Below, piece after piece: positions 1 through 56,040 of a DNA stretch of 56,040 bases. A model generated the notes under the pieces. That model ran no database searches. It was given only the letters and a program-made list of their open reading frames with translations, and was not told where the DNA came from. Numbering within the stretch: the stretch's first letter is position 1; each line of letters begins with the position of its first letter. Origin of the DNA: a virus (Duplodnaviria; Caudoviricetes); IMG/VR virus record IMGVR_UViG_3300045256_000426, positions 1 to 56,040 of that record; one strand, 5' to 3'. Position numbers and translations under genes: made by a program.

Positions 1-369
1 GGCAGAAGGCCCGACCTCACGTACCCCCTCGGGGCCGTAGCGAAGACGAGGACGTTGTAGCGCGGCTGCCTTCTGCGTGTCTCCCGCGGTGATACCGAGA
101 GTATCCGGGATCGTAGGTTCGGCCGGAGGGGGATTCGGTGTCGAGGGAGAGGGTACCGAGGGAGGGGGTACCTCGCGTACCCCTTCCGGGCCGTAACGAA
201 GACGAAGACGCGACGCCGAGGCGGGCGTTGTCTCCGCCGCCTCCGTGGCCTTTGTCGCGGCGCCCTGCGCGGCCGGCGTCCCTAGCCGTTTGCCGAGCGC
301 ACCGAGCGTTTCCTCGGCTTTCTCTACGATGTCCGGGTGTACGCCGGCGCCGAAGCGCTGGGCGATCGA
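1..369. repeat. Terminal direct repeat or circular overlap, copy 1 (matches 55672-56040)
   Basis: Base-by-base alignment with offset 55671; about 12 substitutions, no indels. Confidence 0.95.
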
Positions 370-771
370 ACGAACGAGTGGACCAATCCGCGAGCCCATC
401 CGCGACAGCGTTTCTGGAAGCTTGGTGATACCAGGCCCAACGGCGGTAGCGATTAGGGCGACGTCGCGCAAGGCATCCCCAACGCGGCTGCCGGCCGTTT
501 CATGCTCCGGCCCAAACATCGTACCCGGTGGAAAGATGACGTCCCGTGTGAATCGGGCGACGTCACCGAGTGAAACCGGGTTAACGACGTCCTTGGTTGG
601 CTGCTGCTCGGGCGGAGAGACGAGAAGATCCGTGTACTTCTTGTACTCCGGATATTTCTTGCCGATTAGACTGGCTAGCTCGTGGTCGGCGAGGCTATTA
701 TAGTCGGGGTATTTCGCTCGGACCGCCGCGAGGAACTCCGCCGGAGAGGCTTCGACGGGTAGCGACGGCAC
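1..771 (-). CDS. 5' part of a large (~930 aa) internal virion/ejection protein that continues across the junction into 56040-53650
   Basis: GTG at 771 follows the stop of 775..1794; frame is open to the window edge and in frame with 53650..55650; N-terminus AKYPDYNSLADHELASLIGKKYPEY resembles N-termini of large phage virion proteins. Confidence 0.75.
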   Translation of the reverse strand, partial: MPSLPVEASPAEFLAAVRAKYPDYNSLADHELASLIGKKYPEYKKYTDLLVSPPEQQPTKDVVNPVSLGDVARFTRDVIFPPGTMFGPEHETAGSRVGDALRDVALIATAVGPGITKLPETLSRMGSRIGPLVRSIAQRFGAGVHPDIVEKAEETLGALGKRLGTPAAQGAATKATEAAETTPASASRLRLRYGPEGVREVPPPSVPSPSTPNPPPAEPTIPDTLGITAGDTQKAAALQRPRLRYGPEGVREVGPSA

Positions 772-774
772 GGG

Positions 775-1794
775 CTATTGCTCCTCGGCTTCTTCGTCTT
801 CGTCCCGTTCCTGTTCGCGGACGGGTCCGGGGAGAGGCTCGGCGGGGGCGAAGAGCCCCAGTGGATCCCGTACAGGCCGGGCCGGTTTCTGTTGCTGCTG
901 CGGCTGCTGCTGCTGCTGTCCTGGTGCCTGCGGGTTCCCGAAGAGCCAGGATTTCAGCCACGCGCCGATACCACCGCCCTGGTTCCCCGACATGATCTTC
1001 TGGAGAGCCGGCGGCATAGACTTCTGGGGAGGTAGGCTAGGATCCTGAATGCCAAGTTTCTGGAGCTCCAAACGATACAGATGATCGTGGAGCCACTGCA
1101 TGGATTCGAGCCGGTCGCTCATGTTCCCAAGAAGATCGAACTGTTTCCCGATGCCGGACTCGCTGACGAGACGGTCCAGCATCAGCCCGGCATTCGTAGA
1201 GGCACGCGCACGAAGATTCCCGAGCTGGGCGGACGTTGGCGCCGTCTGGCGCTGCCCTTCGGGCATGATGACTTTCCCAGTAGGTACATCGACAAGTCCG
1301 ACGCCGTAGACGTTCCGAACGACCGGCTTGAGGGGCTCGATGGCTTTACGGCCGTAGTACATACTACGGGCCAAGTCCATCTCGGCCACCGCTCGCCTCC
1401 GAGCGGTCTCAGCGTCGATCTCCGCGGCGGTGGCCTCGGGACCACGCAGCGCCCGGACGTAGTCCGTGTATTTCATCCCACCGAAGGGCTTCACCAACTG
1501 CGCCTGCGTCTTCGGGAAGATGTCCGGGTACTCGCCGGCAATCGACACGAAGGATTCCCCGTTCGCGAGCCGCTGTAGGGCTTCCTGCTGCCGGGCGTAC
1601 ATCCGCTGCGCCGTTGCCAGTTGGGCCTGTTGTAGCCCGATCTTCAGCGGTAGCTCGGCCGCGGTCCCGGTGTTTGCGAGGGAAGCGTGTGCGAGCCGCT
1701 CGCCGCGTTCCTGGCCGGATAGCATCCCGGAGAATATGTCACCGATGGCCTTCGAGAGGGCGCCGGCCGCGAGACTACTACCGTCGTACGGCAT
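775..1794 (-). CDS. Putative internal virion (ejection) protein
   Basis: 339-aa Ala/Gln-rich helical ORF downstream of the nozzle gene in a podovirus-like gene order. Confidence 0.6.
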   Translation of the reverse strand: MPYDGSSLAAGALSKAIGDIFSGMLSGQERGERLAHASLANTGTAAELPLKIGLQQAQLATAQRMYARQQEALQRLANGESFVSIAGEYPDIFPKTQAQLVKPFGGMKYTDYVRALRGPEATAAEIDAETARRRAVAEMDLARSMYYGRKAIEPLKPVVRNVYGVGLVDVPTGKVIMPEGQRQTAPTSAQLGNLRARASTNAGLMLDRLVSESGIGKQFDLLGNMSDRLESMQWLHDHLYRLELQKLGIQDPSLPPQKSMPPALQKIMSGNQGGGIGAWLKSWLFGNPQAPGQQQQQPQQQQKPARPVRDPLGLFAPAEPLPGPVREQERDEDEEAEEQ

Positions 1795-1796
1795 GG

Positions 1797-2609
1797 CTAG
1801 TACCCCTGGCTCCCATACGGATCTTCGTAACTACCGCTGTCGTAGCCCGTACCCCGTATGGTATTGGCGTAGGCCGGAAGATACTGCGACGGAGCTGGCG
1901 TCGCGGGTCCGCCGGTAGCCCACGGACTCTGGAAGACATCGCCGTAGGGGCTGGTGTTGTAGACCGAAGGCATAGCCCCGTACACGTACCCGCTGCGCCA
2001 CGGGCCGGGACTCGTAGGCATAATATTCCGCGTATCAGCTTGTCCAGGGTTCCCGTTCGGGTCCATCCCCAGCGCCTTGCGGAGGATCTGCATGTATTCC
2101 TGGTTGCGTCTCTGCGCGGCCTCGTACTCCAGCGCCTTGCCCATCGCCCCGAAGTCGCCGATTACCGGCGGGACGGGAAGTTGCTGCGGGAGTGGCCGTC
2201 CCATCAACGCCTGGAGCTGCTGCATCCTTGCGGAACGAGCGATATCCGCAGCCTGCTGGTAGCGTTCGGCTTCTGTCTTCGCCAGTCCCTCCGACACCAA
2301 CGCGTCGGCATACCCACCCTGCAATCGGGCATTAGGGTTGTTCGCCTGGAGAGCACGAACAGCCGCGGCGTGCGCGGCGTCCGACAACGGCGTGTAGTAT
2401 TGATTGATATCGAGTGGACGATTCGCCAGGGCGCTAAGCTCCGCCGCTCGCTGCGCTTCGATAGCGCGCTGACGCTTCGCTTCGGCCATCTGCCGTTGGT
2501 AGCCGTACAGCGAGGAGACGAGTGCCCCGCCGGTCCCGAGGGCGCCGAGGGCCTGCGGCCACGAGATGCCCTTGAGGTAATTCCCGAGATCGCTGAAGTT
2601 GAAATCCAT
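1797..2609 (-). CDS. Putative ejection/pilot protein
   Basis: Gly/Ala-rich hydrophobic N-terminus (ALGALGTGGALVSSLYG) followed by coiled coil; gene position. Confidence 0.6.
   Translation of the reverse strand: MDFNFSDLGNYLKGISWPQALGALGTGGALVSSLYGYQRQMAEAKRQRAIEAQRAAELSALANRPLDINQYYTPLSDAAHAAAVRALQANNPNARLQGGYADALVSEGLAKTEAERYQQAADIARSARMQQLQALMGRPLPQQLPVPPVIGDFGAMGKALEYEAAQRRNQEYMQILRKALGMDPNGNPGQADTRNIMPTSPGPWRSGYVYGAMPSVYNTSPYGDVFQSPWATGGPATPAPSQYLPAYANTIRGTGYDSGSYEDPYGSQGY
1860..1923. repeat. 64-bp perfect direct repeat, copy 1 (copy 2 at 4356-4419)
   Basis: Identical sequence; encodes WATGGPATPAPSQYLPAYANT in both genes. Confidence 0.95.
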
Positions 2610-2618
2610 AGAGGGATC

Positions 2619-3047
2619 CTAGAAGATGAAGAGGCTGGCGTAGGGATCTTTGGGGTTCACACCACCAAACGCGGCCATCGCTTCCGGCGTAGCTACTCCG
2701 CCGCTGTAAATTCCGCGCTGTTGCATGTCCGGGCTCGGCGTCCGACGAACATTGCTACTGGACCCCCCGACCGTCGTCGGGTCCGGCAAAGGTTGGTAGG
2801 CACCGCCAGTACCGGGGTAGGACGTGCCTGTCGTGGGCATCCGTGGCGCGTCGGGCCGGAGTAGAAGGGGAAGCAGTGGCCCGAGCCCGCCCATCAACGA
2901 GCCCATAGTCGAGATATTGGGGAGGGCGTCGTAGGCTTTGCCAGCGATACTGCCGAGGCTGCCGCCCAGGTCGAAGCTACCGCCGCCTTCGCCACCACCG
3001 AACAGCGACCCCAACCCGCGAAAGAGAGAAGTGAACCAGTCAAGCAT
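2619..3047 (-). CDS. Putative small ejection protein
   Basis: Amphipathic N-terminus MLDWFTSLFRGLGSLFGG, Gly-rich; tightly packed between neighbours. Confidence 0.55.
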   Translation of the reverse strand: MLDWFTSLFRGLGSLFGGGEGGGSFDLGGSLGSIAGKAYDALPNISTMGSLMGGLGPLLPLLLRPDAPRMPTTGTSYPGTGGAYQPLPDPTTVGGSSSNVRRTPSPDMQQRGIYSGGVATPEAMAAFGGVNPKDPYASLFIF

Positions 3048-3050
3048 GGT

Positions 3051-4889
3051 TTATCCGTACTGTGGAGGTGTGCCGTAGATCCAGCCGCCCTGTCCGTCGG
3101 GGATGATGCTGCGGCCGAAGATCTCCGTCGCCGTTGGCCCCGCATCGCCGCCCGTCTGCACCTGTAGGAGCGAGGCGGGCACCGCCGATCCGGCCTGGCC
3201 GGCAGAATCGAAGGCCGCGAGAAGGTTCCGAGCCTGTTGGTAGACGTCACCACGGGCGGGGTTCTGCGCGAAGTATTTGCCGAAGTACGGCTCCCACACG
3301 CCGGATCCGAAGCCCTGATCGCCACCGAACCGCATCAGCTTAGCCAGGTCGGTCGCCTGGGCACGCTGCGAATCGGCGTCGGTACTAGCTCCAGCAGCAC
3401 CCGACCATGTCGGAAGCGCGTTGAGGTAGCTCCCGACGAGGCCTAGGCGGTTGTTCTCGACGAACTGCTGCGCGGTTGGATCCCCCTTCGCTGCAAGTTC
3501 GAGGATCGGCCGAACCTGATCGACGTAGGCATTAAGCTGTTGATTGATCGGGGCGAGTTGCCGGTCGAGTGGGCCCCACTCCCAGAACCCACCACGTGCC
3601 GGGTCGTAGCCGAAGATGCCAGAGCTACGGCTCTTCGCGGCGTTGATCGCGCTGTCGAGCTCGGACGGTGAACCTGCCCATCTCAGGGCATTCTCAAAAT
3701 CCCGGATGGCGCCGGGCGCCATTCCTGCCGCCGCCCTCTGGTCGTGGGCGTACGAGGAATACCCGACACCGGCATCGCCGAAGATCCCTTCGATCGCCGC
3801 TTGAAAGACGGGAGCGTAGAAGGCAAGGGCGCCAAGGGCCGGAGCAATCGCGCCCGTCGCGGCCTCGGCCATCGTACCGCCCATGGTCGCCGCTGTGGCG
3901 AGTTCGGGAGGCGCACCGAGCTGCCTGAGGAGCAGACCGAGGGCCGCGTTCGCGGCGCCCGCGCCCAGCGAACCTGCAAGGGAAGAGCCAGCACTGGCAG
4001 CCCCGCCTGCACCGGACGCGGCCCCTCCTGCGCTAGCACCCGCGCCCGCTGCGCCGGCCCCCGTCGCCGCCGTGTTCCCACCGAAGCCTAGGATCTCGTT
4101 TCCTAGATTCCCCTCTGTTATCGCCTTCGCCCAACCTAGGACCTGGTCTGCGGGAAGCACCCCCCCGTATTGGGAGAGCATCTGGTTCGCCAGATTGATC
4201 ATGGACTGCTGCCCGGCTCCGAGCGGTGCCTCCAGGGTACCCCCTACTCCCCCAACCGACAGTCCTTGGCTAGGACCCGCAGGCGCAGTACTACCGCCGT
4301 AATTACCGTTGGCTATTTTCTGGAATTCGTCGAAGCTGAGGTTGGCGCCTCGCACGGTATTGGCGTAGGCCGGAAGATACTGCGACGGAGCTGGCGTCGC
4401 GGGTCCGCCGGTAGCCCACAGGCTCTGGCCAGAAAGCGCGGATGCGATGCCGCCTGCCGCGCCTCCTCCAGTACTCCCAGCACTACGTAGCTGGTCCGAG
4501 AGGGACACCCCGCCCGTATCCCCACGCGTCGGTCCGCTCTTGAAGAGATCGATCAGGTTCTTGACGGCCTTCATCGCCGAATCGGGGCTGATGCCGCCGG
4601 GCTGTGCCCTGCCACCACCGCCTGCTGCGGGTGTAGGCTCGCCCACGGGAATGTTCGCTCCGCCATCCTGCGCGGCTTGGGCCGCTTTCAGGACCGCCTG
4701 GTTTGGATCGGCCGCCGCGCCCGGGGTGAATAACGCGCCCTTCGCCTTGCGGATGATCTCGTCGAGGTTCTGGCCTGGCCCAGCCGGTGGTTCCGACAGG
4801 GGATTCACGCCGGTCTGGAACGCCTGCGGCTGGAAAAGCGGCGACGAGAACGGAGAGACCGTGATACTCGAAGGGAACTCTAGAGCCAT
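3051..4889 (-). CDS. Putative ejection/internal virion protein with membrane-spanning segment
   Basis: 612 aa, Gly/Ala-rich with hydrophobic stretches; gene position. Confidence 0.6.
   Translation of the reverse strand: MALEFPSSITVSPFSSPLFQPQAFQTGVNPLSEPPAGPGQNLDEIIRKAKGALFTPGAAADPNQAVLKAAQAAQDGGANIPVGEPTPAAGGGGRAQPGGISPDSAMKAVKNLIDLFKSGPTRGDTGGVSLSDQLRSAGSTGGGAAGGIASALSGQSLWATGGPATPAPSQYLPAYANTVRGANLSFDEFQKIANGNYGGSTAPAGPSQGLSVGGVGGTLEAPLGAGQQSMINLANQMLSQYGGVLPADQVLGWAKAITEGNLGNEILGFGGNTAATGAGAAGAGASAGGAASGAGGAASAGSSLAGSLGAGAANAALGLLLRQLGAPPELATAATMGGTMAEAATGAIAPALGALAFYAPVFQAAIEGIFGDAGVGYSSYAHDQRAAAGMAPGAIRDFENALRWAGSPSELDSAINAAKSRSSGIFGYDPARGGFWEWGPLDRQLAPINQQLNAYVDQVRPILELAAKGDPTAQQFVENNRLGLVGSYLNALPTWSGAAGASTDADSQRAQATDLAKLMRFGGDQGFGSGVWEPYFGKYFAQNPARGDVYQQARNLLAAFDSAGQAGSAVPASLLQVQTGGDAGPTATEIFGRSIIPDGQGGWIYGTPPQYG
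4356..4419. repeat. 64-bp perfect direct repeat, copy 2
   Basis: Identical to 1860-1923. Confidence 0.95.
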
Positions 4890-4897
4890 GAGGTTTC

Positions 4898-5458
4898 CTA
4901 GCCTTCCCGCCAGCCCCTAAAGTATTTCAGCTTGAGGGAACCGGCAGTGGCGTTGCCGAAGGTGATCCCGATGGACGTGGTATCCACGTTCGGAAGGTCC
5001 ACATTCGGCATGACGTTGAAGACCGACGTGCCATCGGCGATCTTGATGTGCAGGGGACGAGGAACGTCCGTCGTATCGTGCGGTCCCATCCAGGCGCGGA
5101 TGATGCCCCCGCCGGACGCGGCGTTCGTGAGAAGAGTGGCGGCGGTGACCCCGCTCCCATTCACACGGAAGGTGAGGGAGGGTTGGAGCGTAGCTCCCGA
5201 CGTCGACCAGGAGAAAGACACGATCCAAAGAACGGTCTTGGTCTTGACGACGGAGAAGCTGTAGTCCTTTGTGACCGTCCCACCAATCGTCAGCGTCGTA
5301 AGCGTGTCGTCCGCTAGGCCCTGCTGGAACACCCCGACCGTATCCGGGATGTTCTGGGCATTGAACGTGTTGTACAACGTTACGATGTCGGCGGACTTGG
5401 CAACCTGGCCCGGTGCCAGGGTTGACGGGACGGTTAGGTTCTGCGAGATAATCGGCAC
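4898..5458 (-). CDS. Virion structural protein (tail-associated, beta-rich)
   Basis: Thr/Ser/Val-rich 186-aa ORF right after the nozzle gene; GTG start. Confidence 0.55.
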   Translation of the reverse strand: MPIISQNLTVPSTLAPGQVAKSADIVTLYNTFNAQNIPDTVGVFQQGLADDTLTTLTIGGTVTKDYSFSVVKTKTVLWIVSFSWSTSGATLQPSLTFRVNGSGVTAATLLTNAASGGGIIRAWMGPHDTTDVPRPLHIKIADGTSVFNVMPNVDLPNVDTTSIGITFGNATAGSLKLKYFRGWREG

Positions 5459-5462
5459 GGGG

Positions 5463-7043
5463 TTATTTCTCCGCGTTCGTGAGCGGTTTCGGCCGGGCCT
5501 GGATTTCTATGCTACGAAGACGTACAGGACCGGAGCCGGAAATATCGGCAGTGACGGCGGAAGCGGTTTGTAGGATATCCACCGACTGGCGCCCGTCGAC
5601 CGTGTTCAACGTATCCCATACCATGCTGTCCCAGGCCCCGATATTCCAAAGACTGGTTGTGGAGGTCCCACCGTATGTCACGGTCTTCGAGACCGGGTTC
5701 CCAATCCCGAGGAGCGTGTTGGAGACGGTTACGTCTTCGGTAGGCGTGTATAGGAAATCGAGTAGCATCCGTCGCCAGAAGGCGTAGCGGCTCGGGCTCC
5801 CAAGATTGAAGGGCCGGGTCCGCAGGGACCAAGTAATCGCCACGCCGTTATCGGATGTTGCCCCCGAGAACAACGAGACGATCTGGCCCGTACCGAAGGT
5901 CCCAGCGTGAATGACGGGTGTGGATCCGGGGACCGAGAACAACGACAGGCAGCTGAAATCTACGGGGAAGTCGCAAATCGACCACGCTCGTCGGACCAGG
6001 TCGTAGACGAACAGCCGCGTCAGGCCATTGCCCGTGAGGGGACACGCGGCGATGTAGAGCGGGGGGTTCTGGGATTGTACCGACCAGCTACGATCGATCG
6101 CGTTGAAGTTGAGTCCGGTGATATCGTCTCGACCGTAGATATACGGCCGGACTTCCTCCGAGATCAAACGATCGTCCACGCCGTTGAATAGCGCGAAGCC
6201 TTTGTGGGTGAGGCGGATGATACCGAAGCCCGACACGAACTGGATCGTCCGTGGGGCCGTACACCCCATATCGCTCTTGACCTTCTGGATCGAGAAGTTC
6301 GCGGCCCCGAAGACGCTGACGACCTGGTAGGTGCTGTAGTTCTTGAACAGCACTAGGGTTTGCGTGGGGCTAATGCCCGTCTCCGCGATGGTGTACGTCG
6401 CCATCCCCATCCCGACCTGGCCGTCGTCCTTCGCGACGAACGCCTGGTTGGCGTTGGGCCAGCTGTTCGGGTTGTTGACATCGGACATCCGAAGGGACGA
6501 GGGGCCATCGAGGGCGGTGGTGGATGTAGATGTGTTCCACAACCACAGACTGCCGAGATGGAACGCAATGTGGGCTGCGCCTGGGGGAGTCGTCTGTCCG
6601 GCCTGCGCGGTAATGGCAGGGGCGCTGGTCCCATCGAATTGTACGGGCGTCGCTCCGTTCCCACGAGCGATGATTTCCGTGTCGACCATCGTCACGGATT
6701 GCGGGAGGAGGATGGCGGGGTTCGTCAGGGTTCCGATGCCCGTCCACGGGTTCGTATCCGTTCGGAATAGCTGCGTGGTCCCGCTGACGTTCTGGATCGC
6801 AAAGGGAATCGACGTGCCGTTTGCCTTGTTCAGAACGCCACGATAGATGATCGGGGAGTTCGTGAGGTTCGGCGACGTCGTGACCACGCTGTAGCCATCC
6901 CGCGTACGGAGCGACCCGTGCTCGTCGAGGATCAGGTTCCGAATACGCTGAACCTGTTTGTCCCCCGTCAGGTACGGGTTAGAGACGGCGTTTACCCCGC
7001 CCGAGAAATCAATCTGGGCGATGGGGACCAGCGTAGAAGGCAT
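5463..7043 (-). CDS. Tail nozzle / packaged-DNA stabilisation protein (P22 gp10 / T7 gp12-like role)
   Basis: N-terminal DFSGGVN...RNLILDEHGSLRTRDG, internal MGCTAPRTI and VYDLVRRAWS; 526 aa; follows the adaptor gene. Confidence 0.75.
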   Translation of the reverse strand: MPSTLVPIAQIDFSGGVNAVSNPYLTGDKQVQRIRNLILDEHGSLRTRDGYSVVTTSPNLTNSPIIYRGVLNKANGTSIPFAIQNVSGTTQLFRTDTNPWTGIGTLTNPAILLPQSVTMVDTEIIARGNGATPVQFDGTSAPAITAQAGQTTPPGAAHIAFHLGSLWLWNTSTSTTALDGPSSLRMSDVNNPNSWPNANQAFVAKDDGQVGMGMATYTIAETGISPTQTLVLFKNYSTYQVVSVFGAANFSIQKVKSDMGCTAPRTIQFVSGFGIIRLTHKGFALFNGVDDRLISEEVRPYIYGRDDITGLNFNAIDRSWSVQSQNPPLYIAACPLTGNGLTRLFVYDLVRRAWSICDFPVDFSCLSLFSVPGSTPVIHAGTFGTGQIVSLFSGATSDNGVAITWSLRTRPFNLGSPSRYAFWRRMLLDFLYTPTEDVTVSNTLLGIGNPVSKTVTYGGTSTTSLWNIGAWDSMVWDTLNTVDGRQSVDILQTASAVTADISGSGPVRLRSIEIQARPKPLTNAEK

Positions 7044-7046
7044 GTG

Positions 7047-7247
7047 TTAGCAGTCCGGGCCCGCTTCGTGACCGGAGGGATGCTCTAGATGATCCACACG
7101 TACTTCCAGGGAACGAATGCGCGTGGCGGTGTGGTTCATGATCTGCCGGTACAGATACCAGAAGGCACGGGCCCCCACCGCGATGACCATCGAGGTATAG
7201 ATGTAGCTGCCAAGTACTAGGTACTGCAACAAATCCATGGGGTGCAT
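7047..7247 (-). CDS. Small membrane protein
   Basis: 66 aa, one hydrophobic helix then coiled coil; fills the gap between flanking genes. Confidence 0.55.
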   Translation of the reverse strand: MHPMDLLQYLVLGSYIYTSMVIAVGARAFWYLYRQIMNHTATRIRSLEVRVDHLEHPSGHEAGPDC

Positions 7248-7248
7248 G

Positions 7249-8139
7249 CTATGGGATGTATACGCGGCCGCCCCAGAGATGGGGACCAGGAGGACCGAGG
7301 CGAATCTGTAGTCCCTGTTTCAGACCGGCTTTGTTGTGGAGTTTGTTGGCGAGATCCCCGACCAGCTGTTTGAAATCCAGGAGACCTTGTCGGGCCGTCA
7401 TGTGATCCTGCTCCGTCTCCCGGACCTTCGAGAGGATATAGAGCTCCAGCAACGGCCACAGCCCTTGTGGAATCTCGACGGTGTCCGTGACGTTGACGAG
7501 CTTGGCAGGAGTACGGGTGCCCTTCCAGAAGATATTGCCCTCAAGCACGGTAGCCCCGTTGGGATGGGTAGAAGCTACCGTACCGCCCTGTCCCCGGAGG
7601 ACGTTCGTTACGACCCCCGTGGTCGTATCGATGTTGCGGTAGAGGATGATCTCGCTCTCGATTTGGAGATACCCGTATGGCCTGATACCCGTGGGGTTTG
7701 CAACCGTGAAGGTCTTGTCCGTCGCCCCGATCGCACCGGAGAGCGTGGTACTTGCCCCGGTACGGTTCGGTGCGGGCCAGACGTGCATACGCGGTGTGGC
7801 GTGAATCGAATGCGGGCCGAACCACCAAGACCGCCCCGTCACTTTCGTGGTGAACAGGTCGTCGAGGACCGCCGTCCGCGTTAGCGGAAGATTGTCAAAC
7901 CACACCTGGTCCACACCAATCCACATGGGGTCGATCTCGTACGTATCCATGCCCGACGTGCTCTGGATAGCACCCCAGTCTTGGATGACCGGAGCATCGG
8001 TGCACAGAATCCGGCCGGCATCGTTAAGCCAACGGAGCAGAGTCGCGCGGGAGAACGTCCCATCATCGGTCTGGACGTTGGCCACCCGATCGGGGATCTG
8101 GTCGCGGACGGATGCGATGATATCGGTAGCGTCAGCCAC
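7249..8139 (-). CDS. Head-tail adaptor (tail tubular protein A-like) with an inserted beta domain
   Basis: DIIASVRDQI...LLRWLNDA N-terminus, VWPAP motif, EIPQG helix; internal TTLSGAI...RGQGGTVASTHPNGATV module. Confidence 0.7.
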   Translation of the reverse strand: MADATDIIASVRDQIPDRVANVQTDDGTFSRATLLRWLNDAGRILCTDAPVIQDWGAIQSTSGMDTYEIDPMWIGVDQVWFDNLPLTRTAVLDDLFTTKVTGRSWWFGPHSIHATPRMHVWPAPNRTGASTTLSGAIGATDKTFTVANPTGIRPYGYLQIESEIILYRNIDTTTGVVTNVLRGQGGTVASTHPNGATVLEGNIFWKGTRTPAKLVNVTDTVEIPQGLWPLLELYILSKVRETEQDHMTARQGLLDFKQLVGDLANKLHNKAGLKQGLQIRLGPPGPHLWGGRVYIP

Positions 8140-8208
8140 AGGGTTGTCCTAGCCTCGGGAAGAAAGGGGGAGGGGGCACGCTGGGTACCCCCTCCCGGAG
8201 GGAACGAA

Positions 8209-8631
8209 CTACGCGGCGCCGAAGTCGACGTCGTAGGTACCAGTGTCGGTACCGCTAAACGTCACTTTCACGCGCCAGTACTGACGACGGACGCCATCCG
8301 GGATCATCCCGGTGACATAACCCGACGCCTTCCCGAACGCGCCAGCCGTCAGGTTGGTACGATCCGGCTGCCACATACCGATATCAACGACATCGGAGGC
8401 GAACGTCGCGCTCGAAGAACACTGGAGCGAGAAGATCGGGCCAACCGTACCCGTGCCGCCCGTGAATGCCTTCAGGGCGACGCACATGTAGCCGCCCTCG
8501 AATGCGGCCGAGCCGGCATCCTGAACGGCGGTGGTAGCGGTCTGATCCGCAAGCGTGAAGCGGGCCTTGGGGATCGGTACCACGATCTCCTTGTAGGGGG
8601 CGTTAGAGAAGCCTGTAATGGTCTGTGCCAT
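8209..8631 (-). CDS. Capsid-associated / decoration protein
   Basis: 140-aa beta-rich ORF directly after the capsid gene; C-terminal RQYWRVKVT. Confidence 0.55.
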   Translation of the reverse strand: MAQTITGFSNAPYKEIVVPIPKARFTLADQTATTAVQDAGSAAFEGGYMCVALKAFTGGTGTVGPIFSLQCSSSATFASDVVDIGMWQPDRTNLTAGAFGKASGYVTGMIPDGVRRQYWRVKVTFSGTDTGTYDVDFGAA

Positions 8632-8646
8632 AGTGTTATCTCCCCC

Positions 8647-9630
8647 CTATCCGTTCGAGATGTTCACGAGCGCCTGCTGCATCCGCGGATTCTTGACGAC
8701 CAGCTGCAAGGTCACGAAGATGTTGCTGATGAGCACACGCTGGTTACTCGGCTTGAGGAAGGAGTCGATGACGAAGTAGTCATCCTCGTGGAAGTACACG
8801 CAAATGTACTTCGTGTTGAGGAAGTACATCTCCTTCGCCGGGATGAACTGATCGTGCAGTACGACGGCGTTGTTGAAGACGAGGTGCCGCTTGAAGCCAG
8901 CGCGGGTCGTCTCCTCATCCGTGACGTACCGGATGTTGCCGACGAGCAGACCCCAGAAGGCGTTGAACGCCGCCTGGGTCGTCAGGATGGTATCCGGCTC
9001 TTCGTTCCCGAACGTGATCCGACCGTACTCGACCTGCATCGAGGTCAGGTCAAGGTTCGCGCCCAGGTTCTTGGGACCGTTGCCAGCGCCGGGGACCCAG
9101 AAGGAGTTCGCGGCCACCGACCGGTCCACACCACCGTAGACGGAGGTGCTGTCGTTGACGGCGAGCTCCAGAGAGTCGAGATCCATGGTGGTATTCTGCG
9201 GGGCGGTTCTGTACAGCGCTCGCGAGATCTTCTGGAGGAGAGACGCCATCGCGATCTCTTCCTTGGCCTTCACGAGGTCAATGACTCCCGTCGGACCCGA
9301 GTTGAACAGCAGGTCCGTGTAGGGAATCACAATGGGCTGATGATAGTGCCGCCACTGCCACTCAGCGGGCTGGATGCTATCGGAGAGCGACGTGTCGAGC
9401 ACGTTCGCGCCCCAGTACGCACCTCCCGGTGCTTCTTCGGCATACACGACCGGAACAACGATCGCGCTGCCTCCCTGGATCTTTCGACCCAACCGCGTAA
9501 GACGCCACCAGCTGGGAGACGGCTTGAAGATGGCGTCCACGAGCACTGGACGGAAATGCTTCTGACTGACAGCATTGGCCGTGTTGACCAGGCTCACAGG
9601 CGGCTGGGACACACTCACACCAACTGCCAT
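8647..9630 (-). CDS. Major capsid protein
   Basis: 327 aa after the scaffold gene; YGGVDRS...FW, PDTILTT and MYFLNTKY segments typical of HK97-fold podovirus capsids. Confidence 0.85.
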   Translation of the reverse strand: MAVGVSVSQPPVSLVNTANAVSQKHFRPVLVDAIFKPSPSWWRLTRLGRKIQGGSAIVVPVVYAEEAPGGAYWGANVLDTSLSDSIQPAEWQWRHYHQPIVIPYTDLLFNSGPTGVIDLVKAKEEIAMASLLQKISRALYRTAPQNTTMDLDSLELAVNDSTSVYGGVDRSVAANSFWVPGAGNGPKNLGANLDLTSMQVEYGRITFGNEEPDTILTTQAAFNAFWGLLVGNIRYVTDEETTRAGFKRHLVFNNAVVLHDQFIPAKEMYFLNTKYICVYFHEDDYFVIDSFLKPSNQRVLISNIFVTLQLVVKNPRMQQALVNISNG

Positions 9631-9700
9631 ATGAATGCTCCGAGAGCGGAGAGAGCGCTAGGTGGCCCCCTCCGGCTGGAGCTATCGTCCGACGAGCGAA

Positions 9701-10465
9701 CTACCCTCCGGGCTGGAGGATCTGGAGGATCTCGGGATCCTGGAGAGCACGATCCGCAGCTTCATCGAAGGTTGCGGGAGTATCCTTGGAAGGAGCGGCA
9801 ACGACGCGGCGGGCGGTAATAGCCGGCTGGAGGAGTTCCTCCTTGGCCTTCTTGTACGCGGCCTCGTGGGCCTCTTTCTTCGCGGCCTCGATCGCCGTCT
9901 TGGTCCGCCGCTCTTCGGTCATGAGCTTGTGTGCCCAGTCCAAACGTGGGATGTAGTTTGCCCGGGCGAACTGTACGAGCTCTTCCTCGTTCAGGTCCGG
10001 GTCCTGCTGCTTGAGGAACGACAGCACTCGCCGATGTTGATCGGCGATATACGCGGTTTCATACATCTGTTGTTTGGCCTCGGCAGCCCTAACCCGCTGA
10101 TCGGCTTCGGTCAGCTTCGCTTCCAAGGACTGGAGACGTTCGGAGAGCTTTCGCGCGATCGGGTCGCGCTCCAGCATCTCGTCAATCTCGTCTCGGGATG
10201 CCATCGGGTTCTGCGCGAAAAGCTGCTTGGCCAATTCGGTCAGCTTGGCTTCTGCGTCGAGCCGTGCGGCTTCCCACTCTGCTTGCTTCTGTTCGAAGTT
10301 ACGTCGCTGGGCCGCGAGTGCCGCCGTCTTCTGGCGGTAGTCCCGTTCCAGCATCGTGTTCTTCCGAAGATCACCGAGGGTGGTCTCCACCCCATCCGCG
10401 AGGGTAATCTTCGTTGTGTCGGGATAGCTGTCTTTGTTGTTAAGGATATCTTCGAGTGTGGCCAT
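9701..10465 (-). CDS. Capsid scaffolding protein
   Basis: GVETTLGDLRK...DYRQKTAALA pattern, charged coiled coil; immediately upstream of the capsid gene. Confidence 0.75.
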   Translation of the reverse strand: MATLEDILNNKDSYPDTTKITLADGVETTLGDLRKNTMLERDYRQKTAALAAQRRNFEQKQAEWEAARLDAEAKLTELAKQLFAQNPMASRDEIDEMLERDPIARKLSERLQSLEAKLTEADQRVRAAEAKQQMYETAYIADQHRRVLSFLKQQDPDLNEEELVQFARANYIPRLDWAHKLMTEERRTKTAIEAAKKEAHEAAYKKAKEELLQPAITARRVVAAPSKDTPATFDEAADRALQDPEILQILQPGG

Positions 10466-10573
10466 GTACTATGCCGTTCTCCTGCTGCGAGGTCGAGTGT
10501 GGCAGAGGGGTTTCTGCTCTCGAATCGCTTGGCAAAAGGGGGAACGAAACGCGGACGAGAATGGTACGCCGGG

Positions 10574-11014
10574 TTATCCGGCGCCGAACCCGCCCGAAGG
10601 AACACCAGGAGGAAGACCCTCCGCGCCCATAGTCATACCCATCATCGGGGGAGGCGCGAACTGGTCCTGGCTCTTCTGGAGTTCTACCTTTGCGGACAAC
10701 AGCTGGCGAGCAACCTGGTGCAGGGTGCCTGCCAGTTTGGGGTTCCACGTCGTCACTTGCGGAAGGGACCGCAGCACCAGCTGGTGGGCGAGATCAAGTG
10801 CCTCATCCACCTTGGCCATGGACTCCGTGGGGTTTGCGTTGGACTTCGGCAGCAGCCCGTCGAGGGCATTCATCGCCGTGTCGACCATGGGGTTGCCGCC
10901 CTGGGGTAAATTGCCGGGGGCAGACGGAACAGGAGGAAGACCCCCGGGAAGCCCTTGCTGGATACCGGGTGACATCGCCGGCAGCGTTGGATCGTACATA
11001 GACCCCGAGGGCAT
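10574..11014 (-). CDS. Pro-rich hypothetical protein (head module)
   Basis: SD AGGAGGT before ATG; 146 aa. Confidence 0.65.
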   Translation of the reverse strand: MPSGSMYDPTLPAMSPGIQQGLPGGLPPVPSAPGNLPQGGNPMVDTAMNALDGLLPKSNANPTESMAKVDEALDLAHQLVLRSLPQVTTWNPKLAGTLHQVARQLLSAKVELQKSQDQFAPPPMMGMTMGAEGLPPGVPSGGFGAG

Positions 11015-11024
11015 GGGTTACCTC

Positions 11025-11231
11025 CTAGTAGCCTTTCTTGCCGCCCTTCCGGGCGCCCTTGGTCTTGTTCAACCCGAGCACATCCGGGACCGAAACCTTC
11101 TCGATCGCGTTACGCACTGGTTCGGGACCAAGATTCTTGCCCGGCTTCGTGTACAGTGGACCAAGGAAACCGTGCGAATCGGTACCGTCCGCCGTCTTCG
11201 CGGGGCGGACGTCTCTGGCCTCTGACGCCAT
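11025..11231 (-). CDS. Small basic hypothetical protein
   Basis: AAAGGA SD before ATG at 11231; the longer ORF-track version overlaps other genes. Confidence 0.55.
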   Translation of the reverse strand: MASEARDVRPAKTADGTDSHGFLGPLYTKPGKNLGPEPVRNAIEKVSVPDVLGLNKTKGARKGGKKGY

Positions 11232-11257
11232 GGGAATTCCTTTCTGGCGAGGGAGTT

Positions 11258-11452
11258 TTAGCCTCGCCGGGTATGGGCACGACGTCCGGCGGGACGGCGT
11301 GCCTTCTTGCGGCCGGGCGCGGAGCGTTCCACTCCCCCCGCAAATTCGGATAACTGGGACTCGGACATTCCGGTCTTGGTGGGCTTGCCAGCACGGAGTC
11401 GACCGAGCTCTGCACCCATAAAACGACGTTGTCTCTCGCTGACCGCTGGCAC
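11258..11452 (-). CDS. Small basic protein of the MPAxSxxQxRFM type
   Basis: MPAVSERQRRFMGAEL...GMSESQLSEFA; GGAGG SD; GTG start. Confidence 0.65.
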   Translation of the reverse strand: MPAVSERQRRFMGAELGRLRAGKPTKTGMSESQLSEFAGGVERSAPGRKKARRPAGRRAHTRRG

Positions 11453-11463
11453 GATGGTCCTCC

Positions 11464-11655
11464 CTAGATGTAGATCCCCTGTTCGGCGACAGTCCGCAGT
11501 CCGTGCTGGAAAAGACGGAATGCCTCCGCGCGGGATTTTCCCTCGATCTGGTTTGCGGGGATATCGACCGACGTCTCACGACCGCCGACAACACCACGGA
11601 CGGTATACCATTCCCCCCGCTTATCTACGGAACGAATCCCGACGATGCTATCCAT
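11464..11655 (-). CDS. Hypothetical protein
   Basis: 63 aa; start overlaps the upstream stop. Confidence 0.55.
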   Translation of the reverse strand: MDSIVGIRSVDKRGEWYTVRGVVGGRETSVDIPANQIEGKSRAEAFRLFQHGLRTVAEQGIYI

Positions 11656-12097
11656 GGATGTTCACCCGGACAATTCTCCGATCCGTAATGACAAGTAGCC
11701 CACCCGGGACGTCACGGATATCCTTCACCGTCTCGCCGTTAGATACGGCAAACAAGGTTTCGATGGTTCCGGCCCGGGTCTCGACGATTCTTGCCTCCAC
11801 CGACGGAGAGGGGGCCGCGCCCGACGCCACCGTTCGCCGCGAGGTAAGCGTTTGGTTCCACTTCTCTTCGCTCGTAAAGTTCAGCATGCTGCCACAGACG
11901 TGACACAACGGGGGAGCAGCACCGTCCGCTGGCGGAGCGTCGCCGACGGGGGCGAAGTTCTCAGGTTTGCACTGGGATGGGTCCGAGATCGCAATCTTAC
12001 TGCGGTAGCGAGTTTCCCCGCACGTAGTACAAATCGCGAGAATGGTCACCGGCGAAAGGGTACTCGTCTCTCTCGTCTTCGTCGCGGTGTCGGCCAC
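11648..12097 (-). CDS. Zn-ribbon hypothetical protein
   Basis: CTTCG and CHVCG pairs; starts right after the portal stop. Confidence 0.65.
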   Translation of the reverse strand: MADTATKTRETSTLSPVTILAICTTCGETRYRSKIAISDPSQCKPENFAPVGDAPPADGAAPPLCHVCGSMLNFTSEEKWNQTLTSRRTVASGAAPSPSVEARIVETRAGTIETLFAVSNGETVKDIRDVPGGLLVITDRRIVRVNIHG

Positions 12098-12098
12098 G

Positions 12099-13889
12099 TT
12101 ATGCCTTTCTCTTGGAGTGCATCTTGGCCATCATCTGGGCCTGTGCTGCCTGGGCTTCGGTCTGGTCCATACGAGCGGAAACCTCTTCCCAGTTCGGCCA
12201 GCCCAGTGCTTCAAGCACGCTCTTCCGGTCGATCGCACGAAGGCGGAACAATGCCAATCCCAGTCTCTTCAGCATCGTCCGGCTCATCACCTGGAACGAC
12301 GCGGGATCCACGTAGACGTGGTAGTTCTCGGGATTTTCGATGGGCTGCCACATGACGGGTGCGAAGTGCTCACCCTCGACGGAGGGGATCGCCCGTGGCG
12401 TGGTATAGTTCTTCGCCATCATCGCGAACAGATATTCCGCAATGCGCTGAACCGTGTAGTACAGCAATCGGGAGCGCAACCTCGTCGGGGCTTGCGACTG
12501 GCTGACTTCCGTCTCCGTGAGCTCCGGAGACACGTTTCCCCTCGCCGAAACACCCATGCGGGCATCCGGGAAGCCGAGGAGCCGGCGCTGCATATCCAGC
12601 ATGCGCCAGGGGCTTTGGACCATGTCCGGAGGCATCGGAGGGGGATACTTGATGTCGAACGAGCTCCCCTGGTTGATCGTGACGATCTGTCCGGGGATAC
12701 CGGTGAAGCTCTCCCAGTCGACGCCGGTGTTTGTCGAGGCGACATAGATGCCGTTGTTGAGACGGATCGCGTTCTCGACGATCGCGCTCATCAACTTGTC
12801 GGCAGCTAGCTGGAGCTCCGACGTCTGCTGGACGAAGCCCGTACCCCAGAACCGACCGAGCGGCGGTTCGAGCACCACACGGAAGATTCCGAAATGGCCT
12901 CGGGGATTCGGGTTCGGGCCATCGAAGAGGATGACGCCGTTGGCGCCGATGATACGACGGCCGTTCGGGTACTTCGCCTGGATCTTCGAGCGGTAGGTCG
13001 GTTGTCCAGTCGAGTCTACGCCATCCGGTTCCAGCACGGTCTCGACGCTATCGTCGTTGACGATGCAGTCGAGGACACGGGCACGGCCCTTCTTGTAGCC
13101 GGGGAGGGAGCGGCCCACGAGGGAGGTATCCGACAACGGGCCTTCGTACTGTGCCCAAGCTACGCCACCGTCGATCGCAGAGATTCGCTTCGTACTCTTG
13201 TCCTTGATCGACCAACGGTCCTCCGGACGAACCCGCATCCCCTCGGTGGGGAACAGGCGTCGGATCTCCTGAATGTCCATGACCGTCTCGACGATGACGT
13301 ACTGCCATCGCTTATCGTCGATGGCGTCCGGATCCGGGAGGATGTAGCGGGGATCGACATCATCTACGATCAGGTCGCCCATCCCGTGGAAGCCGTCCGG
13401 ATCCCACTGGCCACGAATGAAGCCGGTCCCGCAGATCAGCGCCCAGCAGACGGCATAGGCGAGTTTCAGGTTGATCTGCTCCCGCGCCCAACACGCGCGC
13501 AGCGCCCGCTCGACCTGCTCGTCGCGCTGGCCCGTACGCGGATCCCGCATGACGTAGATACGAAGATCCGAGTCGGACAGATCCGAGGCCTCCGAGAGAA
13601 TCAACGTACGGAGCTCGTTGATAACTACCGGAGGCTTGTAGGTGGGCATGTCGTGGGACCAATGCTTCCCGTAGAACATGTCCATCCACCGGTTGAAGTG
13701 GTGGAAGGCGGCCTCTTGCTGGCGGACGCGCTCCGACTCGTCGGCCATGTCTTCCAGCCACGCCCAGAGCTCTTGCTCGCCGGGGCGCGGCGGAGGACCA
13801 GCGCTCTCGCCCGTACGAGTGTCCGGCGGGCTAGACGGATCGGAAGGGAGCAGCAGCGGAAACGAGGGGGAAGAGGGAGAAGGGGGCAC
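12099..13889 (-). CDS. Portal protein
   Basis: 596 aa; FYGKHW, PPVVINEL, ALICGTGF, VDPRYILPDPDA, RFWGTG motifs of P22-like portals; between terminase and capsid genes. Confidence 0.9.
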   Translation of the reverse strand: MPPSPSSPSFPLLLPSDPSSPPDTRTGESAGPPPRPGEQELWAWLEDMADESERVRQQEAAFHHFNRWMDMFYGKHWSHDMPTYKPPVVINELRTLILSEASDLSDSDLRIYVMRDPRTGQRDEQVERALRACWAREQINLKLAYAVCWALICGTGFIRGQWDPDGFHGMGDLIVDDVDPRYILPDPDAIDDKRWQYVIVETVMDIQEIRRLFPTEGMRVRPEDRWSIKDKSTKRISAIDGGVAWAQYEGPLSDTSLVGRSLPGYKKGRARVLDCIVNDDSVETVLEPDGVDSTGQPTYRSKIQAKYPNGRRIIGANGVILFDGPNPNPRGHFGIFRVVLEPPLGRFWGTGFVQQTSELQLAADKLMSAIVENAIRLNNGIYVASTNTGVDWESFTGIPGQIVTINQGSSFDIKYPPPMPPDMVQSPWRMLDMQRRLLGFPDARMGVSARGNVSPELTETEVSQSQAPTRLRSRLLYYTVQRIAEYLFAMMAKNYTTPRAIPSVEGEHFAPVMWQPIENPENYHVYVDPASFQVMSRTMLKRLGLALFRLRAIDRKSVLEALGWPNWEEVSARMDQTEAQAAQAQMMAKMHSKRKA

Positions 13890-13896
13890 GGTACGC

Positions 13897-14406
13897 CTAT
13901 GCCATCACGTAGTTATCGAGGTACCACTTCACGAGCTCGCCAACAGGCATCTCCATCCGAGCATCCTGCTCAAGCACGAAGTAGCTGACGATCGCTTCGA
14001 CGGTTCTCTCGACGGGTTCGCTGCGGCCGTGGGCAAGGTTGGTGAGTTTGGTGCTATGCGGTTCGCCAAGCGCCTTCACGGCTAAGGTCGGATCGATGCT
14101 CGTCGGCCATCCTCTTTCGGACAACCCAATCGGGCTCATCTGCCAGACCATGGATACGCTGGAATCGGGGGGCGTGGTTTCCGCATAGAAAATAGACTCG
14201 GGGCTCGGCCAAGGGGTTTTTGTTTCGACCGTGGCCGTAGCAGACATGTCGGAGGTAGACGGCGCCAGCTCGCTGTCGGAGAGAGCCTCCGGCGCTGCAT
14301 CGCTCCCCGGTTTCCGGGTCTTCCCATCCGCACGACCACGTCTCGTGAACAGGGGGCTTCGGTACTCTCGTAGAGCGTTGGATAGCTTCCATCCTTTACG
14401 CGGCAT
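13897..14406 (-). CDS. Hypothetical protein
   Basis: 169 aa; AAGGAAGG before ATG. Confidence 0.55.
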   Translation of the reverse strand: MPRKGWKLSNALREYRSPLFTRRGRADGKTRKPGSDAAPEALSDSELAPSTSDMSATATVETKTPWPSPESIFYAETTPPDSSVSMVWQMSPIGLSERGWPTSIDPTLAVKALGEPHSTKLTNLAHGRSEPVERTVEAIVSYFVLEQDARMEMPVGELVKWYLDNYVMA

Positions 14407-14563
14407 CCTTCCTTGTCTCTTTCGTGGAAGATGGGGTTGTGGGGGAGAGGTGCCACACCACGTCGAGCTCGTTCTTCTCGTTCAGGGTGTGGTGTGGGAG
14501 AAAACAGGACTCGCCATTGCAGCAGGGGCAGCCACAGTAGGGGGGCCGAGGTAGGGGGAGCAT
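14396..14563 (-). CDS. Small Cys/His-rich protein (55 aa, not in ORF track)
   Basis: Manual translation MLPLPRPPYCGCPCCNGESCFLPHH...; fills the gap in the operon. Confidence 0.4.
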   Translation of the reverse strand: MLPLPRPPYCGCPCCNGESCFLPHHTLNEKNELDVVWHLSPTTPSSTKETRKDAA

Positions 14564-14593
14564 GGGGAGGGGGGAGAGGGGTGGGTGGGTGGA

Positions 14594-14800
14594 TTACGCG
14601 GGTTGGAAGTAGCGACCCAGCAGCGTCTTATCGACCGCGCGCATCCCACCGCAGTATCCACAGCGGAACACCCAGACACCCGGCTTGTAATTCGGACCGA
14701 ACGATGGGTCGGCTTCCCGCAAGGGGCGCATCTCACGGCGGCACTCGTTGCCACTCGGAAGGATCGTCATGCAGCGTGGAAGAAGGTAGCGACGGGACAT
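14594..14800 (-). CDS. Small Zn-binding protein
   Basis: C...C and CGYCGG; starts just after the terminase stop. Confidence 0.6.
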   Translation of the reverse strand: MSRRYLLPRCMTILPSGNECRREMRPLREADPSFGPNYKPGVWVFRCGYCGGMRAVDKTLLGRYFQPA

Positions 14801-14803
14801 CTT

Positions 14804-16522
14804 CTAGCTCTGCATCCAGTTCGCGATGGCCTTCTTGGCCTTCTCGCGAAGAATCGTTTGGATTCGTTTCTTGCCGGTCTGGTCGAAGCCGGAAACGATG
14901 GAGAGCCCGTGGTCGGGAGCCTCGGTCCCATCCTCCCGGGTGTATACCCGCGCTGCCGCCGCTCCGATATGGTTCTCTTCGCGCGTACGCAGCGCCAACA
15001 GCAACGCGAGGACCCGGTCGTCGTGCCCTACCTCGGCCTCGTACTTGCCGTTATCCTGGCGGGAGAAATGCTTGATCTCGTCGAGCGTGCTGCTGTCGTG
15101 GAGCGTGATGAGGCGCGTATTGATCGCGCGACGACCCGCTTCGATGAGGAGCGGACGGCTGTAGACGTTGGTGACCCAGCCCCACAACTTGGCGTTCGCT
15201 TTCTGGAAATGGTCAGGCTTACCACGCCAGGGATGGAACCGGGGGTAGTTGTGGACCCGGAGCAGATAGTCCTGGATCGCGAGGCCCGTGCTCTGCACCT
15301 CGACGTTGACGATTGCGGTGTTGTACCAGCGCCCTAGCTTGTTGATGATACGGGACATGTCCCAAGGGGCAATGGCACCGTGGACGATCGCGACCTGTTC
15401 GATCGTATCCATGTCGAGGACCTGGGCGCAGGCGTAGTCGCCGGTTTCTTTGCCCTCGCGATATACGAAGCCGGTATCGACGCCGATCGCGTACTGGTGG
15501 CCGGCCTGCGGCCTCTTCCAGATCTGGATCTCACCGGACGCGTCTTCGAGTAGCTGATCTCCATGACAGGTCAGCCGCTCGGCCGGTGGCTTGATGTTGG
15601 GCTGCTGGGCGAGGATCGCGAGATGATCGAATGCCGGGAGCCCTCGGCTGATGAAGGCTTCCTCGGCCGTCGAGGGATATTCCTGGTGGAACATCTCGAT
15701 CATGCCTTCGCAGGTTGTCGCGATCTGGTTGCGCCGCCAACGGAGACTGCGGCCGTCGAGCCCAAGATCGCCGAAGACCTTCACCAGGAGTTTCTCTTCC
15801 TCGTCCCACTCGGACTCCGGGACCGGCGGGTCCTCCCGGTACTTCGGCATGATGAACCACGGGATGAAGATGGGACGGAAACGAGAGCGCCCATCTACCG
15901 CCATCTTCCATTGCTTGTAGAAGAGCTCGCCTTGCCCGGCGACCCCGTTCGCCGTACTCTCCAGGATGAAGATCGTATCGGGTAGATACGGTACCGCCTG
16001 CGACAACCCGACGAACACTTCCGGGTGAGGCCAGAACGCAAGCTCGGAGGCATGGACGCAGGTTTGCGTGGTACCTCGGCCCTTGCTCGCGATACCGGCG
16101 GAGATAACCTTGAACCGCGAAACACCGCCCGGCAGCGGAAGCACGAGCTCTTTCATCTTCGAGGGTGTAAGCTTCGGCAGCGGCAGGTAGTCGTAGAACC
16201 GCTTGGCCGTCTCGAAGATCGCCGTTGTGCTATCGAGGTCCTGGGCGATGACGAGGCTGTGTGTATTGGCGTGTTCGAGGGTACGTGTGAAGACGAGGGC
16301 CTCGAAGAACGTACTCGCGTAGACCTGACGCCCCTTGAGCACTATGAACCAGAGCGGATCGTGGTTATCGAGACGAGGAGCGATCGGCCTCCACAGGATC
16401 TTCTGGCTATCCGAGAAACGAAGAGGGACGATACGACTCCGTTCGTCTCGGATGAAGAGACCCTGCATCGCCCGCAGGTACGCTGCGGAGCGAGACAGGC
16501 GGGGGGTAGAGACGGCGGTTAT
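14804..16522 (-). CDS. terL: Terminase large subunit (first ATG at 16468; possible ATA start at 16522)
   Basis: LKGRQVYAST Walker A variant, VHASELAFW Walker B, ILESTANG coupling motif, RNase H-like IGVDTG...GDY...HDDRVLA. Confidence 0.95.
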   Translation of the reverse strand: MTAVSTPRLSRSAAYLRAMQGLFIRDERSRIVPLRFSDSQKILWRPIAPRLDNHDPLWFIVLKGRQVYASTFFEALVFTRTLEHANTHSLVIAQDLDSTTAIFETAKRFYDYLPLPKLTPSKMKELVLPLPGGVSRFKVISAGIASKGRGTTQTCVHASELAFWPHPEVFVGLSQAVPYLPDTIFILESTANGVAGQGELFYKQWKMAVDGRSRFRPIFIPWFIMPKYREDPPVPESEWDEEEKLLVKVFGDLGLDGRSLRWRRNQIATTCEGMIEMFHQEYPSTAEEAFISRGLPAFDHLAILAQQPNIKPPAERLTCHGDQLLEDASGEIQIWKRPQAGHQYAIGVDTGFVYREGKETGDYACAQVLDMDTIEQVAIVHGAIAPWDMSRIINKLGRWYNTAIVNVEVQSTGLAIQDYLLRVHNYPRFHPWRGKPDHFQKANAKLWGWVTNVYSRPLLIEAGRRAINTRLITLHDSSTLDEIKHFSRQDNGKYEAEVGHDDRVLALLLALRTREENHIGAAAARVYTREDGTEAPDHGLSIVSGFDQTGKKRIQTILREKAKKAIANWMQS

Positions 16523-17178
16523 GGGAGGGGGATCCTTCCTAGTTGGCCGGCGGCCTGCTCGGCCGCGCTACGATCGAGGATGTTCTGTGCCATGTGGTGT
16601 AGGGCTTGGTGCCAGGGCAGCCACGTAGAATCCGGGTAGGCCGGCGTGACACCCTTCTCCATCATGCGCGTGAAGATCGGGTAGCCATACTTTTCGGGCA
16701 TCCCGAACTGGCCACGGTTCACGCTGTAAAGTCCATGTAGGGCTTCGTGGACCATAGCAAGGGGACGATCTGCCGGGTTGAGCTTCGGGAGCGCCTGGAG
16801 AAGAACATCGGTACCTTCGGGGATAATCCCGAGTCTCGCGGCTTCCGGCGTCAGATTTCGATTCAGCATCCACGCAAGAGGTAGCCGATCCCCGGCTTGA
16901 TTGAGAAACTGCTGGACAACCGGGGGAACATCGTGTATCGTCGAGAAGGTAAACTTCGCGGGATTACGCGCGAGGGCGGAGTACACACGTGGTGCTACCT
17001 GCCGTAGCTCGCTGGCGAGCGGATGCATCGGGTTCGTCACGATCGCCGGAGAGGGCGCCAGTCCCGCGTTTGGATCGCGGGCTCCCGCGCGGATGATGGC
17101 ATCTACCCACGGAATCCCCGTGGGCTTGAACGAATCATCGAGACGCAACGGCGCGTCGGGGGTACCAGCGTATGGCAT
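16519..17178 (-). CDS. HExxH zinc-metallopeptidase-like protein
   Basis: AMVHEALHGLY motif. Confidence 0.55.
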   Translation of the reverse strand: MPYAGTPDAPLRLDDSFKPTGIPWVDAIIRAGARDPNAGLAPSPAIVTNPMHPLASELRQVAPRVYSALARNPAKFTFSTIHDVPPVVQQFLNQAGDRLPLAWMLNRNLTPEAARLGIIPEGTDVLLQALPKLNPADRPLAMVHEALHGLYSVNRGQFGMPEKYGYPIFTRMMEKGVTPAYPDSTWLPWHQALHHMAQNILDRSAAEQAAGQLGRIPLP

Positions 17179-17196
17179 GGGCGAAGGAGGGGTGGG

Positions 17197-17376
17197 CTAG
17201 TTGTCGTTCTCGGCGCCGCTCGGCCAACCCACGCCGGGCTGCGTGTCCTTGCTCTCGTTCCGGTCTCTCTGAGCTTCGTTGCTCATCTGCCGCTCGTTGC
17301 CCATGGCGCTAAGCAGATGCTCCATGTCTGCGGACTTCCGTCCCGTCTTGATGAAGGCACTACCTCGTTTCGACAT
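17197..17376 (-). CDS. Small hypothetical protein
   Basis: AAGGGG before ATG at 17376; 59 aa. Confidence 0.5.
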   Translation of the reverse strand: MSKRGSAFIKTGRKSADMEHLLSAMGNERQMSNEAQRDRNESKDTQPGVGWPSGAENDN

Positions 17377-17788
17377 ATGCTTCCCCTTCTTCCTCTTCGG
17401 CCTCGGCCTCTTCTTCGTCCATGAATTCGCTCGCGTCGAACGGCACCGCACCGTCGTAGACGGAGCCGGACGCGGAATCTTCTTTCGCGCGGTAGTCACC
17501 CTGATCGGGCAGCACGTCCACGTTACCGTGCAGGTAATCCTGGTACCGCTCCCAGATCTCCCGGTCGAAAGCACCGCGCGCCTTCTCTTCGGCGACGGCC
17601 GCGAACATCGCGTGGCGGTCGCTCTCGATCGCCAGCTTGAGCAGGGAATAGGCATTACAGAAACCCGATAGGGTCTCCCAATCCGTGAGCACCTTGTCGC
17701 GCAGGGCCTCGAAGCCCTTCACGCGACCCTTCTCGGCGATGGTCTTCGGGATATCCCGGAAGAAACCGGCAGGACTAGTGCGGGCCAT
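17360..17788 (-). CDS. Hypothetical protein with acidic C-terminus
   Basis: GGAGGG SD; 142 aa. Confidence 0.6.
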   Translation of the reverse strand: MARTSPAGFFRDIPKTIAEKGRVKGFEALRDKVLTDWETLSGFCNAYSLLKLAIESDRHAMFAAVAEEKARGAFDREIWERYQDYLHGNVDVLPDQGDYRAKEDSASGSVYDGAVPFDASEFMDEEEAEAEEEEGEAYVETR

Positions 17789-17790
17789 TT

Positions 17791-18072
17791 CTACCCCTCC
17801 TCGGCGAGCAGCGAGGATGCGAGTCTACGCGCTGCCATTCGACGTTCCGACAGGGCGAGATCCTCATCGCTCTTGTAGAACGCCTTCCGGAACTTGAGCT
17901 CCTGCCAGATCTCCTGTTGATCCTGGGCCAGCTTCGTAATATCCGCCCGTACGACCGTCCACGGCTTGTACACGTAGCGATAGACCACGTAGGCAACGCC
18001 TACCGTCGTGAAGAGCCATGCGGCGGACATGAAGCCAAGAAGGATTTCCATGTGGTACCTCGTAGTATCCAC
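17791..18072 (-). CDS. Single-pass membrane protein
   Basis: Hydrophobic ILLGFMSAAWLFTTVGVAYVVY then coiled coil. Confidence 0.6.
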   Translation of the reverse strand: MDTTRYHMEILLGFMSAAWLFTTVGVAYVVYRYVYKPWTVVRADITKLAQDQQEIWQELKFRKAFYKSDEDLALSERRMAARRLASSLLAEEG

Positions 18073-18094
18073 TCCCGGGGCGGGATGGTACTAC
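18073..18094 (-). promoter_or_regulatory. GTAGTRCCATCCCGCCCCGGGA motif, minus-strand copy
   Basis: 21 of 22 bases identical to the copies within 21669-21704 and 22513-22548; intergenic, just downstream of the sigma gene. Confidence 0.5.
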
Positions 18095-18121
18095 TCGTCT
18101 ATCGTCCTCTCGTCTATCGTC

Positions 18122-19312
18122 CTAACGAGGCGTTGGTTCTTGTGGGGTTGGAGGGAGGGAATCTAGGAACGAGGCGGCGGCGGGGTCCGCCGGCGCGATC
18201 TTGTCCGGGGACAGGGAGCCACGAGGAGCACGCGCGGGCTTTTTCGGCGGAGCAGCGATGGGCTCGCCGGCGAGTTCGTTGATGATGCTGCGAATCTTAT
18301 CGAGTGCCTGGTTGTACTGCTGGGCGAGTCGCTGCTGGCGGACTCCCATCTGTCGGGCGATGGCCGAGACGCTCTGTCCGCCTTGGACGGCGAGGAGGAG
18401 CTCCCGGTCCTTCGGGTCGAGTTGTCCTAGGGCCTTGTCGAATAGCTGGTACTTTTCTTGGTCTCCCGCCGCTTGGAATACCTTCTCGACGTCGGGAGCT
18501 ACAGACAGTTCCGGGCGCGGCTCGGCCCTGGGAGATTGTTCGCCGCCGGGGATAGGACGAAGGCGGATCCAGCTTTTCTTCGACTCGGTAGTGGGAGCGA
18601 ACTCTGGTGTCTGGAAGGGAGATACCGGGTTCGGGCGGTCTATTCCCGCGAGAACATCCTCGACTTCCTGCTGGGAAATCGGGGTACCCGTTCGGTTGAG
18701 ATACTTTGTGATGCCGGCGGAAGACGGCTCAAACCCGCCGTACTTCGCGGAAGCGGCGCGCAGCTTGTCTTGCGCTGCTCGCACCATCTGGGCCTTATCC
18801 AAGAACTCTTCCGAAGGGGGGACAATCCGATTTATCGACTGCGCCCATCGCTTGACATCCCGTTGCATCTTGGGATAGATCCAATTGGCAAACTCTTCCA
18901 GGTTCTCTTCGATGGGCTTCCCGAAGTTGGCGGCATTCTCCGTATAGCTACGAAGGGCTTCCTGTATCGCGTCCGAGCGCATCGAAGGATTGCCGACGCT
19001 GTAGCGCCGGGAGATGGAACGAACGAGCGGAACGATCCGCTGGGGGAGGGAAGACAACGCTTGGGAGGTCCTGGAGAGCGCTTGTGGGGCCCTGGCGGCG
19101 CCGGGCCCGACGAGGGTCGCGAGACCGACGATATCCCGTAGTGTATCGCCCACGCGAGTACCTACCGTCTCCTGCGATGGTGTCTCCGCGGGGAATATAA
19201 CATCCCGCATGAAGTGGGAAAAGTCCTCGAGGGAGATCGGGCTCTGGGACGAGTAGACGTCGAGCGCCTGACTCTCGGGATCGACTCGCGGGGTGGTGGC
19301 CGCTACGGGCAT
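18122..19312 (-). CDS. Sigma70-family (FliA/SigB/WhiG-like) RNA polymerase sigma factor with N- and C-terminal extensions
   Basis: Region 2-like LVRSISRRY...SDAIQEAL...FANWIYPKM; region 3-like EPSSAGITKYL...ISQQEVEDVL; region 4 ALGQLDPKDRELL...SVSAIARQMGVRQQRLAQQYNQALDKIR. Confidence 0.8.
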   Translation of the reverse strand: MPVAATTPRVDPESQALDVYSSQSPISLEDFSHFMRDVIFPAETPSQETVGTRVGDTLRDIVGLATLVGPGAARAPQALSRTSQALSSLPQRIVPLVRSISRRYSVGNPSMRSDAIQEALRSYTENAANFGKPIEENLEEFANWIYPKMQRDVKRWAQSINRIVPPSEEFLDKAQMVRAAQDKLRAASAKYGGFEPSSAGITKYLNRTGTPISQQEVEDVLAGIDRPNPVSPFQTPEFAPTTESKKSWIRLRPIPGGEQSPRAEPRPELSVAPDVEKVFQAAGDQEKYQLFDKALGQLDPKDRELLLAVQGGQSVSAIARQMGVRQQRLAQQYNQALDKIRSIINELAGEPIAAPPKKPARAPRGSLSPDKIAPADPAAASFLDSLPPTPQEPTPR

Positions 19313-19318
19313 GGGATC

Positions 19319-19885
19319 CTAGTGGGTCGATAGGGCAAGGATGGGGTATTGCCGGTTGGGAAGGCAGCTGTGGGTACGGAGGGATACCTGGTTGATCCGG
19401 TCGCGAATGCTGCCATGGGTGATCTCGGGCTCGTCGATATCCCGATTGGCGATCTGGGCGAGGTGCCGAAACGTCTGCTCCGCCACCGCCGTGCCGTCGT
19501 ACCCCAGGTTGCACATCCAGGTCGCGGCTAGTACATCGGCCTCCTGTTCCAGGTCCGCGCTGGCCATCTGGTACAGCCGGCCGTCCTGCCACTGGATGCA
19601 GTGCCCGAGCTCGTGGAGGAGAACGAAGAACTGCTCGTCGGGTGGCATCTGTTCCTGTAAACCTGTGGAGAACGCGATCAGGACGTGGACGTTCCCGTTG
19701 TCGTCGCCTTCTAACGCCATGAACGCATTGGGGAAATCGTCGTCATAGGAACCGAAGGTAACGTTCCGGCAGCCTACCCACCGGGCGAGAGTCTGCGGGT
19801 CCCAGCCGGGTTCGAGCGAGACGGCCGTCGGCGTGGTGACTACGCAGAGAGCCACCAGCAAAAAAGCGAGCAAAATACGCCGCAT
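19319..19885 (-). CDS. Exported M48-like (HtpX/Oma1-type) zinc metalloprotease
   Basis: Signal peptide MRRILLAFLLVALCVV; PNAF, VLLHELGH, EQEAD, GYD, THG...RI in M48 order; likely start ATG 19885. Confidence 0.8.
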   Translation of the reverse strand: MRRILLAFLLVALCVVTTPTAVSLEPGWDPQTLARWVGCRNVTFGSYDDDFPNAFMALEGDDNGNVHVLIAFSTGLQEQMPPDEQFFVLLHELGHCIQWQDGRLYQMASADLEQEADVLAATWMCNLGYDGTAVAEQTFRHLAQIANRDIDEPEITHGSIRDRINQVSLRTHSCLPNRQYPILALSTH

Positions 19886-19923
19886 ATAGCATCGCTGGTG
19901 GTCTCTGGTGCAGGACGGTTTTC

Positions 19924-20628
19924 CTACTCGACTGAGAGACCCGCCTGAGTAGGGCCGGTGGGCGCAGTGCCCGAGGAGGGCGGGTGGTCGTGCTCGTCTC
20001 CCCATTTCCACTCGTGGCCTTCCCATCGGAGGACGGCAAAGCCACCGGGGGCAATGGGATCTTCGTCCCGAAGAAGAACCTTCCCGGGGGGTTCGTGGAG
20101 GACACCGTTGACCCCATGTTCGAACAGGGCACGAACCACACGAACGTTCCGGGAATGGGTGATCAGGGCGATCGGAAAGGGAGCTGCCTGTGCGAACAGG
20201 AACAGCTGCGACAAGGCAGAAAGGAAGCGTTCGGCGAAGGTGAGGTAGCTTTCGCCTCCCGGTGCCGGCGTGGCCTTGTCGACCAGCAGCGCTTGGAGTT
20301 TGTCCTTGATGGCGTCGACTGGTTGGCCGGTGTAGCGGCCGACGTCCCACGGCCGGAACGCCGGACTGGGGAGGATGGGGGCCGGGGTCGGGAGGGCCTG
20401 TCGGATAATCTGGGCGGTTTCGATCGCCCGGAGCAGATCCGACGAGAAGAGAACCCGGGGGTTGTAGGTCGCGATCGCCGGCGCGAGCTTACGAACGGTA
20501 GCCTGGCCTTTCGGGTCCAGGGGAACGTTCTGCCAGCCCCGAATGCGCTCCCGGCCGAGATTCAGCGCCGTTTCCCCGTGTCGGACGAGAAGAACGAGGG
20601 GAGACGGGGAGGGTGGTACGTCCGGCAT
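19924..20628 (-). CDS. Histidine phosphatase (phosphoglycerate mutase family)
   Basis: LVRHGETALN, SSDLLRAIETA, PGGES, LITHS motifs. Confidence 0.9.
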   Translation of the reverse strand: MPDVPPSPSPLVLLVRHGETALNLGRERIRGWQNVPLDPKGQATVRKLAPAIATYNPRVLFSSDLLRAIETAQIIRQALPTPAPILPSPAFRPWDVGRYTGQPVDAIKDKLQALLVDKATPAPGGESYLTFAERFLSALSQLFLFAQAAPFPIALITHSRNVRVVRALFEHGVNGVLHEPPGKVLLRDEDPIAPGGFAVLRWEGHEWKWGDEHDHPPSSGTAPTGPTQAGLSVE

Positions 20629-21208
20629 GTTCGAGTATTTTCTTGCGGCCGAGGAGGCGAAGAAGACGGGGATGAACCGCCTCCACGACCTGGGTGTCTT
20701 TGCGTTTACGGCGAGCAGCCCAGGCGGGCGCCATTCGAGCCCGCTTCATGTCGGGGGTGTAGGTAGCCCAGGTACGCTTGGAGAGGGCGGACTGCTTGAG
20801 GAGCCAAAGATGCCGTCGCCGAACGAGGGGGTCGCGGTGGTCCGCACCCGGGGGACACAGGCAGCGTGCTGTACCCCGGTTCCCAGCAGCCTCTGTACGG
20901 GCCGCTAGGGGGTCTAGAATCGACGATCGGCGAGGGGGCCGTACTTGGATATCCCCCAAACGCTCCTGGGGGCGTTTCCGGCCCGCTAGCAGCCGTTCGT
21001 AGGCGGCGAGGTCTTTCTGGAACCGTCGGAGCAGCCTTCGGAGGGGAGGGGAGGAGGAGACGAGGGGTTCTACCTTGCGCCAGGCAACGCTGCGGGGGAT
21101 GCCGCTGGCGAGGTCTTTCCGAAGGCCCTCGACGACGCGGGGGAGAGCGGAGCTACCGGGATCGAGGTCGGGGTTTGCGGGAGGTACGGATCTTCGAGGG
21201 GAGTCGAT
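20489..21208 (-). CDS. Basic hypothetical protein, first gene of the minus arm; probable ATC start
   Basis: Frame open from ~21235; protein-like sequence well upstream of the first TTG at 20959; overlaps the phosphatase gene by 140 bp. Confidence 0.4.
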   Translation of the reverse strand: MDSPRRSVPPANPDLDPGSSALPRVVEGLRKDLASGIPRSVAWRKVEPLVSSSPPLRRLLRRFQKDLAAYERLLAGRKRPQERLGDIQVRPPRRSSILDPLAARTEAAGNRGTARCLCPPGADHRDPLVRRRHLWLLKQSALSKRTWATYTPDMKRARMAPAWAARRKRKDTQVVEAVHPRLLRLLGRKKILEHAGRTTLPVSPRSSRPTRGNGAESRPGAHSGLAERSPGPERPGYRS

Positions 21209-21297
21209 AAGCCACGAATGCTCCGATGGGGGGGACTACGTGGTACCACGATGGGGGGCGGGCACTACACGAGGAACGGGATACTACACCTGCGCAT

Positions 21298-21306
21298 AGT
21301 ATACCA
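21298..21306 (-). promoter_or_regulatory. Extended -10 promoter candidate for the minus-strand arm
   Basis: TGG-TATACT on the minus strand; no clear -35. Confidence 0.45.
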
Positions 21307-21668
21307 TACCGTACCAGATGGGAAAGGACCCGAAATGCCGTGGAAGGTGCCGTCACCACAACGATTCCCCTCGGACACGAGGACCCCTTGACAAGGTACT
21401 GGAACGACTCCTCGGGGCATCGTTGTGGGGGGGACTACGGGGGGACCCCGGTGCTGGAACTACGGGAAAAGACAGGGAAAGGACGGGGGGAGGAGTATCC
21501 CGAAAAAGGGGGTGGGATATCCCAAAAAAGGGGGAGGGGTACTCCGAAAATTTTCTAGGCCCAAAATTCTCGTGATGATCCCGGCCCCGGGGTCCCGTGG
21601 AGCGGTTCCTTGGGGAGTGGGCTCGGCGCTGCATGGCCGCATACCCCACGGGACCAGGGTGGGCAGGG

Positions 21669-21704
21669 TGGGGAAGCGAGGGTAGTGCCATCCCGCCCCG
21701 GGAT
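21669..21704 (+). repeat. 36-bp direct repeat, copy 1 (copy 2 at 22513-22548)
   Basis: TGGGGAAGCGAGGGTAGTGCCATCCCGCCCCGGGAT identical in both copies. Confidence 0.9.
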
Positions 21705-21769
21705 CTCAATACTACGAGGTACCTATCCCGGCTCCCGAGGCTCCCGAGGGAGGAAGGAGGAAGAGGAAG

Positions 21770-22180
21770 ATGATGGAGCAAGACCCGTGGGAAGAGCTGG
21801 ACCGATGCGAGACCGCCGATGAGATCGCGGAGCTGCTGCGGAGGCTCGGTATACGAGGCATCCCCGCGGACCCGCGAGCCTGTCCCCTGGCCGTAGCTAC
21901 CGGATGGAGGGTCGTGGCTGACGCCGCGTGGACGGTTGAGGATGCGGAGACGCTGCGCGGCTACATCAGCAGCGGGTGCTGTAACTACGACGAGCTGACT
22001 CCTGGAGAACGCGAGATAGTACGCTCGCGTTATGGTCGGTCCGACTACCGGCCGGACCACCGTTTCGTCTACTGGGAGCGCGACCTAACGCAAGCGCAGA
22101 CCGACTTCGTTCGTGGGCTCGACTCGGGCGACTACCGCGACCTCCTCCACCGAAAGGCTACCAGGTACGCATACGCCTAG
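21770..22180 (+). CDS. Hypothetical protein, paralogue of 27749..28039 and 25625..25795
   Basis: Strong SD; WEELDxCETADxIAxLLRR...ACPLAVATGW shared with 27749. Confidence 0.75.
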   Translation: MMEQDPWEELDRCETADEIAELLRRLGIRGIPADPRACPLAVATGWRVVADAAWTVEDAETLRGYISSGCCNYDELTPGEREIVRSRYGRSDYRPDHRFVYWERDLTQAQTDFVRGLDSGDYRDLLHRKATRYAYA

Positions 22181-22199
22181 GTCCTGGGTACCGGGGGGA

Positions 22200-22720
22200 A
22201 GGGGGCCCGAAGGGCCCCCCTACCGTGGTACCACGACGTAGTGCCAGTACGTTTAGTGCTACGAGGGTGCTACGTGGGGTACAGGGTACGTGGTACTACG
22301 AGTACTACGTAGTACAGGGTACGATAGGCTAGGGGCCCCTTCGGGGCCCCTTCGGTACCAGGGTACGTGGTACTACGAGGTACCTACGGGTAGTACGTAA
22401 GTACCACGGGGGATACGTAGTTACTACGCAGGGATACCCGTAGTGCTACGGAGTGCTACGGAAGTACGTGAAACTACGAGGGATTTCGTTGTTCCCCCAA
22501 CCTATACGACAATGGGGAAGCGAGGGTAGTGCCATCCCGCCCCGGGATTACCCCCGTAGCACCCCGTGGTGCCCCGGTAGTACCCCCGGTACCCCCCGGT
22601 AGTGCCATTCCGTCCCGGGATTACAAGCTACGCGGGGGTACCGGACGAGGAAACCGTGTTTCCACGTAATAACCCGTACTACGGGGGATACGTAGTGCCA
22701 CGTTATCCCGGGATCTCGTT
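22200..22720. repeat. GTAC/TACGTA-rich non-coding repeat array A with GC hairpins
   Basis: Dense GTAGTAC/GTACTAC/GTGCTACG units; hairpins GGGGGCCC-GAA-GGGCCCCC (~22201-22219) and AGGGGCCCC-TTC-GGGGCCCCT (~22331-22351). Confidence 0.75.
22513..22548 (+). repeat. 36-bp direct repeat, copy 2
   Basis: Identical to 21669-21704; degenerate copies at ~22598-22623 and ~22692-22717. Confidence 0.9.
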
Positions 22721-22729
22721 GTATGCGGG

Positions 22730-23020
22730 GGAAGGCCGCTTCTCTCGGCCCCAAGGTCCCACGGGCAGTACAAGGGACCGTCGGTATCCGAACCCTGCCG
22801 CGAGTATGAGGCAGGCGTGTCACAGGAGAGCAATCGTACTGTACACGGGCTAGACCAGGCGACCGGCGCCGTAGGGCGGCGTGGAACGTGACCATCTAGC
22901 CTACCGGGGAATCGACAGTGTGCGACATACGAAACCTGCCTCGCAATCCCTAGCGGATCGGCGAGAGGCTAGAAGTCTGCCTACGTTCGGACGCTCGAAA
23001 CCGAGTTTCCAGAACGGAGG
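22730..23020 (+). ncRNA. Candidate structured RNA or 5' leader
   Basis: Nested stems 22808-15/22935-42, 22838-42/22915-19, 22848-54/22895-901; hairpin 22755-79 whose loop can pair with 22795-99. Confidence 0.4.
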
Positions 23021-23028
23021 AAGGCAAT

Positions 23029-23970
23029 ATGGCCCCGAGCACCAAGAGCATCGAAGTTGTGGCCCCGCCGACGGTGGTCGAGACTCCCAAGGTCGAGACC
23101 ACTACCTCGGCCGACAACGTTTCGCTGGTCGGTTTCACCCTTGGTACCTTGATCCCGAGCATGGAAAAGGCGGGACTCGAGCCGAAGCTTGAGGCGCGCA
23201 TCGTGGACATCGGTTGCCGCGTGCAGTCGAGACTCCGCGAGTTTGCCCGGTTGCGGTCCGACATCGCCAAGACTCTGCACGCCGATCAGGTTCAGGATGT
23301 GGCCGATCTGCTGAATCTGCTGGTCACGGCGGGCATCCAGGCCGGTTCGGTCGTCTCCAAAGTCAACGAGATTTGGCGGGCGTACCTGACCGGCAGTAAC
23401 GAGGCGCAGTCGATCGTTCCCGCCGTGATCCTGAACGGCGAGGAAGTCGCGGCGCAGCGGACGGTTCCCAATCGCTTCTACCATCAGTTTTTCCGGCGGT
23501 GGAACGATCTGTCGCGGTGGCAGGCGGGAAGCAATTTCTACCGTCAGCCCACCGACACGAATGCCGGAGAGGTGTATCCGAAGGACGGCGTGAAGATCGG
23601 GGATACGGTGTACCATTTCCCGGTCGACGCGCTGCGCGACGGGCACACCCTCTCGTCGGTTCACACAGCGTTCATCAACGTCATTCGGCCACCGAAGCCG
23701 ATCGATCTGGATCGCTACATGGCCGGGCTGGAGTCGGCCGCACGGCGAGCCATGATCAACCTGAAGGTGGTGGTCAAGCCGGAATTGGGCAAGGGCGCAG
23801 GACGCACGGCGCCCCGCCGCCAGATGAGACCGATCGCCGGCAGTCTCCAGGGTATTCGCGGTGCCATGGCCGGGCTGTTGGACATGGCAAAGAAGGACGC
23901 GAAGCTGTACACGAGCATCCGCGAGTATCTCCAGAAGCAACTGGCCGACAGCACGCAGCACACCGAGTAG
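23029..23970 (+). CDS. Hypothetical early protein
   Basis: 313 aa; GGAGG SD; C/G-ending codon bias. Confidence 0.8.
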   Translation: MAPSTKSIEVVAPPTVVETPKVETTTSADNVSLVGFTLGTLIPSMEKAGLEPKLEARIVDIGCRVQSRLREFARLRSDIAKTLHADQVQDVADLLNLLVTAGIQAGSVVSKVNEIWRAYLTGSNEAQSIVPAVILNGEEVAAQRTVPNRFYHQFFRRWNDLSRWQAGSNFYRQPTDTNAGEVYPKDGVKIGDTVYHFPVDALRDGHTLSSVHTAFINVIRPPKPIDLDRYMAGLESAARRAMINLKVVVKPELGKGAGRTAPRRQMRPIAGSLQGIRGAMAGLLDMAKKDAKLYTSIREYLQKQLADSTQHTE

Positions 23971-24073
23971 GAAGGCACCGAGCACGGCAGACGGCACGGC
24001 CTTTCGCCGGTCTACTAGGGATTGCGAGGAACGACGCGAGGGTACGGTGGGAAAGAAAGGCGGATAACTCCAC

Positions 24074-24280
24074 ATGACCACCAAGACGCCCAACATTCTT
24101 GGGAACGATCTCTACGCTCTCATCGTCCGGGTCTACAATCCGAAGGGTGAGAAGATCGAAGAGACTCGCTCGTTCGTCCTCGACCACGACTACGCGCTTC
24201 TTGGGCTGCTCAATCGAGTCCGGCAGCGGCACCCGACGGCGACCCGAGTCACGGCGGACATAGCGCTACCGATGGCGTAG
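24074..24280 (+). CDS. Hypothetical protein
   Basis: 68-aa ORF with coding-like codon use. Confidence 0.6.
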   Translation: MTTKTPNILGNDLYALIVRVYNPKGEKIEETRSFVLDHDYALLGLLNRVRQRHPTATRVTADIALPMA

Positions 24281-24366
24281 CGCGGCGCTTCGACAACCCA
24301 ACCGGATTTCCACCGTACCCCACGCTTCGTTTCCGATGCGGGGCACGGGGGAAGGGATGGTACCGT

Positions 24367-24675
24367 ATGCGTGACTACATCGAGATCGGCCCCGTTCCGA
24401 CCGATGAATCGTGTGAGCAGCTAGGATCAAACTACGACCCCGTGCGGGCAAGGCGCGAGTGCCGAGTGTTCCTCAGACAACTGCGGCGGCAGTTTGGTCC
24501 GGAACCGGAGGGTGCTCAGCTTGCCGTTAAATCGAACGCCCATGACTTCGGTACGTACTACGAAGTCGTGTGCTGGTACGATGAGAACGACGAAACGGCA
24601 ATGGGCTACGCCATTCGGCTCGAAGAGGAAACGCCGTGCAAGTGGGACACCAAAGCACGAGAAGAGCTATCGTAA
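24367..24675 (+). CDS. Conserved-looking phage hypothetical protein
   Basis: IGPVPTDESCEQLG...HDFGTYYEVVCWYD. Confidence 0.75.
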   Translation: MRDYIEIGPVPTDESCEQLGSNYDPVRARRECRVFLRQLRRQFGPEPEGAQLAVKSNAHDFGTYYEVVCWYDENDETAMGYAIRLEEETPCKWDTKAREELS

Positions 24676-24759
24676 ACCGACCCGACCTATTTCGCCGTGC
24701 CCCGCTCGTTTTTCCTGTGGATTGCGAGGCCTCGACGAGAGAAAAGCGTAGGCGAAGCC

Positions 24760-24975
24760 ATGGAACGAACACGTATCCGAGTAGGCGCGGATGGGACGGT
24801 CGTTACGGAATCGCTGCCGCGGACGGTCGAGCATGTATGCCCATCCTGTTTTGGCTTGGGCGTCGTCGTGCGGTCGGTACGCTCCCTCGACGACGGCAAG
24901 ATATGGACGAAAGATGAGCCATGCCCAGCGTGCAAGGGTGGCGGTGCATCCGTGTATACGGGCCTGTACCTGTAG
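24760..24975 (+). CDS. DnaJ-type Zn-finger protein
   Basis: CPSCFGLG and CPACKGGG. Confidence 0.65.
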   Translation: MERTRIRVGADGTVVTESLPRTVEHVCPSCFGLGVVVRSVRSLDDGKIWTKDEPCPACKGGGASVYTGLYL

Positions 24976-25211
24976 CTGGAAACGCAGTTTCCAAAACGAT
25001 GGTGGGCTCTATCCTCCACAACCTTCCTTCGCTCGTCGAGGTTTTCCCTTTGGGCGTCGGGTTGCATCGGAATCGTCGGTGCGTAAAACACGCTCCGGGA
25101 ACGAATCGTTTCCGTCGTGTTCGCCGGTCCGCCACGGCATCCCGCCGCCCAAACCCTTCCCGGATTGCGAGGCACATGCTGGAAACCGGGTTTACAAGAG
25201 GGAGGCACAGG

Positions 25212-25391
25212 ATGATGAAGAAACTCGATGGAATGAAAGGAGTCGTGGTAGCCGGGGCACTCGTGGTACTCGGGATGAACGGAGGGTACGCGTACGGGTT
25301 CCCCGGGGTACGTGAGACGCTCCACGAGCTACTCGTAGTACTCGGGGTGTTCGTAGTATACGGGGCGGTACTCGAAATGTTCGGCTGGTAG
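25212..25391 (+). CDS. Small membrane protein
   Basis: GGAGG SD; two hydrophobic segments. Confidence 0.6.
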   Translation: MMKKLDGMKGVVVAGALVVLGMNGGYAYGFPGVRETLHELLVVLGVFVVYGAVLEMFGW

Positions 25392-25400
25392 GCGGACAAC

Positions 25401-25625
25401 ATGTACACCGTTCGGCCCAAGGCATCCTCGGCCCGGCGCCCGACCTACGCGCCGGGCTCGCGCCTTCCCCGCCCGGATTCACCCACGAATACCTCACGGG
25501 TAGGACGCGCGATGTGGTGCAGCATCTGCTGCACTACCAGGTGTAAACGGGAGCACTCGACGAAAGAGCGGATCGCACGAGTAGTACAAGATACGAAGTG
25601 GGAACGCGTCGTGTACGGGAGGTGA
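25401..25625 (+). CDS. Hypothetical Cys-containing protein
   Basis: CSICCTTRC; stop overlaps the next start. Confidence 0.45.
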   Translation: MYTVRPKASSARRPTYAPGSRLPRPDSPTNTSRVGRAMWCSICCTTRCKREHSTKERIARVVQDTKWERVVYGR

Positions 25626-25795
25626 TGACGGACATGGCGGAGAAGGCCCACATCGCCAAGGCTCTCCGAGCCTGCGACTACCAGCCGAACCACCGTTTCA
25701 TCTACCGGCAGCTCGACCTAACGCAAGCGCAGATCGACTTCGTTCATAGGTTCGACTCGGGCGACTACTGCGACATCCGAGCCCCAAGCGCGTGA
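25625..25795 (+). CDS. Small protein sharing its C-terminal module with 21770..22180
   Basis: GGAGGTG SD; 25675-25774 matches 22042-22141 at 89 of 100 bases. Confidence 0.6.
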   Translation: MTDMAEKAHIAKALRACDYQPNHRFIYRQLDLTQAQIDFVHRFDSGDYCDIRAPSA

Positions 25796-25799
25796 AACC

Positions 25800-26190
25800 A
25801 CGCTGTGGCGGCATGTGAGGTGAGAGAGTCGTGACCGCTAGCGGTCGGCTGTACTCGTCTCATAAGAGTGTGCGGGTGGGCAGGCTATGATATCTACTCC
25901 CTTCCCCTCGCCCCTCTTGCCTACGAGAGGCCGCTAGCTTGTGTGTCGTGAAATCCTGTGCTCACGTGGCCGCCACGCTTTCCTTCGCGCCTAACGGGCG
26001 GCGCGGACCTTGTCCCGGCTCCCGGCGGCATCAAATCGGCGATGGTCGATTGTTGCCGGGCTACCTACCCCACCACATACGGGAGGACGTGAAGGTAAAA
26101 ACTTCACCCCTAGGCACCTCAACACGGGGGAAACCCTGCGGGGTCGGGTGGCCACCGGGGGCCGGGATAGCAACCCAACCCGGGGGAAAG
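25800..26190 (+). ncRNA. Candidate ~390-nt structured non-coding RNA
   Basis: 15-bp stem 25805-19/25961-76; hairpins 25827-50, 26021-60, 26141-81; 13-nt pairing 26013-25/26155-67; no credible ORF. Confidence 0.45.
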
Positions 26191-26201
26191 GAGAAGAGCG
26201 T

Positions 26202-26540
26202 ATGAGTACGCCTCTGAAGGACCTTCGTAAACGGCTGTACCAGGGCCGTGTGTTGCCGGCGCGAGAAGCGGACGTACCCGTCCCACTCGACAACGAGCCA
26301 CGGCGGCGTCTTCGGCGTGTCGTCGGAATGCGCGGAGACAATCCCTTTGCCTCGCGGTTCCGCGACTACGTGCTCAGCCACGGCTGGCGTCAGCGCGAAC
26401 TCGGCGACGTCACCCAGTACAGCCCCAAGTGGGGAGGATTCCACGGACCGTGGTTCGATCTTTCCTCCGCCGTCATCGCCATCCTCCGAGGGGATGACGG
26501 CCGTAGCATGCTGCGACACCAAGGATATCTCCACGGGTAG
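26202..26540 (+). CDS. Hypothetical protein
   Basis: AAAGGAG SD before ATG at 26202. Confidence 0.65.
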   Translation: MSTPLKDLRKRLYQGRVLPAREADVPVPLDNEPRRRLRRVVGMRGDNPFASRFRDYVLSHGWRQRELGDVTQYSPKWGGFHGPWFDLSSAVIAILRGDDGRSMLRHQGYLHG

Positions 26541-26916
26541 CATCGCAGTTCCACGTCGTGGAAACGCGGTTTCCACGTGGCCTAGCAGGCTCGGGCATCT
26601 GGCCACGTTCCACGATCGCCACGCTGTCTACGAAGTCTTCGCGGACGAGCCGGACGTGTGGAAGGTCGAGAAGTACCGCGACGACATTCTGGAGGTCGCG
26701 CTCGTCGTGCGGTGGGATGGCAAGGCGCTACTGTGCGACCCACGGTGTACCGCAGGCCGCTTCGGCAAGCGATGCCATCACCTAGACAAAGTACGAGAAG
26801 CCGTACTCCACACGGAGGAAGGGAGGTGGAACCTCGGTGATTCGCTGGCTCGTCTCGGCAAATCTGCTCGTGTTGTTAGCGCTGCTGTCCATGGCGTCGG
26901 TACGCTACGGGAGTGA
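26494..26916 (+). CDS. SWIM-type Zn-finger protein (start uncertain)
   Basis: CDPRCTAGRFGKRCHH pattern. Confidence 0.55.
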   Translation: MTAVACCDTKDISTGSIAVPRRGNAVSTWPSRLGHLATFHDRHAVYEVFADEPDVWKVEKYRDDILEVALVVRWDGKALLCDPRCTAGRFGKRCHHLDKVREAVLHTEEGRWNLGDSLARLGKSARVVSAAVHGVGTLRE

Positions 26917-27094
26917 GCTCGGTATGGCCGACGCTTGGTATCGCACGGCCATGGTCGAGAAACACGAACGCCGGGTCTGTGAGCAGCGGCACTCCATGTT
27001 GCTAACCGCCATTCGACGGGAAGGGTTATGGCAACGTCTCGGGATGGACAGTCAGCCGTGGCTCGCCGGGAAAGGAAGGGGAAAGGGGGAGTAG
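26837..27094 (+). CDS. Membrane-anchored hypothetical protein
   Basis: GGAGGTG SD, GTG start, hydrophobic N-terminus. Confidence 0.6.
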   Translation: MIRWLVSANLLVLLALLSMASVRYGSELGMADAWYRTAMVEKHERRVCEQRHSMLLTAIRREGLWQRLGMDSQPWLAGKGRGKGE

Positions 27095-27097
27095 GCT

Positions 27098-27367
27098 ATG
27101 TTCGAGTGCGAATACTGCGGTAGTCGGCAGCACCATACGATCGAATGCCCCGAGTGCGAATACTGCGGTAGTGTAGAGCTGGGCAATCCATTCGATCCGT
27201 TCGGCCTCGAAACGTGGTACGATGAAGTCATCCGGTCTGCACAACGGAAGTTGGCGGCCGCGGTCGAAACTGTTCCCGGCTACAGTACCTTTGCCAAGTC
27301 CCAGTGGACATCCGAGCTGGAGCGCATGTGGGCGCTGCCCACGAGGGAGGGGGATGAAGATGAGTGA
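27098..27367 (+). CDS. Zn-finger protein with a duplicated ECEYCGS unit
   Basis: 22-bp repeat CGAGTGCGAATACTGCGGTAGT at 27103 and 27151. Confidence 0.65.
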   Translation: MFECEYCGSRQHHTIECPECEYCGSVELGNPFDPFGLETWYDEVIRSAQRKLAAAVETVPGYSTFAKSQWTSELERMWALPTREGDEDE

Positions 27368-27752
27368 CGACGAACGTTGCGACATGCTGTTCACGTACGG
27401 TACGCTCATGCAAGGCGAGCGGTTACACCACCACCTGCACGGACGAGCGACGCGGGTGGCGACGGCGATGGTCACCGGACACCTGCTGAACCTCGGCCGC
27501 TATCCCGGCCTTATCGCCGGCGACGGCCGTGTCAGCGGCGAGCTCTATCGCGTGGACGATCCGGAACTTCTCGCCACGCTCGATCGTGTGGAAGGGCGCT
27601 ATTACGAGCGCCGACGAACCGACGTCGAGCTCTGCGACGGCCGACGGGCGTGCGCATGGATCTACTGGTACCGTGGACCGCGAGACTACACGACACCGAT
27701 CCCCAGTGGTAACTGGCGAAACCGCGAACCTATCTCGAGGGAAGAAGGATGA
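27360..27752 (+). CDS. Gamma-glutamylcyclotransferase (AIG2-like)
   Basis: LFTYGTLMQG, YPGL, VSGELY, LDRVEG..YERR, AWIY. Confidence 0.9.
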   Translation: MSDDERCDMLFTYGTLMQGERLHHHLHGRATRVATAMVTGHLLNLGRYPGLIAGDGRVSGELYRVDDPELLATLDRVEGRYYERRRTDVELCDGRRACAWIYWYRGPRDYTTPIPSGNWRNREPISREEG

Positions 27753-28039
27753 TGGAGACTAAGCACAACAAGACCCTAACGTGGGAAGAACTCGACAAGT
27801 GCGAGACAGCCGATGCGATCGCGGATCTGCTGCGGCGTCACGGAGTACGTGGCGTCCCCGGCCAGCCGGAAGCGTGCCCACTCGCGGTGGCAACGGGATG
27901 GTCGGTTTCCGGTAGGGTAGCGTGGCTGGGCGAGCACCGTCTAACCCCTGCGGAGAGCGCGTTCGTCGCTCGGGTCGACGCCGGAGAGTATCCGGATTTG
28001 GCGGAGGTGGATCCCCGGGAGTACGGCGAGGGGGCATGA
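27749..28039 (+). CDS. Hypothetical protein, paralogue of 21770..22180
   Basis: Shared WEELDKCETAD...CPLAVATGW and FVxxxDxGxYxDL. Confidence 0.75.
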   Translation: MMETKHNKTLTWEELDKCETADAIADLLRRHGVRGVPGQPEACPLAVATGWSVSGRVAWLGEHRLTPAESAFVARVDAGEYPDLAEVDPREYGEGA

Positions 28040-28740
28040 TCATGTACGAAACGGTAATCTACAAGATCACACGATCAGACCTAACGACCCATAACGGCTA
28101 CCAATGGGTCATTGGGGAAACACGTGAATTTCCCGGTACTGGGGATCTCTGTGGGCCTGGGTATGCCTACGCCTACGAGAGCGCACAGCTGGCACTGCTC
28201 TTGAAATTCATTCACGTCGACTATGACCCCTACTGCCTACTCCGAGGTCGCGGGGTCATCGTCAAGCGGGATGGGCAACTCAAGGCGGGATGCTCGCGTC
28301 TTACGCTGCTAGAGAGGATTACCGTACCCGACATCACGCTGGAGCAGCGCGTAACCTTCGCGGTGTTGAGCGCCCGCGCTGTCCACACGGGGAATCGCTG
28401 GGCGTCCTGGGCGGAGAGGTGGCTCGATGGTACCGACCGCTCGGCGGAGTCGGCGGAAAAGATGGAGCGCGCGGTGGCGGCGTTGGTAAGGACTCGATGG
28501 ATGAAGGCGGCAACGCGGGCATGGGAGGCGGAGGCGGCACGGCGGGCAGCGGATTCGGCGAGGTGGGCAGCGGATTCGGCGCGGGCGGCGGAGCGGGGAG
28601 TCCAGGTGGCGGCGCGGGCAGCGCGGGCAGCGCAGGCGGCGGTGCATGCAGCGCAGGCGGCGGGGCGCTCGCTCAACCTCGCGGTGATCGCGCGGGAAGC
28701 GCTACTTCCGTGGGAGCCGGAAGGGGGAGGGAACTTCTGA
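28036..28740 (+). CDS. Hypothetical protein with Ala-rich repeat C-terminus
   Basis: YKIT...GYQW...LCGPG N-terminal domain; WAERWLDGTDRS followed by AARxA repeats. Confidence 0.7.
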   Translation: MIMYETVIYKITRSDLTTHNGYQWVIGETREFPGTGDLCGPGYAYAYESAQLALLLKFIHVDYDPYCLLRGRGVIVKRDGQLKAGCSRLTLLERITVPDITLEQRVTFAVLSARAVHTGNRWASWAERWLDGTDRSAESAEKMERAVAALVRTRWMKAATRAWEAEAARRAADSARWAADSARAAERGVQVAARAARAAQAAVHAAQAAGRSLNLAVIAREALLPWEPEGGGNF

Positions 28741-28814
28741 CATGGGAAGAACTAGAGTATTCGGATTTGGTGGAAGCGCGGGCAAGCGCTTGGGAGGAGG
28801 ATAACGGAGCATGA
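28737..28814 (+). CDS. 25-aa acidic peptide, probable CTG start
   Basis: GGAGG SD, CTGA overlap with the upstream stop, ATGA overlap with the downstream start. Confidence 0.4.
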   Translation: MTWEELEYSDLVEARASAWEEDNGA

Positions 28815-29053
28815 AGAAAAAGAAGAATACCACGCGTTCGTCTCCGAAGCTGGGCGCCGCGGTGAGAATCCTCGTAACCGCCGGAGGCTACGACCTTGCC
28901 GATGGGGAACGGTTTTCCCCTCCGATACCAGCCGGCACCATTGGTCGTTACGACGGACCGTACCCTGACCCCAAACTCGCTGCCGAAGATTGGCACGTCG
29001 TGAGGATCGGCAGTGTGGTGGTGCCGCTCCATCGGAATCACTTCGCCGTGTGA
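28811..29053 (+). CDS. Hypothetical protein
   Basis: GGAGG SD; 80 aa. Confidence 0.6.
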   Translation: MKKKKNTTRSSPKLGAAVRILVTAGGYDLADGERFSPPIPAGTIGRYDGPYPDPKLAAEDWHVVRIGSVVVPLHRNHFAV

Positions 29054-29131
29054 GCGCGGTGTACGCCTAGCGGGAGGCGGTGACCGTAAGTACCTATAAA
29101 TCCTAGCGAAAAGGGAGGACGAGCAGAGCAG

Positions 29132-29275
29132 ATGAACCTATCCCCATGCGCGTTGTGTGCGAACCGTATCGCCCATCTACACATCCCTACCAACACACCG
29201 ATCTCCGTGGAGGACGAGTACGAGGACTATTGGTTCGACCGACCGGAGTGGGATGAGGATGGAGGCAGCGAATAG
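29132..29275 (+). CDS. Small acidic protein (47 aa, not in ORF track)
   Basis: GGAGG SD; CALC...HLH then acidic tail. Confidence 0.45.
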   Translation: MNLSPCALCANRIAHLHIPTNTPISVEDEYEDYWFDRPEWDEDGGSE

Positions 29276-29279
29276 GGGG

Positions 29280-29936
29280 ATGCGAACGATCACGTTTGCC
29301 CCCCAGAAGAGGTTCTTCGAGGGTATCAACTACGGCTTCCAGTATAGCCTACTGGACCCGAAGTACGTGGCCTACCACGCGCCGGTCCAATGTAAGGACT
29401 TCCTGTCCGATGCGTTCTGGTCCGAGTACACCCGGACCGAGATAGTAGATGTCTACGGCTTCTCCTGGAAGCCAGGGACGTTGTCTCCTTTTCCTGCTCC
29501 CGTTTACCGACTGGGGATCATCTACAAGGAGCAGGACATGCAAGCGTGGGTCGGGCCCCTCGCCGCGTTCCTCAACGAATGGGAGAGGCGCTTGGGCTTC
29601 GCCGCGTCCGAGGTCGACCCCGCGAACGGCGGCAAGGCGACCGCTATTACGTTCTCTTGTGAGTGGACTCGAATGCCAATCTTGTTGTCGGCGTTCTTGT
29701 GCTTTGTCCGGTTGGGTGTGACATACGACCCGCGCATGTCGCTGGGGGACTACCTAGAGAACGCGAAGACTTCCCTCACAGGTGTTGATCTCGATTACCT
29801 CCGCGCCCCACAAGCGGTCCCCCGCGTCCAACGCCTTCTACGTGGTGATTCGAACTTTCGCCAGACGTGGACACAGTACACCGACGTCTACACTGTCCAC
29901 GGCTACTCCGGAATCCGCAATGCGGTGAACGTATGA
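29280..29936 (+). CDS. Hypothetical protein, possibly amidoligase-cluster associated
   Basis: CKDFLSDAFW and W..MP.LLS...FVRLG; upstream of the ligase cluster; family not certain. Confidence 0.6.
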   Translation: MRTITFAPQKRFFEGINYGFQYSLLDPKYVAYHAPVQCKDFLSDAFWSEYTRTEIVDVYGFSWKPGTLSPFPAPVYRLGIIYKEQDMQAWVGPLAAFLNEWERRLGFAASEVDPANGGKATAITFSCEWTRMPILLSAFLCFVRLGVTYDPRMSLGDYLENAKTSLTGVDLDYLRAPQAVPRVQRLLRGDSNFRQTWTQYTDVYTVHGYSGIRNAVNV

Positions 29937-30385
29937 TCAAGACGACAAGAAAGAAGAAACCGTTCGTCCCACCTTCGTGGTGGACGAACCTGCCGGATTG
30001 GGCACGGTGTTTGATCGTCTGGCGCAAGAGCTGCCAGCGCCATGCGCTAACCGCGCACGCCCTCGCCAGCCTATGCCAACGTCCAGTAAAGACGGTTCTC
30101 CAGGAGCTCATAGAGGCGCCAAACACACAAGTCTATTTCTGTTATACGATCCATGCTCCTGTCTGGCACGTCTACCGGAGTATGACCTTTCCCTACAAGA
30201 GTATGTTTGTAGACGAAGCGAAGTACCTCGCCCAGAAATACCCCAAGGCGGAGAGCATCGAAAACGGCGCACCATCTGCCCTAACCGCTCGTCTAACGTC
30301 CAGACAGATTGAGCTCCTACAACGGGTCGCAAAGGGGTACATGCCAACCAAGTTACGATGGATGAGGGATACACCGCAATGGTGA
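29933..30385 (+). CDS. Hypothetical protein
   Basis: ATGA overlap with the upstream gene. Confidence 0.6.
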   Translation: MIKTTRKKKPFVPPSWWTNLPDWARCLIVWRKSCQRHALTAHALASLCQRPVKTVLQELIEAPNTQVYFCYTIHAPVWHVYRSMTFPYKSMFVDEAKYLAQKYPKAESIENGAPSALTARLTSRQIELLQRVAKGYMPTKLRWMRDTPQW

Positions 30386-30675
30386 AACCGTACAAGCCGC
30401 CGCCACCACCGGCGGACGAGACTCCGTTCTGTCCAAAATGTCAGTCGGATCTCTGTGTAATCGAGGAGCCGGGCAAGGGCGTCTACATCTGTTACGATTG
30501 CAACGCCTTCCTCGACGCGAACGGGATGATGCTACCCGCTGCTTTGTTCTGGGGGATCGTGCGCGGGAAGTACAAGGCCCCGAAACGGGGAGGGATGATA
30601 CCTTCGCCTTCCCTCCCAGCCCACCCAACCCCAGGAGAATTGCGAGAAGTACAGACGATTGACTCGGGGTGGTAG
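30379..30675 (+). CDS. Zn-ribbon protein
   Basis: CPKC...CYDC. Confidence 0.65.
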   Translation: MVKPYKPPPPPADETPFCPKCQSDLCVIEEPGKGVYICYDCNAFLDANGMMLPAALFWGIVRGKYKAPKRGGMIPSPSLPAHPTPGELREVQTIDSGW

Positions 30676-30678
30676 GCG

Positions 30679-31389
30679 GTGGACACCTACGTCATTGTCG
30701 GAGTACTCGGTTTCCTTGGTGGTTTACTAGCTAGACTAGGGAAAGGAGGCGAAAGGAGAAAGAGAATGGCAACTCAATCCCACCCGAACACACAGGGGCT
30801 ATCGTTCTCGGGGTATGGTAAGTGTGCTCGGCAAAGCTGTCCCTACACGCACTACCTTTGCTCCCTGAACTACTGCGGACGGTGCTGTCGGGAGTTCCAT
30901 AAGGAAATCCCCGAGCACCAAAAAGGGAACTCCTTCCCTCCAACACCAGACCCGGCCCCTCTCGAACAGGACCCCGTCCGCTGCCCGGAAAGCATTTACG
31001 ATTCCGCATGGCGGCACCTCGAACATAGCTACCGTCACCACTGTAGGCTGGCACCGGGGCATTACGGTTGGCACAACTGCGACTGTACGTATAGCTGGCG
31101 TAGCGGACGGCCTGGCCGGGGGACGACACCGCCACCCGGACCCCCGCTATCTCACGAGGTTGTCGGCGATCCGACGTGCGGTGTGTGCCGCACCGCGCCC
31201 TACGATATTCCGTGCGCGAGGCACGCGAAGCCCAAGACCATGGACTCGCCGGCGCCGCCGACCCCGACTACGCTCAAACCGGCCACGACCATCGATTGGC
31301 CGTGGGAGTTCCAGACATCGTCCTATACCAACACAAGGGAGGAGGTGCTGAAAAGCCCGATCTTCGCTGACGCGGAAGCGAAGCTATAG
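30679..31389 (+). CDS. Cys/His-rich multi-Zn-finger protein (alternative start ATG 30766)
   Basis: Many C/H clusters including CRLAPGHYGWH; N-terminal TM if the GTG is used. Confidence 0.6.
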   Translation: MDTYVIVGVLGFLGGLLARLGKGGERRKRMATQSHPNTQGLSFSGYGKCARQSCPYTHYLCSLNYCGRCCREFHKEIPEHQKGNSFPPTPDPAPLEQDPVRCPESIYDSAWRHLEHSYRHHCRLAPGHYGWHNCDCTYSWRSGRPGRGTTPPPGPPLSHEVVGDPTCGVCRTAPYDIPCARHAKPKTMDSPAPPTPTTLKPATTIDWPWEFQTSSYTNTREEVLKSPIFADAEAKL

Positions 31390-31418
31390 AACGAACGAAC
31401 GAAAGGAGGAAAAGAAGC

Positions 31419-32414
31419 TTGTTGTTAGGAGCTGACCCTGAGTTGTTCTTTGTGGACAAAGACGGGCGGGCTGTCTCCGCCCATCGCCTGCTGCCGGACA
31501 AGACGAAGAAGCGGAAGGTCGGGGACTGCTCGGTCTTCCGCGACGGATACGCGGCTGAGATCAACGTACCCGCCGTTGGCTGCCGAGAGAGCCTAGCCTA
31601 CTTCGTCTTTGGTACCCACAAGTACCTACGGGATCTGGCGAGCAAACACGGCTACCGTCTCGCCACGACGCCGATGGTGCCCATCTCCCTCGCGGATCTT
31701 GCCGACGCCCCCGAGGACGTGCTCACGTTCGGCTGTGAGCCGTCATGGGATGCGTACACGGGCGACGTCAAGATCCCACCGCTCGACGGCCGCACCCATC
31801 CGTATCGCTACGCTGGGGGACACATGCACCTCGGCGAGCGCGAGCTCTACGCGCCCCTCTGGCTCCGAAAGGCCGAAGCGGTGCAGACGTACGTCCGCTG
31901 GTTGGATCTGTTCGTCGGTCTACCCCTCACCCTGTGGTTCGATCGCCCCGAGCTCTACGCCCGTCGGCAGTATTACGGGCAGGCCGGGGAATTCCGCTAC
32001 CAGACCTATCCGAACAATTACGTCGGCGTGGAATATCGCACGCCGGGCCCGGAGCTCTGGAACCATCCCGCTGTCGCATCGTTCGCGTTCGGCGTGATGC
32101 GCTATCTCTACCAGAACTTCGCGACGATGCCTGCCTGGGATCATGCGCTCGACGATGATCTACGGGATGCCATCAACAACGGGGGCTCGTGTGGTCCGCG
32201 TCTCCTACGGGAGTGCCCCTACTGGTATTCCCCGGACCAGATTCTTCACCTCGCCAAGACACGAACGTTCCCGTTCGAGTTCGTCGACTGGTCACCGTAT
32301 CTCCCGGGCCCGGGGGGTAAGGGCCTACCTGGTCGTACCTACCACGCCCACAAATACGGTTGGCGGAACTTGCTGGCCGACGTCGAAGCCAACAACGTCC
32401 TAGCCGCAGTGTAG
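31419..32414 (+). CDS. phiEco32-like COOH-NH2 ligase type 2 (glutamine synthetase-like fold)
   Basis: LGADPELF, DGYAAEIN, FGCEPS..AY, RYAGGHMHLG, RRQYYGQAGEFR, GVEYRT; TTG start after AGGAGG. Confidence 0.9.
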   Translation: MLLGADPELFFVDKDGRAVSAHRLLPDKTKKRKVGDCSVFRDGYAAEINVPAVGCRESLAYFVFGTHKYLRDLASKHGYRLATTPMVPISLADLADAPEDVLTFGCEPSWDAYTGDVKIPPLDGRTHPYRYAGGHMHLGERELYAPLWLRKAEAVQTYVRWLDLFVGLPLTLWFDRPELYARRQYYGQAGEFRYQTYPNNYVGVEYRTPGPELWNHPAVASFAFGVMRYLYQNFATMPAWDHALDDDLRDAINNGGSCGPRLLRECPYWYSPDQILHLAKTRTFPFEFVDWSPYLPGPGGKGLPGRTYHAHKYGWRNLLADVEANNVLAAV

Positions 32415-32433
32415 GGGAAAGGAGGCTACTACT

Positions 32434-33825
32434 ATCTGTGGCATAGCCGGATTCTTCGCCTGGGGCGATAGACGCCCCTCTGTACCGATCGTTCGTGCGC
32501 TCCTGCTCGCGCAACAGACTCGGGGTAAGGACGCCGCCGGGGTAGCATACCAGCCGACACCCGAGACCATCCGAGTTGTGAAGAACCGGGGGCCGGCCGA
32601 GGACCTTATCCGGTCGATCCCGGACGCCGAGTGGGAAGTCATCGCTAACAGCCCACGCGTACTCTTCCACGCGAGGGCCACCACGAAAGGAACGGAGGCC
32701 AAACCCGAAAACAACCATCCCGTCGTCGGCTACGACTGGGTCGTGACACACAACGGACACGTCAACAACGACGATGAGCTGTGGGATTACTACGGAGAGG
32801 AGCGGTTCGCGGAAGTAGATACGAGTGCGATCCCTCTCGTTCTCCACAAGGGCGGCGAGGGGGAAGGCAAAGACCTACTGTCGTCGCTGTCGTACCTGTC
32901 GATCTTATCCGGTTCTATCACCGTCGCGGTATGGAGCCAAAAGTACCTCGACCACATCGCCTTGGCGAGGCTCGGAAGTAACGATCTGTACCTGTTCCTC
33001 GACGAAGACATTCTGTACTGGTCGAGTGCGCCAGTCGCCGCTAGGATCATGCCCGGTACCACGTTGGGGAACCTGCGCTTCATCACCTGGGCCAAGCTTC
33101 CCGACAATCGCATCCTCCTCCTACGCCCGGACGAGCCGTTCGGGACCATGTACGAGGTAGACCGTCGCCCTTTCGTTCGCCGAAGTTGGTCTGTGAAATC
33201 GACTACGAATACGGGTGGGGTAGCTACTAGCTCCCCCTCTTCCCAACTGGCGCTTCCTCCAGCCCGTTCCAAGGGCGGAGCGTTAACGCTGGAGAAGCTG
33301 GCACCGAAGGAATATCCTGACCGGCCGCCGATGTCATTGCCGGCGGTCGACAAATTCAGCTGGAAAACTACCGACCTACTCGAAATCGGTAGGGGTTTGC
33401 GAAGCAGCAGTATCTCGAAGGCCACCGTGTTCTCGACGATGGGGCGGTGGATCTTCAACAAGACCAAAAGCAGCACAGAACCCGAGATTGTTCGGACCTT
33501 CAAGCCGTACAAGTCCGTCAAGAAGTTCCTGCGTCGGAACATCGGCCACGTTCCGGTCTTCCCGGTGATCCGATCACGGCCGGGTGATCCGGTAGAACCG
33601 GGTACGTCTGCGTTCTACGACAATCGAATGACGCTTATCGCGTTGCGATTCTCCGAGCCGCTCGACAGCGGCGGCGTATTCCAGACGATGGGCTATATCT
33701 GCCCGTGGTGTGGCGTATGGGGCCGTTATAACGTCTGGTCGGCAACGCAGTACCGCTGCGAGTTCTGCGGGATTCAGTCGAAGCACGAACCACCGAAGCC
33801 CAGTGGGGAAGGAGGGAAAGAATGA
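32434..33825 (+). CDS. Class II (Ntn) glutamine amidotransferase, ATC start
   Basis: ATC-TGT gives (M)CGIAGFF; RGKDAAG, HARATT, NNHP, HNGHVNN, VDT; C-terminal Zn ribbon CPWC...CEFC. Confidence 0.9.
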   Translation: MCGIAGFFAWGDRRPSVPIVRALLLAQQTRGKDAAGVAYQPTPETIRVVKNRGPAEDLIRSIPDAEWEVIANSPRVLFHARATTKGTEAKPENNHPVVGYDWVVTHNGHVNNDDELWDYYGEERFAEVDTSAIPLVLHKGGEGEGKDLLSSLSYLSILSGSITVAVWSQKYLDHIALARLGSNDLYLFLDEDILYWSSAPVAARIMPGTTLGNLRFITWAKLPDNRILLLRPDEPFGTMYEVDRRPFVRRSWSVKSTTNTGGVATSSPSSQLALPPARSKGGALTLEKLAPKEYPDRPPMSLPAVDKFSWKTTDLLEIGRGLRSSSISKATVFSTMGRWIFNKTKSSTEPEIVRTFKPYKSVKKFLRRNIGHVPVFPVIRSRPGDPVEPGTSAFYDNRMTLIALRFSEPLDSGGVFQTMGYICPWCGVWGRYNVWSATQYRCEFCGIQSKHEPPKPSGEGGKE

Positions 33826-34595
33826 CGTCGACGTCATCACTCCTGCCGCGACGTCCAATCACGGAGAAAGATCTCGACCCGATCATTCGGGCAATGGACG
33901 ACGGGAGGCTCACCCTCAGTAACATCGCAGAGCATCTGTACCAGTACGAAAAAGGCTGGAGCATCTACGCCGCGAAACTCGCCGAGGAGACCCGCGAACG
34001 GGTCTTCGGGTGGGCCGACTATCTAGCGGCATACGGGGGCCGCTCGTCCTCGGGCCAAGACTCGCGTTACTTCATAGCGTTTTGGACCACTACCTTTTCT
34101 CTCATTCCACGCGAGGAGTTCCCGAGATTTTTCCGGGATTACTGGAAGAAGCTTACTGTCGTCGCGTCGGTCCGGGAGATGAGCAGCAGAAACGTACGAG
34201 TATGTGCGGGGGTGTGCGCTTGCGGCAAGTATTGGGAGAACATACCGCAGCTAGCTGCTAAGAAGCAGCTGGACAAGAGTCATACGTGGAATCTATGGAC
34301 TAACCTCGACGAGCCCCCAGTAGAGCTATGCACACGGTTAGCGGCCAGTACGGGGTCGTCACTCGCTACCGCGAGCTTGTTTGCGCATATCCATGGCGTC
34401 TGTTCCATCTGCAAGTGGGCCTGTGCGTCGTGTGGTGCTTCGTTGCCTACCAGCGGTCCCGGGCTGGTTAGCGCCATTGTCGAGGATTTCTCGTGTCCTA
34501 TCTGCGCTAGCAACCGGCTAACGAAAGTACAGCCACCAAAGCCGAATCGGGCCGAGCTAAAAGTCTACCGCTCGAAGTTCACCGTCGTCCGCTAG
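33822..34595 (+). CDS. Cys-rich hypothetical protein inside the amidoligase cluster
   Basis: ATGA overlap; CACG, CSIC, CASCG, CPIC. Confidence 0.7.
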   Translation: MTSTSSLLPRRPITEKDLDPIIRAMDDGRLTLSNIAEHLYQYEKGWSIYAAKLAEETRERVFGWADYLAAYGGRSSSGQDSRYFIAFWTTTFSLIPREEFPRFFRDYWKKLTVVASVREMSSRNVRVCAGVCACGKYWENIPQLAAKKQLDKSHTWNLWTNLDEPPVELCTRLAASTGSSLATASLFAHIHGVCSICKWACASCGASLPTSGPGLVSAIVEDFSCPICASNRLTKVQPPKPNRAELKVYRSKFTVVR

Positions 34596-34622
34596 ACCGT
34601 ACCACGAAAGGAGGGGAACACT

Positions 34623-35675
34623 CTGTCCGATCCTAACGCTCCGTATCCCGTAAAGCTACACCGTCTTGGCAGTGACCCGGAGTGGGTGTTCGCGAGGATC
34701 AAGGAGTGGCAATACGCGGTCGTCCCGGCCAACCAGGTCATCACGCCGAACAAGGCGTTGGGATTGTCCACGTTCCTTGGGGTCGATGGACACGCAGCTA
34801 CCGCCGAGATCCGTCCGACGCCGTCGTATAACATTCGCCGGCATCTGTACGACATCGCCTACGGCCTCGTCACCACCGATGCCTATCTCCGCCGTTATCC
34901 CAAGTGGAAAGACGTACGGATGGTCGCGCTGCCGTACGTCGGACAGGAAGCACTCGGGGGCCATATCCATGCCACGCTCTTCGTCATGGACCCCACGATG
35001 TGGAAGCTCCAGCTAACCAACCGCGTCTACCTGCGGGACTTCGACATCTACAACCCCCAGGCGCCCACCACCCCGGCTAACCAATCCATCACCAACATGT
35101 GTGTCAAGCACCTCGAAGACATCAACGCGGAGAGGACCGTCACCCCAGATCTATTCGGGAGGGTCCTGAACTACCTCCTCGCCCCGTTCGAGCGGTGGAT
35201 TCAGCCGTGGCATTCACGAATCCGGCGCAATCACAACTACGGAACGGAAACCGGCGGGGATCTCATTCGGTACAGCTACCTCCCGCGCCCGGAGAGGATG
35301 CCGAAGTTCAACGATTGGGCGTACCTCCATTTCGAGTACCGCCTACCTTCGACTTGGCTCGCGAATCCTTGGCTCGCCTACGCCTACCTCGGCTTGGCAA
35401 AGTTCTCGCTCCTCAACTGGGACACCATCGTACCCCTCATCCGCGGAAGAGATACCAGCACCGACGTGCGAGCGGCTAGTTCGGAGCCAGACAATGGGCG
35501 TTTCTGGCAAATCTTCATCGACCGCTGGCGGGAAATTCGCGGAAAGCGGATGCTCGAAAGTGCCGATCTCCACGAGCTCGACACCGTCTTCGACTTCCTC
35601 CGTGACAGCCGCGAGCAGATCTTCGCGCCCTATGCCGGCATCCAAATCGATGCCTGGAGGAAACTGCTGGAATGA
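34623..35675 (+). CDS. Second COOH-NH2 ligase (amidoligase), CTG start
   Basis: LGSDPEWVF lies upstream of the annotated GTG; GVDG..ATAEIRP, LGGHIH, FEYRLPSTWL. Confidence 0.85.
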   Translation: MSDPNAPYPVKLHRLGSDPEWVFARIKEWQYAVVPANQVITPNKALGLSTFLGVDGHAATAEIRPTPSYNIRRHLYDIAYGLVTTDAYLRRYPKWKDVRMVALPYVGQEALGGHIHATLFVMDPTMWKLQLTNRVYLRDFDIYNPQAPTTPANQSITNMCVKHLEDINAERTVTPDLFGRVLNYLLAPFERWIQPWHSRIRRNHNYGTETGGDLIRYSYLPRPERMPKFNDWAYLHFEYRLPSTWLANPWLAYAYLGLAKFSLLNWDTIVPLIRGRDTSTDVRAASSEPDNGRFWQIFIDRWREIRGKRMLESADLHELDTVFDFLRDSREQIFAPYAGIQIDAWRKLLE

Positions 35676-36391
35676 TCTACGTGTTATGCCCCCGGCCTAG
35701 CTCGGGGGCGCGAGAACTCGTTGCTTGGCTGCGGGCGAACGGCAGCGAGGCCCGGAAGGTCCGCAGGATTCCGGCACTTCACGTCGGGGACCTGCTCGTC
35801 AACTGGGGCGTGTCGGGGATAGACGCTACTACCCTCGATCGGGCTGATGTGCTTAACCCCAACGTCTGCACGAACAAGTACCACCAGCTAGAAGCTCTCG
35901 CCGACGCCGGGGTGCCCGTACCCGAACATCGTCGTACCCGCCCCGAGTCTATGCAGGGATGGCTAGCTCGGAGGTTTTACCACCGCGAGGCCAGCGACCT
36001 TCTCGCCGAGCTTGACCACGGGGACTACTACGTCTGGTTCATCCCCGTCGAACGGGAGTTCCGTATCCATATCTTCAAGGGCAAAAGCATCCGGGCGGGT
36101 ATGAAGGTACCCCGTACCACTACTCCCCATCCCAACTTTCGATCGTGGGCTGCCGGTTGGAAGCTGTCCTATGGCTCCGACTGCCAAAGTTACATGCGCC
36201 AGTCCTTCCGGAATACCGCCAGGAGAGCCGTAGAGGCCCTAGGGCTGGACTTTGGCGCCGTGGACCTAGCGGTACGCGCCAACGGGGACATCGTCGTCTG
36301 GGAGGTCAACACGGCCCCTGGCCTCGAAGGGGGCACCATCGCCGCCTATGGGCGGCACATCCAGGAGGTAGATCGTAATGCGACGACCTAG
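35672..36391 (+). CDS. ATP-grasp ligase (RimK-like, phiEco32 type)
   Basis: VNWG, NKYHQ, EFRIHIF, LGLDFGAVD, VWEVNTAPGL. Confidence 0.9.
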   Translation: MIYVLCPRPSSGARELVAWLRANGSEARKVRRIPALHVGDLLVNWGVSGIDATTLDRADVLNPNVCTNKYHQLEALADAGVPVPEHRRTRPESMQGWLARRFYHREASDLLAELDHGDYYVWFIPVEREFRIHIFKGKSIRAGMKVPRTTTPHPNFRSWAAGWKLSYGSDCQSYMRQSFRNTARRAVEALGLDFGAVDLAVRANGDIVVWEVNTAPGLEGGTIAAYGRHIQEVDRNATT

Positions 36392-36506
36392 CAAAGACCT
36401 ACTGTACGCATTGATTCTGCTCGTCCTTGCTATCGTGGGCCCCCCTCTGCTCTCCCTGTACACGAAGTACGTCGACTGGTGGTTGGGGCGAGGGCACGGG
36501 TACTGA
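36378..36506 (+). CDS. Small membrane protein (42 aa, not in ORF track)
   Basis: AGGAGGT SD; one TM helix. Confidence 0.5.
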   Translation: MRRPSKDLLYALILLVLAIVGPPLLSLYTKYVDWWLGRGHGY

Positions 36507-36694
36507 TGCTGCCGCTGCTGTGCGCCACGATCGTATGGGTGTTCTTCAGTTACGCCAACGGGCACATCTACGGCCCGTACCCTACGTTCAACGATTGTGC
36601 CCAGGCACGGGAGCTCCTCGGGGCCATTGCCATCGGAGGGGTACCCGTAAAGCTAGGGCAGTGTCAGGCCCTGGACGTCGAGACTAGCCGGTAG
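36506..36694 (+). CDS. Small exported protein with two Cys
   Basis: TGATG coupling; GPYPTFNDC...C. Confidence 0.55.
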   Translation: MLPLLCATIVWVFFSYANGHIYGPYPTFNDCAQARELLGAIAIGGVPVKLGQCQALDVETSR

Positions 36695-36722
36695 TATACC
36701 ACAGGCGGGGGTTCCTTGTCAA
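36693..36722 (-). promoter_or_regulatory. Leftward sigma70 promoter, antisense to the amidoligase operon
   Basis: Minus strand TTGACA-18 nt-TATACT with extended -10 TGn. Confidence 0.65.
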
Positions 36723-36956
36723 GGGGAAAGAGGACCGTTCGGCCCCAGGCCTCGGGGGAAGACCCCTGGCCCGGATCGCCCTCTCTGCGGGCCAAGAAGG
36801 GCCCTAGAACGCGTTTTTTCGGGGAGGCCGCTACCCCCATAGCGGGATCTCTCCCTTTTGCGATCCTAGGGGCTCCTAGGCGGGTCCGCCGACTCCCGGC
36901 GTTCTGCGGCTTCTGGCCCCGAACTTTGCGCAAGTGGGCTGGACTTCCTTTTTCCC

Positions 36957-36986
36957 TTGACATCCCCCCTGTGCCTGTGTTATAAT
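36957..36986 (+). promoter_or_regulatory. Strong sigma70 promoter for the replication module
   Basis: TTGACA-18 nt-TATAAT with TGn. Confidence 0.85.
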
Positions 36987-37020
36987 AAGGGCACCTTCCG
37001 GGTGATATGATAGGGGAGAG

Positions 37021-37330
37021 GATACGTAGTACTACGTAGTACTCGTAGTACCACGTAGTATCCCGTAGTACCTTGTAGTACTACGTACCCTGTACCACGT
37101 GGTACTCGTAGTACCACGTAACTACGGAATACCACGTAACTACAGGAAACTACGGGCTCGTTTCTGTAGTAATGAACATCATGATATAGTGAACATAGTA
37201 TCTCCTACGTAGTACTACGTAGTACTCGTAGTACCACGTAACTACGGAATACCACGTAACTACAGGAAACTACGTAATACCACGGGTACCTAGAACGTAG
37301 CACCTCGTAGTAACTACGTACCCTGTGCTA
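37021..37330. repeat. Repeat array B (~10-bp period GTAGTAC units around an AT-rich core); candidate replication origin
   Basis: 53-bp direct repeat 37102-154/37222-274; AT-rich 37168-37202; lies upstream of primase and polymerase. Confidence 0.7.
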
Positions 37331-37353
37331 CGAGAGGAAGGAGCGAGAACCCT

Positions 37354-37533
37354 GTGCGTTTAGAGAAGGAAGAACTACGGGAACGGATTCGAGAAGCGGT
37401 GGAGGAAGTTGACCCCGCGCTTGCCGAGAATACCGTACTCGTCGGAATTCTTGCGGACGAGATGTACGCCTATTTCGTCGACTCCTCGCTAGAGGAGGAC
37501 GAGGACGGGAGGTGGGAAGATGTCGACACATAG
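37354..37533 (+). CDS. Small acidic protein (59 aa, not in ORF track)
   Basis: AAGGAG SD, GTG start, MRLEKEELRERIREAVEEVD... Confidence 0.55.
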   Translation: MRLEKEELRERIREAVEEVDPALAENTVLVGILADEMYAYFVDSSLEEDEDGRWEDVDT

Positions 37534-37562
37534 CAGAAAATGCCGGCTCCTAGCCACGGAAA

Positions 37563-37721
37563 ATGTCTTCGACGACTAGCCGCCCCGCGAAGCTGTGCCC
37601 ACAGTGTAACGAAGCGGAGCTGAGGATGGAAGTACGAGGCCACGATAACCGCTCCGTAGAGTCCAACGTGTACATCGTCTGCGCGAACTGCGGGTATCTT
37701 TCGGGGCCGTTCAGGCTGTAG
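37563..37721 (+). CDS. Zn-ribbon protein, Lar-like pattern (52 aa, not in ORF track)
   Basis: CPQC...YIVCANCGYLSGP. Confidence 0.55.
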   Translation: MSSTTSRPAKLCPQCNEAELRMEVRGHDNRSVESNVYIVCANCGYLSGPFRL

Positions 37722-37955
37722 GGGGTACTACGAGGAGACTACGATGCCGCCACCCGAGGTAGGGAGGTGGGGCCAAGGCGAAAGAGGCGCCGGAGGCGCC
37801 GTGGTGTCGGGGGCCTTGGCAGACGGTGGCGAGCCGGGGGCACAGCCCCCAACGGGGGTACAGAGATACCCCCCAACGTAGCACACCGGAGCGGGGAGGT
37901 GGGGCCGGTAGTTCTTCTCTCCTCCTCGCTCCCAACAACCCTACGGGAGGAAACT

Positions 37956-38315
37956 ATGCCCTACGCGCGTATTCGGGACCTCATCCTCGATGAGGAAGGG
38001 TCGCTCCGCATCGACCCCGCCTCCCTGGAGGCCCTAAAGATCATCCGGAAGTTGAGATACGGGCTGTCGGACTCCGAGCCTACGAGGTCTTTCTGTGGGG
38101 AGCCCCACGAGGAGTTCATCGTCAAGCTCGACGATAGCCGAAGGCAATGTGTCGCTTGCATGAAGACCGATCGACCGAAGCCCTATCCCGCCCCGGCTAG
38201 GCAGGCCCAAACGGATCGGACCTCGGCCCCATTTTGGTGGGTCCTACCGACGGACCCGCCTGCGTTCAACGACAACGAGGATACGTTCGACGACGTGGAC
38301 GCGCCCGAGGACTAG
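37956..38315 (+). CDS. Hypothetical Zn-binding protein upstream of primase
   Basis: GGAGG SD; CGEPH...CVAC; acidic tail. Confidence 0.65.
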   Translation: MPYARIRDLILDEEGSLRIDPASLEALKIIRKLRYGLSDSEPTRSFCGEPHEEFIVKLDDSRRQCVACMKTDRPKPYPAPARQAQTDRTSAPFWWVLPTDPPAFNDNEDTFDDVDAPED

Positions 38316-38320
38316 AGAAC

Positions 38321-38977
38321 ATGGCGTACTACGAGCACGAACGAGAAGAACGCCGGCCGAGCCTCTCCCGTCCGTTCTGCTCCTGTCTGCCGGCGCCTAG
38401 CACCGAGCTTTGGGGAGTGGTCTATCGCTATCTCGAAAAGCGGGGCCTCTCTTCCTCGCTCGCCAAGTGGAATGGGTGGTACCCGAGCAAGAACACCACC
38501 GACACAGAACCGCGTATCGTCATCCCCGCGACCAGCGCGGACCCCACGAACTTCTTCTGGCAGGCACGATATCTTGGTGAGGACGCCCCCGCGTCCATCA
38601 AGCGGTACACCAGCCCGTACGCACCACGAGGCGACGCGATCGTGGTCGTCTGGCCACACGATACCACCCCACCTTCGCGGTCCGTTATCGTCGAGGGCCC
38701 AATGGACGCCCTGGCCGCAGCGGGGGAGGGCTTCCTCGGGATCGCCCTTCTCGGGAATACCCCGCCCGAGGCAGTGTTGGATCTCGTGCCGAAGTTCGCG
38801 GGGTTGTTCACGAGGACGACGCCGCTTCTAGTCTTTGACGAGGATGCGCCCAAGGAAGCGGTGTCAATTGTCCGACGGCTGTCGGAACGGGGCGTGGTCT
38901 GTACGCTTCGCTCTCCCTATCCGTACAAAGACGTTGCGTCCATCCCGAAGGAGGAAAGGAGTCGCTTTTTGGTATGA
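38321..38977 (+). CDS. DNA primase (TOPRIM)
   Basis: YLEKRGL, RIVIP, FWQAR, VIVEGPMDALA, IALLG, FDEDA, KDV. Confidence 0.9.
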   Translation: MAYYEHEREERRPSLSRPFCSCLPAPSTELWGVVYRYLEKRGLSSSLAKWNGWYPSKNTTDTEPRIVIPATSADPTNFFWQARYLGEDAPASIKRYTSPYAPRGDAIVVVWPHDTTPPSRSVIVEGPMDALAAAGEGFLGIALLGNTPPEAVLDLVPKFAGLFTRTTPLLVFDEDAPKEAVSIVRRLSERGVVCTLRSPYPYKDVASIPKEERSRFLV

Positions 38978-39144
38978 ACAAACAGACACGCGCGGTACTC
39001 CGTGAGTTCGTCGACGCCGTGGACGAGGATCACCTGGAATTGGCGGTACGGATCTACGTGAATAACTACGAGCTCTTTCCTCACGACAAGAAGTTCCTGA
39101 AAGGGCTAGCTGCATGGACCAAGATCCGACTTGCAAAGGAGTAG
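38974..39144 (+). CDS. Small hypothetical protein (56 aa, not in ORF track)
   Basis: ATGA overlap; AAAGGAG SD. Confidence 0.55.
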   Translation: MNKQTRAVLREFVDAVDEDHLELAVRIYVNNYELFPHDKKFLKGLAAWTKIRLAKE

Positions 39145-39905
39145 AGCAGCGATCCCCCAAGAAGACGAAGCGGCCGAAGCTCGATCCCCTCGTGCCCGAG
39201 AAGCTGTCCGCGGCTAGCTTCGAGAGGAGATGGTGTGCGGAACAATGCAAATTGTGTTTCGGATGCAAAACCCCCTTCCTTCGTCCGTTCGTCCCGAGAG
39301 GATGGACGCGGAAGCTGCTACTCGTCGGGGAGGCCCCCGGCGGCGATGAAGACACTCGTACCGGCCGTCCCTTCACGGGTCGCGCGGGGCGGCTCCTGCG
39401 ACGTCTGTACCGTACTGCCGGCTATCGCGACATTGACGTTGCGCTGGTCAACGCCGTCCGATGCCGCCCCGCCGGAAACGCGACACCGTCTATGTCCCAG
39501 GTGCGAGCCTGTCGTGGTTTCCTTCTGCGGACGATTATCGTACTCAATCCTGCGCGTATCTTGGGACTCGGTGTCGTCGCCGCCCGGGCCCTCACCAACA
39601 CCGGAGACGTCTCCGTCACGGGGCTCCGAGGTCGTCAACTCGAAGTGCCAGGAGTAGAACCGGCGGGCCTCGTCGTCTACTGTACGTACCACCCTGCCGC
39701 CGTCCTCCACGGGGCTACGCACCTAGCGAAACGTATCGTCGAGGATCTTCGACGTTTTGACGCCGCCCCGCGTGCCCTTCCCGCCGGCGAGCTCCCCCAG
39801 GATCTCCACACCCTAGGTGTAGACCTAGAGTGGAGCGCGGACGGCGAGCTTCTCACCATCGGACTGGCGGACGAGAAACATGCCTACGCTTTCGACGCAG
39901 GATAA
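39114..39905 (+). CDS. Family 4-like uracil-DNA glycosylase domain plus Exo I motif (N-terminal part of an SPO1-type polymerase)
   Basis: CKLC, VGEAPGGDED...PFTGRAG, NAVRCRP, RAC, TYHPAAVL; ends LGVDLEW...LTIGLA. Confidence 0.9.
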   Translation: MDQDPTCKGVEQRSPKKTKRPKLDPLVPEKLSAASFERRWCAEQCKLCFGCKTPFLRPFVPRGWTRKLLLVGEAPGGDEDTRTGRPFTGRAGRLLRRLYRTAGYRDIDVALVNAVRCRPAGNATPSMSQVRACRGFLLRTIIVLNPARILGLGVVAARALTNTGDVSVTGLRGRQLEVPGVEPAGLVVYCTYHPAAVLHGATHLAKRIVEDLRRFDAAPRALPAGELPQDLHTLGVDLEWSADGELLTIGLADEKHAYAFDAG

Positions 39906-41733
39906 GAAGCGTATCCAGGAGTACCTCCGCTCGGCGAAGTGGATTGCCGGGGCTAACACCGCTGGAGACGTCGAGAAGCTCGTCGAGTATGGCTTCGACG
40001 TCCCCGACGAATGGGTCGACGGCAGCAGGGTGCTGGACGCCATCCTCCTGTCCCGGATGGTTGACGAGAACGAGGAGAGTTACGAGCTCGAAAGCCAGCT
40101 GCTAGCCCACCACAACGTTCCCCCGTGGAAGCACGAGACGGAGCCCTACAACTGGGTCATCGAGGAAACGGACGGGAAGAAGCGGAAGGTCCGGCGGGTA
40201 GACGCTGCTCGTTGGCCCTCGGAGCTTCGGCGGAAACGCTGTCGGCTGGACGCCTGGGCAGGTCGTATTAACTGCCAGCACTTCGCCTACCAGTACTTCG
40301 CCAAGCAGCCATCCCCCCGTAAACGGCTGCTTGTCGAGTTCACCCATCGGGTAGCTTCGGCGGTATCGCGGTTGACCCTGTCGGGCATGGTCGTCGACAT
40401 GGCGGTGTTCGAAAAGCTCGGCAGCGAACTAGAACGGGATATGCTCGCGGCGAGGGATCAGCTCCAGAAGGCGGCGATTGCCGCCGGCATGCAGGAATTC
40501 TCCCCCTCGAACGACGGGCATATCCGGGAGCTCCTCTACAAACGCCTGGGGCTCCCTATCTTGGAGACTACGAAGAAAGAAGGACTCCCCTGCGTTGATA
40601 AGGACACGCTTAAGCAACTGGATAACCCGGTTGTCGAAATGCTCCTCCGGTATAACGCGGCAGAAAAGCTCTTCTCAACCAACGTGGAGGGGCTACGAGA
40701 TTTTCTCCTACCGATCGGCTACCTCCAAGGAAGCCCGAGTGTTCCTGTCTCTCTGCTGCCCGTCCACCTTAACCCTCTCGGTGCTCGGACCGGACGGCGA
40801 AGTAGTAGCAATCCTAACGTTCAAAATTGGGCCAAGCGGATCCGGGGAATCATTCGGAGTCGACACCCAGACGGCGGCGTAGTCGGCGCGTTCGATTACG
40901 AGAAGCTAGAGCCCCGGATCTTGGGGTGGCTCGCCAAGGAGCCGTTCCTCCTGTCCGTCTTCGGCCCCGGCGGGGGTGGGTATATCGTCATCGCCAAGCA
41001 TATGTGGGGCTTCGAGCCGATCAGCGGTAGCCCCGAGTACCGCGCCACGAAGAGCATCGTGCTTGGCGTCCACTACTGCATGGAGACCGAGAAGATGGCC
41101 CACCAGCTGTGGGTGTTGGGAGTCCGGTTCTCTGCCGACTACGAGGCCCACTGGCGAGAGACCGACCGACTTCGCCGGAAGTACCTCGCCCTTATCCCCA
41201 ATGTCGTCCGGTACATGGAGCGGCAAGAGGACGAGCTCCTCCGGACCCAGCAGATCGTAGCCCCTAGCGGCCAAGTTCGGCACCTTCCGTGTCCCGACGG
41301 GCAGAGAACCCGCGGCTACACCCACATGCGGAACCAGGCGGTGAACTACCCTGTCCAGGAAACCGCCTCGAAGATTACCGGTGCCGCCCTCGTGGGTATC
41401 GAACGGGAGCTCCTGCGGGAATACGGTCTCTCCTACCGGGAGTACCTATCTCTGCTCCTAGAGGGCCGAAAAAAGCTCTTGACAAATGGAGCAGGATGCG
41501 GTATAATTACCCCCAAGATCGCATCCGAGTTGTATCCGTTCTCCCTCCCCATCAACGAAGTCCATGACGAGATCACCGTCGATATCCCTCCTCATACTCG
41601 TGCGAGGGATTACGAGATCATCGTCGAGACCATGCGGAGCGTCCCCGATTTTCATGCCCTCGTCCCCGGGTTCGACGCTCCGCTTTCCGTAGACCCTCTT
41701 CTTTCTCGCCATTGGCACGTAAAGGAGGAGTAG
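39880..41733 (+). CDS. polA: DNA polymerase family A (Exo II/III plus polymerase domain)
   Basis: RTGRRSSSNPNVQN, motif A DYEKLEPR, motif B KSIVLGVHY, NYPVQ, motif C VHDE. Confidence 0.92.
   Translation: MPTLSTQDKKRIQEYLRSAKWIAGANTAGDVEKLVEYGFDVPDEWVDGSRVLDAILLSRMVDENEESYELESQLLAHHNVPPWKHETEPYNWVIEETDGKKRKVRRVDAARWPSELRRKRCRLDAWAGRINCQHFAYQYFAKQPSPRKRLLVEFTHRVASAVSRLTLSGMVVDMAVFEKLGSELERDMLAARDQLQKAAIAAGMQEFSPSNDGHIRELLYKRLGLPILETTKKEGLPCVDKDTLKQLDNPVVEMLLRYNAAEKLFSTNVEGLRDFLLPIGYLQGSPSVPVSLLPVHLNPLGARTGRRSSSNPNVQNWAKRIRGIIRSRHPDGGVVGAFDYEKLEPRILGWLAKEPFLLSVFGPGGGGYIVIAKHMWGFEPISGSPEYRATKSIVLGVHYCMETEKMAHQLWVLGVRFSADYEAHWRETDRLRRKYLALIPNVVRYMERQEDELLRTQQIVAPSGQVRHLPCPDGQRTRGYTHMRNQAVNYPVQETASKITGAALVGIERELLREYGLSYREYLSLLLEGRKKLLTNGAGCGIITPKIASELYPFSLPINEVHDEITVDIPPHTRARDYEIIVETMRSVPDFHALVPGFDAPLSVDPLLSRHWHVKEE
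41479..41507 (+). promoter_or_regulatory. Perfect consensus sigma70 promoter inside polA
   Basis: TTGACA-17 nt-TATAAT. Confidence 0.8.
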
Positions 41734-41736
41734 TCC

Positions 41737-42105
41737 TTGGCACCATTTTCACGTCGTGGCAACAAGGGGAATTCGATTCGCCTTACTGGGCTCTTCCCGA
41801 TGAAGAGCGGGAAGGGTTTCTGGGGCAGCCTTCGCCCACAAGATATCGAGGACCTCGTCCAGACCATCAAGCAAGCCAAGGCCGACGACAAGGGCCTTGT
41901 GTTCTTCGTTTGGAAGAACGATCGCGATCGCCGAGGGAGCGGGCCGGCCCTGTCTCTCTCCGCCGCTGTGTCCCAGGACCGGCAGGAGGACCGGCAGGAT
42001 CGTGTGCGCCGCCGTCCGATCGGTGCCCCGCAACGTCCTACGCCGGCCGACGACGACGACGACCCGTTCCCGGAGGGAGACGACCCTTTCGGGGACGAGG
42101 GATAG
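41737..42105 (+). CDS. Putative ssDNA-binding / replication accessory protein
   Basis: Acidic DDDDDPF...DDPF tail; LTGLF, VWKND; AGGAGG plus TTG. Confidence 0.55.
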   Translation: MAPFSRRGNKGNSIRLTGLFPMKSGKGFWGSLRPQDIEDLVQTIKQAKADDKGLVFFVWKNDRDRRGSGPALSLSAAVSQDRQEDRQDRVRRRPIGAPQRPTPADDDDDPFPEGDDPFGDEG

Positions 42106-42143
42106 AACCTCGGCGTGTTCGAGCTACGGCCCGGAGGTAGGTT

Positions 42144-43130
42144 TTGATTCCTCTCCCGGATAGTCTCACCATCGGCCGCGACGTCGAAGACGAGAAGAAG
42201 CTCCTTTCTGCCGCAAGGTCGTGGCTTGAGCGGGAGGAACGGCCGAAGGGGATCCACGCCAGTGATCTACTCGATCCTCGTAAGGCATACTACCGTCTCG
42301 TCGATCCCAAGGGCACCAGCGATCGAGATGTACCGATCTTCCTAGTGGGGAAGGTGCTTCATGCCTTTGTCCTCGGTTCCCTCGAAGGGAAGGTCGATCT
42401 TTCCGTTACGGACGAGGGCGCACAGTATGACGAGGAACTAGGGCTCTGGTACAGCCCCGACTGGGACAAGGGCGAGATCGCCGAGTTCAAGACTAGCCGT
42501 CGCTTCTATGAACCCCAGACGGCCGGTGACATCGATACCTACCTCGAACAGGTCCTCGTCTACATGGCGGCAAAGAAACGCCGCCGGGCGAAGCTATGGG
42601 TCTTGTTTCTCAACCGGAAGGACCCCGACAGCCGCCGTACCTCCCCCGAGTTTCGCGCCTATACCATCGACATTTCCGAGGAAGATCTTGATAACCTTCG
42701 AGAGCACATTCAGGCCACCAGAGCGGCGCTGGAGAAGGCCATTGCCCAAGGGAGCCCTGCCGACCTTCCGCTTTGTCGAGAATGGCTCTGTGGACCCAGT
42801 ATGTGTCCCTGGTGGGAACAGTGCAAGCCCGCCGGGCGATATGAGGTAGACCCCTCTGCTACCGACCAAACCCCGCCCCATCGTACCGATCTCTCAACGA
42901 CGTATAGTTCCTCTGTCGGCGGAGTTGGAGAAAGCGATCCTGTCGGCGATCCTTCGAGGCCACGTCGAACTCGACGTCGTCGAGGAACAGGAGCTGTCCA
43001 AGATGGGCCGGCTGCTGCTTCGGGCGATCTTGAATCTCGCGGAGACGGGGAGCAAGCCACCGTACCGCCTCGGCGTCGTCGCGCTCGTGGCGACGGACGT
43101 TCTCGGGGGGAACCGGGAGGAAGTTCGTAG
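42144..43130 (+). CDS. PD-(D/E)xK exonuclease (Cas4/RecB-like); C-terminal tail overlaps the helicase gene
   Basis: IHASDLLDPRK, SPD...EFKT, QVLVY, C-terminal Cys cluster CREWLC...CPWWEQC. Confidence 0.85.
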   Translation: MIPLPDSLTIGRDVEDEKKLLSAARSWLEREERPKGIHASDLLDPRKAYYRLVDPKGTSDRDVPIFLVGKVLHAFVLGSLEGKVDLSVTDEGAQYDEELGLWYSPDWDKGEIAEFKTSRRFYEPQTAGDIDTYLEQVLVYMAAKKRRRAKLWVLFLNRKDPDSRRTSPEFRAYTIDISEEDLDNLREHIQATRAALEKAIAQGSPADLPLCREWLCGPSMCPWWEQCKPAGRYEVDPSATDQTPPHRTDLSTTYSSSVGGVGESDPVGDPSRPRRTRRRRGTGAVQDGPAAASGDLESRGDGEQATVPPRRRRARGDGRSRGEPGGSS

Positions 43131-44037
43131 GTACCTCGCCGACGTCGCCCGTTTCCAGGCCGAGAGCGACGTAGCGGACATTCTCCAGAAGGTCCGCGAC
43201 AAGCAGCTGCTCGTCAGCCTGGTCAACGAAGCCGCCGCTCAGCTAGGAAAGGGCGTCCTCGACGTCGGCCACCTTTCCGCCCTCCTCGCGGGTCGGGAGA
43301 AGGGAACGGTCGACGTCGGATCGATCGCGGACCGGATCCGAGACGGGCTACCAGATGCCCCCGAAGGACTCCGACTCTCCAGCCTCCCGAAGCTGTCCGA
43401 AGCGACGGGTGGTGTCTACGGCGTCTGGGTCATAGGCGGGGGCCCCGGCATCGGGAAGAGTACCCTTGCATGGCAGATAGCCCTCGACCTCGGGCGCCGT
43501 CTTCCGATCGTCTACAACGATAGCGAGAATGGCTTCCCGGTCATCATGGACCGCACCCGTAGTATCTTCCAGGGCAACCTGGGGAAGATTCGAGAAGCAA
43601 CGAAACGCATCTTCTACTGTGAGAACGCCCGGGATCTGGACCGCCATCTCGCCGTCGTCGAGCCGCCGGCCCTCATTATCATCGACAGTCTCCAGAAACT
43701 TCCTTCGTCCGTGGAGTACCGACGGGAAAGCTTGGACCGCTGGATCCACCGGCTAGAGATGCTCAAGAAGCGGGGTTATCACGTCCTGCTCGTGTCGGAG
43801 ATCCCGCGCTCCATGTACGACAACGAACCGTCCATCGGTGCCTACAAAGAGACCGGCGAGATCGAGTACGCCGCCGATCTTGGACTCCAGCTGCTTTCGG
43901 ATACCGACGACGGCCCCGTACGTGCGTTCATCGTCAAGAACCGCCATCACCCCAAGAAAGGCTATGTATGTTCTCTCCAGCGAGTACGTAGCTGGTGGTG
44001 GGAGGAAACGGATACAACGTGGACTCCAACGATCTAG
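42856..44037 (+). CDS. DnaB-like replicative helicase (probable CTG start; first TTG at 42925)
   Basis: PLSAELEKAILSAIL DnaB N-terminal motif, GGPGIGKST, IIIDSLQ, KETGEIEYAAD, VKNRH. Confidence 0.9.
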   Translation: MLPTKPRPIVPISQRRIVPLSAELEKAILSAILRGHVELDVVEEQELSKMGRLLLRAILNLAETGSKPPYRLGVVALVATDVLGGNREEVRRYLADVARFQAESDVADILQKVRDKQLLVSLVNEAAAQLGKGVLDVGHLSALLAGREKGTVDVGSIADRIRDGLPDAPEGLRLSSLPKLSEATGGVYGVWVIGGGPGIGKSTLAWQIALDLGRRLPIVYNDSENGFPVIMDRTRSIFQGNLGKIREATKRIFYCENARDLDRHLAVVEPPALIIIDSLQKLPSSVEYRRESLDRWIHRLEMLKKRGYHVLLVSEIPRSMYDNEPSIGAYKETGEIEYAADLGLQLLSDTDDGPVRAFIVKNRHHPKKGYVCSLQRVRSWWWEETDTTWTPTI

Positions 44038-44120
44038 TCGTTCTGCTCCTCGTGACTATCATGCTATTCGCTAGAAGAATCCCCCGAGGAAGAAGAAAAG
44101 GAGCCAGATAAACCGCCACT

Positions 44121-44987
44121 ATGGCTTACATCCACTTTTCCTTCGACACCAAGAAGCAGAAGGGGGCCGGTGCGACGAAGCCGGCGTTGCGGCTGTACCC
44201 GCTGGTGTGTATGCACGTCGGCTCTCCACAGTGCGATATGCGCTTCCTCAAGGCGCAAATCGCCCGTATCGAGAACGATCCAAGCGGGCGGTGGGTATAC
44301 ATGGGGGACGGCGGGGAGTGCGTGACAAAGCTTTCGAGGGGGGATGTTTATGGGCAGCTCCTCTCCCCCCAACAGCAGATGGAGTGCCTCCTTGACCTTC
44401 TGCGGCCGATTGCGTCGAAGGGCCTGTTCGGGATTCGAGGCAATCACGGCAACCGGATCTACAAAGAATCCGGCCTCAGCTTCGACCATAATCTATGTAG
44501 TCAGCTGGGTCTGCCATACCTCGGTGTAGCGGCGATGGCGAACATCGTCGTCAACCGTAGCTCCTACGATCTGTATTTCCATCACGGTATTGACAGCGGT
44601 ACGCCGGTTACGTCGAAGGTGAAGCGGGCAGAGGATTTCATGCGCTTCATAAACGCAGACGCCGTGTTTACCGCGCATAGCCACGTCGCGATGGAGCTAC
44701 CACCCGCCGTGCTCTTGCAGGCGGACAACAACGCCCGCCGCGTTTTCACCCGCCTGCGGCACCAGTACATTTGTGGTTCGGCCTACGACAGTAGGACGGG
44801 CTACGCCGAAGACCGCGGCTACCCGCCGTTGCTGCCTTCGTACATCTCGGTGGAGTTCGACGGACGGATCATCGAAGGCCGAGCCGTGAAGGGCCAGAAG
44901 TTCGAGCGGTACCAGAGCGACGGTCAGCACGAACTCCGGCACGATTATATCCTACCCTATCTGGAGAACCAACCCGACAATGGATGA
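44121..44987 (+). CDS. Calcineurin-like metallophosphoesterase
   Basis: CMH (in place of DxH), MGD, GNHG, HHG, AHSH. Confidence 0.8.
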   Translation: MAYIHFSFDTKKQKGAGATKPALRLYPLVCMHVGSPQCDMRFLKAQIARIENDPSGRWVYMGDGGECVTKLSRGDVYGQLLSPQQQMECLLDLLRPIASKGLFGIRGNHGNRIYKESGLSFDHNLCSQLGLPYLGVAAMANIVVNRSSYDLYFHHGIDSGTPVTSKVKRAEDFMRFINADAVFTAHSHVAMELPPAVLLQADNNARRVFTRLRHQYICGSAYDSRTGYAEDRGYPPLLPSYISVEFDGRIIEGRAVKGQKFERYQSDGQHELRHDYILPYLENQPDNG

Positions 44988-45256
44988 CAAGAACGAACGG
45001 ATGTTCGCTGGTTTTCGTTTCGGTCTGTTCCTGCCATAGGCGCGGCGCGGCGCGGCGAGGGCTCGACCCTATGCCCGAGAACGTGGCAGCAACGACGGAG
45101 CCATGTAACCATCTCGGCACCGCTCTCTGGATCAACAACTTTAGCTGGTGGTGTGGTAGCTGTGGACGGGCCGTTGCCTTCTACAACCTGATCCCGCATC
45201 GTCAGGCGCACGTACCGGGAGAGATCGTCAGTCCCACGGATTTGGAGGATGTGTAG
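44984..45256 (+). CDS. Small Zn-binding protein (start uncertain, possibly 45071)
   Basis: CNH...CGSCG. Confidence 0.4.
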   Translation: MTRTNGCSLVFVSVCSCHRRGAARRGLDPMPENVAATTEPCNHLGTALWINNFSWWCGSCGRAVAFYNLIPHRQAHVPGEIVSPTDLEDV

Positions 45257-45259
45257 ACC

Positions 45260-45352
45260 ATGGACTACTTCTGGTGGGCGCGATGGTTCGTCGCCCAAAT
45301 TGCGATAGGAGTGATGGCGTTTTGGACTCTGCGCGTATTTCGCCTGCTGTAA
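45260..45352 (+). CDS. 30-aa membrane peptide (not in ORF track)
   Basis: GGAGG SD; MDYFWWARWFVAQIAIGVMAFWTLRVFRLL. Confidence 0.5.
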   Translation: MDYFWWARWFVAQIAIGVMAFWTLRVFRLL

Positions 45353-45795
45353 TCTCCGTCTACCTAGCGCATCCATACTCCAAGAAAGCCGAAGGGAAGC
45401 GCGTCCAGGCCGAGATCGAAAAACTTGGCATCCTCGTAGTCAATCCCTTCGACCGCGGGGAACAGGCGATCTATGACAAGAAGCTTGCCCCGGGCGGCGG
45501 TGGGCTCGATTACAACGACTGCGCCGCGATCGTCAATATGGACCTCTGGAAGATCGACGAGACACGGGGCGTGGTTGCGCTCCTCTTGGATCCCTCGTCG
45601 ATCGGCACGATTATGGAGATCTTCTACGCCTCCCACGTAAAACATCGGTCGGTCTTCTCCTATGCCCCGACCGAACGGTTCGCAGCGCACCCCTGGATTC
45701 GGTACTACAGCAGGGGGGTGTATCAAACCGAACCATCGCTGTATTTGGCGTTGAAGGAATGGGCTGCGGAGTGGAGAGAGCGGAGGGATGCCTGA
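45352..45795 (+). CDS. Nucleoside 2-deoxyribosyltransferase / deoxynucleotide N-glycosidase-like protein, probable ATC start
   Basis: VYLAHP, VVNPF, DLWKID, SIGTIMEIFYA; TA-ATC overlap with the upstream stop. Confidence 0.75.
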   Translation: MSVYLAHPYSKKAEGKRVQAEIEKLGILVVNPFDRGEQAIYDKKLAPGGGGLDYNDCAAIVNMDLWKIDETRGVVALLLDPSSIGTIMEIFYASHVKHRSVFSYAPTERFAAHPWIRYYSRGVYQTEPSLYLALKEWAAEWRERRDA

Positions 45796-46199
45796 TGTCC
45801 GACCAGACCAACCCAAAGGATCTCCTTGGCATCAAGAAGCCCCCGCTGCATCTCGTCCCGGCCGCGTTGCTGTTGTGGGTGTCGCGGGTGTTCGGCAAGA
45901 GCGCCAGGAAGTATGGCCCCTACAACTGGCGCGAGAAGAAAGTCCGCAAGAGCATCTATCTAGACGCCATTCTTCGCCACGCCCTGGCGCTGCAGGATGG
46001 CCAATGGCAGGACGGAGAAACCGGACTCCCGCACGCTGCTCACCTCGCGGCGAACTGTGCCATCCTCCTCGACGCCGAAGCGTTGGGGTGTCTCCTTGAT
46101 GACATGCCGTGGAAGAACGGTCCCGCCCCTCAGCTTATCGAGCAGCTGGCGGAGACCGACGCCGCCGCGAAGCTCCCTTCCCCTACCATCCCCGCCTAG
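45795..46199 (+). CDS. dATP/dGTP diphosphohydrolase-domain protein (DUF5664-like)
   Basis: NPKDLLGIKKPPLHLVP, KYGPYNWR, YLDAILRH, DGETGLPHAAH. Confidence 0.85.
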   Translation: MSDQTNPKDLLGIKKPPLHLVPAALLLWVSRVFGKSARKYGPYNWREKKVRKSIYLDAILRHALALQDGQWQDGETGLPHAAHLAANCAILLDAEALGCLLDDMPWKNGPAPQLIEQLAETDAAAKLPSPTIPA

Positions 46200-46216
46200 A
46201 AAGGAACCCTGCCTAC

Positions 46217-46615
46217 ATGAGTACTGAGCCCTCGAAGAACGTCTTCGCGATTAATCCGCCCCAGGATCTCTCTGAGACCAAGTACATCTTGTCCATCTAC
46301 CGTAGTGGTGGGGGTATGTTCGGTGGTAGCCGCCCGACGGTGGTTGCCGTCGACCGCCTGGAGCCCGTGTCTGGAAACGCAGGACAGCCTCACCTCGGCT
46401 ACCGGGGCTACAAGGGCGACAAGCTGGTCGTGGAGTTCCCCGCTTCGTATACATACCTCTTGGTTGCCTCGGAACTCGTAGAGGCCATTTCCTCTATCGA
46501 GCACGCGAAGCGCACCAAGGCCGAACACGAGGAGCTCGACAAGATTTTCGGTCCCTCGAAGGAGGAGGAGGGTCTCGGAGATCTCGAACTGACGCACCCC
46601 GGGAGGTACGTCTAG
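46217..46615 (+). CDS. Hypothetical protein
   Basis: AAAGGA SD before ATG at 46217. Confidence 0.65.
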   Translation: MSTEPSKNVFAINPPQDLSETKYILSIYRSGGGMFGGSRPTVVAVDRLEPVSGNAGQPHLGYRGYKGDKLVVEFPASYTYLLVASELVEAISSIEHAKRTKAEHEELDKIFGPSKEEEGLGDLELTHPGRYV

Positions 46616-46624
46616 GCTACCGCC

Positions 46625-46942
46625 ATGCCCTACATCCGGAAGGAAGAACGAGAAGATCTCGCCCACGTCGTTGAGCACCTGCGACAGATCGCGGAGACCG
46701 TAACCGTCGGGCAGCTGAACTACCTCATTACCTGTCTGATCGACGCGTACTGGAGTGGTGCCAAGCGCTACTACAACATCGCCATGATTACCGGCGTCCT
46801 GGAGAACGTGAAGCAGGAGTTCTATCGCCGAGTCGCCGCCGAGTATGAGGATGCGAGGAGGCGGGAGACTGGCGATGTCTACGGACAGCTCCTCGCCCAG
46901 GAAGAGGAAGAGGAGGGAGGGGATGAAGCTCCTGGGGGTTGA
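46625..46942 (+). CDS. Conserved phage helical protein (MPYI...GxLNYxIT...EFYRR...YED...GDVY type)
   Basis: Recognisable motif pattern; function unknown. Confidence 0.75.
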   Translation: MPYIRKEEREDLAHVVEHLRQIAETVTVGQLNYLITCLIDAYWSGAKRYYNIAMITGVLENVKQEFYRRVAAEYEDARRRETGDVYGQLLAQEEEEEGGDEAPGG

Positions 46943-47468
46943 TCCAGGGCTTCGCCACACCGGCCTCGCAATTCTCGACCGGGACAGCGGGAAGGTGCTG
47001 GATACCGAGCTCCTGCTGTTCCCGGGACGGGGCTACAAGTTCATTGGGACCTACCTCGAATGGATACTCCCTCGCGTCGCCGAGTACGTAGACGAGCACA
47101 AGCCACGCCTCGCTGCCGTCGAACAGGTAGGGTGGTACGGACGCCGACAGCGGATCACGATGCCCCTGTCGCACGTCGCCGGGGCCCTCGTCGGGCTACT
47201 GTGGGGCCGAGCGATTCCGGTGTATCTGCTCCCCGCCAACATGAAGCAAGGCCCCGACGTCGACAAGCGTCGCCCCCGCGGCGTCTCGGACCACGAGCAC
47301 GACGCCGTGCTCTTGGCGAGAAAAGTCCGAGCATGGTTACGTGCCGAATCTGCGGGGGACGCTTCTGGCCTACGCCGTCTCTCTGCGGTCGGATCACGGA
47401 GAATTTCGATAGTGCCGAGTGTGCCTTCCGCTCCTATGTCCAGCGATCCGATCGCGCGAAAGCGATAG
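46923..47468 (+). CDS. ruvC: RuvC-like Holliday junction resolvase
   Basis: LLGVDPGLRHTGLAIL, AAVEQ, DHEHDAV. Confidence 0.8.
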   Translation: MKLLGVDPGLRHTGLAILDRDSGKVLDTELLLFPGRGYKFIGTYLEWILPRVAEYVDEHKPRLAAVEQVGWYGRRQRITMPLSHVAGALVGLLWGRAIPVYLLPANMKQGPDVDKRRPRGVSDHEHDAVLLARKVRAWLRAESAGDASGLRRLSAVGSRRISIVPSVPSAPMSSDPIARKR

Positions 47469-47480
47469 ACGAGGCGCCCA

Positions 47481-47756
47481 ATGCCGAAGAAGACGTCGCC
47501 GCCGCCAGTACGTATTCGCCAAGTTACGCTCAATATCCCGTCCGGCCCGGGGTCGCTCTACGCGAAGCTTGCGAGCCTCCGACAGGAGTACCACAAGTCC
47601 CTCCGGCTCTGGGCCTCGGAGCATGATTTTCTGCTGTACGTCCTAGAGGTCGGTGCTCCACAGGTTGAGCGCCAGATGCGCCGCATCATTGCACCGTCGA
47701 TTATCGATCCCTCCGATGCCTCCGCCCCGAGATCCATCCTGGCTCCTAGCACGTAA
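47481..47756 (+). CDS. Hypothetical protein
   Basis: GAGG SD; 91 aa. Confidence 0.55.
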   Translation: MPKKTSPPPVRIRQVTLNIPSGPGSLYAKLASLRQEYHKSLRLWASEHDFLLYVLEVGAPQVERQMRRIIAPSIIDPSDASAPRSILAPST

Positions 47757-48021
47757 CCCTCCCCACGCCCCCGAAGACCCCAAGGGAGAACCCGCTCTGT
47801 GGTGGGCGGTGTTACGGCAGTCTGCCCATGATCTGCGGTTCGGCCACGAAAGCCACGCGATAGACGCGCTGGAGTTTCTTAGAGATACGGGGCAGTGGTT
47901 GGCCTCGGAGTTTTTCGGGGTGGAGCGCGACGCCTACCAGCGGGAAGTAGCGGCGCTGGTGTTCCGTCGGAATCGGGAAACTGGAAAGCCCCTCCCCATT
48001 CCCCAACGAGGTACCCCATGA
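47716..48021 (+). CDS. Conserved-looking phage hypothetical protein
   Basis: EPALWWAVLRQSAHDL pattern. Confidence 0.6.
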   Translation: MPPPRDPSWLLARNPPHAPEDPKGEPALWWAVLRQSAHDLRFGHESHAIDALEFLRDTGQWLASEFFGVERDAYQREVAALVFRRNRETGKPLPIPQRGTP

Positions 48022-48395
48022 AGTCTCCCGTCTGGAGTGGAGACTGGCCCATCCCCAAGACGATTCGGTTGCCCGGGCTGCGGCTCCGCATAAAGGTGTT
48101 GTCCCCCGAGGAAGCGGAGGAACGGGGATGTACGTACGGGATCTGGTCGTACGGTACCCCGAACTCCGAACATCCGTACGCGACGATCTTCCTGAACGGA
48201 GCACTCCCTCTCGCGGTCCAACGGTATACCATTTGGCACGAGCTCATACACGCGGTCAACGACGGGCTCGACCAGATGATCGAGAAGTTCCCGGAGCATG
48301 TCCAAACCCACAGCATGGCAACCCTCGCGGCACTCCGACTAGAAGAAGTGAAGGAGGCCGCGAAGGAGGAGAAGGAGGAGAATGGCCTAGGATGA
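48018..48395 (+). CDS. HExxH metallopeptidase-like protein (ImmA/IrrE-like)
   Basis: IFLN...QRYTIWHELIHA. Confidence 0.7.
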   Translation: MKSPVWSGDWPIPKTIRLPGLRLRIKVLSPEEAEERGCTYGIWSYGTPNSEHPYATIFLNGALPLAVQRYTIWHELIHAVNDGLDQMIEKFPEHVQTHSMATLAALRLEEVKEAAKEEKEENGLG

Positions 48396-48419
48396 AAGTA
48401 CCGTTTTTCCGGCCTCTGC
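48374..48419 (+). repeat. 46-bp direct repeat, copy 1 (copy 2 at 48975-49020)
   Basis: 44 of 46 bases identical; covers SD plus codons for MKVPFFRPL. Confidence 0.9.
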
Positions 48420-48922
48420 GAAGGTTCAAATTCTTTAACAGAGCGATGCGGCTGCCATTCGATATGGCTGTCGCGCCAACGGTCGCTACGGGAGATGCTC
48501 GGGGTGCGGTGGCGAGTATGCCTAGGGTCCAGGGACCGAAGACGGTCTATCTCGCCGGAGGACACCGAAACCCGTGGCGGCAGCGCGTAGTCGCTGAGGT
48601 AACGGCGTTTCGATATCGTGATCCCAGCGCTCATGGAATCAAGGAAGCCAGAGCCTATACAGCTTGGGATCTTGAAGCAGTGAAGAGCAGCGACATTCTG
48701 TTTGCGTATTTCGAAGCCGGCAATCCGAGCGGTTACGGTTTAGCGCTCGAGGTCGGGTACGCAGCCGCTCTGGGGAAGCATATCATCTTTGTCGACGAGA
48801 AGTCAGAGGCCGAACCCAGCGTTGGACGCTACCTGAACATCGTCAAAGAGACTTCGGACGTCCACTTCAAAACGTTGGAAGAGGGGATTGACTACCTGCG
48901 CCGCCTCGCGTCTCTGGTGTAA
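48392..48922 (+). CDS. Second nucleoside 2-deoxyribosyltransferase-like protein (alternative start ATG 48518)
   Basis: TVYLAGG, WRQ, DP, WDLEAVKSSD, SGYGLALEVGYAAALGK. Confidence 0.8.
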   Translation: MKVPFFRPLRRFKFFNRAMRLPFDMAVAPTVATGDARGAVASMPRVQGPKTVYLAGGHRNPWRQRVVAEVTAFRYRDPSAHGIKEARAYTAWDLEAVKSSDILFAYFEAGNPSGYGLALEVGYAAALGKHIIFVDEKSEAEPSVGRYLNIVKETSDVHFKTLEEGIDYLRRLASLV

Positions 48923-48974
48923 TGGCGCGGTGGCCCTCTATGCAACGCGGAGTTGGCCCGTCTGCTCGGTTTGC

Positions 48975-49020
48975 GGAGGAGAATAGCCTAGGATGAAAGT
49001 ACCGTTTTTCCGACCTCTGC
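48975..49020 (+). repeat. 46-bp direct repeat, copy 2
   Basis: See 48374-48419. Confidence 0.9.
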
Positions 49021-49268
49021 TCTGTACGTTGCTCGCGTTTACCGCGTACGTCACCGTCGCCACGGAGAAGGAAGGCAATGGCTACGCCGGGGCGTACGTC
49101 ACACCCGATCCGAATGATTGCGCCGCGGTGTCCCGGGTTGCGGCCCAGCAGAATCCCGACCTCGTGATCTACGAGTGCCAGAAGGTCGAGTTCAAGAAGG
49201 CCGTCAATCCCCATCCCAATCCCTTCCTCCCTTCCTCGGGAGAAGGAGCGGGGACAGAAAGCAGATAG
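48993..49268 (+). CDS. Small exported protein with two Cys
   Basis: Signal-like N-terminus; C...C pair. Confidence 0.6.
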   Translation: MKVPFFRPLLCTLLAFTAYVTVATEKEGNGYAGAYVTPDPNDCAAVSRVAAQQNPDLVIYECQKVEFKKAVNPHPNPFLPSSGEGAGTESR

Positions 49269-49281
49269 GGGAGGCGAAGCC

Positions 49282-49332
49282 AAAAACACGAAGGCCCCGG
49301 CAGCGAAAGCTGCACGGGGCCTTTTTGTGTTT
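49282..49332. terminator. Bidirectional intrinsic terminator between the convergent arms
   Basis: AAAAACAC-GAAGGCCCCG-GCAGC-GAAA-GCTGC-A-CGGGGCCTT-TTTGTGTTT. Confidence 0.85.
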
Positions 49333-49363
49333 CGGGACGGAGGGAGTGGGCGGGGCGGGCGGG

Positions 49364-49786
49364 CTAGTTGCCGGCCTTTGCCTCTTCGGTCTTCTGCCAA
49401 CCGCGAGTGAACGCGGCGGCGCCCAGGATCACCAGCAGTGCTTCCCAGACGCGATCCGGGATCGGGAGGGCAACCACCCCGAACTTCGCGAAATACGGCA
49501 GCGCAATGTAGTTATTGATGATCACCGCCGCGAAGGTGAACCCGATGGTTGGACGCCAAGACCACTGAGGCCAATGTTCGCTCTTGGCCTCTTCCCGCAT
49601 CGTGGCGTTGACGCTCTCGATAAGCTTCGCCGCCGCGTCATCCTTCTCGGCGTCCGCCTGGAGCAACGCCAGTCGGAACTGGAGTTCGATCTTGGCCTTC
49701 TCTTCCTCGCTCATCTTCTCCGGCAACACCCGCTTGAGGATGTTGCTCGCGAGGTCCGCGAGAGGACCGACCAGAAGGTTCCACAT
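49364..49786 (-). CDS. Holin (3TM / GTA-type holin family)
   Basis: NATMREEAKSEHWPQWSWRPTIGF...RGWQK; two C-terminal TM helices. Confidence 0.8.
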   Translation of the reverse strand: MWNLLVGPLADLASNILKRVLPEKMSEEEKAKIELQFRLALLQADAEKDDAAAKLIESVNATMREEAKSEHWPQWSWRPTIGFTFAAVIINNYIALPYFAKFGVVALPIPDRVWEALLVILGAAAFTRGWQKTEEAKAGN

Positions 49787-49792
49787 CGGGGG

Positions 49793-49927
49793 CTACGCCT
49801 TTTTCACGGCGTCTACGGCAGCCTTGGCTTTGCCTTCGACCTTCCGGCCGTACTTGTATCCGAGGTAGCCGCCCAGACCGAGACAGAGGATGGCTTCAAG
49901 GAGGACGTAGGTAAAATGGGGGGTCAT
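49793..49927 (-). CDS. Small membrane protein of the lysis module
   Basis: AAAGGA SD; ATGA overlap; one TM helix plus basic tail. Confidence 0.6.
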   Translation of the reverse strand: MTPHFTYVLLEAILCLGLGGYLGYKYGRKVEGKAKAAVDAVKKA

Positions 49928-50340
49928 GGTTCTGGTTTCCTTTCGATCGTGAGGGGGATGGGATACGTTAACCGCGCCATCAACGTGGTGAGGGCGCTGC
50001 GAGACCGGAGGATGCTTCCGTCCTGCATCCGCTCCTCGCCTACGGCGATACAGCCTTCGAGTTGCGTAGCGAAGTTCGCCGCGTGTATGCGGATGCCCGT
50101 GCGCCCCGGTACGATAATAAGGGGGAGGCGGTGCTCCTTGTCGGGGGACCAAAGGGTCCCAGCGACAACACGTGGCGAGACCGTGAGCTCGACGGTGTAC
50201 GTGCCCACGGGGATGGCGGGATGTTCTGGATCGTGTTCTGCGCGTTCCAGCGTGTAGCAGAACCGTTCCTCGTTGATATACAGGACGCCCTGCGTCCATT
50301 CCGGGGTGAGCCTGTCGCGGACGACGAGGAGGTGGTGCAT
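49924..50340 (-). CDS. Putative endolysin, DUF5675 (YkuD/L,D-transpeptidase-like)
   Basis: CYTLE, AIPVGTY, VPGRTGIRIHAAN, EGCIAVG. Confidence 0.8.
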   Translation of the reverse strand: MHHLLVVRDRLTPEWTQGVLYINEERFCYTLERAEHDPEHPAIPVGTYTVELTVSPRVVAGTLWSPDKEHRLPLIIVPGRTGIRIHAANFATQLEGCIAVGEERMQDGSILRSRSALTTLMARLTYPIPLTIERKPEP

Positions 50341-50344
50341 CGTG

Positions 50345-50971
50345 CTAGTGCGCCGGCGTCGGCGTCGGTACCGGAATCGCGCGGAGGCGCCCGGCAGAGG
50401 GTACCCACAGATCGCCCGCCGCGAAGGAGGAGAGCTGGATATTGCCTTGTACTCCACCTGTATCCATGTAGGCTGCTACACCCACGCGGCCAGACGTATA
50501 GGTCGTGTCCGTAACCTGAAGGATCTGGGTTTTCGTACCACTTCGGATCTGGTAGACGGTGAGGACAGAGCCTACCATCGTTGCGTACAGGATGTCGCCC
50601 GCCTGCCAGGTCGTTGTCGCCGTTGCAATGGTGGTATTCGCTCCAGCGGCAAACCGATCAACGTTCGTCGCCGCGGGGTTGATCTGGCCGGTAATTCGAT
50701 AGCCGTTGTCCGTCGCTCCGGAGGCGTACCGTAGAAGGACCCCACCGTACGCAAGGGCTGTTCCGGAAATCGTCGATAGTGTAATCTGTGCCCATTGGTC
50801 GGCGGGGATGGTTGCGACGTGGGTCTCCCGCTTGCTTGATGCGATCGAGGTCACTTGCAGAGTGTGACTAACGACCTGGAGCGGGCGTCCGATACTGTTA
50901 TCCCAGTTCCCACCGCTGCTGAGGGGATTTTCGTCGGCCTGGGGGAAGGTGTCGAGGATCGTTACCGGCAT
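50345..50971 (-). CDS. Beta-sandwich (lectin-like) virion protein
   Basis: DTF..ADENPL, ADQWAQIT, VTDTTYTSGRVG. Confidence 0.6.
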   Translation of the reverse strand: MPVTILDTFPQADENPLSSGGNWDNSIGRPLQVVSHTLQVTSIASSKRETHVATIPADQWAQITLSTISGTALAYGGVLLRYASGATDNGYRITGQINPAATNVDRFAAGANTTIATATTTWQAGDILYATMVGSVLTVYQIRSGTKTQILQVTDTTYTSGRVGVAAYMDTGGVQGNIQLSSFAAGDLWVPSAGRLRAIPVPTPTPAH

Positions 50972-50984
50972 ACGGCGTGCGCTT

Positions 50985-51395
50985 TTATCGGATGCGCGTG
51001 GCGATCAGCTGGGCGATGTAGACGGTAGAGGCGGAGGCGTTGCCGATCGCCTGAACGTCGATCGCCTGGGCACCGTTGACGGTGAGAATGAACGTGCCGC
51101 AGTTAACAACGACGTTCGCGGCGGCAACGGTCGGGAGGGTCGCGATGTTGGTCCCATCGACCCGCAGCCGCATATTCGCGTTGTCGGCCGCGGCTGGCGT
51201 ACCGCCAAGGCCTAATCCCGCGCTAACCTGCACACTGTACGTGCCGGCGGCGGGGGTGAGGGTCGCGACAACGGTACCCGCTGTTGGAGCGGCGGCTGTG
51301 GACGTGACGCCGGTACTATCGGCGAGGAACTGGGTGACGGGATGGATATTGGCGGATCCCGTTGGTACGATCGCGATCGGTGCCGTGTAAGCCAT
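50985..51395 (-). CDS. Virion structural protein
   Basis: Ala/Thr/Val-rich beta ORF in the tail-fibre region. Confidence 0.6.
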   Translation of the reverse strand: MAYTAPIAIVPTGSANIHPVTQFLADSTGVTSTAAAPTAGTVVATLTPAAGTYSVQVSAGLGLGGTPAAADNANMRLRVDGTNIATLPTVAAANVVVNCGTFILTVNGAQAIDVQAIGNASASTVYIAQLIATRIR

Positions 51396-51429
51396 GGAAG
51401 AACGTCCTTAGGGGAAGGGGGGAGGTAGG

Positions 51430-51690
51430 TTAGTGTCCTCGAAGGGGATAGAGCATAGCCATCGCCCAGCCCGCCGCGAACGAGGCCAGGGCTGCTACGA
51501 ACCGCCAGAACCGTAGGGCACCGCGGGCTCGCGTCTGGGACTCTGCCCACGCCTCTAGCTTGCGGTCTAGGCCGGAGATCTCCATGAAGATTCTCCGCTG
51601 ACCCTCTTCGACGTCCTGGGCACGATCCGAGATCGGACTCGGGCTCGGGCTCTTTGTGGAACTCGACGGTCGCTGTGCGCGTGCGTTCAC
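51430..51690 (-). CDS. Coiled coil plus C-terminal TM protein (holin/chaperone-like)
   Basis: GGAG SD, GTG start, C-terminal TM helix. Confidence 0.55.
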   Translation of the reverse strand: MNARAQRPSSSTKSPSPSPISDRAQDVEEGQRRIFMEISGLDRKLEAWAESQTRARGALRFWRFVAALASFAAGWAMAMLYPLRGH

Positions 51691-51711
51691 GATGCTGCTC
51701 CTAGCGCGTCA

Positions 51712-53628
51712 TTACCAGGTCCAGGTCGGAGTAAACACGGTCGCGGTCCCCGTGCTGGTGAAGACGTAGAGCCCGCCATACTCCGAGACGATGCGTCCCG
51801 CATACGCACTGGTGTTCGCGGCTGCCACGAAGGCTGTCGTGCCGCCATCAAAGTTGCTGGCGCTCTTCATGTAACCCTCGGGAACGCCAGCTACCGTGAC
51901 GCTCGCGGCTACGCTGCAAAACCCGGCGACGTCGATGAGGACCCGCAGGCCGTGCGGGAACAGAATGGTCGAGTCGCGAATGACCGGAGTCGTGACCGTG
52001 AAGCCCTCAAATCCCGTGCCGCCACCTCCGGTCGAACGAACGAGCCAGGACGCAGTCCGGTCGGTGTAGGCCATGCCATCGAACCTGAACGGCGAAGAGG
52101 GGTTTGTGTAGAAGAACCCGAGAAGACAAAACTGGTCGTACCCGGACGGCATCGTCACGGCGGTATCGTTCTGCGTAGTGTAGATCTTGAACGCCATGTC
52201 GTTCGTGGTATTGGTCCACGTCGTGCCATCGAAAGAAGCTGGTGACCCATTGGGGTAGGAATTGGCGGTGTCTCGGTACCACAGGATGTTATTCGCGCCT
52301 ATCGCGTAGTCGCCCTGGAGCACGAGCCAATAGGTCACGCCGGCGGTCACGGTCGTCGGTGTACGAAAGACTGCGCGGAAATTAAAGTCGGGCGGGGCGG
52401 CGGTCTGGAGCGCGTCGATTGTTGCCTTGTCGGACGTCGCCAGGGGAATGCCGCTCGGGGCGCCCGAGTTATCAGCCTCGATCGTGAACCAAATTCTCCC
52501 CGATGGCGTACCGATACGTTGGAGCGGCACGTCCACGACTTCGACCTTACCGGTCGTCACGACTTTGAAGCTCTGAGCGAGTTTCGTACGGGCCGTAGCG
52601 TCGCGAAGCGCAGTCGTAGCGGTTCCACTCATCTGTGCCTGATCGAGAACGTAGTTCTTGCGTCGATGCAGGAGCAGAGCCTTGGTTCCGTCGCTCTTCT
52701 TACGAATTGCATAGGTCTCGTACCAGGTATTGCCGACCACGCTGCCGGTATCGAGTCCGCCCGCGCCGGTTACGCTGGAGTCTGCGACGAGCTGGTCCCA
52801 TCCTGTCGTAACCTCGCCGTCGTTCATGACGATTTGGTCGGCGTGGACGAGCATGATCTTGGTCGTCGTGCCGGCGCCGTTGCCCGTTTCGTCGGGGTGC
52901 GTACGGAGCTGGAGACCCTGGAAGGTCTGTGGTGCTCCAACCTGCACATAGGCGAGACCAGGCGTCGCGGTCGAACGTGCGACGAGCGCTTGCCCGTCTG
53001 CACCGGCCGGAAGCCGAACAACCGAGCTGGCACCTCCACCAGGGAACAGATCTCCCTTGGCCGTGGGATCGATCCCGATTGCGCTCCGGATTCCAGATAC
53101 CGTCGTCGCTCCGGTGCCACCATCTGCGATTGCGATCGGGACGGGCGCCCATACCGGAGCCGCGCTATTGACCCCATTGCCGGTCTGCTGAAGGAACGCC
53201 TTGGTAGTGCTCGTATTCCCAGGAAGCCTCGTTGGCGTCCCGTTGGCCCCTCCGTAGATGAGGTCGCCGAGGGTCGTCATGGGATTGGGGAAAAACGCAG
53301 CCCACGACGTCCCATTATCGATGCGGAAGGTGCTGTCGTCGGTCGTGAAGCAGATGCGGCCCTTTGTCCCTGCCGGTGGTAGCTGGGCTACGGTGAAGCG
53401 GGGAATGACGAAGGTAACGGTTTCGTTGTCCGTTCCCTGGACCGTTAGCTTGGCAGTAGCGGGATCCCAAACCAGGATATCCTTCGTGAGGCTCGGATTG
53501 TTCGGGTTCGATACCCAAACGACCCGCCCGTCGTTTAGACGCGTGATGGCGTGGTCCAGGGTATTCGCGAAGGTAATCGCGGACAGAACGTCGAAGCCGT
53601 TCGGGAAGTAGTTCGAGCTAATCGCCAT
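51712..53628 (-). CDS. Tail fibre / receptor-binding protein
   Basis: NPMTTLGDLIYGG...RLPG and AKGDL...RLPAGADGQAL repeats, IADGGTGAT, LDTGS...NTWYETY, MPSGY. Confidence 0.85.
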   Translation of the reverse strand: MAISSNYFPNGFDVLSAITFANTLDHAITRLNDGRVVWVSNPNNPSLTKDILVWDPATAKLTVQGTDNETVTFVIPRFTVAQLPPAGTKGRICFTTDDSTFRIDNGTSWAAFFPNPMTTLGDLIYGGANGTPTRLPGNTSTTKAFLQQTGNGVNSAAPVWAPVPIAIADGGTGATTVSGIRSAIGIDPTAKGDLFPGGGASSVVRLPAGADGQALVARSTATPGLAYVQVGAPQTFQGLQLRTHPDETGNGAGTTTKIMLVHADQIVMNDGEVTTGWDQLVADSSVTGAGGLDTGSVVGNTWYETYAIRKKSDGTKALLLHRRKNYVLDQAQMSGTATTALRDATARTKLAQSFKVVTTGKVEVVDVPLQRIGTPSGRIWFTIEADNSGAPSGIPLATSDKATIDALQTAAPPDFNFRAVFRTPTTVTAGVTYWLVLQGDYAIGANNILWYRDTANSYPNGSPASFDGTTWTNTTNDMAFKIYTTQNDTAVTMPSGYDQFCLLGFFYTNPSSPFRFDGMAYTDRTASWLVRSTGGGGTGFEGFTVTTPVIRDSTILFPHGLRVLIDVAGFCSVAASVTVAGVPEGYMKSASNFDGGTTAFVAAANTSAYAGRIVSEYGGLYVFTSTGTATVFTPTWTW

Positions 53629-53649
53629 GAGGCTTGGGTTCCGTTCGTT

Positions 53650-56040
53650 CTAGTGGAGAACGCGTTCTTGACGGGTACGGGAGGGACGAAGCTCCCGACG
53701 CTGTTGGAGCATCCGGTCGCGGTTGTAGAGCCTCTCTCCGCGCTGGACTTCCGGAGACTTGGGTAGGATCGACTCGGGAATGAGGGCGCCGAATCGCTTG
53801 GGAGGATTCCCCACGGCGTTGTGCGCGGCGAGCGTGGCCATCGCGAAGATCCGCAGAAGATGGCCGGGGTCGTTATCTTGCAGGTACTTCTCGAACTCGT
53901 AGGTCGCGCCGTAGGGATCCGCGATCTGCGCGAGCCCCCAGAACGTCCGCCGCACGAACTTCATGTCGAGCTTACCGGTCGCGATGGCGTCGGTGAGGTT
54001 GCGCCAGAAGTACCCCGACGATTGCCCGCCTGGGCCGAAGAGGCCCGTCGTCGCAAGGAACGCCAGGAGGGCTTTTCGCCCCTCTGGGAGGCCTCTGCGG
54101 CCGGCGTCGAGCAGGCCGTACAGTGGCCCCTCGATGTAGTCGATCGGTGCATGCAGCCAGAAGCCGGTCTTGCGGTAGAGCTCCTCACGGAGCAGGTCGA
54201 TCGCCCCGACCCACAAAACCGCCCGGACCGGATTTTCGCGCATCGACTTTACCAGCGAGACAACCGTGCCTACCCGCCACGGTACGAAGAAGTTGAACGG
54301 CATTGATTTCCAGACATCCATCGCCTTCGACCGCATCGCGTACCGGACAAGATCGAGGTTGACACGATTGGCCGCGTCTTGGGGTTCGACGCCCGCCTCG
54401 ATGTACTGTTTGAACCGGGCGGCCTTCGCCGCCGGATCCGCAATCGAGAACGTACGCCTTGAGCTCCAACGTTGTACCGAGGTGAGGGGTGTGGCGACGC
54501 GAGAGAGAAGCCCGCGCCCCCGAATGTCTTGGAGGGTCTGGTGGAAGACGTCGCTAGCCATCTGACCCTCTGGGTCGAACGGCATGTACCTCTCGAACAG
54601 CGCGCGCATTTCGGGGTTACTACCCTGTAGGTACTCGCGCCTGTCCTGGAGGAGACGTGTCATCTTGCCGCCGCTGAGACCGAACTTGTACCAGATGTTC
54701 TTGAACTCGTGGGGGTACGGGATAATGAGGTTCGGCGAACGGAGGAAGCGATTGCCGAAGTCCACCACGCGGGCCAACGCGCCGAGTATGTGTGGATTCG
54801 AGAGGTGGTCGCGGATGAACTGGCCGTATTCTGGGAGGGTCGTCCACCATTCCCCACCTCCGGGAATGCCCGTTACCCGGTAGGGGCGACCTCCGCCCAT
54901 CGCCTCACTCGCGGCTTTCTCTGCGCGGAAGAGGATTCCGTTGTCTTCCAGGCTCTTGATGAACTGGTAGGTCTTAACCATCTTCTGCCCAGCCCAGATA
55001 CGGAGCCAGAGAGCGAGACGAGGATCTGCGTATTTCTCCCCGGCCTCCATCCCTATCGACATCGTTGGGAATATCCGAGGCTTCTCGAACGCACCGAGTG
55101 TCGTCCGGATATCACTTCGTAGGCCGGTAGACGCCCTTGAGAGGGAGATGACGCGGCTCAAGTCTTTCTCGGCTACGTGCGGGACAACGTAGAAAGGCTC
55201 GTCGAATAACGGTCTCTCGCGGAAGAATAGGGCGGCTTCTTGTTCCTGCGGTCGAAGCACCTTGCGGAGATAGTCCGTGCCCGAACGAATCTCCGGCGGC
55301 AGCGTACCGTACGCCGCCTCCGCATCCCCCGTCTTTTTCCAGATGCGGTACGCACGCGCTTCGGCAGCAACCCACGCACCAGGATCGGTCACACGAAGCG
55401 CCGGGAGCTTCGAGGCGTCCCGCATCGCAGCCGTTAGATCCGTCGCCGCCTGGTCATGCAGCGTCACCAGCGGATGGTTGGGGTTCACCCGCCACAGCCT
55501 ATAGTCTACGGGCAGCTTGTCCCTGACCCATGCCTTTGCGCGGGCCCAGTAGGATTCCTGGGGAGTCGGGATATGCGGTGGGGCAACCGGCGTCGGCGAT
55601 GTGGCCGTAGCGGCCTCTTGTAGTGCCGCTGCTTTCCGCGCGTCTCCCAAGGCGATGCCAAGAGGGTCGAGGGACGAAGGCTCGACCTCACGTACCCCCT
55701 CGGGGCCGTAACGAAGACGAGGACGTTGTAGCGCGGCTGCCTTCTGCGTGTCTCCCGCGGTGATACCGAGAGTATCCGGGATCGTAGGTTCAGCCGGAGG
55801 GTGATTCGATGCCGAGGGAGAGGGTACCGAGGGAGGGGGTACCTCACGTACCCCTTCCGGACCGTAACGAAGACGAAGACGCGACGCCGAGGCGGGCGTT
55901 GTCTCCGCCGCCTCCGTGGCCTTTGTCGCGGCGCCCTGCGCGGCCGGCGTCCCTAGTCGTTTGCCGAGCGCACCGAGCGTTTCCTCGGCTTTCTCTGCGA
56001 TGTCCGGGTGTACGCCGGCGCCGAAGCGCTGGGCGATCGA
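53650..56040 (-). CDS. 3' part of the large internal virion protein (5' end at 771)
   Basis: Frame stays open upstream of TTG 55650 to the window end; helical, FFVPW segment. Confidence 0.75.
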   Translation of the reverse strand, partial: SIAQRFGAGVHPDIAEKAEETLGALGKRLGTPAAQGAATKATEAAETTPASASRLRLRYGPEGVREVPPPSVPSPSASNHPPAEPTIPDTLGITAGDTQKAAALQRPRLRYGPEGVREVEPSSLDPLGIALGDARKAAALQEAATATSPTPVAPPHIPTPQESYWARAKAWVRDKLPVDYRLWRVNPNHPLVTLHDQAATDLTAAMRDASKLPALRVTDPGAWVAAEARAYRIWKKTGDAEAAYGTLPPEIRSGTDYLRKVLRPQEQEAALFFRERPLFDEPFYVVPHVAEKDLSRVISLSRASTGLRSDIRTTLGAFEKPRIFPTMSIGMEAGEKYADPRLALWLRIWAGQKMVKTYQFIKSLEDNGILFRAEKAASEAMGGGRPYRVTGIPGGGEWWTTLPEYGQFIRDHLSNPHILGALARVVDFGNRFLRSPNLIIPYPHEFKNIWYKFGLSGGKMTRLLQDRREYLQGSNPEMRALFERYMPFDPEGQMASDVFHQTLQDIRGRGLLSRVATPLTSVQRWSSRRTFSIADPAAKAARFKQYIEAGVEPQDAANRVNLDLVRYAMRSKAMDVWKSMPFNFFVPWRVGTVVSLVKSMRENPVRAVLWVGAIDLLREELYRKTGFWLHAPIDYIEGPLYGLLDAGRRGLPEGRKALLAFLATTGLFGPGGQSSGYFWRNLTDAIATGKLDMKFVRRTFWGLAQIADPYGATYEFEKYLQDNDPGHLLRIFAMATLAAHNAVGNPPKRFGALIPESILPKSPEVQRGERLYNRDRMLQQRRELRPSRTRQERVLH
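55672..56040. repeat. Terminal direct repeat or circular overlap, copy 2
   Basis: See 1-369. Confidence 0.95.

Follow-up and report, generated by a model that had tools for sequence, protein, structure and literature searches.

The window analysed here, a stretch of 56,040 nucleotides taken in full, is a complete 56-kb hot-spring phage genome obtained from a metagenome. Its amidoligase operon (Table 1) encodes, in order, a COOH-NH2 ligase (TTG 31419), a class-II glutamine amidotransferase (GATase, ATC), a 257-aa protein with no assigned function (ATG 33822), a type 2 COOH-NH2 ligase (ligase 2, CTG) and a RimK-like ATP-grasp protein (ATG 35672). A gamma-glutamyl cyclotransferase gene lies near the operon, at about 27354-27752. 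Further genes considered here encode a replicative helicase, the large terminase (terL), a deoxyribosyltransferase and two open reading frames, named 28737 and 21208 after their first positions.

Table 1 Coordinates of the genes and ribosome-binding signals
Feature	Position	Strand	Remarks
Large terminase (terL) CDS	14804..16522	-	Probable ATA 16522 start
Conserved gene, no assigned function (ORF 21208)	20489..21208	-	Probable ATC 21208 start
25-codon ORF	28737..28814	+	CTGA overlap at start, ATGA overlap at end
Amidoligase operon	31419..36391	+	Pfam and PHROG matches; contains two near-cognate starts
AGGAGG Shine-Dalgarno (SD) sequence	32420..32425	+	8 nt before ATC; top 15% of the genome's chosen starts
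Class-II (Ntn) glutamine amidotransferase CDS	32434..33825	+	ATC 32434 start; catalytic Cys codon TGT 32437
AGGAGG SD sequence	34609..34614	+	8 nt before ligase 2 CTG
COOH-NH2 ligase type 2 CDS	34623..35675	+	CTG 34623 start
GAGGT SD-like site	42843..42847	+	8 nt before CTG; -7.0 kcal/mol
DnaB-like / AAA_25 replicative helicase CDS	42856..44037	+	CTG 42856 likely start
Nucleoside 2-deoxyribosyltransferase-like CDS	45322..45795	+	TTG 45322 preferred start

We counted a start as near-cognate when a class IIA codon (AUU, AUC, AUA, CUG or ACG) stands at the 5' end of a conserved coding sequence that offers no canonical alternative. At least three genes of the genome, and probably five, appear to begin in this way. 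The starts of GATase, ligase 2 and the helicase are well supported, and those of terL and ORF 21208 are probable; in all five, sequence conserved in homologues lies between the in-frame stop and the first ATG, GTG or TTG. The original prediction had placed ATC, CTG or ATA starts on several core enzymes, with terL and ORF 21208 as weaker cases. Direct reading returned the bases and coordinates that it gave for all seven sites, and its proposal is supported for several core enzymes and probably for both weaker cases, but not for the deoxyribosyltransferase.

SD strength was calculated as the duplex energy with a generic anti-SD sequence. All five near-cognate sites carry a ribosome-binding signal at functional spacing: -11.9 kcal/mol at 8 nt for GATase, -12.4 at 8 nt for ligase 2, -7.0 at 8 nt for the helicase, -6.4 at 10 nt for terL and -6.7 at 12 nt for ORF 21208.

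The GATase gene matches Pfam GATase_6 (41.5 bits, cutoff 27, E 1.7e-10), which places it in the class-II domain family, and a PHROG glutamine amidotransferase profile (E 9.6e-10) whose position 1 falls on residue 1 of the ATC-initiated protein. Between the in-frame TAG at 32401-32403 and the Cys codon there is no ATG, GTG or TTG, as predicted, and GTG 32578 is the earliest canonical codon. The nucleophile of Ntn amidotransferases is Cys1. In 22 of 28 homologues an MCG N-terminus coincides exactly with the ICG of the genome, so that TGT 32437 corresponds to Cys2 of these proteins, and also to the Cys codon in 157 loci. The alignment thus sets Cys directly after the initiator, which would then be removed.

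For ligase 2, the in-frame stop is TAG 34593-34595 and the first canonical codon, GTG 34686, is residue 22. The claim that CTG is needed to include GSDPE is borne out by the homologues; CTG 34623 is the sole class IIA codon between this TAG and the motif. The protein belongs to PF14395 (37.4 bits, cutoff 25), N-terminal GSDPE motif included, with profile positions 1-100 on residues 15-117; both the profile start and the motif lie upstream of GTG 34686. The motif G[SA]DPE occurs at this place in 57 of 57 aligned homologues. Nine loci hold ligase 2 homologues; canonical codons precede the motif in all eight that have an upstream in-frame stop, which counts against the non-canonical reading, while the ninth (L007) runs off the contig edge.

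The helicase matches AAA_25 (35 bits, cutoff 27) and the PHROG "DnaB-like replicative helicase" (E 1.8e-14). Its DnaB_C score of 22.1 bits is below the cutoff of 27, and we therefore name it DnaB-like (RecA-fold) rather than a proven DnaB. Pfam's DnaB N-terminal domain gave no match in this protein. An LS..LE..AIL motif is conserved within the phage helicase family and may correspond to the DnaB N-terminal motif. From the in-frame stop, TAG 42847-42849, no canonical codon occurs before TTG 42925; other in-frame near-cognate codons before the motif have SD energies of +0.5 to -0.7 kcal/mol. In a relative (L164/L165) whose helicase is 52% identical, no canonical start occurs within 64 codons of the in-frame stop, and GGAGA is followed after 6 nt by a CTG, with the same LS..LE motif 20 codons further on. 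Together with the conserved Leu24 discussed below, this makes CTG 42856 the likely initiation codon, in line with the prediction.

On the minus strand, the ATA of terL overlaps the TAA of the upstream gene as ATAA (16522-16519), 10 nt after an SD sequence, AGGAAGGA, at 16540-16533. No canonical codon lies between the in-frame TAG 16570-16568 and ATG 16468. Homology to three relatives (54-59% identity) extends upstream of this ATG, and in both L176 and L177 the GTG start and the T-T-A...STP...RSARYRRAM behind it align with ATA-T-A-V-S-T-P...RSAAYLRAM of the phage. The ATG start of another relative (G001) aligns with CTG 16498. Hence, this N-terminal homology points to a probable non-canonical start, at ATA or possibly CTG, although translation could also begin at ATG 16468 and the similarity ahead of it extends over just 10-25 residues.

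A single homologue of ORF 21208 was found, in G001; it aligns with residues 39-206 of the stop-to-stop frame at 40% identity (E 2.9e-17). The match takes in 54 residues ahead of TTG 20959 (residue 93), the first canonical start. No canonical start occurs in the 83 codons between ATC and this TTG, and their coding score is +12.7, whereas the two alternative frames score -22 and -19. ATC 21208 is the only class IIA codon in this span and is preceded by GGAG at 21224-21221 on the minus strand, although a spacing of 12 nt is long. Homologue and coding score together make it the probable initiation codon.

Two other sites behaved differently. The TAATC stop/start overlap predicted for the deoxyribosyltransferase is present at 45350-45354, but an ATC start is not forced because GTG 45274, ATG 45283 and TTG 45322 lie upstream in frame. 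TTG 45322 has an AGGAG SD sequence (-7.4 kcal/mol) and ATC 45352 has none (+0.5). Starting at TTG leaves 12 residues before VYLAHP, as in the closest homologue (P0242, 62-65% identity), and we rejected ATC 45352 as unnecessary. At 28737-28740 the bases form the expected CTGA overlap, with an SD sequence of -11.5 kcal/mol 6 nt upstream of the CTG. This CTG is at most a candidate start: ATG 28742, in another frame, lies 11 nt from the same SD sequence, and the ORF, of only 25 codons and with no homologue to hand, contains in-frame TTG 28767 and GTG 28770.

To compare start codons among homologues, we turned to 160 GATase loci, of which 157 were usable; these represent 136 distinct loci. The codon before Cys is ATG in 107, TTG in 12, GTG in 7, ATC in 5, ATT in 4 and ACG in one. 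Thus, near-cognate starts recur outside this phage, in 10 of the 136 GATase loci as well as in the helicase of one relative. In nine of the ten non-canonical loci, no in-frame canonical start follows the nearest upstream stop, which is 9-42 nt away. Parsimony on a FastTree phylogeny of 137 rows required at least nine switches between canonical and non-canonical starts. The median SD energy at the ten non-canonical sites is -12.4 kcal/mol, compared with -6.5 at the 107 ATG sites and -2.7 at the 19 GTG/TTG sites (Mann-Whitney p 4e-4 for each comparison with the non-canonical set).

Within the genome, the five near-cognate starts are found among 70-84 ORF segments, an approximate denominator given by a crude gene caller; ATG starts 40 of the 52 remaining genes. 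All four carriers of known function (GATase, ligase 2, helicase and terL) are enzymes, the fifth being ORF 21208. The frequency is far above the background given in bioRxiv 10.1101/063800, where annotated starts are 81.8% ATG, 13.8% GTG and 4.35% TTG, and where infC and pcnB are the only confirmed near-cognate starts in E. coli.

We consider it probable, from these sequence comparisons, that near-cognate initiation in this phage is genuine, backed by a strong SD sequence or by a stop/start overlap, and gives a low output of low-copy proteins. Initiator fMet-tRNA would pair with these codons despite a single mismatch, presumably inserting Met, while the 30S subunit would be held by a strong, optimally spaced SD sequence (AGGAGG and 8 nt at GATase and ligase 2) or, alternatively for terL, by the stop/start overlap with the upstream gene. 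Output would be low relative to an ATG start. In GATase, fMet initiation would have to be followed by Met removal to expose the catalytic Cys1. A possible purpose is to hold down the levels of catalytic, low-copy proteins or to make those levels IF3-sensitive. Maintained weak-start sites would fit, indirectly, with the stronger SD sequences at near-cognate GATase starts of other phages, the CTG at the same place in the 52%-identical helicase, the enzymatic nature of the four carriers of known function and the mostly ATG starts elsewhere.

Known systems offer partial parallels. In E. coli reporters, initiation from AUA, AUC, AUU and CUG reaches 1-2% of that from AUG, and an AUC-initiated protein carried N-terminal Met (bioRxiv 10.1101/063800). 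PMC5499595 states that a non-AUG start can be a conserved feature of particular genes, and that the AUU/AUC start of infC is the target of IF3 autoregulation. According to these two sources, infC (AUU/AUC) and pcnB (AUU) of E. coli resemble the phage genes in having a class IIA start on a non-structural gene, in reading by initiator tRNA, in IF3 discrimination and in gene-specific conservation across relatives. Unlike them, the phage has several unrelated genes, also uses CTG and ATA, and has unusually strong SD sequences; any link to IF3 in the phage would be hypothetical. Belinky et al. 2017 (PMC5622118) pair ATG loss with changes in the initiation region, much as a stronger SD accompanies ATC, ATT or ACG here; their work appears to concern ATG, GTG and TTG, and the present case would add non-canonical codons, seen in a family of phage enzymes.

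It is possible, though rather unlikely, that the near-cognate starts are real but reflect relaxed IF3 proofreading in the host or infected cell, with neutral drift and no selected damping. Five genes of unrelated function are affected in one genome, and relatives carry different subsets: G001 combines a helicase CTG with ATG in GATase, ligase 2 and terL. Turnover can be rapid, as in GATase proteins that are nearly identical and start with ATC (L009) or TTG (L010 and L013). Since the GATase of a 66-kb relative begins with ATG, the trait is not fixed in the lineage, which drift would fit too. Against this, the non-canonical GATase loci range in GC from 0.41 to 0.60 and fall in several clades, so a single special host is unlikely. 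Their SD sequences are stronger than those of ATG sites, which suggests that a weak codon is not neutral but carries a cost that is compensated. The predominance of ATG among the other genes also speaks against general relaxation, as does the finding that a search of the genome revealed no tRNA or translation-factor genes.

Initiation at GTG 32578, GTG 34686, TTG 42925, ATG 16468 and TTG 20959, giving shortened proteins with the upstream homology as a relic, appears improbable. Public protein entries for this genome are called in this way (GATase as a 415-aa truncation from GTG 32578, ligase 2 and the helicase as 329 and 344 aa from downstream canonical codons). The truncation would be short for terL and for the helicase, which would lose only about 23 residues; 8 of 78 database helicase homologues are called that short or shorter. 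However, GATase would lose Cys1 with its first 48 residues, and with it the nucleophile, and ligase 2 would lose the invariant GSDPE. TTG 42925 takes the place of Leu24, a residue shared by all 30 sequences (Leu20 is kept in 90% or more), and GGAG abuts this codon. The downstream codons have weak SD sequences (-2.2 to -6.1 kcal/mol), the strong ones being at the near-cognate sites, and in the L165 helicase the first canonical codon comes 64 codons past the in-frame stop.

Recoding, by TAG readthrough or a frameshift fusing genes to upstream ORFs (257-aa protein to ligase 2, nuclease to helicase), is very improbable. In its favour, the GATase, ligase 2 and helicase sites each follow an in-frame TAG at a distance of 6-33 nt, ligase 2 shares its frame with the 257-aa gene, and the nuclease ORF extends 275 nt into the helicase gene. 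Yet TAG is simply the commonest stop (33 of 56 genes), the N-termini of homologues of all three proteins fall at these sites, nuclease (frame 0) and helicase (frame 1) cannot be fused by a -1 shift, every site has its own SD sequence, and no suppressor tRNA was found in the genome. It is equally hard to credit that the sites arose through errors of sequencing or assembly, or through recent inactivating mutations in a metagenomic genome undergoing decay: every site is one base from ATG, but each of the five frames is open and conserved, starts of this type occur in the ten GATase loci (one of them identical over -30..+300 in two different contigs, L088 and L094) and in the L164/L165 helicase, and contigs from two runs (about 9-13x, no variant listed) agree with the genome at the five plus-strand sites covered by the comparison (28600-45500), these runs being of one sample that is possibly the assembly source and hence not independent.

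The gene content of the operon (PF14395 and PHROG matches) is that of phiEco32-like amidoligase systems, with COOH-NH2 ligases, a class-II GATase and an ATP-grasp protein; those systems are not known for unusual start codons, whereas here two of the five genes start with ATC and CTG and a third with TTG. Phage amidoligase systems were reportedly first described by Iyer and colleagues. A bolder reading, which we regard as a long shot, is that, in this phage group, near-cognate codons with very strong SD sequences form a deliberate regulatory class that senses initiation stringency (the IF3-to-ribosome ratio) and times or caps replication, packaging and amidoligase enzymes. By its PHROG label, the RimK-like ATP-grasp protein resembles enzymes modifying ribosomal protein S6. 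In the boldest version, if it modified the small ribosomal subunit and so loosened discrimination, a feedback loop would switch on the ATC and CTG genes of the operon along with helicase and terminase. Under our preferred reading of genuine, low-output starts, near-cognate codons are a habit that related phages show as well and that gene callers overlook.

All seven sites at which the original prediction placed non-canonical starts read as described, in both bases and coordinates. A site was judged to need a non-canonical start when residues conserved in homologues are encoded before the first ATG, GTG or TTG that follows the closest in-frame stop upstream. Near-cognate starts are assigned to three to five of roughly 70-84 window genes, the gene count being approximate. 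The carriers are four enzymes and, as a fifth, ORF 21208, which has no assigned function.

Initiation regions of the three plus-strand genes with assigned near-cognate starts
Feature	In-frame stop	SD motif	Spacing	Start codon	Next codon	Strand
GATase	TAG 32401	AGGAGG 32420-25	8 nt	ATC 32434	TGT 32437	+
Ligase 2	TAG 34593	AGGAGG 34609-14	8 nt	CTG 34623		+
Helicase	TAG 42847	GAGGT 42843-47	8 nt	CTG 42856		+

Pfam GATase_6 (41.5 bits versus a cutoff of 27) marks the GATase as a class-II amidotransferase. Two PHROG profiles align their position 1 to its residue 1, and in 22 of 28 homologues an N-terminal MCG falls exactly on the window's ICG; five others begin later, at an internal Met, and in one an Ile, preceded by a 20-residue extension, occupies the initiator position. 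The first canonical codon of the frame, GTG 32578, comes 48 codons on, and the window's database entry is a 415-aa truncation called from this GTG, without the nucleophile. Hence the claim that the GATase starts at the ATC before its Cys stands, with no canonical codon from TAG 32401 to the Cys codon and the homologues' MCG on ICG. As judged from sequence, this start is forced unless the enzyme is dead, because Ntn amidotransferases use as nucleophile a Cys exposed by removal of the initiator. A start at the out-of-frame CTG or TTG contained in ATC-TGT or ATT-TGT was rejected; the window's version of this reading frame closes after 11 codons.

Alignment-based scans gave 160 GATase loci, 157 with the site clear of a contig edge and 136 distinct over -30 to +300. 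The codon preceding the Cys in these 136 is ATG (107), TTG (12), GTG (7), ATC (5), ATT (4) or ACG (1). Nine of the ten non-canonical loci have their nearest in-frame stop 9-42 nt before the site and no canonical codon separating the two; at the tenth, L007, a TTG lies in frame 111 nt upstream. Two contigs, L088 and L094, share one ATT locus without any difference over -30 to +300. A FastTree phylogeny of 137 rows including the window, with local support only and some long branches flagged, needs at least nine changes between canonical and non-canonical starts, and places the latter in three clades, one of them the window's, where 3 of 10 rows are of this kind. The median SD duplex energy is -12.4 kcal/mol at the non-canonical sites, versus -6.5 at ATG (n = 107) and -2.7 at GTG/TTG (n = 19); the difference from each other class (one-sided Mann-Whitney p = 4e-4) is indicative, related loci not being independent. 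Pairing of a weak codon with a strong SD is expected of a functional, compensated initiation site, and not of a decaying gene. Three loci encode near-identical GATase proteins with different start codons and leaders: L009 carries an additional GGGAGG-containing segment followed by ATC, and L010 and L013 have TTG, which looks like recent start-site remodelling.

The two best-supported cases, GATase and ligase 2, lie in one five-gene amidoligase operon (31419-36391, plus strand), whose start codons are, in order, TTG, ATC, ATG, CTG and ATG. The in-frame stop before ligase 2 terminates the preceding 257-aa gene, and no canonical codon occurs before GTG 34686; CTG is the sole class-IIA codon (AUU, AUC, AUA, CUG or ACG) in this interval. 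Positions 1-100 of Pfam PF14395 align to residues 15-117 of the CTG-started protein. In addition, a G[SA]DPE motif is found in 57 of 57 aligned homologues, 8-20 residues from the N-terminus, and the window's GSDPE lies upstream of GTG 34686; the database entry (329 aa) is a truncated call. With both the profile start and the motif upstream of the first canonical codon, the proposal that CTG is needed to include GSDPE is borne out. Canonical codons precede the motif in eight of nine fetched loci with a ligase 2 homologue, the ninth being off the contig edge, and the CTG is therefore specific to the window's lineage.

The operon encodes COOH-NH2 ligases, the GATase and a RimK-like ATP-grasp protein; the 257-aa gene has no PHROG or Pfam match. 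A gamma-glutamyl cyclotransferase homologue (27354-27752, plus strand; PHROG E 4e-17) lies 4 kb upstream, and the combination resembles a module that ligates or modifies peptides. A low-depth run, X5, contains a variant of the 257-aa gene at 33912-34261, with nine substitutions and 4-nt and 2-nt deletions (34181-34186), and thus a related strain co-occurs.

The helicase passes Pfam AAA_25 but not DnaB_C, so the protein is called DnaB-like. Its first canonical codon, TTG 42925, is directly abutted by GGAG and encodes a Leu (L24) that is invariant in a 30-sequence alignment, in which L20 is at least 90% conserved. Moreover, 70 of 78 homologues reach 5-30 residues further upstream than this TTG. 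The other in-frame near-cognates (ATC 42880, ATC 42889, ATA 42904 and CTG 42913) have no SD. Decisive sequence evidence for the predicted CTG start comes from the 66-kb relative (L165, also L164), whose helicase is 52% identical: an in-frame TAA is followed by nine codons and then by CTG, with GGAGA at 6 nt before it and 20 codons to the shared LS..LE motif. The diverged pair thus has CTG at the same place. The first canonical codon of the L165 frame is the 65th, and the relative's database entry (P0194) is about 100 residues short. Two more distant relatives start their helicase at ATG. Given the invariant Leu at the TTG and the SD-CTG arrangement shared with the relative, the start originally assigned to CTG 42856 is retained as the likely one. 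The preceding ORF (42144-43130, plus strand) encodes a PD-(D/E)XK/Cas4-like nuclease whose Pfam domain ends at about residue 228 (near 42830), with the stop only at 43130; this leaves a Pro/Arg-rich tail (about 95 residues) encoded across 275 nt of the helicase gene in a different frame. The L165 nuclease also overlaps the helicase start, by about 100 nt only. A nuclease-helicase frameshift fusion was rejected, the frames being wrong and the homologues having their own N-termini.

On the minus strand, terL has no canonical codon from TAG 16570 to ATG 16468, and the terminases of three relatives (54-59% identical) still align upstream of this ATG, which has essentially no SD (-2.2 kcal/mol). 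In the relative G001, the terL ATG aligns with the window's CTG 16498 (MTRSERYRRFM versus LSRSAAYLRAM). At the loci L176 and L177, terL starts with GTG and continues T-T-A...(S)TP...RSARYRRAM; the window's N-terminus reads ATA-T-A-V-S-T-P-R-L-S-R-S-A-A-Y-L-R-A-M. ATA 16522 overlaps the TAA of the upstream gene (ATAA), with AGGAAGGA 10 nt upstream (-6.4 kcal/mol). Upstream homology to three relatives makes a non-canonical start probable for terL, a weaker case in the original prediction, and within this reading ATA 16522 appears more likely than CTG 16498. Initiation at ATG 16468 is possible but less likely; the N-termini of more distant terminases, long and variable, give no help.

For ORF 21208, the frame is open over 21235-20489 (minus strand) and the first canonical codon, TTG 20959, is residue 93. 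This ORF is judged a real gene because it has a 162-residue homologue in G001 (E 2.9e-17, 40% identity), which covers residues 39-206 and starts with ATG at roughly window residue 22-24. The 83 codons upstream of the TTG have a coding score of +12.7 in frame, versus -22 and -19 out of frame. ATC 21208 is the sole class-IIA codon in the permitted span and has GGAG 12 nt upstream (-6.7 kcal/mol). Homology and coding score upstream of the TTG thus lend good likelihood to the ATC start suggested earlier, one homologue being behind the case. No PHROG or Pfam family matched this ORF. Its C-terminus is about 55 residues longer than that of the G001 homologue, and about 140 nt of it (20489-20628, minus strand) are shared with the next gene, which starts at ATG 20628.

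The assignment of the deoxyribosyltransferase start to ATC 45352 was not supported. This codon has no SD (+0.5 kcal/mol), and the in-frame TTG 45322 is preceded by AGGAG (-7.4 kcal/mol). Judging from a library-wide search (286 relatives), proteins of the family begin 2-12 residues ahead of VYLAHP. The TTG start gives 12 residues, as in the closest homologue, P0242 (62-65% identity), and the ATC start gives two, as in one other homologue; the ATC is therefore possible but unnecessary. The five related records contain no match to this enzyme. Between the preceding gene and the deoxyribosyltransferase lies a 30-codon ATG ORF (45260-45352, plus strand), hydrophobic, Trp-rich and with a GGAGG SD, which overlaps the TTG start by 31 nt. 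Nearby, among replication genes, ORF 45759-46199 (plus strand) matches PHROGs for endolysin/RNA-polymerase inhibitor (E 9e-39) and dATP/dGTP pyrophosphohydrolase (E 4e-27). CTG 28737 has a strong SD 6 nt upstream (-11.5 kcal/mol), which also serves ATG 28742 in another frame. It would open a 25-codon ORF bounded by CTGA and ATGA overlaps, with a slightly positive coding score and no homologue to settle its start.

An unbiased comparison of the fetched relatives with all stop-to-stop frames flagged GATase, ligase 2, helicase and terL. It also flagged ligase 1 and the ATP-grasp gene, both artefacts in which the upstream similarity vanishes on inspection. ORF 21208 surfaced only when the relative's region was searched. 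In the reverse comparison, covering about 43% of G001, the helicase was the sole non-canonical case; a RuvC homologue considered as a second has an ordinary ATG. Our homemade, crude gene caller gave 84 segments, 56 scoring at least 20, for which the best canonical start near the coding onset was ATG (40), GTG (7), TTG (5) or none (4). These four are GATase, ligase 2, an ORF with an ATG further downstream and one running off the window end. Two other candidates were dropped: ATC 20673 for gene 19924-20628, where the PHROG profile starts downstream of ATG 20628, and a hidden start for ORF 19319-20488, whose signal-peptide-like N-terminus follows ATG 19885.

Sequence error is countered by Logan contigs from two runs, which cover 28600-45500 at about 9-13x and differ from the window at 33977, 35422, 41199 and 42754, and at none of the start sites. 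The plus-strand sites thus agree in two runs, which come from one sample that may be the assembly source; the minus-strand sites lie outside this region. The recurrence of such starts in other contigs is the stronger argument. Read-through of TAG was likewise discarded, TAG being the majority stop codon (TAG 33, TGA 13, TAA 10 in the 56 higher-scoring ORFs), which is unusual at 61% G+C.

The window is a complete virus record of 56,040 bp (about 61% G+C). Its genes lie on the minus strand up to about 21.2 kb, switch to the plus strand between about 21.8 and 49.3 kb, and are on the minus strand again beyond. Sequencing runs containing it, none of them listed as RNA, carry hot-spring or microbial-mat metagenome labels. 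Megablast comparison of two 4-kb stretches with phage records gave no close relative, and no relative was found when viral contigs were scanned with the GATase or the helicase as single proteins. The helicase profile matched genome contigs only over 60-80 C-terminal residues, in five MAG contigs, and was uninformative on host or start codons. Most early genes have no PHROG or Pfam match. The record ends (1-400 and 55670-56040) form a diverged direct repeat, offset by 55,671 nt, with identical stretches mixed with multi-mismatch ones, and a minus-strand ORF is left open at each end (1-771, 53650-56040). If the assembly is circularly permuted, the two may belong to a single long gene containing repeats that bridges the ends.

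Mechanistically, initiator tRNA would pair with the one-mismatch codon, and a strong SD 8 nt away or, at the ATAA overlap, termination-reinitiation would stabilise the initiation complex. In E. coli reporters, AUA, AUC, AUU and CUG gave 1-2% of AUG, and an AUC-started protein carried an N-terminal Met (bioRxiv 10.1101/063800). According to work cited in PMC5499595, the level is 5-7.5% for a phage murein hydrolase, non-AUG starts are conserved on particular genes, and IF3 autoregulates through the AUU/AUC of infC. Overexpression of IF3 lowered re-initiation at a coupled junction in phage M13 (PMC2268962). This literature makes possible both translational damping and relaxed IF3 proofreading, the two readings first proposed. 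A permissive host behind these starts is conceivable. Searches for tRNA, tmRNA and Rfam families in the window were empty, hence no phage-borne initiator or suppressor tRNA, and PHROG and Pfam scans of about 40 ORFs found no translation factor, deformylase or Met-aminopeptidase. The data lean towards the near-cognate sites being maintained, compensated weak starts, because of the stronger SDs, the recurrence of CTG in the helicase pair and the spread of loci over G+C 0.41-0.60.

Near-cognate bacterial starts are usually regarded as rare and limited to a handful of genes, infC and pcnB among them, whereas this one small phage genome would have three to five, on essential or catalytic genes. Our literature search found no tie of such starts to this amidoligase/GATase enzyme family, which is no proof of absence in print. 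Standard gene callers systematically truncate such proteins; the window's public entries are without the catalytic Cys, the GSDPE motif and the helicase N-terminus. The sites provide a natural set (ATC, CTG, ATA, ATT and ACG, with defined SDs) for studying joint control of start-codon choice by SD strength and IF3. Overall, with near-cognate starts in about 7% of distinct loci of a phage amidotransferase family, and compensating strong SDs, weak-codon/strong-SD sites may be an overlooked, common phage means of setting enzyme levels.

Follow-up and report, generated by a model that had tools for sequence, protein, structure and literature searches.

The window, that is, the whole stretch of 56,040 nucleotides analyzed here, comes from an uncultured hot-spring phage with a genome of about 56 kb. 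Positions 5 to 369 repeat positions 55676 to 56040 at 97.3% identity without gaps, and because the contig ends overlap in this way by 365 bp, the genome is probably circular and complete. Two arms diverge from a repeat-rich, noncoding control region of ~2 kb. The leftward arm (~29 kb) carries the terL, portal, scaffold, capsid, tail, and lysis genes, and at the end that adjoins the control region lies a cluster (positions 14804 to 20628), all on the minus strand, that runs in order from a histidine phosphatase through an exported M48-like zincin, a 396-aa sigma factor, a membrane protein, small proteins, and an HExxH protein to terL. A first-pass annotation had proposed this gene order and had placed the sigma gene, third in the arm, at the head of a morphogenesis arm, and both statements hold. 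Its description of the surrounding genes as a phosphatase and two metalloproteases is borne out for the phosphatase; both presumed proteases do contain HExxH, and one matches part of the Pfam M48 profile, but the identity of the other, a 219-aa protein for which there are a motif and Atlas leads, is not confirmed.

The first gene of the arm (19924 to 20628, minus strand) encodes a PGAM/CobC-like histidine phosphatase of 234 aa, placed in branch 1 of the superfamily by its Pfam His_Phos_1 match (E value of 1.1e-28, residues 12 to 169) and by the RHG catalytic motif within LVRHGET. Its best NCBIfam match, alpha-ribazole phosphatase (E value of 1.4e-19), lies far below the cutoff of that model, and it also matches PHROG 12933, a family without an assigned function. 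The second gene (19319 to 19885, minus strand; its correct start codon is the ATG at 19885 rather than 19852) encodes a small M48-like zincin of 188 aa, in which HELGH is followed by EQEAD, an ExxAD motif that presumably supplies the third ligand. The protein scores 26.1 bits with Pfam Peptidase_M48 (cutoff of 20.3), a match that covers only 50 of the 186 profile positions (28 to 77), and further matches are to PHROG 87, a metalloprotease family (E value of 1.3e-5), and to an HtpX homologue in the PDB (E value of 0.059). Its sole hydrophobic segment is N terminal (residues 4 to 22, peak KD19 of 2.49) and has the properties of a signal peptide, such that the catalytic domain, whether exported or anchored, is expected to be extracytoplasmic.

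On the other side of the sigma gene, from its stop codon to the next gene, a conserved repeat element (18051 to 18123, minus strand) divides it from the genes leading into terL. The element consists of two copies of a 15-nt unit (tandem repeat at 18094 to 18123), a 23-nt motif with a short palindrome, and an ACGAGG ribosome-binding site. Then follow, all on the minus strand, the gene for a single-pass membrane protein of 93 aa with a helical C-terminal tail (17791 to 18072; KD19 of 1.69 at residues 12 to 30), whose start may instead be the ATG at 18051, giving 86 aa; an acidic 142-aa protein (17360 to 17788); a doubtful 42-codon open reading frame (17197 to 17325); the cytoplasmic 219-aa HEALH protein (16519 to 17178), immediately upstream of terL; and terL itself (14804 to 16468). 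Neither the membrane protein nor the acidic protein matches any family in Pfam, PHROG, or NCBIfam, and the position of the former makes a role as an anti-sigma possible. The HEALH protein has its HExxH at residue 144, no hydrophobic segment (KD19 of 0.74), no sequence match in Pfam, PHROG, NCBIfam, or the PDB, and an unusable AF2 model (pLDDT of 46.6). Its Atlas leads, by features to M26, M85, and M35 (score of 0.91) and by structure to M78/ImmA-IrrE (TM of 0.46 by query and 0.60 by row), are too weak to assign it to a family, and we regard the protein as a candidate zincin on the basis of its motif and these weak language-model and fold leads. HExxH occurs three times in 72 chosen open reading frames (0.33 expected from composition), twice within the sigma cluster. 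The large terminase subunit is recognized by Pfam (Terminase_6C, E value of 6.6e-7), by PHROG_2 (E value of 4.8e-15), and by tblastn, which retrieves terL genes from 507 phage records (identity of at most 30%). What the gene positions establish for the phosphatase and the two HExxH proteins is that they are neighbors of the sigma gene.

The 396-aa protein (18122 to 19312, minus strand), read as sigma70-like in the first pass, belongs to the sigma-70 family as a highly divergent phage member. It scores 49.9 bits with NCBIfam TIGR02937 (cutoff of 42.9; E value of 2.7e-13) across residues 85 to 342, from sigma-2 to sigma-4. The Pfam models for regions r2, r4, and r4_2 all remain below their gathering cutoffs, r4_2 and r4 just under and Sigma70_r2 at 16.6 to 18.5 bits against 24, and the gene is the only one in the whole record that Sigma70_r2 matches (at 18.5 bits). 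A single homologue (P0003) was found among 1.84 billion representatives; it passes the cutoff of Sigma70_r4_2, at 39 bits, and that of r4, and has an N-terminal extension similar in length to the ~85 aa found here, while tblastn detected no match to the sigma in any phage record. When the two proteins were combined in a PDB profile search, sigma factors made up the 16 best rows, and the 396-aa protein proved colinear with residues 95 to 218 (regions 2.1 to 3.1) and 251 to 318 (region 4) of Taq SigA. All 48 of the Foldseek rows listed are entries holding a sigma factor, with alignments of 270 to 390 columns of full-length sigmas, and a sigma-2 domain is indicated, at the sequence level only, by the TIGR02937 match from residue 85 together with the colinearity with regions 2.1 to 2.4 of Taq SigA.

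This factor is built like a group 3 sigma (SigB/SigF/FliA/sigma-32), with sigma-2, a sigma-3-like segment, a disordered linker, and sigma-4 in the same order, and not like a minimal ECF factor. The sigma-4 helix-turn-helix domain (residues 280 to 351, bases 18260 to 18475) aligns in VIA-align to the sigma-4 domains of SigL, SigK, WhiG, SigW, BldN, and sigma-E with Z scores of 8.8 to 9.9, the best being SigL (Z of 9.9, rmsd of 2.8, 72 aligned), and its nine best rows are all sigma-4 domains. For sigma-3, or sigma-3 with sigma-4, the Z scores are 7.4 to 8.8; residues 164 to 229 match sigma-3 of Thermus thermophilus SigA (Z of 7.4) and sigma-3 plus sigma-4 of SigB and sigma-32, and they also align to region 3.0-3.1 of Taq SigA. 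In the AF2 model, pLDDT is 71 to 79 in most of the sigma-4 region and below 50 over residues 1 to 167. The ECF class (group 4), which lacks sigma-3 and has a short linker, was considered and set aside, since ~120 residues separate sigma-2 from sigma-4 and a sigma-3-like match is present. The best full-length structural rows include Staphylococcus aureus SigB and sigma-32, although the group 3 subfamily models score far below their cutoffs (SigBFG, 22.7 bits against 234), and the group 3 plan includes neither the N-terminal module nor the Pro-rich C-terminal tail.

The N-terminal extension noted in the first pass is present, as is its hydrophobic string (DIVGLATLVGPGAA), but the latter reaches a KD19 of just 1.06, too low for a transmembrane helix, and by hydropathy it is no membrane anchor. 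At the sequence level, the 85 residues before sigma-2 constitute a conserved module, which terminates with the region 2.1 helix and of which a large late protein carries a second copy. Residues 24 to 105 of the sigma (18998 to 19243, minus strand), which include the region 2.1-like helix PLVRSISRRY, are paralogous, at 42 to 51% identity, to residues 64 to 150 of that protein (BLASTP, 82 bits, E value of 2e-22, 47 of 113 positions identical; 51% identity in alignment A2). The similarity reaches the region 2.1 helix and extends more weakly into a region 2.2-like stretch (DAIQEA in one protein, DIVEKA in the other), although hhalign placed only the last 16 module residues on Escherichia coli sigma-70 (379 to 394), without significance. 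We interpret the module as a domain that the two proteins share for binding a partner or for targeting.

The late protein is encoded on the minus strand at both ends of the window, its N-terminal part at 1 to 771 (module copy at bases 322 to 582), where the reading frame runs off the window start, and its C-terminal part at 53650 to 56040; the frames agree across the overlapping contig ends, and the protein totals ~930 aa if the ends overlap. Its module is followed by Pro/Ala/Thr-rich linkers with RLRYGPEG motifs, and the pattern R[LAI][RL]xxPxG is restricted to this protein and the sigma, with five matches against 0.25 expected in shuffles, a pattern chosen post hoc and a count in which the copy in the end overlap figures twice. 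The gene follows the tail genes and precedes the lysis genes, the site at which podoviruses keep internal or ejection proteins. The protein has no Pfam or PHROG match, but Atlas finds similar viral clusters of 860 to 880 aa (score of 0.96), and two of the three best of these carry LPD38 (PF18857), a domain of polyvalent proteins, on 61% and 63% of their members. The LPD38 profile itself found no match in the protein, either in Pfam or in a scan of its own genome, the latter a weak test because the control genomes gave no match either. Position and this one Atlas lead point to an internal or ejection protein.

Scans with Pfam and PHROGs detected no RNA polymerase family among the open reading frames searched, and the DxDxD motif is absent from all five large frames scanned. 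Because the phage has no recognizable RNA polymerase, the sigma most likely redirects the core polymerase of the host. The explanation that we favor, and consider on balance probable, is that this divergent sigma binds the core polymerase of the host and guides it to promoters of the phage; the sigma-bound polymerase would be led to promoters of middle or late genes, as with gp36 of phiEco32. Phages phiEco32 (gp36) and SU10 (gp32) are each reported to encode a sigma that has a promoter motif of its own (PMC4281155; PMC12276001), and these are likewise podovirus-encoded sigma-70 family factors that would retarget the host polymerase. The present phage shares with them phiEco32-type COOH-NH2 ligase genes and a portal with a weak match to the SU10 type. 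From these two ECF-type factors, the sigma reported here differs in its size (396 aa, against ~26 kDa for SU10 gp32), in its sigma-3-like insert and 85-aa N-terminal module, and in the location of its gene, which heads the virion arm and is not among middle genes; moreover, no gp79-like partner was identified in this phage.

The module could instead be a loading or ejection domain, by which the sigma and the ~930-aa protein, both made late, would be packaged in the head and enter the next cell together with the DNA, redirecting the host polymerase there immediately. We judge this unlikely, although the retention of the module in two otherwise unrelated proteins would lend packaging modest support, as would the podovirus internal-protein site of the larger protein and its Atlas lead to LPD38-bearing clusters, the location of the sigma gene on the virion arm, and, with the reservation that it was defined post hoc, the pattern confined to the two proteins. 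Set against these are the failure of profile searches to find LPD38, the fact that the module takes in the region 2.1 helix, an element of the sigma fold and not a detachable tag, and the position at the head of the arm beside the control region, which suits early expression equally. T4-type capsid-targeted cargo has a short N-terminal leader, which a prohead protease from the head module cleaves off. Published packaged effectors include T4 Alt and internal proteins with a capsid-targeting sequence, the N4 virion RNA polymerase, and polyvalent proteins (PMC5512222), and phage Arash has a sigma, gp10, in its virion proteome and packs its own polymerase (PMC10585845). The likeness to such effectors is an N-terminal element shared by proteins that, here, are predicted from genes of the virion arm; in contrast to T4 cargo, that element is a module of ~85 aa instead of a short leader, Pfam and PHROG scans of the head-module reading frames revealed no prohead protease family, and, in contrast to Arash, this phage shows no polymerase. 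In its most specific form, which we rate as rather unlikely, a podovirus of ~56 kb without a polymerase of its own would use one 85-aa module to tag both a sigma and an internal protein of 930 aa, for loading into the head or docking on the host RNA polymerase, and would deliver with its DNA a ready-made sigma that captures the host core polymerase. If so, capture would precede the expression of any phage gene.

It is quite improbable that the 396-aa protein is not a sigma at all but a DNA-binding regulator or small terminase sharing only a sigma-4-like helix-turn-helix. The subthreshold Pfam domains, the helix-turn-helix domains of LuxR, KorA, and response regulators among the weaker matches, and the location ~1.6 kb upstream of terL in a genome in which Pfam and PHROG scans identified no small terminase would all suit such a protein. 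The TIGR02937 match, however, exceeds its cutoff across both sigma-2 and sigma-4, regions 2 and 3 of SigA align colinearly with the protein, the Foldseek alignments span full-length sigmas, and four genes intervene before terL.

Equally, we give little credence to a pro-sigma, in which the module would keep the factor inactive until a phage zincin removed it and so timed late transcription. Pro-sigma-E, pro-sigma-K, and pro-BldN are known cases, with which the present factor and its sole homologue share a potentially removable N-terminal extension, and two HExxH proteins are encoded within 3 kb. Of these, the cytoplasmic HEALH protein would be the more plausible protease, having leads to the ImmA/IrrE family, which cuts regulators, but it has no family assignment in Pfam, PHROG, the PDB, or NCBIfam. 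The M48-like zincin is topologically a poor match to the sigma because it is exported, whereas the hydrophobic stretch of the sigma is no membrane anchor. The two candidates are not membrane-embedded proteases of the site-2 or SpoIIGA type, and gating of the sigma leaves the copy of the module on the ~930-aa protein unexplained. In comparison with Bacillus pro-sigma-K and pro-sigma-E and Streptomyces pro-BldN, the phage has no SpoIVFB- or SpoIIGA-type membrane protease, and the extension is not membrane active by hydropathy and is duplicated on a nonsigma protein. The sigma-K/sigma-E class, with its membrane protease and membrane-associating pro-sequence, was also tried as an assignment and rejected, hydropathy having found an N-terminal segment in the M48-like protein only (KD19 of 0.74 in the 219-aa protein and 1.06 in the sigma). 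Similarly remote is a docking domain, in which the module (pre-2.1 segment with regions 2.1 and 2.2) contacts polymerase and the copy on the ~930-aa protein seats that protein on the host enzyme to act as a tether or decoy. In sigma-70 factors, the beta-prime clamp helices are contacted mainly through regions 2.1 and 2.2, and the paralogous stretch reaches the region 2.1 helix and, more weakly, a region 2.2-like segment, but Sigma70_r2 is silent at the ~930-aa gene even at an E value of 10, Sigma70_r1_2 matches nowhere in the record, and the hhalign comparison is not significant.

Among the enriched motifs of the record, none was established as a promoter motif for the sigma: GTAGTRCC (18 sites, 2.15 expected) and TTCGTTCC (8 sites, 2.19 expected, with no extended conservation around them) are overrepresented, and nothing ties the sites of either to the sigma. 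The motif in the intergenic element that follows the sigma gene (GTAGTRCCATCCCGCCCCGGGAT) has four matches where none is expected, and the other three are on the plus strand in the control region, upstream of genes of the plus arm.

The duplicated N-terminal module of the sigma is the one new feature here, phage-encoded sigmas themselves being already known. Residues 24 to 105 of the 396-aa sigma-70 family protein (18122 to 19312, minus strand) are paralogous to residues 64 to 150 of a minus-strand protein whose start is at base 771 (BLASTP, 82 bits, E value of 2e-22, 47 of 113 positions identical), with 51% identity both in a search of the phage's own genome and in the module alignment A2. 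Through the overlap of the contig ends, this large late protein runs on into 56040 to 53650, for a total of about 930 aa.

The end overlap spans 365 bp (5 to 369 and 55676 to 56040, reaching the contig end), at 97.3% identity (10 mismatches, gap-free), and the open frames at the two ends are in register and in frame. In IMG/VR, the 56,040-bp virus record is classed as linear and is estimated by CheckV to be 69% complete; we disfavor such a fragment and consider the genome to be probably complete, about 55.7 kb in length, and circular or terminally redundant, with a variant overlap in the assembly. It is less likely that the overlap represents a true 123-aa tandem repeat inside the large late gene. 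Near-identical DNA is contained in metagenome runs from hot springs and microbial mats, and no RNA run is among the sequencing runs listed for it.

The stretch common to the two proteins ends with the helix PLVRSI(S/A)(R/Q)R(Y/F), which is the start of Sigma70_r2 and is placed by hhalign on residues 379 to 394 of Escherichia coli sigma-70, at a nonsignificant E value of 0.15. Because the shared stretch reaches the region 2.1 helix, the module consists of a pre-sigma-2 segment together with this helix. An assignment of the module to sigma region 1.2 was rejected: PF00140 yielded no candidate, and hhalign against E. coli sigma-70 aligned the 2.1 helix alone. When compared with longer proteins, the module profile recovered only itself and no relatives elsewhere. 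P0003, the one homologue of the sigma, is also extended at its N terminus, by about 70 aa that begin with the same residues and include a hydrophobic stretch, but the similarity there is weak. The hydrophobic stretch that the first-pass annotation placed in an extension of about 85 aa is indeed present in the sigma, but its KD19 of 1.06 is under that required of a membrane helix. The pattern R[LAI][RL]xxPxG is confined to the two module-bearing proteins, where it lies within disordered, proline-rich linkers at residue 250 of the sigma and residues 190 and 242 of the 930-aa protein (window positions 1 to 771), and the aligned position in P0003 reads RALAGPGG. Its five matches (the copy in the end overlap being counted twice) compare with 0.25 in shuffled sequences, but the pattern was picked after the matches had been seen and is, thus, a lead only.

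Phage sigmas, which SPO1 and T4 also carry, are a known route to the takeover of host transcription, and finding such a gene is therefore no surprise. The sigma described here would use the host core polymerase, because no phage polymerase is detectable, and would turn transcription to phage promoters in the manner of phiEco32 gp36, with its N-terminal module serving as a conserved partner-binding domain common to the sigma and the 930-aa protein. On balance, and with moderate confidence, we favor this combination as a whole. phiEco32 and SU10 are established cases of phages that encode sigmas, and phiEco32 gp36, to which we liken the present protein, switches transcription to phage promoters (PMC4281155).

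Alternatively, the sigma could be virion cargo, a reading that draws on the module common to the sigma and the 930-aa protein, on the position of the gene in its arm, and on an LPD38 lead from the Atlas (a source of feature and structure leads), but that has no HMM support and that we consider unlikely. Packaged early effectors are among the subjects reviewed in PMC5512222, and PMC10585845 reports that particles of phage Arash contain, by proteome analysis, a sigma alongside the phage's own polymerase subunits. In the literature searched on this theme, no small podovirus was described whose sigma has an N-terminal module in common with a large late protein. The duplicated module offers a testable handle on whether polymerase-less phages deliver transcription factors in the particle; if it turns out to serve in loading or polymerase docking, both a new cargo signal and a new route of early takeover would be defined.

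The first-pass description of the 396-aa protein as sigma70-like holds up in profile, PDB, and fold comparisons. Its Pfam sigma domains are each below threshold (22.6 versus 25.7 bits for r4_2, 20.6 versus 24.1 for r4, and 16.6 versus 24 for r2), and NCBIfam TIGR02937, the sigma-70 family model, scores 49.9 bits against a curated cutoff of 42.9 (E value of 2.7e-13), with residues 85 to 342 covering nearly the full profile. Sigma factors make up the best 16 of 50 rows when a profile of the sigma and P0003 is searched against PDB, and the same profile is colinear with Taq SigA across regions 2.1 to 3.1 (query residues 89 to 224) and region 4 (283 to 345). For the sigma, the AF2 model reaches an overall pLDDT of 47.3 and is usable at residues 168 to 225 and 285 to 350 only; in a Foldseek search with this model, all 48 of the 48 rows listed are entries containing sigma factors, with alignments of 270 to 390 columns and with TM scores that are low because the domain arrangement in the model is arbitrary. 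VIA-align gives Z scores of 8.8 to 9.9 for sigma-4 and of 7.4 to 8.8 for sigma-3, or sigma-3 plus sigma-4, of SigB, sigma-32, and SigA. Taken together, we regard the protein as very probably a sigma; that these profile and fold matches belong to a protein that is not one, as the subthreshold Pfam scores might be read, is improbable. Its matches to sigma-3 plus sigma-4 and its colinearity with SigA mean that the sigma is built as a group-3 sigma; a two-domain ECF sigma is ruled out by the sigma-3-like region in both profile and fold matches. The sole match to Sigma70_r2 in the whole record is the sigma gene, and it is very unlikely that the shared helix marks a sigma-derived polymerase-docking domain carried by the 930-aa protein.

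As judged from sequence searches, the sigma is almost an orphan, with one homologue in 1.84 billion representatives. At an E value of ≤0.001, that search returned three proteins: the query; P0003, a 346-aa protein encoded on a 50,928-bp contig (29% identity, E value of 7e-15), whose match extends past region 4; and an ordinary ECF sigma whose match is confined to region 4. Searches of 5.8 billion proteins recovered the query only in one case and the query plus P0003 in another. No relatives emerged from a tblastn search of phage records with the sigma, from scans of viral contigs with the sigma, P0003, and terL as queries, or from a metagenome contig scan with A1. Known phages are likewise far off (at most 30% identity in terL and 24 to 32% in the capsid protein), and the terL neighborhoods of the closest terL relatives, at about 30% identity, and of the capsid relatives (Mx8, Mx9, and others), all distant, show no sigma. 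The sigma is thus an extreme outlier from a hot-spring mat phage without close relatives.

The order of genes around the sigma proposed in the first-pass annotation is correct, but four corrections were needed at the level of individual genes. The M48-like gene has its start at 19885 and a product of 188 aa, and an ATG at 18051 is a possible start for the membrane protein. One of the two small proteins is a solid 142-aa open reading frame (ORF), but the other is a doubtful ORF of 42 codons. Of the supposed pair of metalloproteases, the M48-like protein has an HtpX-like core (NAF...STGL...HELGH), and the second, of 219 aa, offers a HEALH motif and weak leads only: it has no hydrophobic segment, its Atlas leads point to several zincin families, ImmA/IrrE among them, but none is strong enough for a family to be named, and its AF2 model has a pLDDT of 46.6. 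HExxH motifs number 3 versus 0.33 expected among 72 chosen ORFs, two of them inside the sigma cluster. The phosphatase is a clear His_Phos_1 member. That the M48-like protein is exported is borne out by its strong N-terminal signal or anchor (KD19 of 2.49), which should direct the active site away from the cytoplasm; because the sigma is soluble, the protein is a poor candidate for its cleavage, and a protease-gated pro-sigma, despite the HExxH motifs nearby, is highly improbable. By its position directly after the sigma gene, the 93-aa membrane protein could be an anti-sigma.

The leftward arm begins at 20628, crosses the junction, and ends near 47879; on it lie terL, a portal of the SU10/PHROG_156 type, the scaffold, capsid, tail, and virion proteins, two large orphans, DUF5675, and a holin of the GTA type. 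The rightward arm begins at about 21770 and ends at 47756; it contains primase, DnaB-like helicase, PolA, UDG, exonuclease, RuvC, and a MazZ-like domain, together with a phiEco32-type amidoligase/GATase/GGACT block. This last, a peptide or metabolite modification block at 27222 to 36391, comprises GGACT, two COOH-NH2 ligases, a class II glutamine amidotransferase, and an ATP-grasp-like protein. At 45274 to 46199, a MazZ-like dATP/dGTP diphosphohydrolase N-terminal domain (E value of 4.9e-26) adjoins a weak nucleoside 2-deoxyribosyltransferase-like ORF, a pair suggestive of editing of the nucleotide pool or modification of DNA bases. At 24697 to 24975, a small protein with a zinc ribbon (CXXCXGXG) is weakly matched in PHROG to a Q-like antiterminator (E value of 9.2e-5) and is possibly a second regulator of transcription.

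The interval from the sigma stop codon to the next ATG contains two copies of a 15-nt unit and a 23-nt motif, GTAGTRCCATCCCGCCCCGGGAT, with four matches versus none expected; the control region contains the other three, all of them plus-strand and upstream of rightward genes. The octamer at the 5' end of the motif, GTAGTRCC, is found 18 times in the window versus 2.15 expected: nine sites are in the control region at 21.2 to 22.7 kb, repeat arrays included; five are at 37.0 to 37.7 kb, four of them in the repeat array at 37.0 to 37.3 kb; and the remaining four are single sites, two on the minus strand (18087 to 18094 and 17356 to 17363). The placement of the motif and its octamer suggests a regulatory break 3' of the sigma gene, such that phosphatase, M48-like, and sigma genes would form their own unit adjoining the divergent control region. 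From 14000 to 23100, a scan for sigma-70-type promoters found two sites versus 1.7 expected, both outside the control region, and no minus-strand terminator was found after the sigma gene. An Rfam search returned no family, the 12 control-region ORF candidates scanned (20489 to 23192) are all without a Pfam match, and no ORF at 20629 to 21769 matches a family.

Another octamer, TTCGTTCC, is present eight times in the window versus 2.19 expected, seven of them on the minus strand, with no conservation outside the octamer; of its minus-strand sites at 7110, 8201, 10541, and 11629, three are in gaps between late genes and one is inside a small ORF (7047 to 7247). The divergent control region also contains a 22-nt unit, GGGGGAGGAGTATCCCGAAAAA, three times in tandem at 21486 to 21551. 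Two noncoding arrays with a 10-nt period (ACGTAGTACC and relatives), at 22180 to 22780 and 37020 to 37280, are candidate origin iterons or, alternatively, operator or promoter arrays.
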